Shown here in pieces: positions 1 through 64,000 of a stretch of 64,000 nt of DNA. Under the pieces are notes generated by a model. That model was not told where the DNA came from. It saw nothing but the letters and a program-made list of their open reading frames with translations, and searched no databases. This stretch comes from Haliotis rufescens (Eukaryota). Location of the stretch: NCBI RefSeq assembly GCF_023055435.1, contig NW_025963890.1, positions 62,558,001 to 62,622,000 of the forward strand, read 5' to 3'. The first letter of the stretch is position 1. Every line of letters starts with the position of its first letter. Made by a program: the position numbers and the translations under genes.

Positions 1-119
1 TGATGATCAGTTTTGCCAAGTTTCATCTTTTAACATGTCTCAAAGTATGTTTACAGTGTTTGGACAAATAAGGTTTCTCATATATCTATCCATGGTGACA
101 TTTCTTTTGCGGTTCAGTA
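1..119 (+). mobile_element. Right end of a Tc1/mariner element (same family as 54964-56513), continuing off the window
   Basis: Near-identical to 56394-56513. Ends in TIR GGTGACATTTCTTTTGCGGTTCAGTA followed by TA. Confidence 0.85.
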
Positions 120-124
120 TATAT

Positions 125-690
125 ATGACCTAATTTGTTTCAACAATGCCGGGATAAATGAACATTACCCGATGTATAAATCAAAGAATGGCAGAAAACA
201 TATTCAATGTCTTTTCTGAATCTGTACATGGACGGACTCTGCTGGCAGCCTCCATACCAAGTTTCATGACAAGAAGGATGATTTTGATTTACCAATCGTG
301 AACTTCCCTTTCATGTTGAGCAGTTATATCATCAGCTCCAGCTTAAGGTTTCTACATTTCTCAATTGTTTTGGTATGGCTGAAATATTACTGATGTGACT
401 TCAAATTTTAACTCACTCACCATTTCAATTGCTTTTGTACTTTCGAGCGTGTATATTTTATTCAGATTTTACGGAAAGTCACATTTCGGACTAAAGACCT
501 AAGCTTTTCAATTAGGGATTCGCCATCAAAGCCCAGTTTAGTTGTTCCAGAGCATTTTATGGTAGACATTCAGCAAAAATTACTTACAAATATTAGACGG
601 AGTTATCTCACCTCTGACTGTCGGGCGCTACCGGTAGATCAGGACATGCTTTCCCTTTTCGTGTCATCGCTGATTTTCAGTGATCCATTC
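125..690 (+). mobile_element. Decayed Penelope-like retroelement: C-terminal RT region plus 3' tail
   Basis: ~253-380 translates HTKFHDKKDDFDLPIVNFPFM..SAPA*GFYISQL, matching the LYDKRDDFxFxIVNFPFL..PAYGVYISQL pattern I associate with invertebrate PLE RTs. The repeated tail motif follows at ~620-690. Confidence 0.6.
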
Positions 691-701
691 ATACAATGTC
701 C

Positions 702-981
702 GTAAGTCCCCATGGTCCCTAGTATGGTGGCCTAACTTTGGTTGCTGGCGATCTACAGCCCGTTTTTATATTGTATCGTTTGTATTGTATCTGATTATTT
801 TATTGCTCTAAAACTAGTTTTAAAATTATAATCTGTGATATATTGCTGGTTGTTGTACTGTCTTTCGATGACAGCTTTTAATATATAATATAAATGCCTA
901 ACTTGTTCAACCTAGTTCACATCGCTATATGGCTGAAATATTGCCGATGCGATGTAAAATTTAACTCACTCACTCACTCAC
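702..981 (+). mobile_element. 5'-truncated LINE 3' UTR insertion with (ACTC)n tail
   Basis: Matches the LINE 3' UTR at ~21480-21610 and ~3315-3480. Flanked by a 13-bp TSD TCATACAATGTCC (689-701 and 982-994). Confidence 0.8.
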
Positions 982-1736
982 TCATACAATGTCCATTATG
1001 AATTTCCCTTTATGTCCTATAGACATATAGGCTGCTTTTTAAGGCTGATTATTCTCTAGCGTTGGCGTTTTGAAGTCCTTTGCAGTAAGCACGTATTATT
1101 TATACATCTTATGCATTGACGTGATAAACCTTTGTTACATCACCATCGAAAAACCATTTCTTTTTGTTTCATTTTAGCAACCATCAATCATCAAACATGG
1201 GTGTTATTACATGGGTGTAGTTTATTGTTGAACAACGTTTGTAACTGCGTTACATTGTTAAATTGTGTTTGGACAGTGATTAGTTGTCAGGAAGGTAGTG
1301 CTAATTATTGTAAGCACTTTTGAGCAAGTTACTGTATTAAGATGCTCGTGTGATATGTAAACTTCCGGAATACCGTGGACTGTGGTAGTGTGTTACAGAA
1401 ACATGTGGAATATTCTATATTGTGAGGGCAATGTGTGGAAGTTTCCAGTAGCTAGTTAGACGGTGTATTAGGGGACAAAAGCATGCCTGTCTTTCCCTCA
1501 CACATTTCATCACACATTTTCATCTGAGAATACATCAATGCAGCTTTCGTTTGAAGATCACCCCGGATTCCCTGCCTAGGCGTCGCCGCTGGGTGAATAT
1601 ACATTTATCACTGACTTTTACTATCACCACCGTATTTTCGTATTTGAATATTGTACAGCCACTCTATTGTGTGCTGCCATTGTAATTGCTGTGCCGTCAT
1701 TTGTATTGATTTGTGAACCCAGATAATTTTGTAATA

Positions 1737-2111
1737 TACTGCTCACAAAAAGTAGGGGATATTGAAATTAAAATCAGTGGCACAAAGACAGTAACATAGA
1801 GGCCTACAAAAAAAATATGTATGATTGAGGAAAAGCATACCGGGTTGGCCCACCATTAGCAGCCATGCTTGTTTGGCTGCTAATGGTGGGCCAACCCGGT
1901 ATTCACCCATTTATGACTTTTGGGTTTCTACCCCTCATGAACTTTCCCGTGTCTACAAAATGAAATTGCAGCTTGATCAAAGTCATTACTTTCAAAACTG
2001 TTTCTTAACATCTTTATTTCCACATTATTATTGTTTCCCAATGAAAATAAAACATAATTCTGAAGCTTTTCGTCGTAACTTTTCACTATCCCTTACTTTG
2101 TGTGAGCAGTA
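1737..2111. mobile_element. Tc1/mariner-type MITE with an internal perfect hairpin
   Basis: TIRs TACTGCTCACAAAAAGTAGGGGATA / TATCCCTTACTTTGTGTGAGCAGTA, TA on both sides (1735-36, 2112-13). 29-bp perfect inverted repeat at 1837-1902. Confidence 0.8.
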
Positions 2112-2364
2112 TATTTGTGGACTGTATACTATTTGTCGGTTCTATTATGTGCAGATTTCTGGGTTAACATACTGTTTCAATTTGGGAATCGACATGTAAC
2201 GTTGTTTTGACCGGCAGTTTACATCTATACAACATTTACTACTTCATTTAACTTTCTTTATTTGAAAATAAATGAAGTTGGGATGACAGAAGTTCTTGTT
2301 TGAACATTACGTATTCACAGTAGATACTTATTTGAGAAACAGGGAATGTCTGCTTAAAGAGTCA

Positions 2365-2530
2365 TTAACACAAACCAGGGCTCCATACACCGCCGTAGTA
2401 TGAGGTGTTTGCTCCAGGAACAGGGGCATTGCTCTGTGCCGGAACTATCAGCAACTATAAATACAATGTGAGGTGCACATTCACAGATAACAAAAGTCAG
2501 AACAATAAATACAGCATTTTCGAGACTCAT
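2365..2530 (-). pseudogene. Arylsulfatase B-like pseudogene with ~1.3 kb internal deletion
   Basis: Signal peptide plus PHIVFIVAD (ATG at 2530) joined at ~2446 to the last ~26 codons (VPAQSNAPVPGAN..YYGGVWSPGLC*). Upstream 2575-2970 parallels the upstream of the 8350-9798 copy. Confidence 0.9.
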
Positions 2531-2971
2531 TTTGCGTCTGCTCAGTGTCGTACATTGTGCTTCTATATAAGGAGAACCTAAATCTTGCATTCCTTACAGA
2601 AAGATAAACTACAATATGGCATTTTAGTTCGAGATGAGGACCACTTTATGAACGTCGCTTTAAGCAAAAATTAATTTCCATTATCTGTAAGATAAGATTC
2701 ATAGATTACATTAAAAACATATTTTCATCGAATTGGAAGAACTCAATCAGCCATGGTATTTTTTTACCTGTAGGAACTATACGTGCTTGTATCTCATATA
2801 TGTTCAATGCCATACATAAACACTGAACACATTGAAGTCATTTATAATGCAATTTGTAGTCCCTGCTTTGTTAATGAGCTTCATTCGTCTTGGGTGTACT
2901 GCAATGCGTGTTGGTCCTGTAAGACCTGTGCAAAGTTGAAATCAGTACCCCACCATTGGATTTCTTGTTTA

Positions 2972-3663
2972 AGAATACTCATGAATATTTATTAAAAGGT
3001 GAGGATTCTCCGTTCTGCATCCTTTGTGATGAAAGAATCACGGTCAAGCATGACCTGATTAGATTTTTCCATCACAAGGTTTGACTATTTCAACGTTTCA
3101 TCGCTCAAGGATCTTTTTAACAATATCAGCTCTCATTTAGTGATTGGTTTATTAAAAGAAATAGAATTATTAAGTAATTTTGAAACATATGTTTTGTAAT
3201 TTTTAATCGTAGAATATATGTTACTTCAACTTTGGCTTAATTTGTCAATAATTGCCAACAGCTGAAGGGATGATGTAAACCCGGCTGGGGTCCATGCAGG
3301 TAGCAAAAGTACTGTAAGTCCCCATGGGCCCTTGTATGTAACTTTGGTTGCTGGTGATCACTAGCCAATTTTGATAATGTATTGTTCCGAATATTCACAG
3401 TTTTATGGTAACACACTAGTCATAAATCTATACCTGTTATAATCTAGTGCTTTTACTGTCCTTCGTCGACAGATTTTATGGATTTCATTCTCATGGTTTC
3501 ACGAAAGTGATAAACGTCTGAGACCTGCATCACTTCGGGTATTCCCCCCACATAAAGCTGACACGCCGTGGTATAACTCGGTATTGTTCAAAGCAGTGTT
3601 AGTCACGATATCGATATGGCTGAAATATTGCCGATGTAACTTAAAATTTTAACTCACTCACTC
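2972..3663 (+). mobile_element. 3' fragment of the I/Nimb-type LINE (C-terminal CCHC region, 3' UTR and tail)
   Basis: KGEDSPFCILCDERITVKH matches 20994-21176. 3' UTR matches 21360-21610. Tail GATATGGCTGAAATATTGCCGATG..AACTCACTCACTC. Confidence 0.8.
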
Positions 3664-3809
3664 TTTTCATCCCACATTATCATGGGGTCCGCGTTAAGAT
3701 GAATCTTTCGAAAATGTTTTCAAAATCTTACAGCAGATAAAATGCCACCTGGGGTGACTTACCTTGACATCAATTCCTAACAAGGTATCATTGCCACATT
3801 CTTTGGTTA

Positions 3810-5615
3810 GGCGACACTTTTTTTGTTTCTTGGTTTACGGATTTCAAACTCATTTCAAAAGTGAGGCAGGCCAATTAAAAACAAAAAACAAAAAAAACCT
3901 CTCACGTTTTTTTTACCTGAATTTTGTCCTAAAAAGTTAGGTAGGTATGAAAAAAAATATCCTGGCGTAATAAAAGTAAAATAACTCAATTTTTCAAGAA
4001 CATTTTTTTTATATCCCTGGCACTCAGCTTGTGCAAGGATGGCAACATAACAATATTCATGTCATGGGTGGAAATGCATGAAAGACGCTGCTATTTTGGC
4101 AGCATGGGCAACGTTTAACTCTTTCAACACCAGCCAACCAGAAGATTACTGCTGTGACACCAAGTTCCCAGAGACTGTTGTGTGATAGATGAAACCAACA
4201 TGTATCAAGGAATTATCTGCTGAAATTAACATCTTTGCTACTACATGTTTGGCCATACACTATTTGAAAGGTCTAATTAATCCTATCGTTTATAAATATG
4301 AAAGTTATGTGTATTTCATTATTTAAATAATTCATGAACAACTAAATAAAGTTTGTTTTAAATAAATAATAATGTAAGCTAAAACATTCATAACGTCCAA
4401 ATTTAGCGCAAATCTAACGATTTTTTCGGCAAATATAAGAATTCATAAAATCCACTTACCTATTTCTTTTTAATTTTCATTTGTTTACGTTGTTGGAACA
4501 TTATTTTAAAAAGAATTACAAATAATATCTGTCATCACCCATTTCCCGATGATAGTGGCTGTCCGCTCACTAACATGAGGAAATACCTCGGTTTTCAAAG
4601 CTTCGTATGAATAACACATACGTCCTGCCATGTCAGTATACATTAAAAAAACTTCTATTGTTTCACCGACAAAATCTGCTACAAGGTTCGTGATTGGTCA
4701 AATTTAAGCACGTGACCTAAGGCAGCTAATCAAATTACAGCAACGATAATTTTCAGACTTTGGCGAAAGGTTTGGGTTAAATCATGTTATTCTGAACATT
4801 TTAGCATGAAATCGCGATCTATATTAAAAATATGGAACTTTATGGATGCATAGAGCTAAGTTACGAGCTGTGACAAAGATTTCTTATGCATATATTTTGG
4901 CATTAAGACATCGTGTCCGAGCCGAGAAATCGAGGCGACGAAAGCCGAGATGTCATTTGACTTACGATATGCGATCGCACGAAAAGTTGGAAATAATACT
5001 TTTATAGATATATTTTTGATGATTTTATTACTTTGTAAATAAAGACGTTTCAGCGCGTGAAACGTCTTTATTTTGCTATTTGACATGTTCGATGAGGACC
5101 CGTTGTCGAAGTGTGCCCGAGAATTTTATTTTCAATAACATTGCGGGAAATAGTGTCAAGTGAATACATTTTTAATCTATAGATAAAAAAATGATAAAAT
5201 CAAATGGAATACGTATTTCAGACATTGTGAATTGTGATAGATTTAATAAATGAATGATATGACAAGTAGGTTAATATAATTATAAACTATTTTGACGATA
5301 CTTGGACGGTCTACCGTGCGGTGTGACTTGTGGCTTTGAACGGCCAACAGTGTTGAAATAGTTAAACTGGTCACCACTGCGCTTTGCGTTGACAAGCTTT
5401 GATGGTATTAGAGAAGGTTCCCAGCAAGAAATATCAGAGTGACTTCCCTTTGCTTTCCGCTTGACGAGGAAAAGAAATCTTTTTTAGTTTGAACTTTTTG
5501 TCGAAAAGATCGGCGGTAATAAAAAAAGGGTAATTTTCATTTTTATTTTTTTTTAACATTTGGACTTTGAAAGAGCGGCGCATCCGTAAACCAAGAAATA
5601 AAAAAAAATGTCGCC
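3810..5615. mobile_element. PIF/Harbinger-type MITE containing a nested TTAA element
   Basis: ~33-bp TIRs GGCGACAC(T)nGTTTCTTGGTTTACGGAT / ATCCGTAAACCAAGAAAT(A)nTGTCGCC. TTA TSD at 3807-09 and 5616-18. Paralogous empty site ..GTGC-TTA-TCTACAAA at 53750-52. Confidence 0.85.
4119..5361. mobile_element. Non-autonomous piggyBac-like element nested in the Harbinger MITE
   Basis: TTAA at 4115-18 and 5362-65. Termini CTCTTTCAACAC / GTGTTGAAATAG are inverted matches at 11 of 12 positions. No coding capacity seen. Confidence 0.6.
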
Positions 5616-5769
5616 TTATCTACAAATGTGCGATTTGTCAGTGAATATTTTAACCACGCTGCATATTGCAGTTAGATAATGTCTCATAAAACTTAAATTG
5701 TTTAACATAATTTGCATAAAATGGAAATATAAATAAAAATAACTAATTCTAACAGATGTGTCCTGGAAT

Positions 5770-6545
5770 GTTGTGGTTTTCTGTGTGAGCAATATTCCAG
5801 CTGCTCCGGACTTTGGGGTCCACATGTCACAACTTTTGAGGCATAAATCGAGCACTCTCTTTCCACAAATATTTCAAAGAGCATGATACGATTCGTGTTC
5901 AAAATTTGTTTTGTTAAGGTTTCAACATTCAGGCCTTAGTAAAGCTTTCAAAAGGTTTCACGGTAGACATGTGGATGACATTTCAAAATTTGACGCATGA
6001 ATGACAAAAATGATGTCTGATGGAAACCCCTATTTTGACTTGTACCATATGTCCCTGTGTATTTTAAGGTGAACAAGCAGCAGAATATCTTCACTTGTAC
6101 ACAGCAAGCGTAATGTGTTTCTTAAATGAACATATCGTTTTAAGTTCAACAAATTCAGTAAATGCCCTATCGTGTCACTTGATTGTCTGGTTTGTTGGCA
6201 GGACTCTTGCTGTGCAGCGTCAGGGAACTAACAAATATTTACTTTCTTTTTGCAAATTATGTGAGTGGCTTGTGCTACCAGTGGGACTGGACATGCCTAA
6301 CCTTTTCTAGAACACCCAGTGTCATCACCGTTTTTCTCTGAACCAATTATACAATTTTTCAAAGCTATTTTGTCTTTTACGCAAAGTGGAATGTGTTTTC
6401 GAGGTATAATCAAGACTGACTATCCTATGGCTGTGACGTTTTATATTTATGACTATGACTGATGCCACAGAATAAACTGACCGTTTGGTGAACACCTGGT
6501 AGTATCGCTATTTGATAATCATTCATCATATAGTCATACAAGTGA
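5770..6545 (+). mobile_element. Decayed Penelope-like RT C-terminus plus tandem 3' tail motifs (paralogues at ~12585-13030, 18260-19150, 25020-25870, 47790-48860, 53890-54740)
   Basis: SNIPAAPDFGVHMSQLLRHKSST..GF..L.KAFKRFHGRH, followed by GGTGC(C/T)ACC..GGA(T/C)A..GAACACC motifs. Confidence 0.6.
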
Positions 6546-6598
6546 CTTTTCCTTTAATGGAGCTGAATTATGATCATGAAAAGTTTTTTTTCGTTTCT

Positions 6599-7625
6599 AT
6601 TAGCTCACCGGGTCCAAAGGACCAAGGTGAGATTTTATGCCATACCGTTGTGTCCATCGTCCGTTCGTCCGCCCGTCGTCCGTACGTCAACATTTTTTTC
6701 AAACGACTTTTGGTTCTGTACCACTTGTTTGAAATTATCGAAATTTGACTGGAAGCATTTCTTGGCAGTGTGGAATCAAAATTGTACAAATGGTGTGGCT
6801 GACCCCCAAAGGGGCTGAGGAGCGGGGCCAAATAGGGGTAATTTGGCAATATTGCTTTAAAAGACTTCTTCTCTGTATCTAAGAGATAGATATCAACCAT
6901 ATATGGTTGGAAGCATTCTCCAGTGGTTAGAATTCAAAATTGTACAAATGGAAGGACTTATCACCCCCCAAGGGGCTGTGGGGCGGGGCCAAATATGGGT
7001 AATTTGGCGTTATTGCTTTAAACGACTTTTTATCTGAGAAAAGAGATCGACATCAACCATATTTAGTTGGAAGTATTCTCGGGCTAGACCCCCTAGGAGC
7101 TGAGGGGCAGGGCCAAAAAAGAGTTTATAACTTTGACACATTTATGATCCCCACCGTATAACAATACCTTCAAATGCTGCGTATAATAAAATGAATGCAC
7201 ATATGCTACAAGGACTGGCCCTTTTGTTTATCTGTCCGGGACTCCCAAAGGAGTAATAACCTTGACCAAAACATGCAAACCGATATTATCCCCACCCTAT
7301 AATAAACAGATACATTGTACACTTTTGTTTGTTTTAAAGAGAATAATACACTTATGCCAATAGGATTCGCCCTGGGACCCAGCCTTGCCTCTGGAAACTT
7401 AGATCCTGGATCATAACATGGAAACGGTTCAGATATTTATGCAACATTTGTATCTAGAGAAGTACCTGTTCATGCTGTCAGATTTGCCATCCACCCCTTT
7501 TAAATCCTGACAGAGTCAAAATTACCAAATATTTGCAGTATTATATACATGTACCATTCAAATGTATATTTTGTCATGATTGCGTAAATATCCCGGTGAG
7601 CGATAAAGGCCCTTTGGCCTTTTGT
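6599..7625 (+). mobile_element. Helentron-associated non-autonomous element (HINE / DINE-1 / pearl-like)
   Basis: 5' TTAGCTCACC subTIR, (GTCC)-rich microsatellite, ~2.5 tandem ~160-bp core repeats, 3' GGTGAGC subTIR and short palindrome AGGCC-CTTT-GGCCT. T-rich insertion site; absent from the paralogous spacer near 54780. Confidence 0.8.
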
Positions 7626-8349
7626 TTATTCATTTATTCATATAAATAGCATGTGATTGATATCATAACAATATTAATCCGACCTATATCACATATTTCA
7701 ATCCAAAAGTTCAAAAGTCGAAGCTCCAAAATGGAAACAAGAACGACAAAACCACTCAGCTATCGGTTTCAGTGAATGAAAAATACGTTTCATCTTAGTA
7801 GACCTAAGAGAGGCTTTATCATACCTTGGCCTCTGTGTTTGTTCATTGTTGAATGTAAATGTGTCCCAAAAATGTAACCCAATGCGTCTGTGTCTGTGTG
7901 GTTCTGGCGAAGATGGTGGCACACAAATGTAAGTGCCAACATGATAAACACCTACACGTCTATATCCCAAAATTCGCAGATCCGAATACTATCAGGATAC
8001 TGTTCATAACTTAATCTTCTTCTGGCCCATTTAATTTTAATTTATTTTTATTTAATTTTTTTATTAAGTCCTGGATAAAAATTGTTCACTCGATTTCCTG
8101 ACACGATGTGTTGGCTCTATGACCACGCAAATTATCCAAGGTGCCTTCAATAGTGCTCCTAAATCCATTATTGTAACCTCTTTTATTAACAAAACATGTT
8201 CTAAAATACAGAGTGTTCTATATTTGAAGACAAATGAAGTTATTGCGGTTAAGACTCGATTTGACAAGTAGGTGTGACAGTTCGTATTCTGAACATCAAT
8301 CCAGTGTTAACGAATTTTTCTGTGAGGAAGTGTCTGTTTGAAAGAGTCA

Positions 8350-9798
8350 TTAACACCAGCCTGGACTCCATACACCGCCGTAGTATTCAGGGTTTGCTGC
8401 AGGAACACCAGCATTGCTCTGCGCCGGAACACGGGACTTCTTCCAGTTCTCCAGCCTCTTCTTCATCATGTCCACTAACTCAGGGTACGTCGCTGAGAGG
8501 TCGAAATGTTCAGTTGGATCTGCAGTAATGTTGTACAGCATGAAGGGAGGGAAGGTTTGGTTATCAGCTTCATAGACATCTTCGTCAATTCCCACATGTG
8601 GCAAAGGAGCCCAGCCATTGTGATCACCCGGACTCCCTTGCATGAGCTTGAGATCTCCGTACCTTACGGCAGCTGCTTCCCGCTCGTCATATATGTTGTA
8701 GACGAACTCATTCCGTTTGGTGGGCCCACCATTGATGAGCATGTCGTACTGGCTGACTCCGTCCATGTTGGGGTCTGTGTTCTCTCCACCAGCCAGCTCC
8801 ACAAACGTCGGGTACCAGTCCACAGCATGCATCATTCCAGTGTTAAGATAACCCGTCTTCTTCAGAAGGGTTTTACTGTAGATGAATCCTGTGCCTTTCG
8901 TTCCCCCTTCCCACAGAGTATTTTTAGCTCCTCGTAAAGGCAAGTTATTAGCAGCAAGAAATGTAGGACCGCCATTATCGGTTGTAAAGACTAACAAAAG
9001 ATTGTCCATGAGACCTTTGCCTTCTAAAGCCTTCGTAATGTTTCCCACAGCTTCATCCAAAGCACTCACCATTCCACAATAGATTCTTCTCTTTATGTTT
9101 TCTATGTTCTTGTACATGTTTTCATATTTAGCTGGAACTTGATGAGGTGTATGAACAGACTGGAATGGAAGGTATAGATAAAGTGGTTTACTTTTGTCGT
9201 GGTTTGTAATGATTTCAACAGCCCTGTTAGCAAACACATTTGCAGAATAGGTCCCATTGGCGTCTCTATATGCAGTCTTGTTGAGGTGAAAATCCAGTCC
9301 TACTTCACCTTTGACTTCCTTCATCTTTCTCAGGTGGGTAAAATAGTCCTCTGAACCAGTGTAAAATCCAAGATAGGAGTCAAAGCCTCTCTCTGTGGGT
9401 GTATATTTCCAGTTACAGAATCCAAGATGCCACTTCCCAACCATATGAGCAGCATAGCCGAGTTGTTTCAGTTTCTGTGGAATTGTTATTAGATTGGCTG
9501 GCATGTATTTCGCTGCGTCGTCGTCGATAACGCCATCCTGTAGTCCAGTGTGATAGGGGAAATATCCTGACATGAAGCAGTTTCTGGAGGGTGAACACAA
9601 AGGCTGTACGTAAGAAGAGTTGAGGATGACTCCAGCTTTGGCCAGTCTGTCCAGGTTAGGGGTGATCATTTGAGGGTTCCGAAACCCAACATCATTCCAG
9701 CCGAGGTCATCCGCGACAATGAATACAATGTGAGGTTTCTCAGCATACGCACAAGTGAAAAAAATCAGAACAAGGAACACAGTTGTTAAAAGATTCAT
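8350..9798 (-). CDS. ARSB: Arylsulfatase B-like sulfatase, intronless, signal peptide, 482 aa (copy A)
   Basis: Signal peptide MNLLTTVFLVLIFFTCAYA; PHIVFIVADDLG; FGly motif CSPSR; GKWHLG; SVH; TTDNGG; PLRGAKxTLWEGG. Start set at the ATG (9798) aligned with all paralogues. Confidence 0.95.
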   Translation of the reverse strand: MNLLTTVFLVLIFFTCAYAEKPHIVFIVADDLGWNDVGFRNPQMITPNLDRLAKAGVILNSSYVQPLCSPSRNCFMSGYFPYHTGLQDGVIDDDAAKYMPANLITIPQKLKQLGYAAHMVGKWHLGFCNWKYTPTERGFDSYLGFYTGSEDYFTHLRKMKEVKGEVGLDFHLNKTAYRDANGTYSANVFANRAVEIITNHDKSKPLYLYLPFQSVHTPHQVPAKYENMYKNIENIKRRIYCGMVSALDEAVGNITKALEGKGLMDNLLLVFTTDNGGPTFLAANNLPLRGAKNTLWEGGTKGTGFIYSKTLLKKTGYLNTGMMHAVDWYPTFVELAGGENTDPNMDGVSQYDMLINGGPTKRNEFVYNIYDEREAAAVRYGDLKLMQGSPGDHNGWAPLPHVGIDEDVYEADNQTFPPFMLYNITADPTEHFDLSATYPELVDMMKKRLENWKKSRVPAQSNAGVPAANPEYYGGVWSPGWC

Positions 9799-10357
9799 TT
9801 TGATTCTGCGTAATGCAAGGAGTGTGCTGCTATTTAACGTATTCTGACAGATAACATACATCGTGACGAACCTAGATCTTGCATTCCTCCCGGTGAGATA
9901 AAATACAACCTAATCTTTAAGTTCGAGATGTAGACCACTTTATTTATGTTGTTTTGAGCAAAAAATGCATTTACATTATCTATAATTACATTCAAAACAT
10001 ATTTTCATCGAATTGAAAGAACTCAATCAGCCAATTCTACTTTACCTGTGGGAATACTACATGCTTGTATCTCATGTATGTTCAATGCTATACATAAAGA
10101 TTGAACACGTTAAAGTCATTTGTAATGCGATTTGTAGTCCCAGCTTCGTTAGTCTTGGATGTTCTGCAATGCCTGTTCCAGTAAGACTTGTACAAAGTTA
10201 AACTCAGTACCTCACTGTTGGATATCTTGTTTAAGACAACGTAACCCGACCGACCATTCAATAGTGTTTCAGCAGCTGTTTGAAGACATGCAATTCTTTT
10301 CCTTGAAAGAAGAAGGCGACAATCTTTTTATACTTTTTCACTCCCACTCTTACACTT

Positions 10358-10592
10358 ACGCCGCACTCAGCAATATTCCAGCTATATGACGGCGGTCTGT
10401 AAATAATCGAGTCTGGACCAGACAATCCAGTGATTGACATCATGAGCATCGATCCACGCAATTAGGATACGGTGACATGCATCAACCAAGTTGTCGAGCC
10501 TGACCACCTGATCCCGTTTGTCGCCTCTTACGAGAAGCATAGTCGCCTTTTAGGACAAGCGTTGGTTGCAGAAGTACCTATTCTACCCCAGA
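10358..10592 (-). mobile_element. SINE family 1 (CCCGTGAAGATCC-headed, no tRNA boxes seen)
   Basis: Reverse complement of the element at 47968-48232. Other copies at ~11475-11655(+), 14645-14840(-), 19425-19632(+), 21770-21960(-), 35397-35530(+), 41160-41370(+). Confidence 0.85.
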
Positions 10593-12149
10593 ACACGATA
10601 TGTTGAGATTGACAGGTATTGGTTTTAATCACCATTAATCATTTTGAAGTCCTTTGAATACTAAGTGTAATTGTATTTAGGATATTCATCTTACATGGGG
10701 ATAATAATAATGTAGAGGGGGCAAGGGCCCCATCAATGCGGTTATTACCAATCCCTGTTTCAACTACAGATATCTCGAAGTAGACAACTGTTGTCCCGAA
10801 TATACTGACCATAATTGACCTATGCTCACATTATATTGCATAAACTGTGAGGACTTGTTATTTCGTTTCTGATAGGCCAGGAAACGTTGCCTTTTTGGGT
10901 GGGGTAGGGGGTGTTACTATGTACCCATGTCGTCAATCCCGAAGGATTCACGTGAAACCAGTAACCGTGAAATGTAACCGCCTGATTGCCCCGTCTGTAA
11001 CCTGACTGTTGAAAAGTTTCAGTTTATGTTTATTTGCCAGGTATATAACAAAATAAGAATGGACTATTTACCCGCCTGGTCATTTGCATGCATTTTCCAC
11101 CCCACATTAGGCTCACACGCCGTGATATAACCGGAATACTGTTCAAAGCGGCGTTAAACCCAACTCATTCACACTCTTAATCCTTCATGTCATGGGGGTC
11201 GGCGTACATATGATTCTTTGGAAAATGTGTTCAAGATCTCACAGCAGATAAAATTCCACGTGGGTTGAGTTACTTTGACATAAATTCCTTCAGAGGTATG
11301 AGGCTATCAATTTCACATTCTTTGCTTGTCTACAAATATGTAACCTCATTGCATGTCTGATAATACTTAAAATGTTTTCGACTTATGGGATAGGTCTAGA
11401 TGTAAAAATATGGGTATAGGAATATTCCTTTCGTCAACATGATAGTGAATTCCAGCTTTACCCCATTCCCCCATTAACCTATGCTTGTTGTGAGATGTGA
11501 CGTAATAGGTCAGGTGGTCAGGTTCGGAGACATTGGTTGGTTGCGGGTCATCATACCCAGACTGAGTGGTTCATTGCTCATGATATTAACCAATCACTGG
11601 TTCAGACTCCATGGCAGATCGCCATATACATGGAATATTGCGGCGGTAAACGAAAAAAAGAAGAAAGAACAAAAGACTTTAAATGGACCAGTAGGTAACT
11701 TAGGGTAATTAACGTGCCTTCACATTAGGCTTTACAAATATGTTCATGACCCCGTGGTATATATCTAGATGATAAAACATGGTTATCGGGATACACTTTG
11801 TGCCGACGTTGTTCAACATGTTGTTTATATCACATCTGTTTGCTTCATGGAATGGACGATACCCAAAGGCTGGAAGACCCTTAAGAAACATGTGACCTAA
11901 ACACGTCACAATGAGATTCCTATTTGGCCCAGAAGTGTTATAACTTACACTACAACTTATAACTGAACAGAAAAATACATAATGGGTGATGTAATGGGTA
12001 ATCCCGCGATGCTTAAATATATTCAATAATGTAGGCCTGGTTTGGCATTCAGCAACGTTTTTACTGGACACCCGATGGCTACCTTAAATTTGCATGGCCG
12101 TCTCTTGATCTGTTTGGAAGATGTTAAAAGCTGGGACTGAATTCTAAAG

Positions 12150-12440
12150 TTATGTGGTGGGGTAAAATGGGCTTTAACGTCATCTATATTATAACACTTA
12201 CATTGAGACTTGCCAGCCCACTGAGATACCATGCCGCAGTTTAACGGGAATTCCCCACTAAGTCACAGTGTACTGACTCCGAGCCGACCGGTCCTTATTT
12301 TAGCCCCTTAAAGCCGCGCGCCAGGCAGGGTAACAATAAGTACAATAGTCTAACCTATTTTGGTATGACTCGGGCGGGGATCGAAACCCAGGCATTCCGC
12401 TCTCCGGGCGGACGCTCTACCACCAGACCACGGAGGCGGT
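12150..12440 (-). mobile_element. tRNA-derived SINE family 2
   Basis: Head ACCGCCTCCGTGGTCTGGTGGTAGAGCG..GGTTTCGATCCCC with Pol III A/B boxes. Body shared with 41420-41787. Confidence 0.8.
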
Positions 12441-13039
12441 CCGATACTGGAAATATTAATCTCTGTTGTTGTGTTGTGGGCACATATTACAGACATTCGC
12501 GTCTAGGCTATTATATGAAGTAAAATATAGATATAAATTTCAAAAAAACTATTTCTGACAGATGTGTCCTCGAAAGCTGTGGTTATCTGTGTGAGCAATA
12601 TTCCAGCTGCTCCGGACTTTGGGGTCCACATGTCACAACTTTTGAGGTTTAAATCGAGCATGCTGTTACCACAAAGCTATCAAAGAGCATGATACGACTC
12701 AAACTGATGGAAATCCCTATTTTGACTAGTGCCATACGTCCCTGTGTATTTTCAGATTGTCTCTCCTTTGACGCTTTTCTTCACTTATAAGCAGCAGGCG
12801 TTATATATTTCTAAAATGCACATATCGTTTTAAGTTTCAACAAAAACAGTAAATGCGCTTTCATGTCACTAGATTGTCTGGTTTGTTTACAGGCCGCCGC
12901 CGCATGGCAGGACTACTGTTGTGCAGCGTCAGGGAACCAACAAATATTTACTTTTTTTTTGTAAATTATGCGAGTGACGGCTGGTACCAGCTGGGCTGAA
13001 TATGCTAAACCATTTCTCGAAAACCTCGTGTCATCCTTT

Positions 13040-13618
13040 TATATAATTTTCTTGTGCATGTTTTCATATTTAGGTGGAACAAGAGGTGCATGTACAGACT
13101 GGAATGGAAGGTACAGATAAAGTGGCTTACTGTTGTCAAGGTTCTCAATGATTTCAACAGCTCTGTCCGCAAAAATATTTGCAGAAGTGCACCAGAGTAA
13201 TATCCAAGATAGGAATCAAAGCCTCTCTCTGTGGGTGTATACCTCTCGTTACAGAATCCAAGATGCCACTTTCCAACCATGTGAGCATCATAACCAAGTT
13301 GTTTCAGTGTTTGTGGTATTGTTGTTAGATTGGCCGGCAGGTGTTTTGCTGTATTGACCAATATAACGCCATCTTGTAGTCCGGTGTAATAAGGGAAATA
13401 TCCCGACATGTCGAGCATAAAGGCTGGACGTAAGAAGAGTTGAGGATGACTCCAGCTTTGGCCAGTCTGTCCAAGTAAGGGGTGATCATTTGAGGGTTCC
13501 GAAATCCAACATCATTCAAGCCGAGGTCATCAGCGACTATAAATACAATGTGAGGTTTATCTGCACATTCACAGATAAGAAACGTCAGAAGAATAAAGAC
13601 AGCTCTTTGGAGATTCAT
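13040..13618 (-). pseudogene. Arylsulfatase B-like pseudogene, 5' half only
   Basis: MNLQRAVFILL..KPHIVFIVADDLGLND. A frameshifting deletion destroys CSPSR (reads LCSTC), a second deletion follows YSGA, and homology stops after KYENM. Confidence 0.92.
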
Positions 13619-14951
13619 TTTGCTTCTGCTCAATGTGGTACATTGTGCTTCCATTTAAAGGTTTCCAATAGATAACGTGATTTTCGTGACCTGCTTAGAG
13701 CATGAACTCTCTCTGTGTGAATATAAAAAAAAATTACTCTCAGCATTTCAACGACATTTGTTGTTGCCTAGCCACGGACTGTCTTACATTTTATGGGTGT
13801 TTCAAAGCAACAACTTCCACAAGTGCACTGTTAATGCTGTACAGGACACAAATCCTCAAACATTATTTCGTATATGTTGTAGAGGTACTGACCTCACTAT
13901 GGAGAAGAACAGCTGCCACTGGTACCTTTTCGTCAACTGTCAATATTACTTCACTACTGGCAGTATGATCGGTGTGTCTTCACAGAGTACATACAATTCA
14001 CAGGGGCACTTATTGCTCTTTCTTATACAAGGGTGTTTTAGAGTGAGTGAGTAGAGTTTACCACGCCGCTAAATAATTTGTGTCAGTTTGATGGGAGAAT
14101 AAAACCCTATGTAAAATAGGAAACACACTGGCTGGGTACGATGTTGATAAGCTACCAATAGTAATTCTCAGGGTGAATCTGCGATATGATCCCACGATCG
14201 TTATTTCGAGGCACGACAAAGGGACGTAAAGTTTGCCTTATTTGGCCAAATGTGATCCTGTCAAGAAAATGGGCATTTCTTCTCAAATGTAGACCTAGAC
14301 TAACACAATGTTAAATCTGTTAAATTAAGCCTGCATCCAGTTTGAAAACAGTAGTATAGAAGTGAGTAAGTGAGGTTTTACGCCACTTTTAGCACTATTC
14401 TAGTAATTGCAAGGCACTGGACACCAGAAATGGGCATCATAAATGTGTGGAATAAAACCGAATCTTTAAGGTGAAACTTTAACAACCTTATATTAGCAGA
14501 AAGAATTTGAGACAATTGTAATTAATACCATGTGGATTCTAAAAAAACGTGAATGATTGTGTGTGATTTTAGTACAGCAAAGTAAACACAAACAAACTCA
14601 GGACGAAGCTGAGATTCGAGACCACGTCCCCTTGGTTGTTTTGCAACTTTATTGTTTGTCTAATAAACTCCGTCCGGCTATATGACGGCCATCTGTAAAT
14701 AGTTGAGTCTGGACCAGACAATTCCATGATTGATATCATCATTAGCAACCAACTCAGCAGTATGGCGAACAGATCCTATTAGTCGCCTCTTTCACCATTC
14801 ATGAGTTCCTGAAGACCAATTCTAACAGGATCTTCACGGGGATGCACTTATCCATACATTCATCTATTATTTTTATTTATCTTCAAGGAATCACTAACAT
14901 GTTCGGATGCGAAAATTATATCTTGGGTGTACAATCTCAGCGTACTTTGTA

Positions 14952-16394
14952 TCAACACCACCCAGGACTCCATACACCGCCGTAGTATTTTGGGTTCGCT
15001 CTTGGTACTGGAGTAGGATCCTGGGCTGGGACACGGGTTTTCTTCCAGTTGTCCAACCTCTTCTTCATCATGTCCACTAGCTCAGGGTACTTGGCTGAGA
15101 GGTCGAAATGTTCAGTTGGATCTGCAGTAATGTTGTAGAGCATGAAGGGAGGGAAGGTTTGGTTATCAGCTTCATAGACACCTTCGTCAATTCCCAGATG
15201 TGGCAAAGGAGCCCAACCATTGTGAATTCCTGGACTTCCTTGCATGAGTTTGAGATCTCCATACCGTATTGCAGCTGCTTCCCGCTCATCGTAGATGTTG
15301 TAGACGAACTCATTCCGTTTGGAGGGTCCACCATTGATGAGCATGTCGTACTGACTGACTCCGTCCATGTTTGGGTCTGTGTTCTCTCCACCAGCCAGCT
15401 CCACAAACGTCGGGTACCAGTCCACAGCATGCATCATTCCAGTGTTGAGGTAGCCTGTCTTCTTCAGAAGGGTTTTACTGTAGATAAATCCTGTGCCTTT
15501 TGTTCCCCCTTCCCACAGAGTATTTTTGGCTCCTCGTAAAGGCAAGTTATTAGCAGCACCAAATGTGGGACCACCATTATCGGTTGTAAAGACTAGCAAA
15601 AGATTGTCCATGAGGCCTTTGTCTTCTAAAGCCTTCGTAATGTTTCCCACAGCTTCATCCAAAGCACTAACCATTCCACAATATACCCTTCTGTTTTCGG
15701 TTTCTATATTCTTGTACATGTTTTCATATTTAGGTGGCACTTGAAGAGGTCCATGTACAGACTGGAATGGAAGGTATAGATAAAGTGGCTTACTGTTGTC
15801 GTGGTTCTCAATGGTACTAACAGCTCTGTCTGCAAACACATTTGCAGAATAGGTCTCATTGGCGCTTCTGTTGATGGTCAAGTTGAAGCGAAAATCCAGC
15901 CCCACTTCATCGCTACTTTCCTGTCTTACGTGAGTATAGTAGTCCTCCATTCCAGAGTAGTATCCAAGATAGGAGTCAAAGCCTCTCTCTGTGGGTGTAT
16001 ACTTCTCGTTACAGAAGCCAAGATGCCACTTTCCAACCATGTGAGCATCATAGCCAAGTTGTTTCAATTTCTGTGGTATAGTTGTTAGATTGACCGGCAG
16101 GTGTTTTGCTGAGTTGACCAATACGACGCCATCTTGAAGTCCAGTGTGATAGGGGAAATATCCCGACATGAAGCAGTTTCTGGAGGGCGAGCACAGTGGC
16201 TGAACATATGAAGAGTTGAGGATGACTCCAGCTTTGGCAAGTCTGTCCAGGTTAGGGGTGATCATTTGAGGATTTATATATCCAACATCGTTCCAGCCGA
16301 GGTCATCAGCAACTATAAATATTATGTGAGGTTTCTCTGCACATTCACAGTAAACGAAAGTGAGAACAATAAAGACAGCTCTTTGGAGAGTCAT
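14952..16394 (-). CDS. ARSB: Arylsulfatase B-like sulfatase, intronless, signal peptide, 480 aa (copy B)
   Basis: Uninterrupted ORF from ATG 16394 (MTLQRAVFIVL). All S1 sulfatase motifs intact. Confidence 0.95.
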   Translation of the reverse strand: MTLQRAVFIVLTFVYCECAEKPHIIFIVADDLGWNDVGYINPQMITPNLDRLAKAGVILNSSYVQPLCSPSRNCFMSGYFPYHTGLQDGVVLVNSAKHLPVNLTTIPQKLKQLGYDAHMVGKWHLGFCNEKYTPTERGFDSYLGYYSGMEDYYTHVRQESSDEVGLDFRFNLTINRSANETYSANVFADRAVSTIENHDNSKPLYLYLPFQSVHGPLQVPPKYENMYKNIETENRRVYCGMVSALDEAVGNITKALEDKGLMDNLLLVFTTDNGGPTFGAANNLPLRGAKNTLWEGGTKGTGFIYSKTLLKKTGYLNTGMMHAVDWYPTFVELAGGENTDPNMDGVSQYDMLINGGPSKRNEFVYNIYDEREAAAIRYGDLKLMQGSPGIHNGWAPLPHLGIDEGVYEADNQTFPPFMLYNITADPTEHFDLSAKYPELVDMMKKRLDNWKKTRVPAQDPTPVPRANPKYYGGVWSPGWC

Positions 16395-16427
16395 TTTGCT
16401 TCTGCTCAATGTGGTCTATTGTGCTTC

Positions 16428-16464
16428 TATTTATAGGTTTCCAATAGATAAGGCACGTCGTGAC
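16428..16464 (-). promoter_or_regulatory. Putative core promoter of copy B: TATA box, CCAAT, GATA site (AGATAA) and CGTGAC motif
   Basis: TATAAATA 34-41 nt upstream of the ATG, AGATAA at 16446-51, CGTGAC at 16459-64. Equivalent motifs at the same spacing in the other copies (e.g. 23638-74, 44211-47, 52119-55, 59104-40, ~9831-67). Confidence 0.55.
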
Positions 16465-16904
16465 TGGCCTTCGACTTGCATTCTTTCTGTGTGATTACCA
16501 GCTGCTCCCCTTGTGGTATATATATACATATACCACAGAATCTACGCAGATGTTACATGACTTTTTTCACAAAGCCTGCAAGTGAAACGATAGCGCCTAT
16601 AATACATGGAATTCTTCAATCTGAGATGTTTTGAAGTGGACAATGTTAATACTACTGAGCATTATTGTATTTCATATTAAGTTAAACATACAGTTCTCAT
16701 ATGTGTACTTGTGCTTTCCGTTCATTGGACCCAAATACACAGTAGGAGAAAGAAATATATGTGCAAGAATGCATTAACACTTCCTCCAGAAAAAGTCTAT
16801 ACCTCGTAGCTGTTTATGTTATGTATTAGACAGGGGGGAGGACCTAGTATCATCACTATTTGACAGTGTATCATGAACATAAAGTCGGATTCGTATAATG
16901 TTGT

Positions 16905-17176
16905 GAGTGTGAGTGAGTTTGGTTTAACGCCGCTTTTACGCTTTTAACAGTATTCCAGTTATATATATGGGAGGAAAGCCTGAAGTGATGCAGGTCTCGG
17001 ACGTTTACCACTTCGGTGAAACCCACGAGCACGGGTATGGTGCTGTCAAACCTAGAAACATAATCGGGTCAAACCGGGATTCGAACTCGCAATCATAGGT
17101 TTCTGGTGTTTCCATGGGACGCAACTCTGCACAGCGAATCCCGGCGCCTTAGACGACCGGGCCACCCGTGCCCCCT
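16905..17176 (-). mobile_element. SINE family 3 with tRNA-Leu-like head and (ACTC)n tail
   Basis: Head GGGGGCACGGGTGGCCCGGTCGTCTAAGGCGCC..GAGTTCGAATCCC. Other copies at 45800-45970 and 18049-18243. Confidence 0.8.
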
Positions 17177-18048
17177 CGTATAATGGATGAAATTGTTGAA
17201 GCGAATCATGAACACATGCTCATGATAAAGTCGGAATCGTATAATGGACTCCGATGAAAATGGAAAGGGTTTTGTCACTTTTTATTACACTTTTACAGCT
17301 GCAAATCTTTATCTTGAGCGTCATTGTATTCTATTACAAGGTATTGACGAGACACATTGTACCTATATGGGGAACGAGCGAATGCTTTAACCATAAGGCT
17401 ACCCCACCAGTATAAGAGAAGGGCGAGTGGAGACAATTTCGGTTTGACTAGTTTTAGCATTATTCTGGATTCAAGTACTGAGGCAGGCCTCTTTCAAGAC
17501 ATCCCACAGTGACAATATTCTACACATGTGAGAGCACACTAACATTAATCCTAGGGTCAGTTACTAATTGCTGCTAAAACGTATTAGCCCCGGTGTATGT
17601 ATGGTATTTTTTATTGTTAACCTAAAACTTTGTTCTTAAATATAATTTATTGATTTTTCATTGATCATTTGTAGTCATTTATTGATTTCACATTTACGTT
17701 TTGTAGATATCGATTAATGGGTTAACCTCTGATTTCCAATTTGATTTGTCGTGGATTTGTCTGATCCAGATTATACAGACAAAGGTGATAGAACGCTAAG
17801 GCCGATGGCTGTGGCTTTATACAGCATTCTGAGTTACTCACATATTTGACTTGATTAAGTGTTGCGTTGATACGTTCTGATTTTCGTAAATCAACCATGA
17901 CCCGCATGACTCTTTATACATGTTGGAAATGTCAATTAAAATGATTTCTTACCCGCATTTACTGGTGCAATTCATTAAAGAAAGCCAAACCCCAATCTGA
18001 ATCTCGCCAATCTGGTTATACAGAAACCCTATGTATACTATTAGAAGA

Positions 18049-18243
18049 GTGAGTGAGTGAGTGAGTGAGTGAGTGAGTGAGTGAGTGAGTTGGGTTTAAC
18101 GCCGCTTTTAACATTCTATCGCGTCGTGTCAGCTTAATGTGGGAGGAAAGCCCGAAGTGATGCAGGTCTCAGACGTTTACCAATTCGGTGAAACCCACCA
18201 GCACGGGTATGGTGCTGACAAACCTAGAAACATAATTTGGGCG
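18049..18243 (-). mobile_element. 5'-truncated SINE family 3 copy with long (GAGT)n tail
   Basis: 12-bp TSD ACTATTAGAAGA at 18037-48 and 18244-55. Empty paralogous site near 25003-12. Confidence 0.9.
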
Positions 18244-19636
18244 ACTATTAGAAGAATAACAGACACACGCAATTTATTGATCAGGGTTACACTATACAAA
18301 GCTTGAGTAAAAATATCAAAAAGTTTATTGTAGACACGTGGAGAACATTTCCAAATTTTGAGCATCAGTTACAAAAGTGATGTCTGATGCAATTCCCTAT
18401 TTTAACTTTACGGCGTGTCCCAATGTATTTTCAGGTGAACAATTGACTTGCGTTTAAACGTTTTCCTTTGCTTATAAGTACTAGAATCACTTTACCTTGT
18501 ATACAGCAGGCGTAATTAAAACTAATTATATTGTTTCACTTGCCTTTGCATGTGTTTGTAACGGGTGCCACCGATGGGGCAGTAAACACTCTCCTGGTAT
18601 TATCACTATTTGAAAGTGATTCATAAACACATGCTCATGAGATGTGTCGGAATTGACATTCGACTCTCGAGAGTTTTTATAAATATGGAAAGAGTTTTGT
18701 CGTTTATATTTAAGTTTCGACAAAATCAGTAAATGTGCTGTCGTGACATTGGGTTGTCTGGTCCATCACTTTATTGTCTGGTTTCTTGCCAGGCCGCCAT
18801 TGCACAGAAGAGTAGTCCTGTGTGGCGTCGGGCGACAAATGCACATTTAATTATTCATGCAAATTGTGTGAGTGGCGGACATGCTTACTCTTAACTGGTG
18901 CCATCCATCTCTGATTTTGAGTGATCATTTAAATATTTTCACAACTATTTTACCTTTTTCGCCCAAAGGAATCAGTTTCGGTTGATACTTGAGACTGGCT
19001 ATTCTCTGGAGTTTTAAATATGCATGTGTTTGTAACGGGTGCTACCGGTGGGACAGGATACGCTAATCTTTTCGCGTACACGTGGTATCAACAGTATTTG
19101 ATAGTTATTCATAAACACATGCTCATGGTATAGTCGGAATCGTACAATTGATTTATAATGATTATGGAAGTGTTTTGTAGCTTTTATTGTATGTACCGCT
19201 GTCTTGATTGACCATCACGATGTAGATGTCACTGAAGGATGGAGTACGGCAGTTATGGATTAAACAATCATATATCGATATATCGATGAAAGAATATAAT
19301 GGCGTATTGATGCATGAAGTAATGACACCATTTGTAAAGAAATGAAATGTTAACATTGAATTACTGCCTTGTCGGTGACTTGTGAAATATATCAGTCATA
19401 ACTTATCATAACTCTTAGCCATGCAACCCATGTTTGCCGTAAAAGGCGACTATGCTTGTCGTAAGTGGCGACAAACGGGATCGTGTGGTCAGGCTCGCTG
19501 ACTTGGTTAATGCATGTCATCGATCCCAATTGCGTGGATTAATGCTCATGATGTCAATCACTCGACATTTTTACAGACCGCCATCATATAGCTTGAATAT
19601 TGCTGAGTGCGGCGTTAAACAACAAATAAACAAAGT

Positions 19637-20141
19637 GGCTTCGGGAAAAATAGAAGTACTATTGATCGTTTAGTATGATTAGAATCCTTTGTTAAAAATG
19701 CTATTTTAAAAAAACAACACGTAGTATCAATTTTCTTTGATTTCGAGAAAGCATACGATACTACCTGGAAACAAGGCATTTTAAAGGATTTACATGATTT
19801 TGGTTTGAGAGGTCGTTTACCTCATTTTATATCACAATTTTTAACACAGTCAGTTTCTCAAGTCCGAGTGGGTTCCACCCTGTCTGACCATTAAAATCAG
19901 GATCAGGGTGTTCCACAAGGCAGTATTTTGTCTCACCTTGTTTAGTATCAAAATAAATAGTCTGTCCAAGGTTTAAAGTGATTCAGTGGATGGATCACTT
20001 TTCGTGGGTGATTTTAATATTTCTTGTCGTGGTAAAAAATGAATACCATAGAGCGGCAGTCACCAATCTGTCTCAATAAAATTAACAAGTGGTCCCTTGA
20101 AAATGGGTTTAAATTTTCTATATCAAAATCTAATTGTATAC

Positions 20142-20206
<65 letters not shown>

Positions 20207-21615
20207 CATAAAGACCCTGAACTATGTTTTAATGGTACCCCTATCAACGTGGTAAAGGAGGCCAAGTTCTTGGGACTTGTTTTTGACATCCATCTAACTT
20301 TCTTACCGCATATACAATACCTTAAAGCTAAATGTCTGAAGGCACTCGATTTATTGAAAGTAGTTTCAAATTCTAAGTGGGGAGGGGAGTCATCCCTAAA
20401 ACAACGCCGTCTGAAACTATACTTACAGTGCGACACTAAATTATAGTCTAATCAGTCAAATCCAGCTTTTGAATGCAGATTTCATCCTCTTTCATACAAA
20501 GATCTTTACACTAAGAAATCAACTCTTATTCCGCCACTTGAAATAAGAATTAAATCTGTCGTTTCCGCTGCTAAAATTAACCTACACGATATAGCTCCCA
20601 TTCAACTTTTATCATCACCTCCTTGGCAAATAGTAAGGCAAACTGTCGACCTGACATTTACTTAACTTAAGAAATCAGACACAAGCCACTAATTAATAAA
20701 CCAGAATATATGTTGGAATCATTGGTAACACAATGGCCGATGCTGCTGCAAAAGCACAACTTAGTAAATCTGTGACACCACTTCTGATCCCCTACACTGA
20801 TCATAAACCCGTGATTCGATCTTTCATCCGAAATCTATTGCAAAAGAAGTAGGACACCCAAGTAAGAATTAATAAATCAAATGAAATTAAACCAAATGTC
20901 GGTAACACCTACTTGGGTTGTCAGTCCAGATTTGATGAGGTCATTATGCGACGATGTCGTATTGGCCATTCAAAATATACTCATTAATATATATTGAAAG
21001 GTGAAGATCGTCCATTTTGTATCCCTTGTGACGAGAGAATCACGGTCAAACATGTCCTGTCTGACTGTATTGATTTTTCCATCAGAAAGGAACAATATTT
21101 GAAAGTTTCATTGCTGAAGGATCTTTTTAACAATATCAGCTCTTATTTAATCCTTGTTTTTAAAAAAAATAAATAGAACTGTTGAATAAATTGTGAAACA
21201 TGTATTTTGTAATTAATAAATGATACTTTAATATTGGTAGAATAAATTGGATAATTAAGATTGTTAGTGGCCTTATCTCGAAGGGGGTTGAAGTAGTGTA
21301 AAAGGATTCTCCCCCGAGATAGAACGTAAGTCCACATCATTCACAGTATATTTATTACTGCCACGGTTTTAATCGTAGAATATGTGTTCTTTTAATTCGG
21401 CTAAATTGTCAATAATCGCCAACACATAAAGGGATGATGTAAATCCTGCTGGGGTTCATGCAGGAAGCAAAAGTACTGTAAGTCCCCATGGTCCCTAGTA
21501 TGGTGATCTACCTTTACTTGCTGGCGATCTTTAGCTCGTTTTTATTATGAATTATTCTGTCCGTGATGTATTTTTATGGTTCCATCATAATCTACCATAA
21601 GTCTAGTTATTGTAC
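19637..21615 (+). mobile_element. 5'-truncated, decayed copy of the I/Nimb-type LINE (RT to 3' UTR)
   Basis: GFGKNRSTID, FDFEKAYD and GVPQGSILS match 61741-63282. Contains stops, frameshifts, an RNase H deletion and a (TA)n expansion. Confidence 0.92.
20143..20201. repeat. (TA)n microsatellite
   Basis: Pure TA run inside the decayed LINE RT. Confidence 0.98.
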
Positions 21616-21629
21616 TGTCTGTTGTTCTT

Positions 21630-24600
21630 ATAGTTCTTACATAAACAAAATCAGGACGAAGCTGGAACTCGCTACCACGTTCGCAGGATTTTGGACTTTT
21701 ATGGAGGCAACTCTGCACTGCGAATTCGGCGCTAAGACGACCCGTCCCAAAGGATGTTTTACAACTTAATTGTTTGTTTGGTTAATGACGTAATCAGTGG
21801 TATTAGGGCTATATGACGGCCATAAGTAAATAATTAAGTCTGGACCAGACAATTCAATGACTAATGTCATCAGCATCAACCAACTCAGCAAGTATGACCA
21901 ACATATCCTGTCAGTCGCCTCTTACACCATTCAAGACTCATTCTAACAGGATCTTCACGGGGATGCACTTAAGGAAAACCAGGTAATATCTCAACTCAGT
22001 AACACATATCCATATATGCATCTATTACTTTTAATTTATCTTCAAGGAATCGACCAATCGGCCACGAAGTAGCAAGCGAACTTGTAATCTATTCCAACAC
22101 ATATCTCAGTAATTCCAATGCGAAAAATATATCTGGGTGTACAATCTCAGCGTACTTTGTATCAACACCACCCAGGACTCCATACACCGCCGTAGTATTT
22201 TGGGTTCGCTCTTGGTACTGGAGTAGGATCCTGGGCCGGGACACGGGTTTTCTTCCAGTTGTCCAGCCTCTTCTTCATCATGTCCACTAGCTCAGGGTAC
22301 TTGGCTGAGAGGTCGAAATGTTCAGTTGGATCTGCAGTAATGTTGTAGAGCATGAAGGGAGGGAATGTTTGGTTATCAGCTTCATAGACACCTTCGTCAA
22401 TTCCCAGATGTGGCAAAGGAGCCCAACCATTGTGAATTCCTGGACTCCCTTGGATGAGCTTGAAATCTCCGTACCTTATAGCAGCTGCTTCCTGTGCGTC
22501 ATAGATGTTGTAGACGAACTCATTTCGATTGGTGGGTCCACCATTGATGAGCATGTCGTACTGACTGACTCCGTCCATGTTGGGGTCTGTGTTCTCTCCA
22601 CCAGCCAGCTCCACAAATGTCGGGTACCAGTCCACAGCATGCATCATTCCAGTATTGATGTAGCCCATCTTCTTCAGAAGGGTTTTACTGTAGATGAATC
22701 CAGTGCCTTTCGTCCCCCCTTCCCACAGAGTATTTTTGGCTCCTCGTAAAGGCAAGTTATTAGCAGCAGCAAATGTGGGACCACCATTATCGGTTGTAAA
22801 GACTAACAAAAGATTGTCCATGAGACCTTTGTCTTCTAAAGCTTTAGTGATATTCCCAACAGCTTCGTCTAACGCACTCACCATTCCACAATAGACCCTT
22901 CTGCGTTTGGTTTCTATGTTCTTGTACATGTTTTCATATTTAGCTGGAACTTGAAGAGGTTGATGTACAGACTGGAATGGAAGGTATAGATAAAGTGGCT
23001 TACTGTTGTCGTGGTTCTCAATGATTTCAACAGCTCTGTCTGCAAACACATTTGCAGAATAGGTCTCATTTGACCTTCTGTTGATGGTCAAGTTGAAGCG
23101 AAAATCCAGCCCCACTTCATCGCTACTTTCCTGTCTCACGTGAGTATAATAGTCCTCAAAACCAGAGTAATATCCAAGATAGGAGTCAAAGCCTCTCTCT
23201 GTGGGTGTATACTTCTCGTTACAGAATCCAAGATGCCATTTTCCAACCATGTGAGTATCATAGCCAAGTTGTTTCAGTTTCTGTGGTATAGTTGTTAGAT
23301 TGGCCGGCAGGTGTTTCGCTGAGTTGACCGATACGACGCGATCCTGTAGTCCAGTGTGATAGGGGAAATATCCCGACATGAAGCAGCTTCTGGAGGGCGA
23401 GCACAGAGGCTGAACGTAAGAAGAGTTGAGGATGACTCCAGCTTTGGCAAGTCTGTCCAGGTTAGGGGTGATCATTTGAGGATTTATATATCCAACATCG
23501 TTCCAGCCGAGGTCATCAGCGACAATAAATACAATGTGAGGTTTCTCTGCACATTCACAGAAAACGAAAGTCAGAAGAATAAAGACAGCTCTTTGGGGAA
23601 TCATTTTGCTTGTGTTCAATGTGGTACATTGTGCTTCTATTTGTAGGTTTTCAAAAGATAACGCACGTCGTGACTAGCCTTGGGCATGCATTATTTCTGT
23701 GTGATTACCTGCTGCTACCGTTGTGGTATATATATATACCACAGAATCTACGCAGATGTTACATGACTTTTTTCACAAAGTCTGCAAGTGAAACGATAAC
23801 ACCTATAATACATGGAATTCTTCAATCTGAGATTTTTTGACGAAATAGGAAGAACTGGACAATGTTACTACTACTGAGCATCATTGTATTTCATATTAAG
23901 TTAAACATACAGTTCTCATATGTGTAATTGTGCTATGCGTTCATTCGCCCCAAATATACACAATAGCAGACAGAAATATATGTTATGTTATATACAAATT
24001 ATTTACACTCTTATCATTGTGTTAATTGTGTATATGAATGGGGCCTACAGAAGAGCTCTATACCTGGTAGTTGTTTATGTCATGGTTTATGTAGTGGACA
24101 TGTGGGCAGGACACGCTCACCTTTTCGCGAGTACCTAGTGTGATTACTATTTGATAGTTAATCATGAACACATCTTGTTTTGAGCGTCATTGTATTCTAT
24201 TACTAGGTTGTGATGTTTTGTTAAGCTTTGAAATAAATTAATTTAGAAGAAACATGCGTTTGGTGGGTTGTCCTGTATTGTGGTTGACCAGAAATAGACG
24301 TCACACATTGTGCTCATGTGTGCGTGACGAGCGAACGTTTTAGCCCCTCGACTACCCCACCAATGTAACAGCAACAGGAGGGTGATTTAAGAACAGAGGA
24401 AGACCTCTTTCAGAGACTCATCTGTGACAATATTCTGAAACTTCGTGAGTGCACTAACATGAATTATAGGGCCGGTTATGTGTTGCTCCTGAGACGTATT
24501 GATCAATTGTATTGCCTTTTTTATTGTAAACCTAAAACTTTGTATTTACATATAAATTATTGATTATTCATTGATCATTTGTGGCCATTTATTGATTTCA

Positions 24601-26140
24601 CACTTACGTTCAGTAGGTATTGATTTATGGGTTAACCTCTCATTTCCAATGTGGAAATCACATCTTACCACTTTCAGTCCTTGATTTGTCTGATCCAGAT
24701 TATACAGAGAGGCGTGATAAAGCGGTTATACTGCTGACTGTGGCTTTATACAGCATCCTCTCATTTACTCACACATTTGACTTGATTAGTGGTGCATAGA
24801 TACGTTCTGAGTTTGGTAAGAGACAAAATATGTTCTGACCGCATTTGTTTACAGGACTTAAAACATGAACCGCATTACTTTTATATGTGTGGGAAACATC
24901 ATTTAAAAGTATTTCCTACCCGCATTTTCTGGGACAGTTCATTTAAAAAGTTCAGCTCCTATCTGAATCTCGCCTTTCTGGTTATACAGAAACCCTTTGT
25001 TTAATTAGAAGAATATCAGACACACGTATCTTATTGGTCAGGGTTACACTATACAAGCCTTCAGTAAAACTTTCAAAAAGCCTATTGCAGACATGTTGAG
25101 AACATTTCCAGATTTGGAGCATCGAGACAAAAGTGATGTCTGATTTTGATTCCTTATTTTTATGATGTGTCCCTGTGTATTTTCAGGTGAACAATTGAAT
25201 TGCTTTTAATATAAGGTTTTCCTTTGCATATAATTACCAGAATGTTCTACTGGTATACAGCAGATGTAAGTAAAACATATTATATTGTTTTACTTGCCTT
25301 TGCATGTATTTGTGATGGTTGCCAACGATGGGGTAGGATACGGTCACCTTTTTGCGAACACCTAGTATCATCACTGTTTGATAGTGATTCATAAATACAT
25401 GCTCATGATGTAGTCGGAATTGTACAATCGACTGTCGACAGTTTTATGAAAATGAAAGAGTTTTGACACTTATATTTAAGTTTCAACAAAATTAGTAAAT
25501 TTGCTATCGTGTCACAGGGTTATCTGGTCCGTCACTTGATTGTCTGGTTTGTTTTCAGGCCGCCATCGCATGGAAGAGTACTGATGTGTGGCTTCAGGCG
25601 ACAAATACGCATTTGATTTTTCGAATTGTGTGAGTGGCGGACATACTTACTCTTAACTGGTGTCATCTCTGATTTTCACCGCTATTTTACCTTTTTTTGC
25701 CCAAAGGAATCAGTTTCGGTTGATACTTTGTTGAAAATTTGTATGTGTTTGTCACGGGTGCCACCAGTGGAACGGGATACACAAATCGTTTCGCGTACAC
25801 GTGGTATCAACACTGTTTGATAGTGATTCACACACATCCTTGTGGTATAGTCGGAATCGTACAATGGATTTGTTATGGTTATGGAAGTGTTTTGTAGCTT
25901 TTATCGTATGTACCGTTGTCTTGACTGACCATCACGATAAGAATGTCACTGAAGGATGGAGTAGGGCAGTTGTGGATTAAACAATCAAATATCAATATAT
26001 CGATAAAAGAATACAATGGCATATTGATACATCAATCAATGATATCATTTGTACAGAAATTAAATGTTAACATTGAATTATTGCCTTGTCGGTGACTTGT
26101 GAAATATGTCAGTCATAATCTCTCATAACTCTTCGCCATG
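21630..26140. repeat. Tandem segmental duplicate of ~14580-19420 (gene plus both flanks)
   Basis: Colinear similarity across downstream SINE, CDS, promoter and spacer; e.g. 19150-19420 matches 25870-26140. Confidence 0.9.
22162..23604 (-). CDS. ARSB: Arylsulfatase B-like sulfatase, intronless, signal peptide, 480 aa (copy C)
   Basis: Uninterrupted ORF from ATG 23604 (MIPQRAVFILL). Motifs intact; closest to copy B in both coding sequence and flanks. Confidence 0.95.
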   Translation of the reverse strand: MIPQRAVFILLTFVFCECAEKPHIVFIVADDLGWNDVGYINPQMITPNLDRLAKAGVILNSSYVQPLCSPSRSCFMSGYFPYHTGLQDRVVSVNSAKHLPANLTTIPQKLKQLGYDTHMVGKWHLGFCNEKYTPTERGFDSYLGYYSGFEDYYTHVRQESSDEVGLDFRFNLTINRRSNETYSANVFADRAVEIIENHDNSKPLYLYLPFQSVHQPLQVPAKYENMYKNIETKRRRVYCGMVSALDEAVGNITKALEDKGLMDNLLLVFTTDNGGPTFAAANNLPLRGAKNTLWEGGTKGTGFIYSKTLLKKMGYINTGMMHAVDWYPTFVELAGGENTDPNMDGVSQYDMLINGGPTNRNEFVYNIYDAQEAAAIRYGDFKLIQGSPGIHNGWAPLPHLGIDEGVYEADNQTFPPFMLYNITADPTEHFDLSAKYPELVDMMKKRLDNWKKTRVPAQDPTPVPRANPKYYGGVWSPGWC

Positions 26141-28904
26141 TCTTTACAACGACAACCTAAAGTTGTCAAAAGAGCATATTCAAATGAAAGTTGGTTCAGA
26201 AAATATTTGTAAAGTAATTGATCGCGATCAAGGTTAGATACAGATTAATTTAAATACATGCCTTCATGTAACATTACTTCTGTCATACAATGCCATTATA
26301 CCTATTTTGATTCTAAGTATGTTTGACACTAATTACTGTAGACCTTTCTATTGACAACTGTGTCACTCTTCACATCTTCATTAAATGGCATCTTTTGACT
26401 TGTAGTATTTGTTGTACATTGCAAATAATGGATTACAGCATATTTCCATGGCCGTGTTGTTTAAATGTGAGTTTTATAAAGAAACTTTTATCCACAAAAT
26501 CATACATACGTAAGTTGTAAGCTGTATGTGTCACACAATGAAATGAAATGAAATAAAATGACAAATATTGACAATTTGTTCAGCAGTGTTTTCATGAGAT
26601 AAGGCTTAGGTTACTAAAAGCCACTTTCCTTTTATAAATGAAACTTGCAGATAGATGTACGACAAATATAAGGGTCAGAAGATGTAAAAATCTAAACTAA
26701 ACAACATTTCATTACCGTAGGGAAATAAGTTTGTTTTTTGTTTTTTAAATATGAATTACTCCCCGCATTTAAACCTTTGAGTTCAAAAGAACAAAGAATA
26801 ATATTTGTTGTCAAGCTACGATTAATATTTTATGGATACCTCAAAGCGACAACTACCTCAAGTGCAGTGTTTATGCTGTAAGGGACACAACTCCAAATAC
26901 TATTTTGTAGACGTTGTAAACGACTTGACCTCACTATGGAGTAGAACAACTGCCACTGGTACCTTCTAGTTAACTGTCAATATTACTTCACCCCTGGCAG
27001 TGGGCTCGGCATATCTTCACACTATTCACCGGGACTCCTAATCCTATTTCTATTGGAAGGCCGTTTCAGAGTGAGTGAGTTGGGTTTAACAACGCCGCTA
27101 AATAATATCTGTCAGCTTGATTGGAGAGTAAAACACTAAGTAAAAATAGTCCATTGACGTTTACCACCTTTGTGAAACACACGGGCATGGGTTTGGTGTT
27201 GAGAATTGTGAGATACAATCCCCCCGACCGTTGGATTGAGGCAGTTTGTCACTGCAAACACGAAAACGTCGTTTTTTTCCGTATATGGTCATTCGACGGA
27301 AAAACGACGTTATTTGGACGTTTTCAAACCATCGTTTTTCCGTCCAAATAACGTCGTTATTTGACATCGGAATTTACTGGGAGAGAACGATAGCGTTAAG
27401 CTCCTCCCTTTCTTGATTGACATTGTCAATCAAGCAACAGCGTCTACCGGTATTTCTACTTCTCAGATTTCATTGGTCAGTCCCCGCGTGTTAGATTACA
27501 GGCCCGCGTTCGACGCTGCACTCGAAGCGCTTAGCGGAAGTACTGAAATCAATCGTTCTGCGCATGCGGATTACTTAATGCCTTGACCAAATTTTCCGTT
27601 CTGTGCATGCGCGATTTCGCGTATTGTTTCCTAGATATAATGTCACCACTATTTGACAATGGTTCATAAACACAGTCACGTGAAGGTTCGGAATCGTAAC
27701 GAGTAACTCCATTTAAATTGAAAAGGATTCCCAGTGATATGGGAGATTCCAAGATGAAACTATTCTATGGCCATCTAGGCTGCCACCCAAACCGATCTAA
27801 ACGGGACCCGATAGCTTAGTGTATGCTATATAGTCATATGGAAGTGGACAAGAACTATACATTGTATTCCGGCCGATTGTTCTTGCATTTACTTATAAGT
27901 CAGGAAAATGGACTTAAAAGGGGAGTTGTTGAATGTAATTATTTTAATTATTAAATGTTGCCTATACACTAATCTCGACGAACTTCTCATTGTTCTGTTT
28001 ATGTCATCCTATATACTATTAGTATGTTACCGTTCTAAAGTCAACCTCTCACATAACATTATATTGTTCATAGTATCAAGTTTAATCAACAATGGTTCAT
28101 AAACACAGTCAATATCAAGAGCAGCGATGTAAACCACTGAAACACCCAAACACAAGGCTGTTATCAAGCGGTAGTGCAGACGTGATGCATCGTAAAAACT
28201 GTATCGTGATGTCTTCAGAAATTCAATTATACTACGAGATAGTACGGCTAACGCTGACTCACCGGTGGAACAAAGACAATATCGCTAATACAGATATAAC
28301 GTATTTGAATGTTAATACTAAAGACAAACAATCATTATTTTTGCAGTGACGATATAACACGTATATACGTTTATTGTTAACTTTCATCAGTTTTGCTCTT
28401 CATTTTAATAACTTTGTTTTCACATATATATGTAGCAATACCCGACAAGCATGTCATACATAATTATGGGGCAGTTTTCAATCTTGTACTGACTTACTCT
28501 GGTGTTAATGAGCGAAGTTTATTGGCTTGTTTGTAAAACCCCGTTTTTCTTGTAATCCTATTATTACTTAGTTTAATTCTATCTAACGACACCCTGTTCT
28601 CTGGATCATGGCTCCGTGACTATCCATAACAATTAAGATGAACATTCAGTTCAAGTAAATGAATGAGTTTGTTTTGACGCTACAGTCAGTCAAAAAACCA
28701 ATGCTGTGAGGTTTGATAACACACTTCTACCAGGTCGAACATCGTGGATCCTCATTTTCTGCCTAAAGAGAATCATAGTTCATATGCTAATCCATCTGCG
28801 AATACCCTCCCACTCAAGATGACCTTACTTGTTGCTAAATCTATCATCTATCCCCCTAATCTCACCCGCCCCCACCCCCCACACGCACGCACGCAAACGC
28901 GCCC

Positions 28905-29066
28905 NNNNNNNNNNNNNNNNNNNNNNNNNNNNNNNNNNNNNNNNNNNNNNNNNNNNNNNNNNNNNNNNNNNNNNNNNNNNNNNNNNNNNNNNNNNNNNNN
29001 NNNNNNNNNNNNNNNNNNNNNNNNNNNNNNNNNNNNNNNNNNNNNNNNNNNNNNNNNNNNNNNNNN
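28905..29066. other. Assembly gap (N run)
   Basis: Run of N. Confidence 1.
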
Positions 29067-29769
29067 GGACAGGAAATACTGCTGATAGCCTCTGGTCAAC
29101 TCAGCCGCGCCACCGCAGAATGTTCGTCCAACTCTGCAGGGGGCATTCTCAGTGGCTTCAACCGCGCTGAAATGTTTTCGCCTTGCATCCAAGATGGTGG
29201 ACAAGTGAAATCGTATGAAATTTGGCTATTTTAGGTCCTATCTCTTTTTTGATTACCCAATAAAGTCAATTCATAGTTACACGGTTGTGAAGAAGCTTAC
29301 AACTTTATAAGACTTATTCATCTCATTCCAAAAAAGCTACTCGCGCTCACATAAAGTTGTGGTTATTATGTCACTGTTTTATTTCTTTAAAAATATATTA
29401 CATGTTCAACAATAACAATTAAGATGAACATTCAATTTCCGATATAAGTAAATGAATAAGTGTGTTTTACGCCACAATCAGTCAAAAACCAACGTTGTCC
29501 GGTCTGATGACACACAATCTACCAGGTAGCACATTGTGTACACCCTATCCCCCTTGACGTCTCCACTGTGGGTATTCCTGGGGACGAAAAGGCCCCATGT
29601 ACCTAGGAATTTCATCAATACATTCATGCGCGGCATTCTCTGCCTAAAGAAGATCATATAGTTAACATGCTAATCCAACTCGAACTACCATCCCGCTCAA
29701 GATGAATGTTTTATGTAACATCCAACAGGCCCACATTTACGCACGCACGCACGCGCACACACATATTTG

Positions 29770-32700
29770 GATTTACCAATCCCTGAATTGAGAAGACGTG
29801 CGTTACGAAGCTCCTCCAAGTCATCATCAATATCCGTATATGTCTGTGATATCATTACCCATCCAAAGCCGAATATACATTTATTGTGTTTTCTTGACAA
29901 CAAATGTTATAATTGGGATAACACTTTCTGAGTAAAGTACAGATTCTCGTACTTTCTTGGGTTGAGCCCCGTCCGGGATTTGAACCGACACTGTGAGTGA
30001 GGCACCCAATCGCCAGAACACAAAGTTGGCGATCTAACCCAGCCACCGAACCAAAAATGTTAGTCCAGATGACGTATACTTTGTGTACTCCTCTGACAAG
30101 AGAAAAATGGCACGGCTTCTATGACCGAAAGCTTTGAACCAACAATGCCTTTAAGAAAGTGGTCAACAGTAACACACATTATATTTGGATACCACTTTCT
30201 CAGTAAACTACATATTTTTAGGGTGGAGATAATAGACGTTGATGGTTGATTATCAATGGACAAATTAAAGCCAAAACTTAACTTATGAATGATTGGTAAT
30301 GGGAAATGGACAATGGGCAAACGGGAGGCGGGGTAATCAGCGCCATGCCAGTTATCTGTTGGCTTCCCTTGTTGCGTTCCCTTCTTTGCTATCTTTTTAC
30401 TTTTGTTGTTTTTACAGGTACAAATATATGTTCTCTGCCTCATAGCATTTAATAATATGCACCTGATGAAGGAGAAAGTATATATTCCGAAACGCAGTGT
30501 TCCTCCGTTGACATCCATAAATATTTTTCCTAGTGTGTATCAGTTCTTAATGCCCTTCAAAGAGTCAATCTAGCTTTGTTTTTAAATGTGGTGATATTTG
30601 CGTAGAATTTAATATGGTCATGCCTATATACATTTGGGTCTTTGTCTACATAAGCATTTGGATATACAATTTAGAGCTAAGGACATTGCTAATTCTGCAG
30701 GCATGAAGTACGCGTCATAGCAAGCTGTGATCTTTATTCATACTTTAGATATTCGTAATGGAGATCTGTAACTGAAGTTTACCGTAATCTTCCGCAACTC
30801 TCACCTCCTGACCAGTTGAACGTCTTTGTGCATTCAGATGCCATTGTAAAATTCCAGGCTGCCCCTCTTTCTGTGATGTTTTGACGGATGAAATCTATTG
30901 CGTTATAATAATCTCTGTTTGCTGATATATAATATGTACATGTTGTAAAATATTTACGATATTTTAAACGTGTAATTCGATGCATATGCAATGCAATGTG
31001 AACATAAGTGCGGATGCACGAAGGCGGTTATAGTCATAGTTATACTGCGATGGATGTAGGGGAATGGTAGGGAGGGTGTATGTATGTATGAAAGCACGAA
31101 TACCGATACATGAGGGCGGATATAGTTATAGTTCGATGGATGTTGGGGAATGGTGGGAGGATGGATTATGTATGAAAGCATGCGCATGGATCCATGATGG
31201 CTGACGTAGACATAATGGTGGGGAAAGAAGAATGTGATGTGTGTGTGTGTGTGCGTGCGTGCATGCGTGCATGCGTGCATGCGTTGTGATACGAGGGTTG
31301 GCGAACATGTTGTCAGATGATTGTGTGAGTAAGTTAAGTGGTTGAGGATGTGGCAGGTATGAGTATTGATACATGCAGACTTGGGGTTGGGGGACTGGTT
31401 GTGCCTGTGCTGAGGTCTTTTGTTTCACTCACTTATAGTGTTTTCTTTCACTCAAATACTGTTTTACGCATTTTAATGACTGCAACTGTAGTGACTCAAA
31501 GGTCATACTGGCCGGGCATTCAACATATCTACCCCAACTACATACGTAGCCATTTTTATGGTGTACNNNNNNNNNNNNNNNNNNNNNNNNNNNNNNNNNN
31601 NNNNNNNNNNNNNNNNNNNNNNNNNNNNNNNNNNNNNNNNNNNNNNNNNNNNNNNNNNNNNNNNNNNNNNNNNNNNNNNNNNNNNNNNNNNNNNNNNNNN
31701 NNNNNNNNNNNNNNNNNNNNNNNNNNNNNNNNNNNNNNNNNNNNNNATGTATCTTCGAGAGTCAGTAAGAAACTAGAAATAACTGCCTTTGTTCTGTAAA
31801 CCTCACCAAGTTTCAGCTTTCGCCTCTTCCTTTGTGGACTGAGGTTTCACATTTGTAAAATGATCTCTCTTATCTGTCTGTACCATCAACTTAACTGCCC
31901 TCACCCCCTGCAGTTTTCCCGTCCTATATTGCCAAGCAGTTGACCCACAAGGAGGAATACCGCCCTCCCTCAGTCCAGTGATACTGTGCCTAGCACAATA
32001 TGTTGGGGATACGTAGCCTTGCTGTGGGCAAACATTTTGTAACAATTTGGCAAACTTTGATATGTAAACAGCAAATATTATTCAGTTTTATTTCAACAAA
32101 AACGGAAAAAATCGGATCCTACTTATTTTGTGGATACCATAACAATAAATCAAGCCAATAGATCGTTTGAGCTGGCATGAATATAAAAAATAATTAGCAA
32201 GTCGATAGTCATAATTCCCTCTGTTGGTCCCACGTGAAATGTTGTTCATGAATAGAATAGATGGCTGATAGACGTTCGACCGAATAATATCATTTGCTAA
32301 CTTCAACTGTTCATCTAATTTCCATGAATGTATGTTACATAGTTCATATGTTCATGGGCTTCTTCACTGAATGTATAGTGTGGAGGACTACTTCACTTGA
32401 GGATAAGTAACATAAATAATGATGATAATTATGATAGTATTGCCATTATTATTCCTTCAGATTATTAAAAAAAAAGTTATTATGTTTTCATAGAGAGAAA
32501 GAGATATGGAGATTGTGAGATTATTTTTAGCATCGGAATTGTTAACATAATTCTTAAAGATATTATGTTTTGTTTGTTTGTTGTTAAATGCTGCACTCAG
32601 CAACGTAAGGATATTAAAACATTACATTTAGGTTCAGTTGTATTTTTATATTTGTATCATTTTGCAAATGTTACAGAGACCTGATAAGGGATATATAATC

Positions 32701-35070
32701 ATGTATAGTCGCTATTCTTAAAGTAAGAATACGTTAGATTTATCAACCAGAAATATTGCACACAAGAGGATAATCATATTTCATGACACTATTCAACGTC
32801 GAAGTCAACGATATTTGTGTATGTTATTGCTACATGACACGGATACGTCATGATAAAGCAAAAAATTATTAGAAATTGGCATTTGATGATATAAGATAGC
32901 TACGCGATAAATCACAAAGAACAAAGAAGGAAGCGATATTTATTTCACGATAAAACATTGTTCTATCATGACGTCATTTATTGAGATTCGAACATGCACT
33001 CGCAACTTGAAAAGTAAAATTTGTAAATTTGACCTTATTTTTGAGAGGCCTGTGTCTAGTGAGTTGTTCCCAATAAATGTTGCTGGAGAATCCGAAAATG
33101 AGAGTGATATGACAATCGGTATTGGGAGAAAAGGTACAGATGATTGACGAGAAAATTGTGAGAATATGCGGGACCAAACTCAAATCCTAAAATGGATTTA
33201 TCTAGCATGGCCGCTGTCGGATTCTATTCAAGGAATCATCATTATTTAAGTACGGGTAAATATTGTAAAGCGTGTATTTTTTCCTAATTTAACACCCTAA
33301 AAGAGGCTGTAAGTAATGTTGATATCTCATATAGAATTAAATGAGTCTCGGTCGTTGTTTATCGTACAATAAACAACTCCCACTCGTCGTTTGTTTCTTA
33401 ATAACATGACCATATACAGTAACATTATATCTTTTCATGTTTATCGGTCAACAAAAGCGACATAAGCATTTCCTTTATCATGACAAACCCTTGCCAAAAG
33501 TAGCGCCAACTGCACCATTGCGACAACATCAGGAGCATGTTTCATGATTCATCATAATAAATGATGACATTGGATGCTCGCAAAAACGCGAGCTCATTCC
33601 GATCCACTAGTTGCACCCGCCACAAACACATCCAAAGGCAAGCCAATTGTTCACCCGAAAAGGCAGAGAATTGCATCTGACATCATTTTTGTCATTGATA
33701 CGTCAAACCTGGAAATGCCGTCTACACGTCCAACACAAAGCCCAAGCCAGGACCCAAATCCTTCAAACCCGGCCAAAGTTCTGTTAATTACATACATTTC
33801 CCCCTAAGCTTAAATAATCTATACTAGTTCTGAAGTAAATCGTATTTACCCGTATGAATCGTCTTATGTTATTTATTGCCGATAAACAGAATATGCACAC
33901 TTTCTGAAAGTACTGTGTGATGTCACGCACCAAACCTATACTCTCGATATACATGCTGTTCTTACTTAAAAAAGAATATTGGGTTAACAAGATACGTATA
34001 TTAAAGTACCATGCTTTCCTGATGTGCTCTCATTCTAATTTGAAATAATGGCATAAATAGTTACCACTCATCTTTCAATATTTTTCAAGTTTGGGTTAAT
34101 CACGAACATATTTGAATATGTACAACATCTGTACTTACTTATCTTTATACTTAAAGGCATCAGGTTTGTCTGTCGTAAGACCCCGAAACAAATATGTCCA
34201 ACACAGCCCAATATTTGGCTCTTGGCTCCTTGTTCTTATATTTTATAAGTATTGTTTAAACAACTGTTTTTTTCTGTAAAATATGTTCATTTCAGAAATT
34301 AGATGTTATTCTAGCATTAGGTCTGTGGTACGTTTACTGCATCAGCATTACATTAAAACGATATTACATTATATAAATCCATACAGAGGAAATGCTTAAC
34401 ATTTATCTTTTAAGGAAGAGTGCAGGACGACTTGCTTTATACATATAAATGTGGACATATATGTATGGACATTTGGATGATACAGATATACCTCCTTAAA
34501 GATAGTGTTCGTAGATGACTGTAGAAAATGGAATAATTATGTGAGTAATCGGGTTAATACCACGTTCAGCAATATTTAGCCATATTGCGATATTGGTTTC
34601 CAACATACAAGACGGACCATGAAATTATGACTTGAATTTAGACCTGGCTTTCTGGTGTGATGTAACAACCCAGAATCTCCGGTAGAAAAAGGGCTCAAAG
34701 CACGAATTAAGATCACGAGATGATACTGATGTATGCATCTGGACATATATTTGCGTAGTATTACTACCTTAATTCATCAGTATATATGTATTTTGCATAA
34801 AAGGATATTATAGGATCGACGCTGACATGCGCATATAACCTATTTACCAGTGCTGTAATATTTCATTTCTTCTGACACATATCGACACGAGAAATTATAT
34901 TTAAATTTAAAAGGAGCCCAAGTGGGATAGAAATTTGAGTCTGAACCTGTTGAACAAGGCTTGTTTCATTTTGGGCTATAGCATTGCCGCAAGGCCTGGG
35001 CGGAAGGGAACACCTGTTTGCACCCATCAGATACCAATCACAACTTCTCTCTCCAAACGAAAACAAAATA
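29770..35070 (-). pseudogene. Possible decayed spliced accessory gene inside the CACTA-like element (DUF4806/BEN-like)
   Basis: Exon-like pieces on the minus strand: FFVFCFRLEREVVIGI*WV..ML*PK..PTWAPF (~34900-35060), SHQKARSKF (~34630-60), KEEAKAET|GT (~31805-31990), MASECTKTFNWSGG..LR|GT (~30782-30923), SKLSVIEAV (~30110-40), YTDIDDDLEELRNAR|GT (~29777-29850). Similarity judged from memory only. Confidence 0.3.
31567..31746. other. Assembly gap (N run)
   Basis: Run of N. Confidence 1.
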
Positions 35071-37749
35071 CGAAAAATGTCGGAAGTGTATCCTTCTAAT
35101 TTTCTATTTAGATACATGTTTTAACTTTAAAGTAATTATATGTATCTCATGTATTATTGGTATCTGTGATGCTGGTACCGTTTTGTTGCCATTGTGTAGC
35201 TTTTGTGGAGTTATTATGAATATCAAATACATGCCTTGAAATATGGACTTGTGAAAGAACTCATCATTGAATCATTTGCATTAAATTAATGCATATACCA
35301 TTTACTTGGCGTGTATGGACATATTATCCATCTACTTATACACACTTATTATGGACATATACAGAATTTCATTTTACCTTATTATTTAAAAAAATACCCG
35401 TGAAGATCCGGGTTAGAATAGGCATTCAACAACCCACGAAGGCGACTTGGCTCGCTGACTTGGTTGATGCATGTCATCGTATCCCAAATATGGTATATTG
35501 CTGAGTGCGGCGTTAAACAACAAACAATCAAACGAAATCTATATAATTATTAAACACCTTCCAACAATGAGAAATTAAACTTATATTTTCTAAATATTCT
35601 GTTATATTTATAACATAATTTGATTCATAATTTAATTATTGCGTTGCTTTCTTCCCTGTCATTCAATGTGCATGTTCAAACCCCTAAACTTTTAATATTT
35701 CATTTTTCATAAATGGCTACGTTAGTGCGTTGCCTAGATCTCTCGTTACCTACTCAAAAGAATAGATTAAAATAATTTGTTTTACTATCATATTTCTGTT
35801 TATCTAATTCATAATACAAAATTGATAATTCATTTATAATAGTATAGATCATATTCGTGTATATCACTATCTGATGCTAAGGTTTTATTTCAGAAAATAT
35901 AATTAATTCAAAATGTAGAAAGATACACAATTTGCCATTATTTGACTTTTAAACTGTACAAAGTATGATATAATGATCAGAATACCTGTAACGGGTAGTA
36001 TTTAAGAAAGAAATATTTGTCGAGAAGTCCCATTTTTTAGATATGCCCTTCAGTAGTATTATTGCATATCTCCAGAGAGAGGTTTACATTGTAGTTCTCA
36101 TTATTTGTGGATAATTCAAAAAGCAACATAGAAAATATATATGCTACCATGACGAAAGAATACAGAGTATACATAACTCGCAATTCTATATATTCAGCAA
36201 ACAGCCCAAAACCGAAACTCCACAACATATCCGATTACACTGATTAAGGCTGTCCCAGTTCTCCATGCGATACTGACGCCCGTTCGTCTCCCAGACCATA
36301 CAGAATAAATTTAAAAGGAATCCAGCTCAAGTCTAGAACGATTTGGCAAGCCTAGATTGCCTTAATTCTATCCATGAAATTAAGCATTAATAAAACAATA
36401 TTGTTCTTGTCTGCTTCAGGTTATATTTTGTAGATACTTATTTTAACTAGGAAATTTGTACTGACACCGGCGCTGTCCCTATTGAAGCTATCCATAAGAA
36501 TTTCGAATTCCCGTCCATTGTTCGATGTCAATACATCGATGACAAGTGAGGATATCATAAAGTAATCGTTGATGCCGCGCTACACTTTGATAAAAATTAT
36601 AATCAAGTTGACTGGTGTGTACATTACTACAGTGAACATGTACATGATCATGCCCTAATAACCAAATGCCGTAATGTCAAATACTAATTTATTATTGTGT
36701 GATGAATTTAACTGGATCAGTGGTAATATGTAATATTAATATTCCATCAATTTCTTTCCTGATTGGTCCATCCATGTCTACAAAATGAAAATAATACAAT
36801 TAAAATGGAGCATATAACAATTCTTAATTTCAGGCTAGAGCTGTGGAAATCTAGACTTTCCCAATCATTATAGACTTGAGTTGGTCTCATGTTTTACATT
36901 ATTCTCTTGGGTCAACGTCACAGCTCATACCATACACTAACAAGACCAGCTTGCCCCCCGACGGAGCGCCTGGATTTTGGTTATATCATCTAACATGGTC
37001 AACTCTGCTCTTAAGTAAACAAGAACCTAATCAGCGAGGGGTCCTTTATCATCCCTATGTGGCTGCTTATAAAAATCTGATATCTTTTCCCAAAGACCTG
37101 GTTAATAATATATTTTCTGCTGAATATTCGAAACAAATAGAGTGAGTTGGTACTACATGTACATATGTATACGGTTCTATTTTAAATGCAGCGCTCCATT
37201 ATGAAAACAATTTGTTTTAACGCCGCTCTCAGCAGTATTCCAGTGATATATGACGGCGGTCTGTTGTATATGAAATATATGCAAATTGAATCTTGAATCT
37301 TGAAAGTCGTAACATGTCCGCAAATAAGTATCACATGCAGTATACAGTATATCAACTGCAATATACTGTATACAGTATACATCAGTATACAGTGTGTCGC
37401 GAGCTCTGCGCTGGGCCGGAGCACACATTTCCTACACCTCTCCCTTCGGCAAACACATCACGAGGGTTGCAACGAGGTCACAGGTCAGGCGTGCACTCGT
37501 CAGTTGTATAATACGGTCGAGAGTAAGATCTTCCGGAAGACCACTGCACTGGAGGTATGTGGATTATTGAGGAGGTACTACGTGTTTGGAACTGGGAGTT
37601 GAACACTAAGCACTTTTAGAGAAGAGCTCACAATAAAACGTTATGGACTCGCGGACGGACTTGTGTTTTCATTTCAAGACGTACATTTATCAGATTGAAC
37701 TTCCTAACTGTAACAATAACTGAACTTTACGCCTTTTATACACATTTGT

Positions 37750-37975
37750 GATGGGGCGACAATGCGACAACGAGACATATTTTGACCTTGAAAATGTCGC
37801 GTTACGGCATCGTCGCCCTTTTGTAAAATAAAGAAAAGGATTATCAAAGAGCGACAATGCGAACACGCGACAATGCGACAAATGGCCAATTGTCGCGCTT
37901 TTGTTAATTTTGACACGTTTTGCTTGTTTTTGTAAAGGCGTCAATGCGACAATGCGACAACGGGACAATGTCCCT
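37750..37975. repeat. Cluster of GCGACAAT motifs in both orientations (MITE-like subterminal repeats)
   Basis: GCGACAATGCGACA at ~37755, 37851, 37868 and 37946; inverse TGTCGC/CGTCGC between them. Confidence 0.7.
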
Positions 37976-40189
37976 TCCATAGTAATCCGTGCAAATAAAA
38001 CTGAGTAATGAAATAGAAGTCTGACATGCCAGTTAAAAGATAGAGTGTTGCAGCTTCTGATTTCATAGATCTTCAAGAAGGGTTATCAATAATGGGATGG
38101 GTGATGAGTTCAACTGCATACGCTGTGATTAACAATGATGCTCCGAGTCAATACATTTTGTCAAATGTATGACATGTATTACGTGAATGAACATATTGTT
38201 TATACTCGTCTATGTTTTTGACGGACAAAATAATTTACATGCTCGGTAAAACTGAGGACGGGCATCATTGTGTGTTTCCGTGCTTTGTTCAGGTGAACAA
38301 TTGACTTGTCCATGCATGTTTTGTGACGGGTGCCACTTGTGTGGCAGGATACGCTCACCATTGGAGGACTTGAACCACTTCGGATTTTTATCCCACATCA
38401 GTCTGATACACCATGATATAACTGAAATACTGAAATACTGTACAGTTGAAAATGATGTTTAATGCGATTACCGTAGTGTGTTACTGCAACTGTTCATATT
38501 TTGTGCAGTGATGTTATGTAATATGTAAAAGAAAGCATATTCAATTATCCAATTGATTTAAATAGAATATACTTGCGTCAGTGTATTTTATTAACGCCCC
38601 AAATCGTAATTTAAACACATAAAATAACAGATCACGCATGGTGCCTTGACCTACTACTAGATTTAACGGGCCACCCCGGAATAAAATAGTTCCCCCAAAG
38701 CGAGGAACATATGTTTTAGTATGTTTACAAGAAATATATTTCACAACAATATCCTCATTAGATGAGAAGATCTTTTACAGAATTACCTCAGTAAGTCAAT
38801 TACAATGACAGAGCGTCGTAATACATTTACATCAAGTACAATACGTCAAAATGGCCGACACGATAAACGTGACGGGAGATATTTTCGAAGTTGTTAATTA
38901 ACCTGTGGCTATTTCAAGCCTTTGGCATCACTGATCAATTGGCAGATCATTGAAAGGTGATTGTGAAGATGTGTCAAATAGATACTAAGGTAAATTCATA
39001 GATTTCTGTAAATTGTCACTGCGACAGTTTGGATTTTTTTTCGTGTTTTTTCTCTCTGGGATGGGTTGCAGCGAGGGTATCCTTAAATGGGCTTGCAACC
39101 ACGCTTCTGTATGAATTCGTACCAGGGAATTCCAAGGGTTTTCCCCAGGAATGTGGAAGTAGTCAGTGTTTACGCCTTTTTAAGAATACAGTCACGTGAA
39201 GAACGTCATGTGACCGACCTCGCGTCCAAGTCGTATAACTTGTAAACTTCACATTTAAAAATAAGTTATTGTTATAACCAAATGAAACACAACCCATTAT
39301 CCGATAGGGGTAACTGTACATAGCCGTTACCACAATAAACTTAGTAACATTGTTTGGTTTGACTTCTTGGCGCGTGTCTGAATTCCATTAACATGTAACA
39401 TATCCTAAAACTAGCTTATCAGCAAATCTCGCTGCACTGCGCGCGACAGATACAAGAGCAAGGCATGCCAGAAATACGAAACCTAAAGCTTCCGAAAGGA
39501 AGCCTTGGACATCACGTGCGTCGGGGGACCAGCGCCATCTGATTGGCCGTTAACAGTTGTACAAGGCGGAGTAAAAAGCATCGTTTTTCCGTCCATTTTA
39601 CGCTTGAAAAACTCGACCCTTTTCTGGACACTTTCTAGACGCTGACCAATTAATCAATTTTAATGAATTTTTAGTCGTTTTTCCGTCCAATGACCATATA
39701 CGGAAAAAACGACGTTTTCGTGTTTGCAGTGTGTATCACTTGGTCAAACGTGATCCCTTGAAGACACAATTACAAAACGGGCATTTCTTCTCAAATTGTC
39801 ATTAGACCAACAAAATTCCAAAATCTGTGAGAATTTGTCTGTCCCCAGTTTAAAACCCAGAAACCGGTAGTATAGTAGTGAGTAAGTGAGTGAACAAGTG
39901 AGATTTTACGCAGCTTTTAGCAGTATTCCAGGAGTAGCACGTTTAGTCGCCTCTTACACCGAACATGGGTTACTGAAGACGGGTCATATCATATCATATA
40001 TCTAGACTCATATCTAGACTCAACAACACATGTCAGTATGTATCTATGATCTTTAATCAATCGTTCAAGGAATCACCAACATCTTCGTATATCAACACTG
40101 AATTAGCATGCAAGAAAATCAGAAAATCAGAAAATCAAACGCAAAATATGAAGCGTGGGTCTTTAATGTGTAGCCCAGCATACTCTGTG

Positions 40190-40483
40190 TCAACACCACC
40201 CAGGACTCCATACACCACCATAGTATTTTGGGTTCGCGTTGGGAACGGGACAATTGCTCTGTGCCGGAACACGGGTCTTCTTCCAGGTTTCCATCCTTTC
40301 CTTCATCATGTCCACTAACTCAGGGTACTTCGCTGAGAGGTCGAAGTGTTCAGTTGGATCTGCAGTAGTATGAAGGGAGGGAACATATGGTTATCAGTTT
40401 GATATACATCTTCGTCTCCCATATGTGGCAAATGAGCCCAACCATTATGATCCCCCGGACTCCCTTGTATGAGTTTTAGATCT
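40190..40483 (-). pseudogene. Arylsulfatase B-like 3' remnant (last ~95 codons)
   Basis: DLKLIQGSPGDHNGWA..TADPTEHFDLSAKYPELVDMMKE..ANPKYYGGVWSPGWC* with small deletions. Upstream part is replaced at a SINE fragment. Confidence 0.92.
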
Positions 40484-41419
40484 TCTCTTACACGACTAAC
40501 ATGGGTTGCTGAAGACCTATTCTACCCCCGATGTTCACAGGGCTAACTGTTTAATGATTGTTATAAGAGCCGACCACACGTATGCTGGGTATTGTCAGGC
40601 ATTCTGGTGGAATAAAAACTGATGTACAGCTGCAGTTTAAGCCCCAACACTTTTCTCAAGTTTGCTTTGTATTGATCTTTTATCAACCATATGTTACCAT
40701 ATTTAGCCACTCCCTATTATTTGCTTGCTGATAAGTGTAGGTCAAATATTTCCTCTGAGGCTCGGCAGAAATCAAAAAGTAATTAAATATTAAACAAATG
40801 TGACCTATTCAATAATATATCATCAGATGATCTTCCTTCAGAGACAATCTGAAGCGTAATGTTTCATGATAACTGATGTCATCATGTTAATGTTAATTTA
40901 ATAAATCGTCCTATGGGTTTTTTTCCATTTGGTGGAATGTTTGGAAAACGACATATTGATGTCTTGTTGCCAAACAACAAAGTGTCATGAGCACTTCAAA
41001 CTTCTTCCTATGATATTTGAATGTGTGTTAAACGATTTGAGCTTAAAAGAAACGAATTACATGGCGGCTACTCACACTGTCTTCACTTTACTAGTGGTCC
41101 CATTAACTGTGTTCTCTCTATCACTTCATTACTGCCACTACTTCTAGGAATATTGCACTGTGAAGATCCGCGTTAGAATTGGACTTCACCAACCCATGTT
41201 TGTCGTTAGAGGCGACTAACGGGATCGGGTTGATCTATGTTATCGTATCCCAATTGCGTAGATCAGTGCTCATGATGTCAATCACTGGGCCGTCTGTTCC
41301 AAACTCGATTATTTACAGACCGCCGTAATATAGCTGGAATATTGCTGAGTGTGGCGTTTGGCAACAGACAAATCTAGGAATAGGGCTATAATAATAGGAC
41401 ACCTTCTCCTATTACAACA

Positions 41420-41787
41420 CACCACCTCCGTTGTCTAGTGGTAGAGCGTTCGCCCGGAGAGCGGAAGGTCCGGTGTTTGATCCCCGGGTTCTTCATACCA
41501 AAAGACGTTAAAAGATTGTACTTATTGTTAAACTGATGCGCTGGGCATTAATGGAACAAAATAAGAACAGGTCGGTTCAGAGTCAGTATATTACTGTGTC
41601 TGAATTGGGTAATGTTAAACTTCGGCATGGTATCTCAGTGGGCTAGCACTATAAAATCGACATTAGTACGGACTAGTACTAGCAACAACACACATTCACA
41701 CACACACACGTGCATGCTATATAACGTATCTGTGTAAGTGCATTAAACTTCGAGGCGGCATTAAACCCTATTTCACCTCACATCACT
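41420..41787 (+). mobile_element. tRNA-derived SINE family 2, full length
   Basis: A/B-box head. 10-bp TSD TATTACAACA at 41410-19 and 41788-97. Confidence 0.9.
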
Positions 41788-41963
41788 TATTACAACAATA
41801 AAGGGTATTTTTATAACTTATGTAAACAAGGTGATATACTTAATATATTTGCAGATTAATATCACAGACAATTTATCTATTTATTTCAATATCTTTACTC
41901 CAGAATCCGAATCGGAAAATACATAAACATCTTTGATTTTGAAAGTGTCTTGACACAGCTGAA

Positions 41964-42187
41964 TCAGCACCAGCCAGAACTTCATGCGTCGCTATAGTAT
42001 TTGGGGTTCGCAGTTGGAACAACAGAAGGGTACAATTGCCTGTTCTTATTGTGAAAGCCAATGGACTTACAGATGATACAGTTTACACTAAAAGAAAAAT
42101 TCAATGACGAGCGTTACAACGTAATGCTGTTTGATTTGCCCGGCAGGTGCTTTGGTGCATTGACCATTATAACGCTATCTTGCAGTC
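41964..42187 (-). pseudogene. Old, heavily eroded arylsulfatase remnant
   Basis: 41964-42020 translates VPTANPKYYSDA*SSGWC*. 42121-42187 matches the LQD..VN.KHLP.N segment. Confidence 0.7.
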
Positions 42188-42734
42188 AATGTTACACATT
42201 ATCTGGATTGCCAGAGCAATGCAATGACTAAGAAGATGAACCAGACCACCGGCATGTTGAAAACCGGAAATTCACAATACATTTAGTCAAACAGTTTTGA
42301 TTTTACAATCCCTTCCATTACAGCTATGTTAGTGGTCGGGGTTGATTCATACTACCATATAACGGTAAATTTGGTTAACCAAGTTAAAAAAAAGTCACTT
42401 ATACCAACTTGCCAAAAGGGATAAGGTATCGCTAGACTTTGTGTTCCATACACAACTATGAGAGGCTTTTCTGACCGTCAACGTCTAGACGCCAGACATG
42501 TGTCTAACAAACGTCTATTGTACTAACAAAATCGGTTCCAGGCTCATTTCTGCAAACTTATTTACAAGTCAAAGAATTGAACCAGGAACAGGAGAATTAC
42601 TTTTATTTGAAAACGCATGAATTTCAAAGTTGATGCAGTTTACACAATTCAAGATAGAAATTCAGTGAGGAGCGTCACAGCATAGTGTTATAATTATATC
42701 ATTTAGTTTTTGCATTTGTGAAACATTGGTTGTG

Positions 42735-44177
42735 TCAACACCACCCAGGGTTCCATACATCGCCGTAGTATTTTGGGTTCGCTCTGGGAACATGAGTAGG
42801 ATCCTGGGCCGGGACACGGGTTTTCTTCCAGTTCTCCAGCCTCTTCTTCATCATGTCCACTAGCTCAGGGTACTTAGCTGAGAGGTCGAAGTGTTCAGTT
42901 GGATCTGCAGTAATGTTATACAGCATGAAGGGAGGAAACGTTTGGTTGTCAGCTTCATACACACGTTCATCAACTCCCAGATGTGGCAATGGAGCCCAAC
43001 CATTGTGATCTCCCGGACTCCCTTGCATGAGTTTGAGATCTCCGTACCTTATTGCAGCTGCTTCCCGCTCGTCATAGATGTTGTAGACGAACTCATTCCG
43101 TTTGGTGGATCCGCCATTGATGAGCATGTCGTACTGACTGACTCCGTCCATGTTGGGGTCTGTGCTCTCTCCACCAGCCAACTCCACCAATGTCGGATAC
43201 CAGTCCACAGCATGCATCATTCCAGTATTGAGGTAGCCCGTCTTCTTCAGAAGGGTTTTACTGTAGATGAATCCAGTGCCTTTCGTTCCCCCTTCCCACA
43301 GTGTATTTTTAGCTCCTCGTAAAGGCAAGTTATTAGAAGCTCTATACGTAGGACCACCATTGTCGGTTGTAAAGACCAACAACAGATTGTCCATGAGACC
43401 TTTGTCTTCTAATGCCTTGGTGATATTCCCAACAGCTTCGTCTAAGGCACTCACCATTCCACAATAAATCCTTCTGCTTTTGGTTTCTATGTTCTTGTAC
43501 ATGTTTTCATATTTAGGTGGAACTTCAAGAGGTGCATGTACAGACTGAAATGGAAGGTACAGATAAAGTGGCTTACTGTTGTCGTGGTTCTCAATGATTT
43601 CAACAGCCCGGCTCGCAAATACATATGCAGAATAGGTCCCATTTGCGTCTCTGTACACAGTATTGTTGTAGCGAAAATCCAGCCCCAATTCATTTTTATT
43701 TCCCTCTGACATGTGAGTAAAATACTCCTCCGCACCAGTGTAATATCCAAGATAGGAATCAAAGCCTCTCTCTGTGGGTGTATATTTCCAGTTACAGAAG
43801 CCAAGATGCCACTTCCCAACCATGTGAGCATCATAGCCGAGTTGTTTCAGTTTCTGTGGTATTGTTGTTAGATTGGCTGGCAGGTGTTTCGCTGAATTTG
43901 ACGAAACAACGCCATCTTGTAGTCCAGTGTGATAGGGGAAATATCCCGACATGAAGCAGTTTCTGGAGGGCGAACACAAAGGCTGAACGTAAGAAGAGTT
44001 GAGAATGACTCCCGCTTTGGCCAGTCTGTCCAGGTTGGGGGTGATCATTTGAGGGTTCCGAAATCCAACATCGTTCCAGCCGAGGTCATCAGCGACTATA
44101 AATATAATGTGAGGTTTCTCTGCACATTCACAGAAAACAAAAGTCAGAACAATACATAGAGCTTTTCGGAGACTCAT
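42735..44177 (-). CDS. ARSB: Arylsulfatase B-like sulfatase, intronless, signal peptide, 480 aa (copy D)
   Basis: Uninterrupted ORF MSLRKALCIVL..WNPGWC. All catalytic motifs intact. Confidence 0.95.
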   Translation of the reverse strand: MSLRKALCIVLTFVFCECAEKPHIIFIVADDLGWNDVGFRNPQMITPNLDRLAKAGVILNSSYVQPLCSPSRNCFMSGYFPYHTGLQDGVVSSNSAKHLPANLTTIPQKLKQLGYDAHMVGKWHLGFCNWKYTPTERGFDSYLGYYTGAEEYFTHMSEGNKNELGLDFRYNNTVYRDANGTYSAYVFASRAVEIIENHDNSKPLYLYLPFQSVHAPLEVPPKYENMYKNIETKSRRIYCGMVSALDEAVGNITKALEDKGLMDNLLLVFTTDNGGPTYRASNNLPLRGAKNTLWEGGTKGTGFIYSKTLLKKTGYLNTGMMHAVDWYPTLVELAGGESTDPNMDGVSQYDMLINGGSTKRNEFVYNIYDEREAAAIRYGDLKLMQGSPGDHNGWAPLPHLGVDERVYEADNQTFPPFMLYNITADPTEHFDLSAKYPELVDMMKKRLENWKKTRVPAQDPTHVPRANPKYYGDVWNPGWC

Positions 44178-45239
44178 TTTGCTTCTGCTCGATGTGGTAC
44201 ATTTTACTTCTTTTTAAAGGTTTCCAATAGATAACGCGCATCGTGACAAGCCTAGATCTTGCCAAATTTGTCCGTGTGATTACCAGGTAGATAGTGTCAA
44301 AATATATACCACAGAATATGTGCAGATGTTGTAAACATGAATTTTTCACAATACATATCAGTGAAACCATGGCACCTATGATACATGATATTCTTCAAGC
44401 TAAGCTTCTTAACAATATTGGCAGAACTTGACAATCTTGTTGCTATTGAACATGTGGCTAAACTACATTTTCAAACATCCTTGTATGTCATATTTACTTT
44501 AAAATTCACTGTACATATGTCTATTTTGTTATGCGAGCATATAACCCAAATACACAATACCACCAAAAACATATGTGGAAGAAATAATTACACTTTTTCT
44601 TGACTTGACTTTACACACCTATCATATTGTATATTGTGCATATGAACGAGGCCTACAAAATAGTTCTACATCTCAAGGTGTTCATGTCACACATTTATAG
44701 CTGCACCTCCTTTCCTTCTGCGTCATTGCCTTTTATCACGGTATTTATGTTTTGATAAGCTTGAAATATACTCACCGCCAAAAGACACACGAACCACAGT
44801 TCACACAACATACCCGTATGTTCGTTTGTGCATCCAGCCAATCTAAGATCTCTTGAATCTGAGTAATTCTTCATATACAACCAACATGTATAGTATTCGC
44901 GTGTCTTCAATCAGTGACTATACAGTAGTTTGGAATAACTGTGAACAGTGTTGGGTGGGTTGTCCTGTGTTGTGGTACGTATCTAACATCAAACCGGGGA
45001 AAGAGAGTAAAAGGAGACATTGGGCATCTGCAACCTGCAGAAGAAAGAATATGTATTCTTAATTTTAAAATGAGTGAAGATGAATATCCTGTAATATCCA
45101 AATTGCCTGTTAATTATGCAATTATGGCAAAACTCATTCTTTGAATTATTTTAAAGTTTTACCTGACGGGTTCTCCGCACCTTTTCACTCGCAAGAGTTG
45201 GATCAGGTGGTCAGTCTGATGACTGGTCATCGTACCTTG

Positions 45240-45390
45240 TGGCCCGAAACAGTGCTCATGCTTTTGCAATATTGATAGAACTACCAGTAAAAATATATCA
45301 ATTACTGTCATTTGGCCCGAAACAGTGCTCATGCTTTTGCAATATTGATAGAACTACCAGTAAAAGTATATCAATTACTGTCATTTGGCC
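45240..45390. repeat. 73-bp tandem duplication (two copies, one mismatch)
   Basis: TGGCCCGAAACAGTGCTC..ACTGTCATT starts at 45240 and 45313; TGGCC recurs at 45386. Confidence 0.95.
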
Positions 45391-45715
45391 ACATTTGAAC
45401 CACAGTTATCGGCAGTGAATGGACCCTTCCAGAATGGCTGTGTATTGGAATTAGAATTATATTTCGTAAACTGAAATAAGGTCTAAATGTGATTATCCCT
45501 GGCTTTCGGCGGAAGTCATAAGCCTTGCAAAGTCATGTGAGAAAAAAACGAGATCTCGTCCTTGATTCTCTGGCTTCCGAAGACACAAACGTTGATACTT
45601 CGTGCTCGCCTTATGTTTTTTTTTATTGTGAGCAATCTTCGATGGTGTTTCTTGATTCTTGCTCTTTTTGTGACTTCTATTTTTGGCATACGTCCTTTCT
45701 TCTGTTTTAAACCGT

Positions 45716-46890
45716 CATGAGACCAGATCGTTCATCGGGTTCCGATGGTGAAGACAGAATTCCGGCTAGCCAAAAGCTTGGACGCCATGTGCCTCACGTC
45801 CACCACTTCAGTGAAACCCACGGGCACGGGTATGGTGCTGACAAACCTAGAAACATGATCGGGGCGAACTGGGATTCGAACCCACAATCATAGGTTTCTG
45901 GCGTACCCAAGGGACGCAACTCTGCACAGCGAATCGCGGCGCCTCAGACGACTGGGCCACCCGTGCCCCCTCATCGCAAAAGAAGTGACAGTAACCCTAG
46001 AGGTTCTCCTTCCGGTAGCTCTTCATCCATGTAGTGACAGTAATTCGTCAGAATCGTCAGCTTCGGACGATTGTGAAACCAATAATCGTTATAATAGTAC
46101 TCACAATCACCTTTATAAGCGGTTTAAGCCCACAGATAATAGGGCTGAACAGGAACTGTCTGACGAACTGCTAGATTATCCACATGAACATTTCAACCAC
46201 TACATTAAAGATGAAGTTATCAACAAGAACATATTAGAGAGTTGTCCAACCCCAAAAGGATTTGTGCCAATGGAGTTTGATGAAAACTGGTCAGATATGC
46301 TAGAAGAGAAAAGGTTTACTGCAGCTAAATCTGTTGAAGTAGGGTTAAGTAAAATCCAATCAAGACTACTCATGTGATGGGACCACTTGGTCAGGTTTGG
46401 CAGACTGTGGATAAAGGTGGTGACGAGATTGATGTGAACGACTTTCTGAAATTAGTTGAAAATACTGTTTGTTTGTTGGGACAAGCCAACGTTGCCACTA
46501 CCTTTTAGAGAAGACTGGACATTCTAACGAAGCTGATGAAAAGTCAGAAGAAAGCTCAGACATGTTTCTCCAAGAATGAGAAAAGATTCAGTGACAAGAA
46601 GGCCTTGTTTGGCAAAGATTTTTAATTGTTAAAACTGTCCAAGGACAGACAGAGAGGATTAGATATTGAGAGACAGTTTTCAGACTAGAAAAACAAGAGT
46701 CACTATGGCTTCAAGAGCTCTGCTAGAGGGTTTTACAGATGAAACACACCGGCCCTTTCACAGAGGGCCCTCGTCAGTTTACCAGGGTTACAGTGGTGGG
46801 GGTCGCTACAGTACCAACTAATGCCAGAAGATGCGACTTACCAACTCGACTAGAAAGCGAGACGGAGGTAGCAGAGGCAGAGGATCGTGC
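45716..46890 (+). mobile_element. DIRS-like (tyrosine-recombinase retrotransposon) ORF1/gag remnant, interrupted by a SINE
   Basis: LSKIQSRLL, frameshift, then VMGPLGQVW..VCLLGQANVATTF*RRLDIL..ALFGKDF and an RG-rich tail, the pattern I associate with DIRS ORF1. No RT or YR seen. Confidence 0.6.
45800..45970 (-). mobile_element. SINE family 3 (tRNA-Leu-like head)
   Basis: Closely matches 17005-17176; B box GGTTCGAATCCC. Confidence 0.85.
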
Positions 46891-47209
46891 CTTGATTAGT
46901 GTTGCGTTGATACGTTCTGAGTTTGTTAGGAGACAAACTATCCTTTTGGTCTCAAAATATGTCAAGACATTCTGCATTACCCGCGAAAAGCTATATGCGT
47001 TGAAACGTTAACGTGAGGCAAAATTGTTTTCTACCCATATTTTCTGGAACAATTCATTAAAAAAGCACAGCCCCTGTCTGAATCTCGTCTATCTGGTGAT
47101 GCAGGAACCCACTGTAAACTGTAATAAGAGTAACAGATGCATGTCTCATATAACGTTGGATGCAGTGAATCTGCTGTTGACGAGGTTTATGAGCTTTGTG
47201 ACAAACTAT

Positions 47210-47650
47210 GAATTGAAGATCTTAGTGCTAAAAGGGACCAAAATGCACTTTGGCGCTCTTTGCATATTATTGCATAAATAATATCTATGAGTTCTTGTAT
47301 ACCTGTAGACAATTTTTGTATGTTTTTAAAGATGCGTGTTTATAAGATAGCTACTTAAAATTCTATGAAACGGCCAAAGTCACTTTCGACCCTCACAAAA
47401 ATTAAAAACGTAAGTTTCTTTTCTTTTTTGGTGTCCCCCGCTGTGATATCGCTGGAATATTGCTAAAAGTGGCGTAAAACCATACTCACTCACTCACTTT
47501 TTTAAATGTTTTATAACAACATTTATATCTCTGCTGTCAGAATGCGTTAATGTCTAGGAATTAAAAATTCAATAACAGGATATGGCTATATAACTTTTCT
47601 CAAAACAGACCCAACATGACATTGGCCCTTATGGCTCTGAGCTCTTCAAT
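47210..47650. mobile_element. Possible old MITE
   Basis: Imperfect ~29-bp inverted termini ATTGAAGATCTTAGTGCTAAAAGGGACCAA / TTGGCCCTTATGGCTCTGAGCTCTTCAAT. No clear TSD. Confidence 0.4.
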
Positions 47651-47967
47651 GATGATAAACGTTTTTGCATAATAAATTTGTGAACTCCAATCAACATTGA
47701 CGATTCATAATAACAAGGCAATCGATTATGAGAAAACTAATTATGAGCTTATCCGTTTTAACAACCTCAGTAAACTGCTAAACCTAGGGTTCAATGACCA
47801 CAAGAAACATCTCATCTGTTTCACATTTAGATATATGCATAAAGATTTAGGAAGACAAAACGATGTCCACAAGATGACTTCAACTTTCCAATAGTCAACT
47901 TTCCTTTTATGTAAAATAATAACCCAGCAGCTCCAGCTCCAAAGTCTGTATATTACAACTTTTGAGA

Positions 47968-48232
47968 CCCGTGAAGATCCGGGTTAGAATAGGTCTTCAG
48001 CAACCCATGCTTGCCGTAAAAGGTAACTATGCTTGTCGTAAAAGGCGACTAACGGGATCGGGTGGTCAGGCTCGCTGACTTGGTTGATGCAGGTCATCGA
48101 TCCCAATTGCGTGGATCGATGCTCATGATATCAATCACTGGATTGTCTGGTCTAGACTCGATTATTTACAGACCGCCGTGATATAGCTGGGATATTGCTG
48201 AGTGCGGCGTAAAACAAAACACCAACCAACCA
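47968..48232 (+). mobile_element. SINE family 1, full length
   Basis: TSD ACAACTTTT(T)GA at 47955-65 and 48233-44. Inserted in a PLE remnant whose uninterrupted form is at ~5828-40. Confidence 0.9.
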
Positions 48233-50642
48233 ACAACTTTTTGAAGTACAATCGAGCATGCTCTTTCTACGACGATTTCAAAGAGTCTTATGCCTCTTGC
48301 GCAAAGGTTTTTGATCAGGGTTTTAACATACAAGGCTTCAGTAAAGCTTTCGAAAAGTTTTCTGGTAGACATGTGGAGGACGTTTGACGCATGAGTGACA
48401 AAAATGATGCAATACATTATTTGGACTTGTACGATATATCCCTGTGTATTTTCAGGTGAACAATTATCTTGCATTGAAACACTTTTCTTTACTTATAAAC
48501 ACCAGATGCTTATTTCTTTACACAACAGACATAATTCGAATTTCAGATCATTTCACATTTCACTGAAATCACTATGTGCGGCGTCAGGTGACAATTAAAC
48601 GTTGATTTATGCAATTTGTGAATGGCGGGTACTGCCGATAGTGCAGGATATGCCTACTCTTTTCACCAACTCTTGGTGTCAGTTTCAGTGATCCATTCAT
48701 ATCATTTTCACCGCTATTTTTCTTTTACGCCCAATGGAATCTGTTTCGGCAGCTGATCGATAGTGATTATTTTCTAGGGTTGACGTTGTATCTTTGCATG
48801 TGTTTGTGACTGATGCCACTGTTTGTACAGATTACGCTCTCCTTTTCGCTAACACCTAGCGTAACGGGTTGGGGATGGGGAGGTAGTCGTCAGGATGTTT
48901 ACTGTCCCTTCCCTACCGTCAGTTTCAAAGAGAGATTGTTAAAACGGATTTAAAAGAAAACTATAACAAATAATAAACGTCAATTGAAATCTTTACTTCT
49001 AGCTGTTGTTATGATTCATGGCAGTTACAATTTCAATACATACATGAACTAACTGCAAGTCGTACTCTATTTTGACGCTTGTCAGTTTTGACCGTTAGAT
49101 AATTAATTTCTACAAACTGTAGGTTTTGTTTATTTAATCTACTTGAAAAGAATAATTACTGTGTGCAAAGGCAGAGTCAATAATGCTGCATGGTAATTAT
49201 TATAAAAACAGTAAAATACGTCTATACACGTCTATAAAATGTCTACTCTCGCGAAACTTGCTGGGCCAAAAACTACAACTTACGTTAAGTCTGTTATTTG
49301 GAACGAGATTATAATCATGGTGACGTCACTTCCGGAAATACATGTAGCAGAAGACGCCAAAAGGGAGAATCGAAGAATGCGATTAAACACCAAATATACG
49401 ATGTAACAGTAATTTAGGATGGATGTAATCTACCCAATAATATGTCCAGGAAGGTGTTTACGTAAGTATTTTGGAATATATATTTTTACTTTAGCGGATT
49501 TAAAGCATGAAACAATCTCGGAATGAACTACACACCTTTGATCACGTAAGCGCCGATAGATCGCAGGACAATTTGAGTCGAACACTTGAGCTAACTATAG
49601 CTGTTAAATATTACGACGAAACGTTTAATTGATCTTATACCTACAATATACATAGTTTTTACACACAAGACGTGAATGTGATAATAATTAATCATTTCTT
49701 GGACAGCTATAAAAACTTCAAAACGATTTCGGAAACGTGGGCGAAAACCGAAGGTCTCGATCGTATACACCGAGCCTGAGTTTTACGCCTGGTATCACAT
49801 ATCACACATTTCATCCACAAGTTCAAAGTCAAAGGCACCCAAATAAAAACCAAAACCACAAAACAACAAGTTACCTGTTTTCGGGCGTGGGACAGATAAT
49901 GCTCACCTTTTCGCTAACAACTTGTATAACATATTACATATTTTCATCCACGAGTTCAACGTCAAAGGCAATAAATTTAAAAAATAAGATAAAAATAAAT
50001 AACAACGTACCTGTCGGTCATGTGAAACAATTTCAATGATTGTGCGAATAATGTCCAGGTATTGTAATTAGACCAATCTGAGGCTGTATCATGCCTTGTC
50101 CTTTGTATATTTTCCGTGAAAAATAATCAAGTGTATCTGTGTCTGTTTGGTGCTGGTGAAGATGGTAGCACATTAAGGTAAGCGACAAGATGATAAACAC
50201 CAACACAAAATGATAGCAGAACTGAATACTATCAGGAGAATGTTGATAACTTAATCATTCTGGACCATTTAATTGCAGTTTGTTTTTATGTGGATTTAAT
50301 TTGTTCATAAAATACTGGACACAAATTGTTCACTAAATGTGTTGTCTCTAAGTCCATGCTAGTCGGTCTCTTAGACCGTAGATAATAAATTACAAAATGA
50401 ACCCAACCTAGAATGAATTGATAAGTCTAGCATTTCCCTGGTCTCCTTTTGGACTGCAAAGTATCCACAGAACATTCAATATATTTATTTAACTCAATTA
50501 TTGTAACCATTCCATCTTCATTAAACGAAGTTGATGCAGTAAAGACTCGGTTTTACAAGTTCGTGTGACAGTTGGTATTTTGAAAATTGATATATTATAA
50601 GCGTATCTTTGATAAAGATAAATTGTCTGTTTGTAAGAGACA

Positions 50643-52085
50643 TCAACACCAGCCTGGACTCCAGGCGCCGCCAAAGTATTTGGGGTTTGCGTTGGGAACG
50701 GGAGAACCGTCCTGCGATGGGACATGTGTCTTCTTCCAGTTCTCCAACCTCTTCTTCATCATGTCCACTAACTCGGGGTACTTCGCTGAAAGGTCGAAGT
50801 GTTCAGTTGGATCTGAAGTAATGTTGTATAGCATGAAGGGAGGGAATGTTTGGTTATCAGCTTGAGAGACGCCTTCATCAATTCCCAGATGTGGCAAAGG
50901 AGCCCAACCATTGTGATCTCCTGGATTTCCTTGCATGAGTTTGAGATCTCCGTACCGTATTGCAGCTGCTTCCCGCTCATCATAGATGTTGTAGACGAAC
51001 TCATTCCGTTTGGTGGATCCGCCATTGATGAGCATGTCATACTGACTAACTCCGTCCATTTTGGGATCTGTGTTCTCTCCACCAGCCAGCTCCACCAAAG
51101 TCGGGTACCAGTCCACAGCATGCATCATTCCAGTGTTGAGGTAGCCTGTCTTCTTCAGAAGTGTTTTACTGTAGATGAAAGCCGTGCCTTTCGTTCCCCC
51201 TTCCCACAGAGTATTCTTGGCTCCTCGTAAAGGCAAGTTATTAGCAGCAACAAATGTAGGACCGCCATTATCGGTTGTAAAGACTAACAATAGATTGTCC
51301 ATGAGGCCTTTGTCTTCTAAAGCCTTCGTAATGTTTCCCACAGCTTCGTCTAACGAACTCGCCATTCCACAATAGACCCTTCTGTTTAGATTTTCTATGT
51401 TCTTGTACAGGTTTTCATATTTTGAAGGAACTTCTAGAGGTATATGTACAGACTGGAATGGAAGGTATAGATAAAGTGGTTTACTATTGTCGTGGTTCTC
51501 GATGATTTCAACAGCTCTGTCCGTAAACACATTTGCAGAATAGGTTCCATTTGCGTTGCCATAGACAGTCTTATTGAAGTGAAAATCCAGGCCCACGTCA
51601 CCTCCTCGATCCTGTGACATGTGAGTAAAATACTCTTCATCACCGGAGTAATAGCCAAGATAGGTATCAAAGCCTCTCTCTGTGGGTGTATATTTCCAGT
51701 TACAGAAGCCAAGATGCCACTTCCCAACCATGTGAGCATCATAGCCGAGTTGTTTCAGTCTTTGTGGTATAGTTGTTAGGTTGGCTGGCAAGAATCTCGC
51801 TGCGTCTACCGGAATACCGCTGTCTTGTAGTCCAGTGTGATAGGGGAAATATCCTGACATGAAGCAGCTTCTGGAGGGCGAGCACATAGGCTGAACGTAT
51901 GAAGAGTTGAGGACGACTCCAGCTTTGGCCAGTCTGTCCAGGTTAGGGGTGATCATTTGAGGGTTCCGAAATCCAACATCGTTCCAGCCGAGGTCATCAG
52001 CGACTATAAATATAATGTGAGGTTTCTCTGCACACTCACAGATAACAAAAGTCAGAACAATAAGGACAGCTCCTCCGAGACTCAT
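50643..52085 (-). CDS. ARSB: Arylsulfatase B-like sulfatase, intronless, signal peptide, 480 aa (copy E)
   Basis: Start set at the aligned ATG 52085 (MSLGGAVLIVL). Motifs intact (MCSPSR, GKWH, SVH, TDNGG, AKNT). Confidence 0.95.
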   Translation of the reverse strand: MSLGGAVLIVLTFVICECAEKPHIIFIVADDLGWNDVGFRNPQMITPNLDRLAKAGVVLNSSYVQPMCSPSRSCFMSGYFPYHTGLQDSGIPVDAARFLPANLTTIPQRLKQLGYDAHMVGKWHLGFCNWKYTPTERGFDTYLGYYSGDEEYFTHMSQDRGGDVGLDFHFNKTVYGNANGTYSANVFTDRAVEIIENHDNSKPLYLYLPFQSVHIPLEVPSKYENLYKNIENLNRRVYCGMASSLDEAVGNITKALEDKGLMDNLLLVFTTDNGGPTFVAANNLPLRGAKNTLWEGGTKGTAFIYSKTLLKKTGYLNTGMMHAVDWYPTLVELAGGENTDPKMDGVSQYDMLINGGSTKRNEFVYNIYDEREAAAIRYGDLKLMQGNPGDHNGWAPLPHLGIDEGVSQADNQTFPPFMLYNITSDPTEHFDLSAKYPELVDMMKKRLENWKKTHVPSQDGSPVPNANPKYFGGAWSPGWC

Positions 52086-52305
52086 TTTGCTTCTGCTCAA
52101 TGTCGTACATTGTGCTTCTTTATAAAGGTTTCCAATAGATAACGCGCATCGTGACAAGCCCAAAGCTTGCATTCTTTCTGTGTGATTACCAGCTAGATAG
52201 TCCCTTTGTCGAGATATATGCCACAAAATCAGTGCAAATGTTGCGAAAATAAATGAATTCACAATACCTATAAGTAAAACCATTGATCCACTAATACATC
52301 GCATC

Positions 52306-53070
52306 ATTTAAGCTAGCATGTTTTGACAAAATCGGAGGAATTACAAAATGCCCCTTTCAGACAAGTGGCTAAACAACATATGTGTAATTATATGTATTTC
52401 ATTTATATTTTAACAAACACTCCTTTGCGTACACGAGCCTTTTATTGCACAGCTGTATAAAATCTTGAAATGTTTGACTCTATGCATTGTTCTCACTGTT
52501 TGTCCATGTGTCATGTGACCATGATATAAATAAGTAGTTCAAAAGTAATAAGAGATGTAGCTAAATAAATAAATAAATAAATAAATGAATGCCTTTGTAT
52601 TACTATTTCAGTTATGTGTGTTCATTTCTCAGAATGCGATGGTTGATAAATTGTGAAATGAATTCTGCATTTCAAAATGATGAAAGATGTATATCCTGTT
52701 ATATCAAAATTTCCTTTTCATTAAGCCGCATACTGAGATATTTTGATATGTTACCTGATTGTACGCATATTATGTCCCCCGCACGTTTTCACTGCTTAAT
52801 TGGATCGTGCGGTGAGGCTCCATTACTTTCCTTATTGCGTGTCATCGTATCGGGATGGCCTGGATCCTTCTTCATGCTCACTGATTTGGCTGCTCCATAT
52901 TCACATATTTACAGACCTGTGATGAAGCATTATTAAGCTAGCATGGTTTGACAAAATCGGAGGAAATGAAAAATTCCCTTTTCAGACAAGTGGCTGAACA
53001 ACATATGTGTAGGCATATGTATTTCATTTATATTTTAATAAACACTCTTTAAATGTTTGACTGTATGCAT
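52306..53070. repeat. ~115-bp direct repeat upstream of copy E
   Basis: TTAAGCTAGCATG.TTTGACAAAATCGGAGGAA..AAACACTC at ~52308-52421 and ~52932-53048. Confidence 0.9.
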
Positions 53071-54271
53071 TATGCCCGTGCCCCCTCCCTGAGTTATGAA
53101 GCAGGAATATTTCTGACTGGGTTAAAGAGCCTTTTCTCAATCACTCTCTCATTTCACTCATATATCTACGTTGATGCTTCAGAGAAGATTTGTTTTACAG
53201 ACGGATTAAATCTCATTGTTTCTGGATATCCAGAACGTCAGGCGAACAAGTTTGTGTTTTAAAACTGAGATAAAAATATTGAATTTTTTATTATCCCAGA
53301 CCATATCTGCATGTGAAATATCTGGTTATCCATAAGCCAGAATGTTTTTGTCGTTTATATTTTTATCCTGATTAAGCGTTCAATGTCATTTGCTTCAAGA
53401 CATTCAGGACATTGGGGATGTTTGTGTTTGTTTGAAGCTTAAAGCAAAATTATTTCTTGCCGTATTTTCTAGTACAATTTCACTTGTAAATATCCCAGAC
53501 CATTTCTTAATCAAACCTATCTGATTATACAGCAACTCCTTGATTCCGAAATACGAATAACAAACACATTTGTCATATGGCGTTGCATCTTGTGAATGCA
53601 CTGTCGAAGGACGGTGTATATGATAATGCCGACTTTATATAATTTACATATTAAAATATGCTCAAGATCTCACAGCAGATAAAATGCCTCGAGTTACCTT
53701 GACATAATTTCCTTTAGAGGAATGAGGCTATCAATTTCACTTTCTGTGCTTATCTACAAATATGCGCTTGGTCAGTCGGTGTTTGCATGTCTGATACTAT
53801 TTAAAATGTTTTCGACTTGTGGGATAGGTTTGGATATATAAAATTGGGTATAGGAATGTTCCTTTCGTCAGCATGATAGTGAATTCACATAGGTTTCAAC
53901 ATTCTGGCCTTAGCAAAGCATTCAAAACATTTCACGGTAGACATGTGGATGACATTTCCAAATTTGTCGCATCAGTGACAAAAAAAATGTCTGATGGAAA
54001 TCCCTATTTTGACTTGTACCATATGTCCCTGTGTATTATCAGATGAACAGTTGACTTGCCGTGAACGTTTTTCTTCACTTATAAGCAGCAGAGGCTCTTC
54101 ACCTGTACACAGCAGGCGTAATATGAACATATCATTTAGTTTTAAAAAAATCAGTGAATGCGCTATCGTGTTACTAGATTGTCTGGTACATCACTTGATT
54201 GTCTGGTTCGTTTACAGACCGCGTACGCATGGCAGGATCACATCTGTGCGGCGTCAGGGAACAAAGAAATA

Positions 54272-54429
54272 CAGTAAAGTACGGTTATAACGAACTCAAA
54301 GGGACTACTATTTTTAGTTCGTTATAACCGTAGTTCGTTATAAGCATATATACAGCATAACTACAGCAACTAGTCGGGACCAAAAAGTAAGTTCGTTATA
54401 AGCGTGTTCTTTATAACCGCAGTTTACTG
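54272..54429. mobile_element. Small Tc1/pogo-type MITE
   Basis: Termini CAGTAAA..CGGTTATAACGAA / ..TTATAACCGCAGTTTACTG with internal GTTCGTTATAA repeats. Inserted at TA; empty sites CAAATATTTAC at ~6232 and ~12941. Confidence 0.8.
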
Positions 54430-54963
54430 TTTTTACCTTTTTGCAAATTATGTGAGTTGCAGGTGGTACCAGTAGGGCTGGATATGCTAAACCATTTCTC
54501 GAACACCTAGTTGTATCACTGATTTTCACTGATCCATTCATATAATTTCCACAGTCATTTTGTCTTTTACTCCAAATGGAATCTGTTTTCGGTGATAATC
54601 GAGTCTGACCATTCTCTGGCGTTGACGTTTTATATGTGTGACTATGACGGATGCCACCGGTGGGGCAGAATAAGTTGACCATTAGGGGAACACCTGGTAT
54701 TATCGCTATTAGGTAATCATTCATCACATAGTCATACAAGTGACTCCTCTTTTGGTATGGAAATGGGTTTTTTTGGTCGCTTTTCATTATTTACTTATTT
54801 AAACAGTATGTGATGAATATCAAAAATATATTAATCCGGCCTATATCACATATTTTAATCCAAAAGTTCAATAGCCGAAAGCACAAAACACACACACAAA
54901 AACAACAACAAAAAAACACCTAGCTATCGGTCATGTGAAACCGTTTCAGTTAATGTCCTAAAA

Positions 54964-55750
54964 TACTGAACCGCAAAAGAAACGTCACCCCAAGTGACAT
55001 TGCATGAAAAGTTGTCATTTGAAATATTTTTTTCAAAGTTTCTAAAATCTAACATTACCTGGTCCGGTTAAATGAAATTTGATGATTAAAAAAACAAAGC
55101 AGGTGACAATAAAACCGATCGCCCAAACGCATCACGGCAACGGCCATCGTAACCTGTTGCACGTGAGTTCTGTGCAAATTGAAATGCACATGCGTTCCCC
55201 CATTTCTTGCCCTATAAAAATCCACCCAGATCGGATAACATTCATTCGTTATTGAATTGCTACCACATGCCAAGATTGACAAGAAATCAGCGAGACTTGG
55301 ACGATTTCAAGCTGGACAAACCGCCCGGCAAGAAGCCAATGCATTGCAAGTCCAGGTAAGGACCATATACAAACTCCATCAACGGTACCAGACAACCAAC
55401 ACTAAAGATGACCGACTCCGTAGTGAAAGACCAAGGGTCACCAACCGACGTCAGGATCGTCAGATTTTACGACAGCATTTTCAAGATCCCTTTGTTACTG
55501 CTGCGGAAACTGCTCGACAGACCATGGGGACGCACCAGCGACACATTAGTGCGGACACCGTGCGTCGACGATTGACGAGCAGACCTCCACTGTCACAGGC
55601 CACACCGAGGACCCATTCTGACACCACGATATCGTCGGGACCGTCTCCATTGGGCAACACAGCACCAGCATTGGCGCCACCAGCAGTGGAGAAGAGTCCT
55701 CTTCTCAGACGAGAGCCGTTACTGTATCTCAACAGCAGAGAGAGAGAGAG

Positions 55751-55818
<68 letters not shown>

Positions 55819-56513
55819 TGGCCACGCCGTGGGGAAAGTTATTCGGATGCTTGTGCTGTTGAGAGAGACTCGTGGGGTGGTCCGAGCATCATGGTGTGGG
55901 ATGGAATTGGTCTTGCACAGAGGGTTGGCCCTGTGGCCCAGGGAGAGGCCATGGTGTCACAGCAGCTCGGTACATAGATCCAGTCTTGAGACCACATACC
56001 GCAACCACGAGTTTTAGCATGATAACGCCCATGCCCACACTGCGAGAGAAACAAGAGACTTACTCCAGCAGAATGGAATCAGAACCATGTCGTGGCCTGC
56101 CCTCAGTCCTGATTTAAATCCCATTGAGCACCTGTGGGACGAGATTCAAAAACGGCTGAATGACGTCCGACCAAGTCCGACAACTGCAGCTGAACTGCGT
56201 CAGGCGTTCCTCAGAGTGATGGCTCAAATGCCTATGGCCTTCATCAACCGCCTCTTCCATTCCATGTATCGACGTTGCACGGCAGTCATCAATGCACATG
56301 GCAGACACACGAGATACTCACTTGTGATGCCATTTTCTCAGAGACTAGTGTTGTGTTTCACGTTAAGAACATTTGGCACTTTAATTTCCACATTGATGAT
56401 CAGTTTTGCCAAGTTGCATCTTTTTAATATGTCTCAAAGTATGTTTACAGTGTTTGGCAAAATAAGGTTTCTCATATATCTATCCATGGTGACGTTTCTT
56501 TTGCGATTCAGTA
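54964..56513 (+). mobile_element. Tc1-family (DD34E) transposon, transposase disabled
   Basis: 26-bp TIRs TACTGAACCGCAAAAGAAACGTCACC. Transposase ~55260-56320: HTH (RQDRQI..ISADTVRRRL), VLFSDES, HDNA-(34)-E in SPDLNPIEHLW. Frameshifts and a (GA)n insertion. Empty site AAAATACGTTTCA at ~7780. Confidence 0.95.
55736..55815. repeat. (GA)n microsatellite inside the transposase
   Basis: GA run just after the FSDESRYC coding segment. Confidence 0.98.
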
Positions 56514-56753
56514 TACGTTTCAGGTAAGGTTATTACATCAAAGGGAAGCTTTGTCATACCTTGTCCTTTGTGTTTGTTCACTGTTGAATGTATATGTTTC
56601 ACAAAACTTGTAACCCAATGCGTCTGTGTCTGGTTCGATTTGATTTTAAAATAAATAGTTTTCCCTATTTGAAGACAAATGAGGTTGATGCGGTAAGGAC
56701 TCAATTTGACAAGTAGGTGTGACAACCCGTATTTTGAACATCAATGTAGTGTT

Positions 56754-57582
56754 AATAGAGAATACTACACTTATTCTCGATAGCGAGGTCAGATACCATA
56801 GAAAGTGCACGAGATTCGAAAGATTGCTATCTAACGAGAATGAGTGTGGTATCTTATTTATTACCTAAATATATGTGTATATATTAAAATATGTATTTAA
56901 GTGTAGATACATAACGACTTTCTTACGTTAACAGACCAAACTGAAACCGGTTGTAAATCTGGTTGGGCATGTGTAAATCTCACAGCGGCGTTTTTGCGCT
57001 AGAGATGAACGTTCATTCATGAACTAACGATTTCGGAAGCAATGTCACAAAATACGCTTCGAATGAGGACACTGATGACACAACCGGAGCATCCAACGTA
57101 AGTCAAAGATATCTGTCCAGATAGTTTAGCTGACTTCATGTCACCACGCTTAACATTAACACGTTAAATCAAATTGAAGTCGCGAAAGTAATCGGGTGCG
57201 TCACGCTCGATAGGGACCCTTGATAAAGATATATCGGAAGACGTACATTGCATATGGATACAGCTCGATTATATAATGTCTGCAGTAGTTCTATGCATGA
57301 CTAATATTGAATGCAAAGCGAGTTGATGCGTGTACCTTGTTTGGTTTGATAAAGAGTGTGTAAATGTCTGTCGCTTTCATGAGATTCCTTCAGTTCTGCC
57401 TTGTAGTTAAACAAGTGAATGACGTCTCGTGTTTTTTTTATGAATGAAAAAAGTAGTTCCGGTGTGACAGAGGTCACGGTTATCCAATCAAAAGGAATAA
57501 AACGAGGACAACCGTGTACGACACACGTGTGACGTACGGATTTAATGTGTAACCATCTCTATCTTCACCACGTGGGTAATAA
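56754..57582. mobile_element. ~830-bp insertion in the 3' flank of copy F, possibly a Crypton-like non-autonomous element
   Basis: Absent from the paralogous 3' flank (~8300-8320). No ordinary TIRs, but offset inverted pairs: ACACTTATTCTCG/CGAGAATGAGTGT near the left end, and TTATTACC (~56858) with terminal GGTAATAA. Confidence 0.5.
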
Positions 57583-57622
57583 ACGTATTTATTTGTGAGG
57601 GAGTGTCTGTTTGAAATAGTCA

Positions 57623-59070
57623 TTAACACCAGCCTGGACTCCATACACCGCCGTAGTATTTTGGGTTCGCTGCAGGAATACTAGCATTGTTCTGCGCCGG
57701 AACACGGGACTTCTTCCAGTTCTCCAGTCTCTTCTTCATCATATCCACTAACTCAGGGTACGTGGCTGAGAGGTCGAAATGTTCAGTTGGATCTGCAGTT
57801 ATGTTGTATAGCATGAAGGGAGGGAACTTCTGGTTATCAGCTTGATAAACACGTTCATCAATTCCCAGATGTGGCAAAGGAGCCCAACCATTGTGATCTC
57901 CCGGACTTCCTTGTATGAGTTTGAGATCTCCGTACCGTATTGCAGCTGCTTCCTCCTCGTCATAGATGTTGTAGACGAACTCATTCCGTTTGGTGGGTCC
58001 GCCATTGATGAGCATGTCGTACTGACTGACTCCGTCCATGTTGGGGTCTGTGTTCTCTCCACCAGCTAGCTCCACCAAAGTCGGGTTCCAGTCCACAGCA
58101 TGCATCATTCCAATGTTAAGGTAGCCCGTCTTCTTCAGAAGGGTTTTACTGTAGATGAACCCAGTTCCCTTCGTTCCCCCTTCCCAGAGAGTAGCTTTAG
58201 CTCCTCGTCAAGGCAAGTTATTAGAAGCTTTATACGTAGGACCACCATTATCGGTTGTAAAGACCAACAATAGGTTGTCCATGAGACCTTTGTCTTCTAA
58301 TGCCTTAGTGATATTCCCAACAGCTTCGTCTAACGCACTCACCATTCCACAATAGACCCTTCTGCGTTTGGTTTCTATGTTCTTGTACATGTTTTCATAT
58401 TTAGGTGGAACTTCCAGAGGTTCATGTACAGACTGGAATGGAAGGTATAGATAAAGTGGCTTACTGTTGTTGTGGCCCTCAATGAATTCAACAGCCCTGT
58501 TAGCAAACACATACGCAGAGTAGGTCCCATTGGCCTCTCTATAGGCAATCTTGTTTAAGTGAAAATCCAATCCGACTTCACCTTGGGGATCCTTTAACAT
58601 GTGAGTAAAATAGTCCTCTGCACCAGAGTAATGACCAAGATAGGTGTCAAAGCCTCTCTCTGTGGGTGTATATTTCCAGTTACAGAAGCCAAGGTGCCAT
58701 TTCCCAACCATGTGAGCATCATAGCCAAGTTGTTTCAGTTTCTGTGGTAGTGTTGTCAGGTTGGCTGGCAGGAATTTTGCTGCGTCTGTCTGAATAACGC
58801 CATCTTGAAGCCCGGTGTGATAGGGGAAATAACACGACATAAAACAGTTTCGGGAGGGCGAACACAAAGGCTGGACGTAAGAAGAGTTGAGGATGACTCC
58901 AGCTTTGGCCAGTCTGTCCAGGTTAGGGGTGATCATTTGAGGGTTCCTATATCCAACATCGTTCCAGCCGAGGTCATCAGCGACAATAAATACAATATTA
59001 GGTTTCTCCATACATTCACAGATAACAAAAGTCATAAAAGAATAATACATACAGCTTTTTGGAGACCCAT
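57623..59070 (-). pseudogene. Full-length, recently disabled arylsulfatase B-like gene (copy F)
   Basis: A 4-nt insertion in the signal peptide gives MGLQKAVCIILL*. TTA>TGA nonsense at 58208-10 in NNLP[L]RG. The rest is colinear and in frame with the paralogues. Confidence 0.9.
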
Positions 59071-59525
59071 TTTGCTTCTGCTCGGTGTGGTACATTGTGC
59101 TTCTATTTAAAGGTTTGCAATAGATAACGCACGTCGTGACTGGCCCTGTGCGTAATATTGTATATGCACTCCTGTGTTGTATTATAATGTATATTTTGGT
59201 CTTGGCCATGCATACTTTGTATGAATTACCAATTTTTGATGGAATAAATTGCCTAGAGTCTTACGCCAGAAGGCGGTGGCTCATGGGCCAATCTGGTGAT
59301 GTTGACCTCTGTATTCTGTATATCTCCAGTTTCTTGTCATGGACTGAACCTGCCTGGCACTACATCTGGTAGATAAATATAGCTATTCAAGTCATATTTG
59401 CTGGAGTATAACACCCCTGTAGCCCTGGTGTTTTGCATTTTGGATATCCAATGCAATGAAACACTGTCCTTGTTGACACTTGATGGTGGGTGGGGAGCAG
59501 GGGTGCAGAACCACTTCCTTTCATT

Positions 59526-60722
59526 ATGTCGACACAACACTCTGGTTCGAAAAGAAAACACCTAGATGCTAGCTCCTCTGAGGCTTCTGATCATCAACCT
59601 TTGAAATTGAACCCGTTCACTATTTCTAAGGCCATCAATGGTTGTTGTGGAACAGTTAACAATGTTACCCGCCTCCGTAATGGCTCCATACTTGTGGAAT
59701 GTGCCAGGAAACAGCAATCTCTTAATCTGTTATCAATCAGCCAATTTGCAAATGTAGAGATTGCTGTCTCGGCACATAGGACTTTGAACTCGTGTCGAGG
59801 CATTGTGAGAGACAGAGCCCGATGTTTAGCTGACATGAGTGAAGATGAGATTGTGACCGAACTAACAAATCAAGGTGTTACAGCTGTCAAGCGTTTCACC
59901 AGAAAACAGGATAATAACATCATCAAAACCAACACCTATCTCTTTACTTTTTCCCTTACCAAAATTCCTAAATCTATAAAAGCTGGGTACTTTAATATCG
60001 GAGTGGAAGTTTATGTACCAAACCCACTCCGATGTTACAAATGTCAACATTTTGGACACGGTGCCAAGACCTGCACTCTCAGCGTAGTTTGTGTGCGCTG
60101 CAGTGGCTCTCATGAGAGCACTGAGTGCACTGATGCCACAAAGTGTGCAAATTGCGATGGGGACCACTTGGCCTCATCCAAATTTTGTCCACACTTTATC
60201 CGTCAATCTCAAATATTAAAAATTAAACGCACTAACAATATCTCTTTTCATGATGATAAGAAGCTAGTTCAGTCACAATCTCCAAATAACTCAACAAAAT
60301 CTTACTCAGCAGCAGTAACTGTCACTCCTGTTGTCAAGGCCGCCACAGTTTCTGTAGGATGCCAAACGACCATCTCTTGGGTTGGTACTCAGCAGATGCT
60401 AGAAGACAAGTCAGCCAAATCATCTCACAGTGTCACAACAAGAGTAACATCAGCTTCACAGACGGAGCTAGTGAAATCAACAAAAAATAGTAGAACCAGA
60501 ATCATCTCCAATTCATGGAGACCTCCATTTATCAAAAACGGAAAAAAAGAAACTGAAAAAAAGGCTAGGGCCCTCCAACACTTGGAGGTGCCTTCTTCTC
60601 AGCCGACACCTGTTAAGGTTCAAAATCAATTTGAACCTTTGGCGATGAAGATCACTCCATCTCCAACAGACCATGGGAGTGGACCTCCCTCTCGGTCCAG
60701 ATCCCCAGTAGAACCACCATGA
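59526..60722 (+). CDS. LINE ORF1 gag-like nucleic-acid-binding protein
   Basis: Three knuckles CYKCQHFGHGAKTC, CVRCSGSHESTEC and CANCDGDHLASSKFC after YVPNPLR. First ATG at 59526. Confidence 0.9.
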   Translation: MSTQHSGSKRKHLDASSSEASDHQPLKLNPFTISKAINGCCGTVNNVTRLRNGSILVECARKQQSLNLLSISQFANVEIAVSAHRTLNSCRGIVRDRARCLADMSEDEIVTELTNQGVTAVKRFTRKQDNNIIKTNTYLFTFSLTKIPKSIKAGYFNIGVEVYVPNPLRCYKCQHFGHGAKTCTLSVVCVRCSGSHESTECTDATKCANCDGDHLASSKFCPHFIRQSQILKIKRTNNISFHDDKKLVQSQSPNNSTKSYSAAVTVTPVVKAATVSVGCQTTISWVGTQQMLEDKSAKSSHSVTTRVTSASQTELVKSTKNSRTRIISNSWRPPFIKNGKKETEKKARALQHLEVPSSQPTPVKVQNQFEPLAMKITPSPTDHGSGPPSRSRSPVEPP

Positions 60723-63700
60723 CCTGTTCTAACCCGATAATACAATGGAATTGCAGAGGACTAAAAAACAATTTTAATGATTTACAGCTATTAACACAGG
60801 ATTTCAAGCCAACTGCCTTTTGTCTACAGGAAACATATTTTAAAAATACAGATCAACTCAACATCAGACAATATGATTCTTATCATTTCCTTTCACCTCC
60901 AGGAGCTAAAGCAACTGGAGGAGCTTCAATCCTGGTGAGGCAAGGTATTATTCATAGCCCTGTTCCTCTGAATACACCTCTACAAGCTATTGCAGTTCGT
61001 ATCACTATGCACATTGTTTTTACTCTGTGCTCTCTTTACATTCCTCCATCTGTCTCTCTTTAGCAATCAGATCTTCAAGCTCTCTATGACCAGCTTCCTA
61101 AGCCCTGTATTATAATGGGCGATATGAACGGACATAATCCACTTTGGGGTAGAGATCATACCAACGGTAAAGGCAAGCATTTAGAAGATTTTATTTCAAA
61201 CAATACTCTGTGCCTTTTTAATGATAATTCAAACACATATTTACATCCTGGTACAGGCACATACTCTTCTCTGGATTTGTCTGTTACAGATTCCAACCTG
61301 CTAAATGAATTTGAGTGGTCAGTCCACGATGACCTCTGTGGAAGTGATCACTTTCCAACCATTCTACACCCTATTACCCCATCTGATGTTCCTCCGTCCT
61401 CTAGATGGAACTTTACCAAAGCTAACTGGCCTCTGTATGACCTTCTATGTACAGCAAAGTTAACACCTGATCGCTTTACTGACATTCCTGACCCGATAAC
61501 ATGCTTTTCTGATGAACTCATCAAAATAGCTGAAGATTGTGTTCCCAAGTCCTCTGGAATTCCACACATACGTAAACCATGGTTTACTGATGACTGCAAG
61601 CGAGCTAGGAAGGTGAGGAAAAAGGCGGAGCATTATTTCCGCCGCCATCCTATGGTTCATAACTTAAATAAATTTAAAATCTTAAACGCAAAAGCCAGCG
61701 TACATTTAAAGAAAGTAAACGCCAATCTTGGCGAAATTATGTGTCAAAAATAAATTCAAGGACGCCCATGTCCAAGGTATGGAACATGGTCCAAAAAATC
61801 AAAGGTAAGGGCACTAAAGCTAGTATTCATCATCTTAAAAATGGGGACCAACTACTAACTCATAAATCAGATATTGCTAATAAACTTGGCGAAACTTTGT
61901 CGAAACACTCTTCCTCATCTAACTATGTACCTCAATTCCAAAAGTATCAAAAACAGCAAGAAAAGAAACCTATAAATTTTAATTCAGATAATCGGGAAGA
62001 TTATAATGAACTATTCTCTATTCATGAACTCCACACTGCCCTTGGACAAGCTCACGATACTGCTACAGGAGCTGATCACATACATTATCAACTCCTGAAG
62101 CACTTACCAGAATCATCCTTAGAAACACTTTTGAATATTTTTGATGTCATTTGGACCTCAGGGAAGTTCCCTCCTTCGTGGCGTGATGCTATAGTTGTCC
62201 CGCTCCCCAAGCCCGGTCGAGATCATACTGACCCATCAAATTACCGACCAATATCATTGACAAGCTGCGTTTGCAAAACCATGGAACGCATGATAAACAA
62301 TCGTCTCGTTTGGTACCTGGAATCCAATAATCTTATTACTAATATACAATGTGGTTTCCGGAAAAACAGGAGTACCATCGACCATTTGGTTAGCTTGGAA
62401 TCATTTGTTAAAAATGCCATAATAAATAAACAACATGCAGTGTCTATCTTTTTCGATCTAGAAAAAGCATATGACACTACATGGAAACATGGTATTTTAA
62501 AAGATTTACATGATTTTGGATTACGAGGCCGTTTGCCTCAATTTATATCCGCATTTTTAACTGACAGGCAATTTCAGGTCCGCGTGGGATCTACCCTGTC
62601 TGATCATTATAATCAGGATCAGGGTGTCCCACAAGGAAGCATCTTGTCTGTCACATTGTTTAGTATTAAGATAAATAGTTTGTCTAAAGTTTTAAATGAT
62701 TCGATTGATGGATCGCTCTTCGTGGATGATTTTAATATTTCTTGTCGTGGCAAAAACATGCATACTATTGAAAGGCAACTACAGCTCTGTTTAAATAAAA
62801 TCCAGAAATGGTGTCTCGAAAATGGTTTTAAATTTTCAAAATCTAAAACCAACTGTATACATTTTTGTAGAAAATATAAACCCCATAAAGATCCAGAAAT
62901 AATTTTAGATAACACTCCCGTTAAAGTTGTAAAGGAAGCCAAATTCTTAGGTCTAATATTCGATCATCATTTGACCTTTCTGCCCCACATTAAATACTTA
63001 AAGAATAAGTGCTTGAAGGCCCTAGATTTATCAAACGTTGTCTCAAATTGTAAGTGGGGAGGGGATCAAAAAACCCTCCTCCAACTATATCGAACACTTA
63101 TCTGCTCGAAACTTGATTATGGCTCCATCATATATGGTGGAGCCTGTAAGAGCAATTTAAAATTACTTGACACCATTCATCATCAGGGCCTGAGGCTTTG
63201 CCTGGGAGCCTTCAGAACTTCACCTGTTCATAGTTTGTATGTGGAAGCTAACGAGCCTTCCCTAAAACACCGTCGCATTTAATTAGCTCTCCAATATATC
63301 TCTAAATTACGTTCCAATAACTCCAATCCAGCATATGACTGTGTTTTCAATCCCCTTTACGGTAATCTATTCCAAACAAAATCTTCTCTTATTCCACCAC
63401 TAGGAATACGACTACAAGCAGATATTTCTGCTGCTAACATTAACCTTGGTAATATAGCCCCCACTCAGCTTTTCTCTTCTCCACCATGGCAGTTAGTACA
63501 TCCAGAGGTGGATCTAACTTTAGCTAAACTGAAGAAATCTGACACAAATCAACTAATTTATCAACAACAATATAATGAATTAAGGAACACATATAATACT
63601 TACAAATCCATATTTACAGATGGATCCAAGGATGGTGCCGCTGTTGCAAGCACCACTGTCATTGGATCCAGGACCATATCATCTAGATTACCGAATGACA

Positions 63701-64000
63701 GTTCTATTTTTACAGCGGAATCGCAGGCAATATTAACTGCTCTTAAATATATACATACCCAATCTAAACATAAACGGTTCATTATCTTCTCTGATTCACT
63801 TTCCTGTCTTCAGGCAATTAATAATATATCTTGTCATCATCCACTTTTACGTGAAATCATTGAACTACAAAATGATCTTGCTACTGGTCAGTACGACATC
63901 GTCTTTTGTTGATTACCAAGCCATGTTGGTATCATTGGTAATACAATGGCCGATGCTGCTGCAAAAGCAGCACTCACCAAATCTGTGACACCACTTCTTC
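60719..64000 (+). pseudogene. LINE ORF2 (AP endonuclease, reverse transcriptase, RNase H), disabled
   Basis: APE: IIQWNCRG, LQET, GDMNGH, SDHFP. RT: YRPISLTSC, FDLEKAYD, GVPQGS, FVDD. RNase H: FTDGSK, FTAE, FSDS, PSHVG..GN..AD. Stops at 61061, 63280 and 63910; frameshift near 61695. Confidence 0.93.

What the first reader, a model, noticed from the sequence alone, without database searches (positions are those of the whole stretch)
2365..59070. Expanded tandem array of intronless, signal-peptide-bearing ARSB-like sulfatases in birth-and-death evolution
Seen: ten same-strand copies in ~57 kb (5 intact, 1 freshly disabled, 4 remnants). Each intact copy is a single uninterrupted ORF with a signal peptide and CSPSR motif. 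Known: vertebrate ARSB is a single multi-exon lysosomal GalNAc-4-sulfatase; S1 sulfatases need FGE/SUMF1 activation. Inference: an intron-free, possibly retroposed founder was amplified into a lineage-specific enzyme battery. If the host is an algivorous gastropod, a plausible role is host-encoded digestive desulfation of algal polysaccharides (carrageenan, agaran, fucoidan, ulvan) or sulfated phenolics, which is usually credited to gut bacteria.
Basis: partly seen in the sequence, partly recalled or inferred. Interest (0 to 1): 0.8.

Follow-up and report, generated by a model that had tools for sequence, protein, structure and literature searches.

The report
Abalone intronless ARSB-like sulfatase gene array
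The window is a real slice of a 261-kb tandem array of intron-free arylsulfatase-B-like genes in red abalone. It most likely encodes the long-known abalone digestive sulfatases, so this is a large new example of a known kind of mollusc gene expansion, not a new system.

Summary
On the minus strand lie five intact single-ORF sulfatase genes, one fresh pseudogene and four remnants.

- **Protein family:** the proteins are ARSB-like S1 sulfatases. Human 4-sulfatase 1FSU matches at E 9e-112, and the predicted fold at TM 0.90. All 11 catalytic and metal residues are invariant.
- **Genome and extent:** contig lengths identify Haliotis rufescens. The window is only part of a 25-locus, 261-kb array. 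The genome holds about 40 full-length single-frame ARSB-like loci.
- **Origin:** the single-frame genes form one Haliotis-only clade (99/97 support). That clade sits among multi-exon paralogues that share about 9-10 intron positions, so a single retrocopied founder is inferred.
- **Selection:** copies are old (dS 0.19-0.45) and under purifying selection (omega about 0.2). A few loop sites are hypervariable, and there is one clear gene-conversion tract.
- **Expression:** RNA-like public runs cover only the coding body. The tissue is unknown.

A digestive role on algal sulfated polysaccharides is plausible but untested. Abalone hepatopancreas sulfatases and mollusc ARSB expansions are already published.

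The scan noted neighbouring parts of this array before, and it also noted IDS-like intronless arrays elsewhere in this genome.

The parts
2368..2570 (-). Remnant R1: promoter-proximal part and the first 33 codons joined to the last 26 codons, so the middle of the gene is deleted
   Evidence: tblastn and blastn
8350..9798 (-). Copy A: intact 482-aa ARSB-like sulfatase gene with a variant signal peptide (MNLLTTVFLVLIFFTCAYA); core promoter about 9799-9870
13045..13723 (-). Remnant R2: promoter plus codons 1-230, with frameshifts and an internal deletion
   Evidence: The RNA-like contigs that touch it continue into intact-paralogue sequence (loose ends)
14952..16394 (-). Copy B: intact 480-aa gene; core promoter about 16395-16466
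   Evidence: RNA-like runs X1 and X2 cover 14864-16439 and give zero depth at 16440-16833
22162..23604 (-). Copy C: intact 480-aa gene, sister of B (dS 0.19)
22844..22943 (-). Gene-conversion tract in copy C: 100 of 100 nt identical to copy F (58305-58404) but only 86% identical to sister copy B. It covers the variable residues 233-234
28905..29066 (.). Assembly gap 1 in intergenic DNA. It is flanked by an 80-84% identical direct repeat (28626-28822 and 29412-29705)
31567..31746 (.). Assembly gap 2 in intergenic DNA; no sulfatase homology nearby
40186..40506 (-). Remnant R3: last 100 codons or so, with a frameshift
41967..42185 (-). Remnant R4: weak, degenerate traces of codons 86-130 and 460-480
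   Evidence: E 0.002-0.05
42735..44177 (-). Copy D: intact 480-aa gene, used as the reference copy
44178..44247 (-). Core promoter of copy D, with a counterpart before every copy of this sub-clade: invariant GTCACG, then GTTATCT (a GATA motif on the other strand), then a TATA-like box starting 41 nt (39 in some copies) before the ATG
   Evidence: alignment of 15 upstream regions
50643..52085 (-). Copy E: intact 480-aa gene
57623..59072 (-). Copy F: recent pseudogene. It has a TGA at 58208-58210 and a 1-nt frameshift near 59037-59042. Homology upstream of it ends about 59141

Best explanation
The window holds 57 kb of a 261-kb head-to-tail array (25 loci) in the red abalone genome. The genes are compact and lack coding introns. 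Each is about 1.6 kb, with a TATA-like box about 40 nt before the ATG and a poly(A) signal 6-182 nt after the stop.

Each gene encodes a 480-aa formylglycine-dependent sulfatase of the arylsulfatase-B subfamily (SulfAtlas S1_2). The protein has an N-terminal signal peptide and several N-glycosylation sequons.

Shown:
- The fold and all catalytic and metal residues are those of human 4-sulfatase.
- FGE genes are present in the genome.
- The copies are old and kept by purifying selection.
- Amino-acid change is concentrated in a few surface loops and in residues next in sequence to catalytic residues.
- Copies are gained, lost and patched by gene conversion.
- The family is transcribed.

Inferred:
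- All the single-frame genes descend from one retrocopied mRNA of a multi-exon ARSB-like gene in the abalone (or vetigastropod) stem lineage.
- That founder acquired a compact promoter and was multiplied by unequal crossing-over and segmental duplication.

Most likely function, inferred and not tested: these are the heterogeneous sulfatases long purified from abalone hepatopancreas. They would be made in the secretory/lysosomal pathway of digestive-gland cells. Each paralogue would remove sulfate esters at a somewhat different position or sugar context of dietary algal polysaccharides (fucoidan, carrageenan/agaran, ulvan), so that the host's glycosidases can proceed.
For: **Family**
- Pfam PF00884 plus PF14707.
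- The best solved relative is human ARSB 1FSU at E 9e-112. Next come bacterial S1_19 carrageenan 4-sulfatases at about 1e-55 to 1e-57.
- The AlphaFold model has pLDDT 92.4. Its TM-score is 0.90 to 1FSU and 0.77-0.80 to S1_19 enzymes.
- Eleven catalytic and metal residues are invariant in 39 copies.
- FGE domain hits lie at two loci.

**Extent**
- There are 24 full-length single-frame loci, or 25 counting a broken copy, on C112 between 62.47 and 62.73 Mb. About 40 exist genome-wide.

**Origin**
- The careful tree gives the single-frame genes of H. rufescens, H. rubra and H. asinina as one exclusive clade, UFboot 99 / SH-aLRT 97.
- The multi-exon paralogues P0024 (13 or more exons) and P0070 share about 9-10 intron positions, none of which is present here.

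**Selection**
- Median omega is 0.20 and median dS 0.34.
- Hypervariable patches lie at aa 89-98 and 149-177, and at single sites 215, 233-234, 279, 370, 390 and others. All fall in loops of the model, except 233-234 at the start of a helix.
- Three sites exceed the neutral expectation after correction.

**Turnover**
- One pseudogene and four remnants lie in the window.
- Young duplicate pairs have dS 0.013 and 0.047.
- A 100-nt conversion tract links copies C and F.

**Transcription**
- Runs X1 and X2 cover only the coding body of copy B and give zero depth in unique flanks that DNA-like runs cover evenly. No joint lies inside the gene.
- The promoter is conserved.

**Function context from papers**
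- Fucoidan-degrading enzymes from abalone hepatopancreas, 1967 (cited in PMC6315715).
- Sulfatases purified from H. rufescens showing heterogeneity, 1991 (cited in PMC5519703).
- Four ARSB proteins in the scallop hepatopancreas proteome (PMC5159873).
- Dominant abalone gut bacteria are poor in sulfatases (PMC5870069).
Against: - No tissue, substrate or protein-level evidence ties these particular genes to digestion.
- The RNA status of X1 and X2 is the tool's guess. Their contigs are short (68-298 nt), so they cannot be assigned to one paralogue.
- Intron status of relatives in other molluscs could not be examined. The age and uniqueness of the intron loss are therefore bounded only by the tree.
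- No poly(A) tail or target-site duplication of a founder was sought, and none is expected to survive.
- ARSB-like arrays and many transcripts also occur in filter feeders and carnivores, so expansion alone does not point to algae.
- The site-wise selection test is crude: parsimony counts, one global dS, and no correction for recombination.
- Closeness of the variable sites to the pocket rests on sequence adjacency and loop location. No distances were measured.
Confidence: 0.6

Rival explanations
1. The copies act on small sulfated dietary or endogenous molecules rather than on polysaccharides. Candidates are sulfated phenolics and phlorotannin conjugates, steroid or saponin sulfates. The role would be detoxification or sulfate scavenging, as in the moth glucosinolate sulfatase that arose from an ARSB duplicate.
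For: The SulfAtlas paper places the Plutella glucosinolate sulfatase next to ARSB and derives it from an ARSB duplication (PMC5066984). Mollusc arylsulfatases are reported to cleave saponin sulfates, and they are numerous in a carnivorous snail (PMC5519703). Hypervariable pocket-side loops would fit many small substrates equally well.
Against: The nearest relatives of known specificity, ARSB and the S1_19 enzymes, are carbohydrate 4-sulfatases. Classical abalone hepatopancreas preparations desulfate fucoidan (cited in PMC6315715).
Confidence: 0.15
2. They are ordinary lysosomal enzymes for turnover of the animal's own glycosaminoglycans, multiplied for dosage only.
For: The closest characterised enzyme is lysosomal ARSB. 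The signal peptide and N-glycan sequons suit lysosomal targeting. Overall omega is 0.2.
Against: Roughly forty copies with diversifying loop sites are hard to explain by dosage alone. Multi-exon ARSB-like genes with orthologues in other gastropods remain in the genome and are better candidates for the housekeeping role.
Confidence: 0.1
3. The main role is developmental or in another tissue, for example remodelling of sulfated matrix or mucus at metamorphosis, in the mantle or in the foot.
For: The title of Spaulding and Morse 1991 reports changes in sulfatase synthesis during H. rufescens development (cited in PMC5519703). Arylsulfatase expression in mollusc and echinoderm larvae is cited in PMC6900098.
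Against: A rise at metamorphosis is also what a feeding enzyme would show. There is no tissue evidence either way here.
Confidence: 0.1
4. The array is an assembly or haplotype artefact, or bacterial DNA or a recent horizontal transfer.
For: Two assembly gaps lie inside the interval. The genes lack introns, as bacterial genes do.
Against: - Copies differ by dS 0.19-0.45.
- Independent DNA-like runs cover the unique flanks.
- The genes sit among LINE and other animal repeats.
- The proteins nest inside mollusc ARSB-like sequences and match human ARSB far better than any bacterial enzyme.
- An orthologous cluster lies on a 9.4-Mb H. rubra contig.
Confidence: 0.02

Closest known systems
Human arylsulfatase B / N-acetylgalactosamine-4-sulfatase (PDB 1FSU; SulfAtlas S1_2)
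   Same: About 41% identity. Fold TM-score 0.90. The CxPxR formylglycine motif and the same 11 catalytic and metal residues. Signal peptide and dependence on FGE.
   Different: No coding introns, whereas the vertebrate gene is multi-exon (own knowledge). Dozens of tandem copies instead of one gene. Hypervariable loops. The substrate is unknown and probably not only GalNAc-4-sulfate.
Mollusc hepatopancreas ARSB-like sulfatases (scallop Chlamys farreri: 7 genes, 4 in the proteome; Aplysia: 16 genes; PMC5159873)
   Same: The same protein family, duplicated in molluscs. The paper proposes that this helps molluscs adapt to diverse algal food.
   Different: The scale here is much larger: about 40 single-frame loci plus multi-exon arrays. 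The single-frame genes form one abalone-only clade with a shared compact promoter. That paper does not discuss gene structure.
Classical abalone sulfatase preparations (Thanassi and Nakada 1967; Spaulding and Morse 1991, H. rufescens)
   Same: The same species or genus. Those studies found multiple sulfatase forms in the hepatopancreas and fucoidan desulfation.
   Different: Those studies have no sequences. The link between these genes and those enzymes is inferred. The papers are not held in the library, so only titles and citations were seen.
Plutella xylostella glucosinolate sulfatase (S1_10)
   Same: A herbivore's diet-related enzyme that arose by duplication of an ARSB-like gene (PMC5066984).
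   Different: An insect, with few copies and a known small-molecule substrate.
Bacterial S1_19 carrageenan 4-sulfatases (PDB 6BIA, 6PRM/6PSM, 6B0J, 9HH2)
   Same: The second-best sequence and fold matches. They remove 4-sulfate from galactose in a red-algal polysaccharide.
   Different: Only 27-30% identity. They are bacterial and belong to a different subfamily. The resemblance hints at a possible activity and is not evidence for it.

Membership tests
Type I (formylglycine-dependent, S1) sulfatases | Sulfatase catalytic domain | tested here: met
   PF00884 at E 2e-54 over positions 1-300 of 301, plus PF14707 C-terminal region
Type I (formylglycine-dependent, S1) sulfatases | C-x-P-x-R motif for formylglycine, plus the metal and catalytic residues | tested here: met
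   D30 D31 C68 P70 R72 K122 H124 H214 D272 N273 K290 are invariant in 39 of 39 copies. They correspond to human ARSB D53 D54 C91 P93 R95 K145 H147 H242 D300 N301 K318 (ten of these are listed in PMC5159873, N301 by own knowledge)
Type I (formylglycine-dependent, S1) sulfatases | A formylglycine-generating enzyme available in the same organism | tested here: met
   PF03781 exon hits above the cut-off at C35:3.12 Mb and C390:2.91 Mb
Type I (formylglycine-dependent, S1) sulfatases | Sulfate-ester hydrolase activity | not testable with these tools
   Needs recombinant enzyme co-expressed with FGE
ARSB subfamily (SulfAtlas S1_2) | Closest to ARSB among characterised sulfatases, in sequence and in fold | tested here: met
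   1FSU at E 9e-112 against 1e-57 or weaker for all others. TM-score 0.90 against 0.80 or less
ARSB subfamily (SulfAtlas S1_2) | Placement inside the S1_2 clade of the SulfAtlas reference tree | not tested
   No SulfAtlas reference set was available. The trees here hold only metazoan ARSB-like sequences
ARSB subfamily (SulfAtlas S1_2) | GalNAc-4-sulfate specificity | not testable with these tools
   Enzyme assay needed
Retrogene-derived gene family | All parental introns are missing at once | tested here: met
   About 9-10 intron positions shared by two multi-exon paralogues are all absent. The promoter lies about 40 nt before the ATG, and RNA-like coverage stops there
Retrogene-derived gene family | The intronless copies are monophyletic and nested among intron-bearing relatives | tested here: met
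   Haliotis-only clade at 99/97. One divergent single-frame locus on C523 falls elsewhere in the tree and may be a separate event
Retrogene-derived gene family | Poly(A) remnant and target-site duplications around the founder; an identified parent gene | not tested
   The event predates the H. asinina / H. rufescens split, so these traces are expected to be erased. The sister lineage is unresolved in the tree
Secreted or lysosomal protein | N-terminal signal peptide | tested here: inconclusive
   The hydrophobic core has a mean Kyte-Doolittle value of 2.7-3.4 over 10 residues and is followed by small residues before EKPH. No dedicated signal-peptide predictor was available

The most novel reading that the evidence does not exclude
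Red abalone carries a host-encoded set of sulfatases on the scale of specialist algal-degrading bacteria. It has about 40 ARSB-like and at least 26 further single-frame sulfatase loci (one tested is iduronate-2-sulfatase-like), plus multi-exon arrays. Two different lysosomal sulfatase lineages would then have been independently retrocopied, amplified and diversified at pocket loops. If so, the animal itself, rather than its sulfatase-poor gut microbiota, performs most regio-specific desulfation of fucoidan, carrageenan/agaran and ulvan.
Probability: 0.3. Interest if true: 0.7.

Novelty: new member of a known kind. Interest (0 to 1): 0.5.

Why it matters
Sulfate esters block most glycosidases, so desulfation controls how much of a seaweed diet an animal can use.

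Work on the abalone gut microbiome found the dominant bacteria poor in sulfatases. It left open who degrades complex algal polysaccharides (PMC5870069). A catalogued host gene set makes that question testable with tissue RNA-seq, proteomics of hepatopancreas preparations, and recombinant assays.

The set has about 40 intact, selectively maintained paralogues that differ mainly in a few loops. It also offers a natural panel for mapping what determines specificity in S1_2 sulfatases. It is a possible source of regio-specific tools for fucoidan and carrageenan chemistry.

In evolutionary terms it is a clean example of a retrocopy that became the seed of a large tandem family. The same genome appears to hold a parallel case in an IDS-like lineage.

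Tried and rejected
- **The look-up of encoding contigs:** Whether relatives in other molluscs also lack introns stays open.
- **The look-up of sequencing runs:** gave no holder on record as RNA, and sample and tissue were coded. The single read-laying run used contig-only runs, so it shows no transcript starts, no strand and no expression levels.
- **Rfam gathering scan and ARAGORN:** nothing found in the window.
- **Paper searches:** no published description of an abalone sulfatase tandem expansion was found. Spaulding and Morse 1991 is not held.
- **Longest-identical-run shuffle test for gene conversion:** judged too liberal, because it ignores rate differences among sites. Only the C/F tract is offered as solid.
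- **Horizontal transfer and assembly artefact:** considered and rejected (see the rival explanations).
- **Big representative-protein search:** not used, because the family was already clear.
- **Spliced models:** Exons of the multi-exon paralogues were only mapped piece by piece with the database proteins P0024 and P0070.
- **N gaps:** not filled or looked up.
Full report
**What is in the window**

ORF listing and tblastn with one copy as query place all sulfatase homology on the minus strand. Five copies are uninterrupted from a conserved ATG to the stop:
- A, 8350-9798
- B, 14952-16394
- C, 22162-23604
- D, 42735-44177
- E, 50643-52085

They are 480-482 aa long and 85.5-89% identical to D in protein. 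They are 84-89% identical in DNA.

Copy F (57623-59072) aligns over its full length but is broken twice. A TGA at 58208-58210 replaces a Leu found in all 38 other aligned copies. One nucleotide is missing from the signal-peptide region near 59037-59042, so the ancestral ATG at 59070-59072 is out of frame.

There are four remnants:
- 2368-2570, with the ends of the gene joined and the middle deleted
- 13045-13723, the promoter plus codons 1-230 with frameshifts
- 40186-40506, the last 100 codons or so
- 41967-42185, a weak trace

**The assembly gaps**

The Ns at 28905-29066 and 31567-31746 lie in a 16.6-kb interval with no sulfatase homology. The only ORFs across them are read-through artefacts. 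Gap 1 is flanked by a direct repeat of about 80% identity and by low-complexity sequence.

Continuity across the gaps could not be tested, because the one read-laying run was used elsewhere. Their letters were not filled or looked up. No claim about gene integrity depends on the gaps. The copy number between C and the third remnant is a lower bound.

**What the proteins are**

Each protein has the Pfam Sulfatase domain and the aryl-sulfatase C-terminal region. The best solved relative is human N-acetylgalactosamine-4-sulfatase (ARSB, 1FSU) at E 9e-112. The next are bacterial S1_19 carrageenan 4-sulfatases at about 1e-55 to 1e-57.

An AlphaFold model of copy D, built from a 51-sequence alignment, has mean pLDDT 92.4. 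It superposes on 1FSU with TM-score 0.90, and on the S1_19 enzymes with 0.77-0.80.

The formylglycine cysteine in LCSPSR and ten further catalytic or metal residues are invariant in all 39 copies aligned. Ten of the eleven human equivalents are listed in PMC5159873; N301 is by own knowledge. SulfAtlas files ARSB under S1_2 (PMC5066984).

The genome has formylglycine-generating-enzyme exons at two loci.

Every copy begins with a Met followed by a hydrophobic stretch of about 19 residues just before the mature N-terminus, which is aligned to ARSB. Each copy carries five to eight N-glycosylation sequons. No dedicated signal-peptide predictor was available.

**Whose genome, and how far the array goes**

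The word search returns Haliotis proteins first. The window's contig is 79,745,701 bases and a second contig is 1,078,605 bases. RefSeq already names such proteins "arylsulfatase B-like".

A six-frame search of the whole assembly shows that the window is only a slice. Between 62.47 and 62.73 Mb of this chromosome there are 25 loci over 261 kb:
- 18 belong to the window's sub-clade: 15 intact, 2 with a single TGA and 1 broken.
- 7 belong to a sub-clade about 72% identical to D.

Further single-frame clusters lie on C615 (6 full-length), C13 (6), C24 (2), C157 (1) and C523 (1). That makes about 40 full-length single-frame loci, 37 of them uninterrupted.

**Origin**

The same search shows ARSB-like genes that match exon by exon.
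- P0024 on C556, with 13 or more exons over about 27 kb
- P0070 on C35, one member of a multi-exon array

In the coordinates of copy D, their exon boundaries fall at these residues:
- P0024: about 33, 70, 87, 123, 159, 187, 217, 239, 272, 324, 340, 377, 425
- P0070: about 68, 87, 185, 219, 240, 271, 319, 342, 376, 423

About nine to ten positions are therefore shared, and the array genes have none of them.

A careful maximum-likelihood tree (LG+C20 PMSF, 67 proteins) puts every single-frame gene of H. rufescens sampled there into one exclusive clade, together with their H. rubra and H. asinina relatives. Support is ultrafast bootstrap 99 and SH-aLRT 97. The clade is nested among gastropod, bivalve and chiton sequences, and the C35-type multi-exon genes lie further out (an earlier quick tree is).

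The simplest reading is one mRNA-derived copy in the abalone or vetigastropod stem lineage, followed by DNA-level amplification. This is an inference, for two reasons. No founder hallmarks were sought.

**How the copies evolve**

Among 15 intact copies of the window's sub-clade, pairwise dS has a median of 0.34 and omega a median of 0.20 (range 0.14-0.33). Window pairs have dS 0.19-0.45. The copies are thus old and kept by purifying selection, which also rules out haplotype or collapse artefacts.

Two pairs are young. L001/L003 has dS 0.013 and L002/L004 has dS 0.047, which points to a recent two-gene segmental duplication.

Most of the protein is nearly frozen, with window omega of 0.02-0.1. 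Change piles up in a few places:
- residues 89-98
- residues 149-177, where omega is about 1
- single sites 215 (next to catalytic His214), 233-234, 279 (six residues after Asn273), 370, 390, 405 and 460-462

In the model these all lie in loops, except 233-234 at the start of a helix.

A crude site test compared parsimony counts with the tree-wide synonymous rate. It puts sites 149, 390 and 92 above neutrality after correction, and seven more at nominal p below 0.01. The test ignores recombination, and no distances to the pocket were measured.

Gene conversion does occur. Copy C at 22844-22943 is identical over 100 nt to copy F, but only 86% identical to its sister B. The tract covers the variable residues 233-234.

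Homology between copies stops within a few bases of the stop codon. It runs 70-510 bp upstream of the ATG.

**Gene anatomy and transcription**

All 15 aligned upstream regions share three elements:
- an invariant GTCACG
- eight bases later, GTTATCT (a GATA motif on the opposite strand)
- a TATA-like box starting 41 nt (39 in some copies) before the ATG

Poly(A) signals lie 6-182 nt after the stop. Other sub-clades have their own upstream blocks, several with GATA and TATA motifs. The GATA motif hints at gut-type regulation and is not evidence for it.

Contigs of four public runs were laid on 12500-18400:
- X15 and X17 cover all 30 bins at even single-copy depth, so they behave as DNA.
- X1 and X2 cover the coding body of copy B (14864-16439) at word depths of hundreds to thousands. 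They give zero depth in the unique flanks at 16440-16833, 13485-13878 and 17425-18015.

That is the pattern of transcripts with a very short 5' UTR and no upstream exon. No joint lies inside the gene.

There are caveats. The RNA label of X1 and X2 is the tool's guess. The contigs are 68-298 nt long and 96-100% identical, so paralogues cannot be told apart. The tissue is coded.

**Comparison with what is known**

- Host sulfatases of marine gastropods are classical. Fucoidan-degrading enzymes from abalone hepatopancreas date from 1967 (Thanassi and Nakada, cited in PMC6315715 and PMC8484680).
- Sulfatases purified from H. rufescens itself showed heterogeneity and developmental change in 1991 (Spaulding and Morse, cited in PMC5519703; the paper is not held).
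- The scallop hepatopancreas proteome holds four of seven ARSB-like proteins. That paper counts 16 ARSB genes in Aplysia and proposes adaptation to diverse algae (PMC5159873).
- A carnivorous triton snail has 30-36 arylsulfatase transcripts (PMC5519703).
- Neighbouring locus tags show tandem ARSB-like genes in unionid mussels, Littorina and Batillaria.

Expansion and arraying are therefore not special to algivores.

Three things were not found in the searchable literature:
- the abalone-only intronless clade
- its size
- its shared compact promoter

A study of the abalone gut microbiota found the dominant bacteria poor in sulfatases (PMC5870069). This leaves room for a host contribution.

**A wider pattern, seen in passing**

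A Pfam-domain search of the assembly lists 69 full-domain matches at E of 1e-30 or better. Twenty-six of them are not ARSB-like: 15 on C35 at 27.55-27.74 Mb, and others on C90, C346, C1, C42, C534 and C556. The four that were fetched are single ORFs of 495-525 aa with hydrophobic N-termini. The one tested matches human iduronate-2-sulfatase at E 6e-90.

Earlier notes of this scan describe these IDS-like arrays and the neighbouring parts of the present array. I checked the neighbours, the C/F conversion tract and one IDS-like locus myself.

**Verdict**

The digestive function is plausible, has old biochemical precedent, and is untested for these genes.

This is a large, well-preserved new member of a known kind (mollusc ARSB-like expansions), not a new system. 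It is of moderate interest. The interest would rise if the paralogues prove to have distinct specificities for algal polysaccharides.

Noticed in passing
G000 C35:27.55-27.74 Mb, C90:13.99-14.01 Mb, C346:2.03-2.05 Mb and others (loci L041-L044): A second set of at least 26 single-frame sulfatase loci of 495-580 aa with hydrophobic N-termini. The one tested (L043) matches human iduronate-2-sulfatase 5FQL at E 6e-90. This looks like a parallel intronless expansion in a different S1 subfamily.
   Followed up: partly
G000 C35:35.19-35.57 Mb; also C334:60.93-60.98 Mb and C24:17.23-17.27 Mb: Tandem arrays of multi-exon ARSB-like genes, with at least 12 last exons on C35. The family therefore expanded in its intron-bearing form as well.
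   Followed up: partly
window 59490-63282 (+): A LINE-type retrotransposon with a 410-aa first ORF, an endonuclease (PF14529) and a reverse transcriptase (PF00078). It starts about 350 bp beyond the point where pseudogene F loses upstream homology (about 59141). An insertion may have removed F's distal upstream region.
   Followed up: partly
window 16834-17227 and 18016-18400: A very high-copy repeat, with word depth of 10^5-10^6 in the DNA-like runs and many contig joints between the two copies. It sits upstream of copy B. ARAGORN finds no tRNA gene and Rfam finds nothing.
   Followed up: partly
window 55257-55862 (+): An ORF with a weak homeodomain-like HTH_32 match, ending in a long (GA)n-type repeat that encodes RERERE. 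It is probably a decayed DNA-transposon fragment.
   Followed up: no
window 9742-9798 (copy A) and L012; L005 and L007: Three different signal-peptide and upstream modules are attached to otherwise similar bodies: MNLLTTVFLVLIFFTCAYA, the common M.L.RAVFI.LTFV.CECA, and MNFISALCFI..L..CECA. The upstream DNA beyond about -110 differs in step with them, which suggests exchange of 5' ends.
   Followed up: partly
G000 C112:62472912-62501131 (L001-L004): A recent two-gene segmental duplication of about 19 kb: L001/L003 have dS 0.013 and L002/L004 have dS 0.047.
   Followed up: partly
G000 C523:1077930-1079324 (L036): A lone, very divergent single-frame ARSB-like locus of 510 aa on a long branch. 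Its N-terminus looks like a signal anchor. It falls outside the abalone intronless clade and is possibly a separate retrocopy.
   Followed up: no

What the first reader, a model, noticed from the sequence alone, without database searches (positions are those of the whole stretch)
8350..59070. Residues flanking the active site are hypervariable while the catalytic core is fixed: candidate substrate-specificity diversification
Seen in copies A/B/C/D/E/F. The residue after the catalytic His in SVH-x-P is T/G/Q/A/I/E, different in every copy. YxG-x-E is S/M/F/A/D/A. GPT[FY]-x-A is L/G/A/R/V/K. The loop after GLQD is GVIDDD/GVVLVN/RVVSVN/GVVSSN/SGIPVD/GVIQTD, and the loop after YxTH also varies. 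DD, CSPSR, K-W-H, H, DN and K are invariant, and long C-terminal stretches are nearly identical. Sister copies B and C differ at these codons by multi-base changes (GGA vs CAA; ATG vs TTT). Inference: positive selection on the sugar-binding pocket, giving each paralogue a different sulfate-ester target.
Basis: partly seen in the sequence, partly recalled or inferred. Interest (0 to 1): 0.78.

Follow-up and report, generated by a model that had tools for sequence, protein, structure and literature searches.

The report
Abalone sulfatase array with hypervariable pocket sites
A tandem array of abalone sulfatase genes keeps its catalytic machinery fixed while about ten codons, several right next to catalytic residues, change faster than neutral, which fits a set of digestive enzymes evolving different substrate preferences.

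Summary
The window holds six intronless ARSB-like S1 sulfatase genes. Five are open; F has one in-frame TGA. Both N gaps lie between copies C and D, in no copy. The genome (an abalone, matching named Haliotis rufescens records) has 40 full-length copies, 37 of them open; 17 form the window's clade.

The catalytic residues I checked never vary. Ten codons (B numbering 97, 98, 154, 161, 164, 166, 220, 239, 284, 395) show 19% pairwise identity against 91% elsewhere.

My own codon-model code gives M2a vs M1a 2ΔlnL 65.8 with six partition trees, M8 vs M7 91.9 and M8 vs M8a 58.5 (ω about 3-4 in 2-4% of sites; the rest about 0.15). Three null simulations gave at most 0.9. Two further clades repeat the signal at 283/284. 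A tree-free pairwise test agrees.

Gene conversion is pervasive but does not explain the signal.

Pocket location is shown only indirectly, because no coordinates were available. Different substrates per copy is untested. Verdict: diversifying selection is supported. This is a new case of a known evolutionary pattern.

The parts
8350..9798 (-). Copy A (locus L016): open intronless ARSB-like S1 sulfatase gene. The likely start is the Met of MNLLTTV; the ORF extends upstream to 9861.
   Evidence: ORF list. Pfam PF00884 E 4.6e-51 plus PF14707. Alignment.
14952..16394 (-). Copy B (L001), the reference for numbering. Codon 1 = 16407-16409; the likely start Met is codon 6; Cys73 is the formylglycine site. 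Hot codons: 97 = 16119-16121, 98 = 16116-16118, 154 = 15948-15950, 164 = 15918-15920, 220 = 15750-15752, 239 = 15693-15695, 284 = 15558-15560, 296 = 15522-15524, 395 = 15225-15227.
   Evidence: AlphaFold2 model pLDDT 95.5. TM 0.94 to human ARSB 1FSU.
22162..23604 (-). Copy C (L002). It is B's nearest relative overall (81 nt differences), but codons 226-259 (22844-22943) are nearly identical to F.
   Evidence: Conversion tract: 2 differences to F against 16 to B, of 102 nt.
42735..44177 (-). Copy D (L008), open.
50643..52085 (-). Copy E (L014), open. The ORF continues upstream to 52307; the homologous Met is at 52083-52085.
57623..59080 (-). Copy F (L017), a probable pseudogene. It has an in-frame TGA at 58208-58210 (codon 291), no Met at the homologous start, and changes at otherwise conserved residues (PHI to PNI, SGY to SCY, WYP to WNP).
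   Evidence: Sequence read. Alignment. One TGA reported by the genome search.
13045..13633 (-). Frameshifted N-terminal half of a further copy (a dead fragment between A and B).
   Evidence: Three tblastn pieces in different frames, 80-83% identity to B residues 1-235. ORF pieces.
40193..40482 (-). C-terminal fragment of a further copy.
   Evidence: tblastn to B residues 385-485, 70-83% identity.
2368..2545 (-). Remnant that joins the first 38 and last 26 residues of a copy (internal deletion).
   Evidence: tblastn.
28905..31746 (.). Spacer stretch that holds the two assembly gaps (28905-29066 and 31567-31746). It contains no sulfatase homology.
   Evidence: N runs and tblastn hit list.

Best explanation
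The window is the middle of a tandem array of single-exon, signal-peptide-bearing, formylglycine-dependent S1 sulfatases of the ARSB type in an abalone genome. The array grows and decays by duplication, gene loss and gene conversion.

All copies keep the sulfate-hydrolysing core: the two Asp and the Asp/Asn metal ligands, the Cys that becomes formylglycine, Arg, Lys/His, His and Lys. Purifying selection holds about 96% of the protein at ω about 0.15.

About 10-17 codons are driven to change faster than synonymous sites (ω about 3-5). They lie in loops: 94-99 after GLQD, 154, 161-167, 220 (His+1), 238/239, 283/284 (after DNGG), 296 (Lys+1) and 395. Nearly every copy carries its own combination.

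The most likely reason is selection for different leaving-group (sugar) recognition, giving a repertoire of secreted digestive sulfatases for the many sulfate-ester positions of dietary algal polysaccharides.

Shown here: the array, the fixed core, the fold, ω above 1 at these sites, the gene conversion, and a read pattern compatible with transcription of the family. Inferred: that the sites contact substrate, that the specificities differ, and the digestive role.
For: Family and fold.
- Pfam PF00884 plus PF14707 in every copy.
- Best solved relative is human ARSB, E 1e-115.
- The AlphaFold2 model (pLDDT 95.5) superposes on 1FSU at TM 0.94/0.91, rmsd 2.2 A.
- The next-best matches are galactose-4-sulfate carrageenan sulfatases.
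- Nine catalytic residues are invariant in 40 of 40 copies.
- FGE-domain exons are present at two loci.

Expansion.
- 40 full-length matches in the genome, 37 without stops. 17 of them (85-100% identical) sit within about 160 kb around the window.

Selection in the 17-copy clade (my own code).
- NG86 dS 0.33 and dN 0.062. dS is roughly flat along the gene.
- M0 ω is 0.22.
- M2a vs M1a 2ΔlnL is 78.2 on a single tree and 65.8 on 6 partition trees. ω2 is 3.9-4.8 for 1.8-2.5% of sites.
- M8 vs M7 is 91.9 and M8 vs M8a is 58.5.
- Posterior above 0.9 at sites 97, 98, 154, 161, 164, 166, 220, 239, 284 and 395.
- Per-site tests at the gene-average synonymous rate leave 97, 154, 284 and 395 significant after Bonferroni correction.
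- Three simulated M1a data sets gave LRT 0.42, 0.0 and 0.86.

- Sites called in clades 2 and 3, then tested in clade 1: ω 1.99 (CI 1.32-2.61), p 0.0014.
- Clade 2 (6 copies): LRT 17.1, sites 238, 239, 283, 284. Clade 3 (13 copies): LRT 17.7, sites 94, 283, 284.
- Tree-free test, 8 non-overlapping pairs: pN at hot sites 0.33 against pS 0.21, Fisher p 9e-6. The 4 pairs without window copies: p 6e-4.

Pocket.
- Sites 220 and 296 are the residues after catalytic His219 and Lys295.
- In the crystal structure of a 4-O-sulfatase the equivalents (Ser264, Asn357) are listed around the catalytic centre, and Asn117 (FGly+21, about site 94) docks to substrate (PMC6581707, passages).
- In PfS1_19B, Phe103 (Cys77+26, about site 99) forms the -1 subsite shelf (PMC6923384, passages).
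- All hot sites fall in loops or turns of the model.

Expression and diet.
- Contigs of three runs guessed to be RNA cover the CDS and 3' flank (14677-16321) at depths of tens to thousands. They leave 16420-16823 empty, where a DNA-like run has depth 4-18.
- In a scallop, 4 of 7 ARSB-like genes were found in the digestive-gland proteome (PMC5159873, passages).
Against: - No distance to the formylglycine could be measured. For 97/98, 154, 161-166, 284 and 395, pocket contact rests on offsets from anchor residues in distant homologues and on loop location.
- With a site-specific synonymous rate, the per-site test is weak. Only 220, 284, 395, 164 and 239 of the ten hot sites reach p below 0.05; 97 is at 0.06, and 98, 154 and 161 do not reach p below 0.1. 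Sites 30, 100 and 465, outside the hot set, also do.
- Gene conversion is pervasive: PHI p at most 0.001, and AICc is still improving at 6 segments. One tract (C from F) carries hot sites 238/239, so some 'repeated' changes are copied alleles.
- In the tree-free test the excess is modest (ratio 1.56). Two of the 8 pairs are near 1 and one is below 1 (B-C 1.08, L011-E 1.13, L012-L013 0.75).
- Branch lengths were fixed from M0, and the code is mine, not codeml or HyPhy.
- Double-base changes within codons (GGA/CAA, ATG/TTT) may inflate ω in models that allow only single steps.
- The RNA status of the runs is a guess by the tool. Contigs at 95-99% identity cannot be assigned to one paralogue.
- No enzyme assay exists for any copy.
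Confidence: 0.6

Rival explanations
1. Relaxed constraint. The variable positions are unconstrained surface-loop residues evolving neutrally (ω about 1). Unmodelled gene conversion among tandem copies and multi-base mutations then push the estimates above 1.
For: - Recombination is strong (PHI p at most 0.001; AICc falls from 14524.8 to 14119.3 with 6 segments).
- All hot sites are in loops.
- FEL with a free synonymous rate is only marginal at most sites.
- The pairwise ratio is 1.56, and one of the 8 pairs is below 1.
- The M1a/M2a neutral class already holds 14-15% of sites.
Against: - M8 vs M8a (null ω = 1) gives 58.5.
- Confidence intervals exclude 1 for site sets chosen on independent data (ω 2.28, CI 1.99-2.99; ω 1.99, CI 1.32-2.61).
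- The tree-free test needs no genealogy and still gives p 9e-6, and p 6e-4 without window copies.
- The same codons recur in three clades.
- Null simulations give LRT at most 0.9.
Confidence: 0.17
2. Diversifying selection is real but is not about which sulfate ester is cut. It could reflect escape from dietary or microbial sulfatase inhibitors, different pH or salt optima, oligomer interfaces, or glycan or processing sites.
For: - Nothing here measures substrate preference.
- Site 395 lies in a low-confidence C-terminal loop, and 238/239 lie at a helix start. Neither is next to a catalytic residue in sequence.
Against: - The strongest sites include His+1 (220), and 283/284 five to six residues after the metal ligands. 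Lys+1 (296) is also variable, though it was not called (FEL p 0.09).
- The literature on S1 sulfatases states that the conserved machinery does not discriminate substrates and that leaving-group subsites do (PMC9096561, passages).
- An algal diet offers many ester positions.
Confidence: 0.15
3. A decaying array. Most copies are redundant or on the way to pseudogenes, and the variation is early degeneration.
For: - F and L015 each carry one in-frame TGA.
- There are three dead fragments in the window alone.
- There is no clear 1:1 orthologue in H. rubra for most copies (best identity 0.87-0.91).
Against: - 15 of the 17 clade copies and 37 of the 40 genomic copies are open.
- ω is 0.15 outside the hot sites, and leaving out the two copies with stops changes nothing.
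- Catalytic residues are invariant in 40 of 40 copies.
- The read pattern is compatible with transcription.
Confidence: 0.05

Closest known systems
Human arylsulfatase B (N-acetylgalactosamine-4-sulfatase, PDB 1FSU)
   Same: Best sequence match among solved structures (E 1e-115). The model superposes at TM 0.94, rmsd 2.2 A, 43% identity. All ten active-site residues listed for 1FSU (named in PMC5159873) have conserved counterparts.
   Different: - ARSB is a single lysosomal gene. Here there are 40 full-length single-exon copies in tandem arrays.
- The positions equal to ARSB W115/P116, S172, 179-185, E243, N262, L306/A307, W319 and C447 (mapping) are the hypervariable ones, so the ARSB pocket is not conserved.
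- From memory, not from a call: ARSB staples several of these loops with disulfides.
Molluscan digestive-gland ARSB-like sulfatases (scallop, sea hare; PMC5159873)
   Same: The paper describes ARSB-like duplicates in molluscs: 7 in the scallop genome (4 in the hepatopancreas proteome) and 16 in Aplysia. The authors hypothesise adaptation to diverse algae and different specificities (passages).
   Different: That paper gives no codon-level test and points to the divergent C-terminal region. Here the count is 40, the copies are intronless and tandem, and the signal sits at about 10 named codons, mostly in the N-terminal catalytic domain.
Bacterial S1_19 carrageenan galactose-4-sulfatases (PfS1_19A/B, ZgCgsA; PDB 6BIA, 6PSM, 9HH2)
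   Same: These are the second-best structural matches (TM about 0.82). Their substrates are algal sugar 4-sulfates. Specificity comes from subsites outside the conserved sulfate site (PMC6923384 and PMC9096561, passages).
   Different: 27-29% identity. They are bacterial and sit as single genes in polysaccharide utilisation loci. Their diversity arises across species and subfamilies, not as one animal's tandem paralogues.
Tandem families under diversifying selection at binding sites (a general pattern in digestive, venom, detoxification and immune gene families; recalled, not from a call)
   Same: Birth-and-death array, a fixed scaffold, ω above 1 confined to a few ligand-facing loop residues, and gene conversion between copies.
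   Different: My searches found no report of this pattern for sulfatases.

Membership tests
S1 (formylglycine-dependent) sulfatases, Pfam PF00884 | Sulfatase domain match above the curated cut-off | tested here: met
   166-201 bits against a cut-off of 25 in all six window copies (F in its N-terminal piece). PF14707 Sulfatase_C is over its 30.9-bit cut-off in 5 of 6 (E scores 30.2).
S1 (formylglycine-dependent) sulfatases, Pfam PF00884 | C/S-x-P-x-R signature with the Cys to be converted | tested here: met
   C73, P75 and R77 are invariant in 40 of 40 copies. The motif is CSPSR, or CTPSR in L010 and L015.
S1 (formylglycine-dependent) sulfatases, Pfam PF00884 | Metal ligands (DD ... DN) and the Lys/His, His and Lys sulfate-binding residues | tested here: met
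   D35, D36, D277, N278, H219 and K295 are invariant in 40 of 40 copies. GKWH (K127, H129) is invariant in 24 of 24 copies.
S1 (formylglycine-dependent) sulfatases, Pfam PF00884 | Two-domain alkaline-phosphatase-like fold | tested here: met
   Model pLDDT 95.5, pTM 0.94. TM 0.94 to 1FSU; 483 PDB chains at E up to 0.001, and every chain listed is a sulfatase.
S1 (formylglycine-dependent) sulfatases, Pfam PF00884 | Conversion of Cys to formylglycine, and sulfate-ester hydrolysis | not testable with these tools
   Only the prerequisite was checked: FGE-domain (PF03781) exons at two loci, over the cut-off.
ARSB orthologue (GalNAc-4-sulfatase) | One-to-one orthology with vertebrate ARSB | tested here: not met
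   40 full-length single-exon paralogues. Sources name them arylsulfatase B-, I- or J-like.
ARSB orthologue (GalNAc-4-sulfatase) | Conserved non-catalytic pocket residues, and GalNAc-4-sulfate as substrate | tested here: inconclusive
   The positions aligned to ARSB S172, E243, A307, W319 and others vary among copies. The substrate was not assayed, and pocket membership of these ARSB residues was not verified with coordinates.
Genes under site-specific positive selection | A site class with ω above 1 by nested likelihood tests, robust to recombination and to how the sites were chosen | tested here: met
   M2a/M1a 65.8, M8/M7 91.9, M8/M8a 58.5 with partition trees. Independent copies and clades. 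Tree-free test. Null simulations. The code is my own and branch lengths were fixed.

The most novel reading that the evidence does not exclude
The abalone runs a repertoire system for enzymes: a birth-and-death array in which a handful of specificity codons act as hypervariable positions on a frozen catalytic scaffold. Short gene-conversion tracts move these specificity alleles between copies (as in the C/F tract that carries 238/239), creating new combinations. The array would then explore substrate space combinatorially, much as variable-region gene families do. The ten codons would amount to a natural map of the specificity determinants of ARSB-type sulfatases.
Probability: 0.2. Interest if true: 0.75.

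Novelty: new member of a known kind. Interest (0 to 1): 0.58.

Why it matters
What decides the substrate of an S1 sulfatase is still largely unknown, and animal enzymes acting on algal sulfated polysaccharides are barely characterised. This array points to about ten positions, on a scaffold with a solved human homologue, that nature has varied under selection while keeping catalysis intact. That gives a short, testable list for swap mutagenesis and for engineering sulfatases that remodel fucoidan, carrageenan or glycosaminoglycans. It also adds sulfatases to the enzyme families that expanded with macroalgal grazing. Finally, it suggests that crude 'abalone sulfatase' preparations are mixtures of many isoenzymes; that such preparations are sold is recalled, not from a call.

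Tried and rejected
- First structure prediction, from six near-identical copies, failed (pLDDT 32). I repeated it with 65 diverse named homologues.
- I looked for model or PDB coordinates on the script machine and found none.
- Literature search for ARSB pocket residues led nowhere useful. PMC7404199 (passages) and PMC10972148 (passages) give no contact list. PMC3633052 (passages) lists only the most conserved pocket. The review PMC9096561 (passages) keeps the contact residues in figures. A PDB-code search found nothing further. The GALNS structure paper is not held.
- Supplementary files were not opened. Those of PMC6923384 and PMC6581707 (contact figures) and of PMC5159873 (accessions) may bear on the pocket mapping.
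- Rejected: that the conserved C-terminal block is only young or homogenised. Within-clade dS there is 0.15-0.43.
- Rejected: that a gap breaks a copy.
- Rejected: that the overlapping 143-aa plus-strand ORFs inside each gene are genes. They are shadows of the conserved CDS.
- Orthologue test. I hoped to see hot sites conserved between species' orthologues. Clade-1 copies have no clear 1:1 partner among the H. rubra cluster representatives, and the tree is poorly resolved. The one clear pair (L018/P0010, 93.8% identical) differs at 2 of 10 hot sites.
- Script slips: an IQ-TREE thread error (fixed) and a NaN from tiny negative transition probabilities (diagnosed, fixed). In one search I indexed Lys/His one residue off (126/128 instead of 127/129).
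- Searches found no paper reporting positive selection in abalone or other mollusc sulfatases. This holds for that library only.

Full report
WHAT IS THERE

The window has six full-length sulfatase ORFs on the minus strand, 7-19 kb apart. It also has three dead fragments, at 2368-2545, 13045-13633 and 40193-40482. Each full copy is a single uninterrupted ORF of about 480 codons. Each has an N-terminal hydrophobic leader followed by EKPHI(I/V)FIVADDLGWND. Each matches Pfam Sulfatase (PF00884, 166-201 bits) and Sulfatase_C.

The two assembly gaps (28905-29066 and 31567-31746) lie in the spacer between C and D. tblastn finds no sulfatase homology between 23619 and 40193. No copy is therefore affected; only the C-D distance is uncertain.

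Copy F has an in-frame TGA at 58208-58210 where the others have Leu. It lacks the homologous start Met and has several changes at otherwise fixed residues. I treat it as a pseudogene. The stop was not checked against reads.

CONTEXT

The window is G000:C112:62558001-62622000 of a 1.33-Gb animal genome. A six-frame search with copy B finds 40 full-length matches: 37 without stops and 3 with one TGA. The tool states that these counts are lower bounds.

- Seventeen copies at 85-100% identity lie within about 160 kb around the window, all on the same strand.
- Seven copies at about 70% identity follow downstream.
- Further arrays lie on four other contigs, and a single copy on a fifth.
- Weaker, exon-sized matches elsewhere (C334) suggest that intron-containing relatives also exist. 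The expanded family may therefore descend from a retrocopy; this is inference.

The best database hits are 'arylsulfatase B-like' proteins of Haliotis. Two loci are 100% identical to records named H. rufescens. The organism is therefore an abalone, most likely the red abalone.

FGE-domain exons, needed to make formylglycine, occur at two loci.

THE OBSERVATION

At the ten hottest codons the mean pairwise identity among the 17 copies is 0.19, against 0.91 for the rest of the protein. 16 of the 17 copies have a unique ten-site combination. Nine catalytic residues are invariant in 40 of 40 copies, and GKWH in 24 of 24.

IS IT SELECTION?

Within the 17-copy clade, dS is 0.33 and dN is 0.062. dS is fairly even along the gene (0.15-0.48). 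The conserved stretches are therefore constrained, not merely recent.

Recombination is real:
- PHI observed 0.539 against a permuted 0.599 ± 0.007, p at most 0.001.
- Trees from thirds of the gene disagree.
- In an exhaustive segment search, AICc falls from 14524.8 (1 segment) to 14119.3 (6 segments) and is still improving.
- Codons 226-259 of C differ from F at 2 of 102 nt, but from its overall nearest copy B at 16 of 102.

I therefore wrote a Goldman-Yang-type codon likelihood (F3x4 frequencies, branch lengths in synonymous units). I fitted M0 per segment, then ran site models with segment-specific trees.

| Test | Result |
|---|---|
| M0 ω, single tree | 0.22 |
| M2a vs M1a, single tree | 2ΔlnL 78.2 |
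| M2a vs M1a, six trees | 2ΔlnL 65.8; ω2 3.9; 2.5% of sites |
| M8 vs M7 | 91.9 |
| M8 vs M8a | 58.5; ω 3.0; 3.8% of sites |
| Three data sets simulated under fitted M1a, same trees | LRT 0.42, 0.00, 0.86 |
| Six window copies alone, M2a vs M1a | 35.5 |

Sites with posterior above 0.9 under M8 are 97, 98, 154, 161, 164, 166, 220, 239, 284 and 395.

Per-site likelihood tests at the gene-average synonymous rate give p below 0.05 at 11 sites. Sites 97, 154, 284 and 395 survive Bonferroni correction over 459 codons. With a free site-specific synonymous rate the power is low, and only eight sites reach p below 0.05, among them 220, 284 and 395.

CONTROLS FOR ASCERTAINMENT AND GENEALOGY

I therefore ran four controls.

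1. I masked those six copies and tested the same 15 alignable sites in the other 11. Result: ω 2.28 (CI 1.99-2.99), LRT against ω = 1 of 37.0, with the rest of the gene at 0.15.
2. I called sites in two other clades without using clade 1. Six copies of the 70% clade give LRT 17.1, with sites 238, 239, 283 and 284. Thirteen copies of a clade on other contigs give LRT 17.7, with sites 94, 283 and 284. Those five sites, tested in clade 1, give ω 1.99 (CI 1.32-2.61, p 0.0014).
3. The ratio is 1.56, Fisher p 9e-6. Two pairs are near 1 and one is below 1. The four pairs without any window copy give p 6e-4.
4. Leaving out the two copies with stops changes nothing.

Remaining caveats are fixed branch lengths, residual recombination within segments, conversion copying hot-site alleles, and double-base codon changes.

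WHERE ARE THE SITES?

Copy B aligns to human ARSB without gaps around most sites. The mapping is:

| Site in B | Human ARSB residue |
|---|---|
| 97/98 | W115/P116 |
| 154 | S172 |
| 161-167 | 179-185 |
| 220 | E243, directly after catalytic H242 |
| 239 | N262 |
| 283/284 | L306/A307, five and six residues after D300/N301 |
| 296 | W319, directly after K318 |
| 395 | C447 |

A model built from 65 diverse homologues is confident (pLDDT 95.5). It matches 1FSU at TM 0.94, rmsd 2.2 A. All hot sites fall in loops, turns or a helix start. Site 395 lies in the least confident C-terminal loop.

No tool returns coordinates, so the distance test could not be run. The indirect support is as follows.
- Residues at +1 of two catalytic residues cannot be far from the sulfate site. 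This follows from chain geometry and is inference.
- A crystal structure of a chondroitin 4-O-sulfatase lists His263+1 (Ser264) and Lys356+1 (Asn357) among the residues around the catalytic centre. Asn357 is placed on the pocket rim, binding longer substrates. Asn117 (FGly+21) docks to the disaccharide (PMC6581707, passages).
- In PfS1_19B, Phe103 (Cys77+26) is part of the -1 subsite shelf (PMC6923384, passages). Mapping by offset to site 99 is my inference.
- A review states that the conserved machinery does not discriminate substrates and that leaving-group recognition does (PMC9096561, passages).

EXPRESSION AND ROLE

Contigs of three runs that the tool guesses to be RNA cover the CDS and about 280 nt of its 3' flank (14677-16321). 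One contig matches the 3' flank without any difference. The same runs leave 16420-16823 empty, whereas a DNA-like run covers it at depth 4-18. This is compatible with transcription of the family. It does not prove RNA, and it cannot assign reads to one paralogue.

In a scallop, 4 of 7 ARSB-like genes were detected in the digestive-gland proteome, and the authors proposed adaptation to diverse algae (PMC5159873, passages). A digestive role in abalone is therefore plausible but inferred.

COMPARISON AND NOVELTY

These are bona fide S1 sulfatases of the ARSB type by sequence, motif and fold. They are not ARSB orthologues: there are 40 copies, they are intronless, and the non-catalytic ARSB positions are not conserved.

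Duplication of ARSB-like genes in molluscs and the diet hypothesis are in print. My three searches found no codon-level evidence or named hot spots for any mollusc sulfatase. The evolutionary pattern itself (tandem family, frozen scaffold, ω above 1 at a few ligand-facing sites, conversion between copies) is a familiar one. I rate this a new member of a known kind. Its practical value is a short list of candidate specificity determinants.

VERDICT

- Observation: confirmed.
- Positive selection: supported (about 0.8).
- Full interpretation (pocket residues giving different substrates in digestive enzymes): about 0.6.

Noticed in passing
window 15306-15485 in copy B (codons about 309-368), and the same stretch in every copy: Between the 17-copy clade and the 70%-identity clade, synonymous divergence is saturated (above 2) along most of the gene but only 0.24-0.57 in this stretch. 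This points to an old conversion between the two arrays or to unusual constraint on synonymous sites.
   Followed up: partly
window 22844-22943 (copy C) against copy F: Conversion tract: C differs from F at 2 of 102 nt but from B at 16 of 102. Over the whole CDS, C-B is 81 differences and C-F is 176. The tract carries hot sites 238/239.
   Followed up: yes
window 58208-58210 and 59040-59080 (copy F): F has one in-frame TGA and no Met at the homologous start. A public record named arylsulfatase J-like (P0013, 374 aa) matches it at 99.7%. That gene model evidently skirts the stop.
   Followed up: partly
window 14602-14803 and 16824-17227: Two flanking stretches of copy B are very high-copy repeats. 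Summed contig depth reaches about 1e4 to 1e6 in all four runs, with many internal joints.
   Followed up: no
window 55257-56527, 59490-63912 and 20039-20446: Transposon ORFs between the sulfatase copies: a Tc1/mariner-like transposase in two pieces with a (GA)n-type simple repeat; a non-LTR element with gag-like, endonuclease and reverse-transcriptase ORFs; and a reverse-transcriptase fragment (read by eye).
   Followed up: no
window 8506-8937, 15108-15539, 22318-22749, 42891-43322, 50850-51230 (plus strand): A 126-143-aa ORF antisense to each sulfatase gene recurs in five copies. It lies inside the most conserved part of the CDS, so it is most simply a shadow of that conservation.
   Followed up: no
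L001-L017 against H. rubra proteins P0002, P0003, P0005, P0007, P0008: Clade-1 copies have no clear one-to-one partner in H. rubra (best identity 0.87-0.91, no higher than between paralogues). In a poorly supported tree, some H. rubra sequences nest inside the clade and others sit at its base. This suggests rapid turnover or concerted evolution of the array. Only cluster representatives were available.
   Followed up: partly
L010 and L015 (same genome, outside the window): Two copies have CTPSR instead of CSPSR at the formylglycine motif. This still fits C-x-P-x-R.
   Followed up: no
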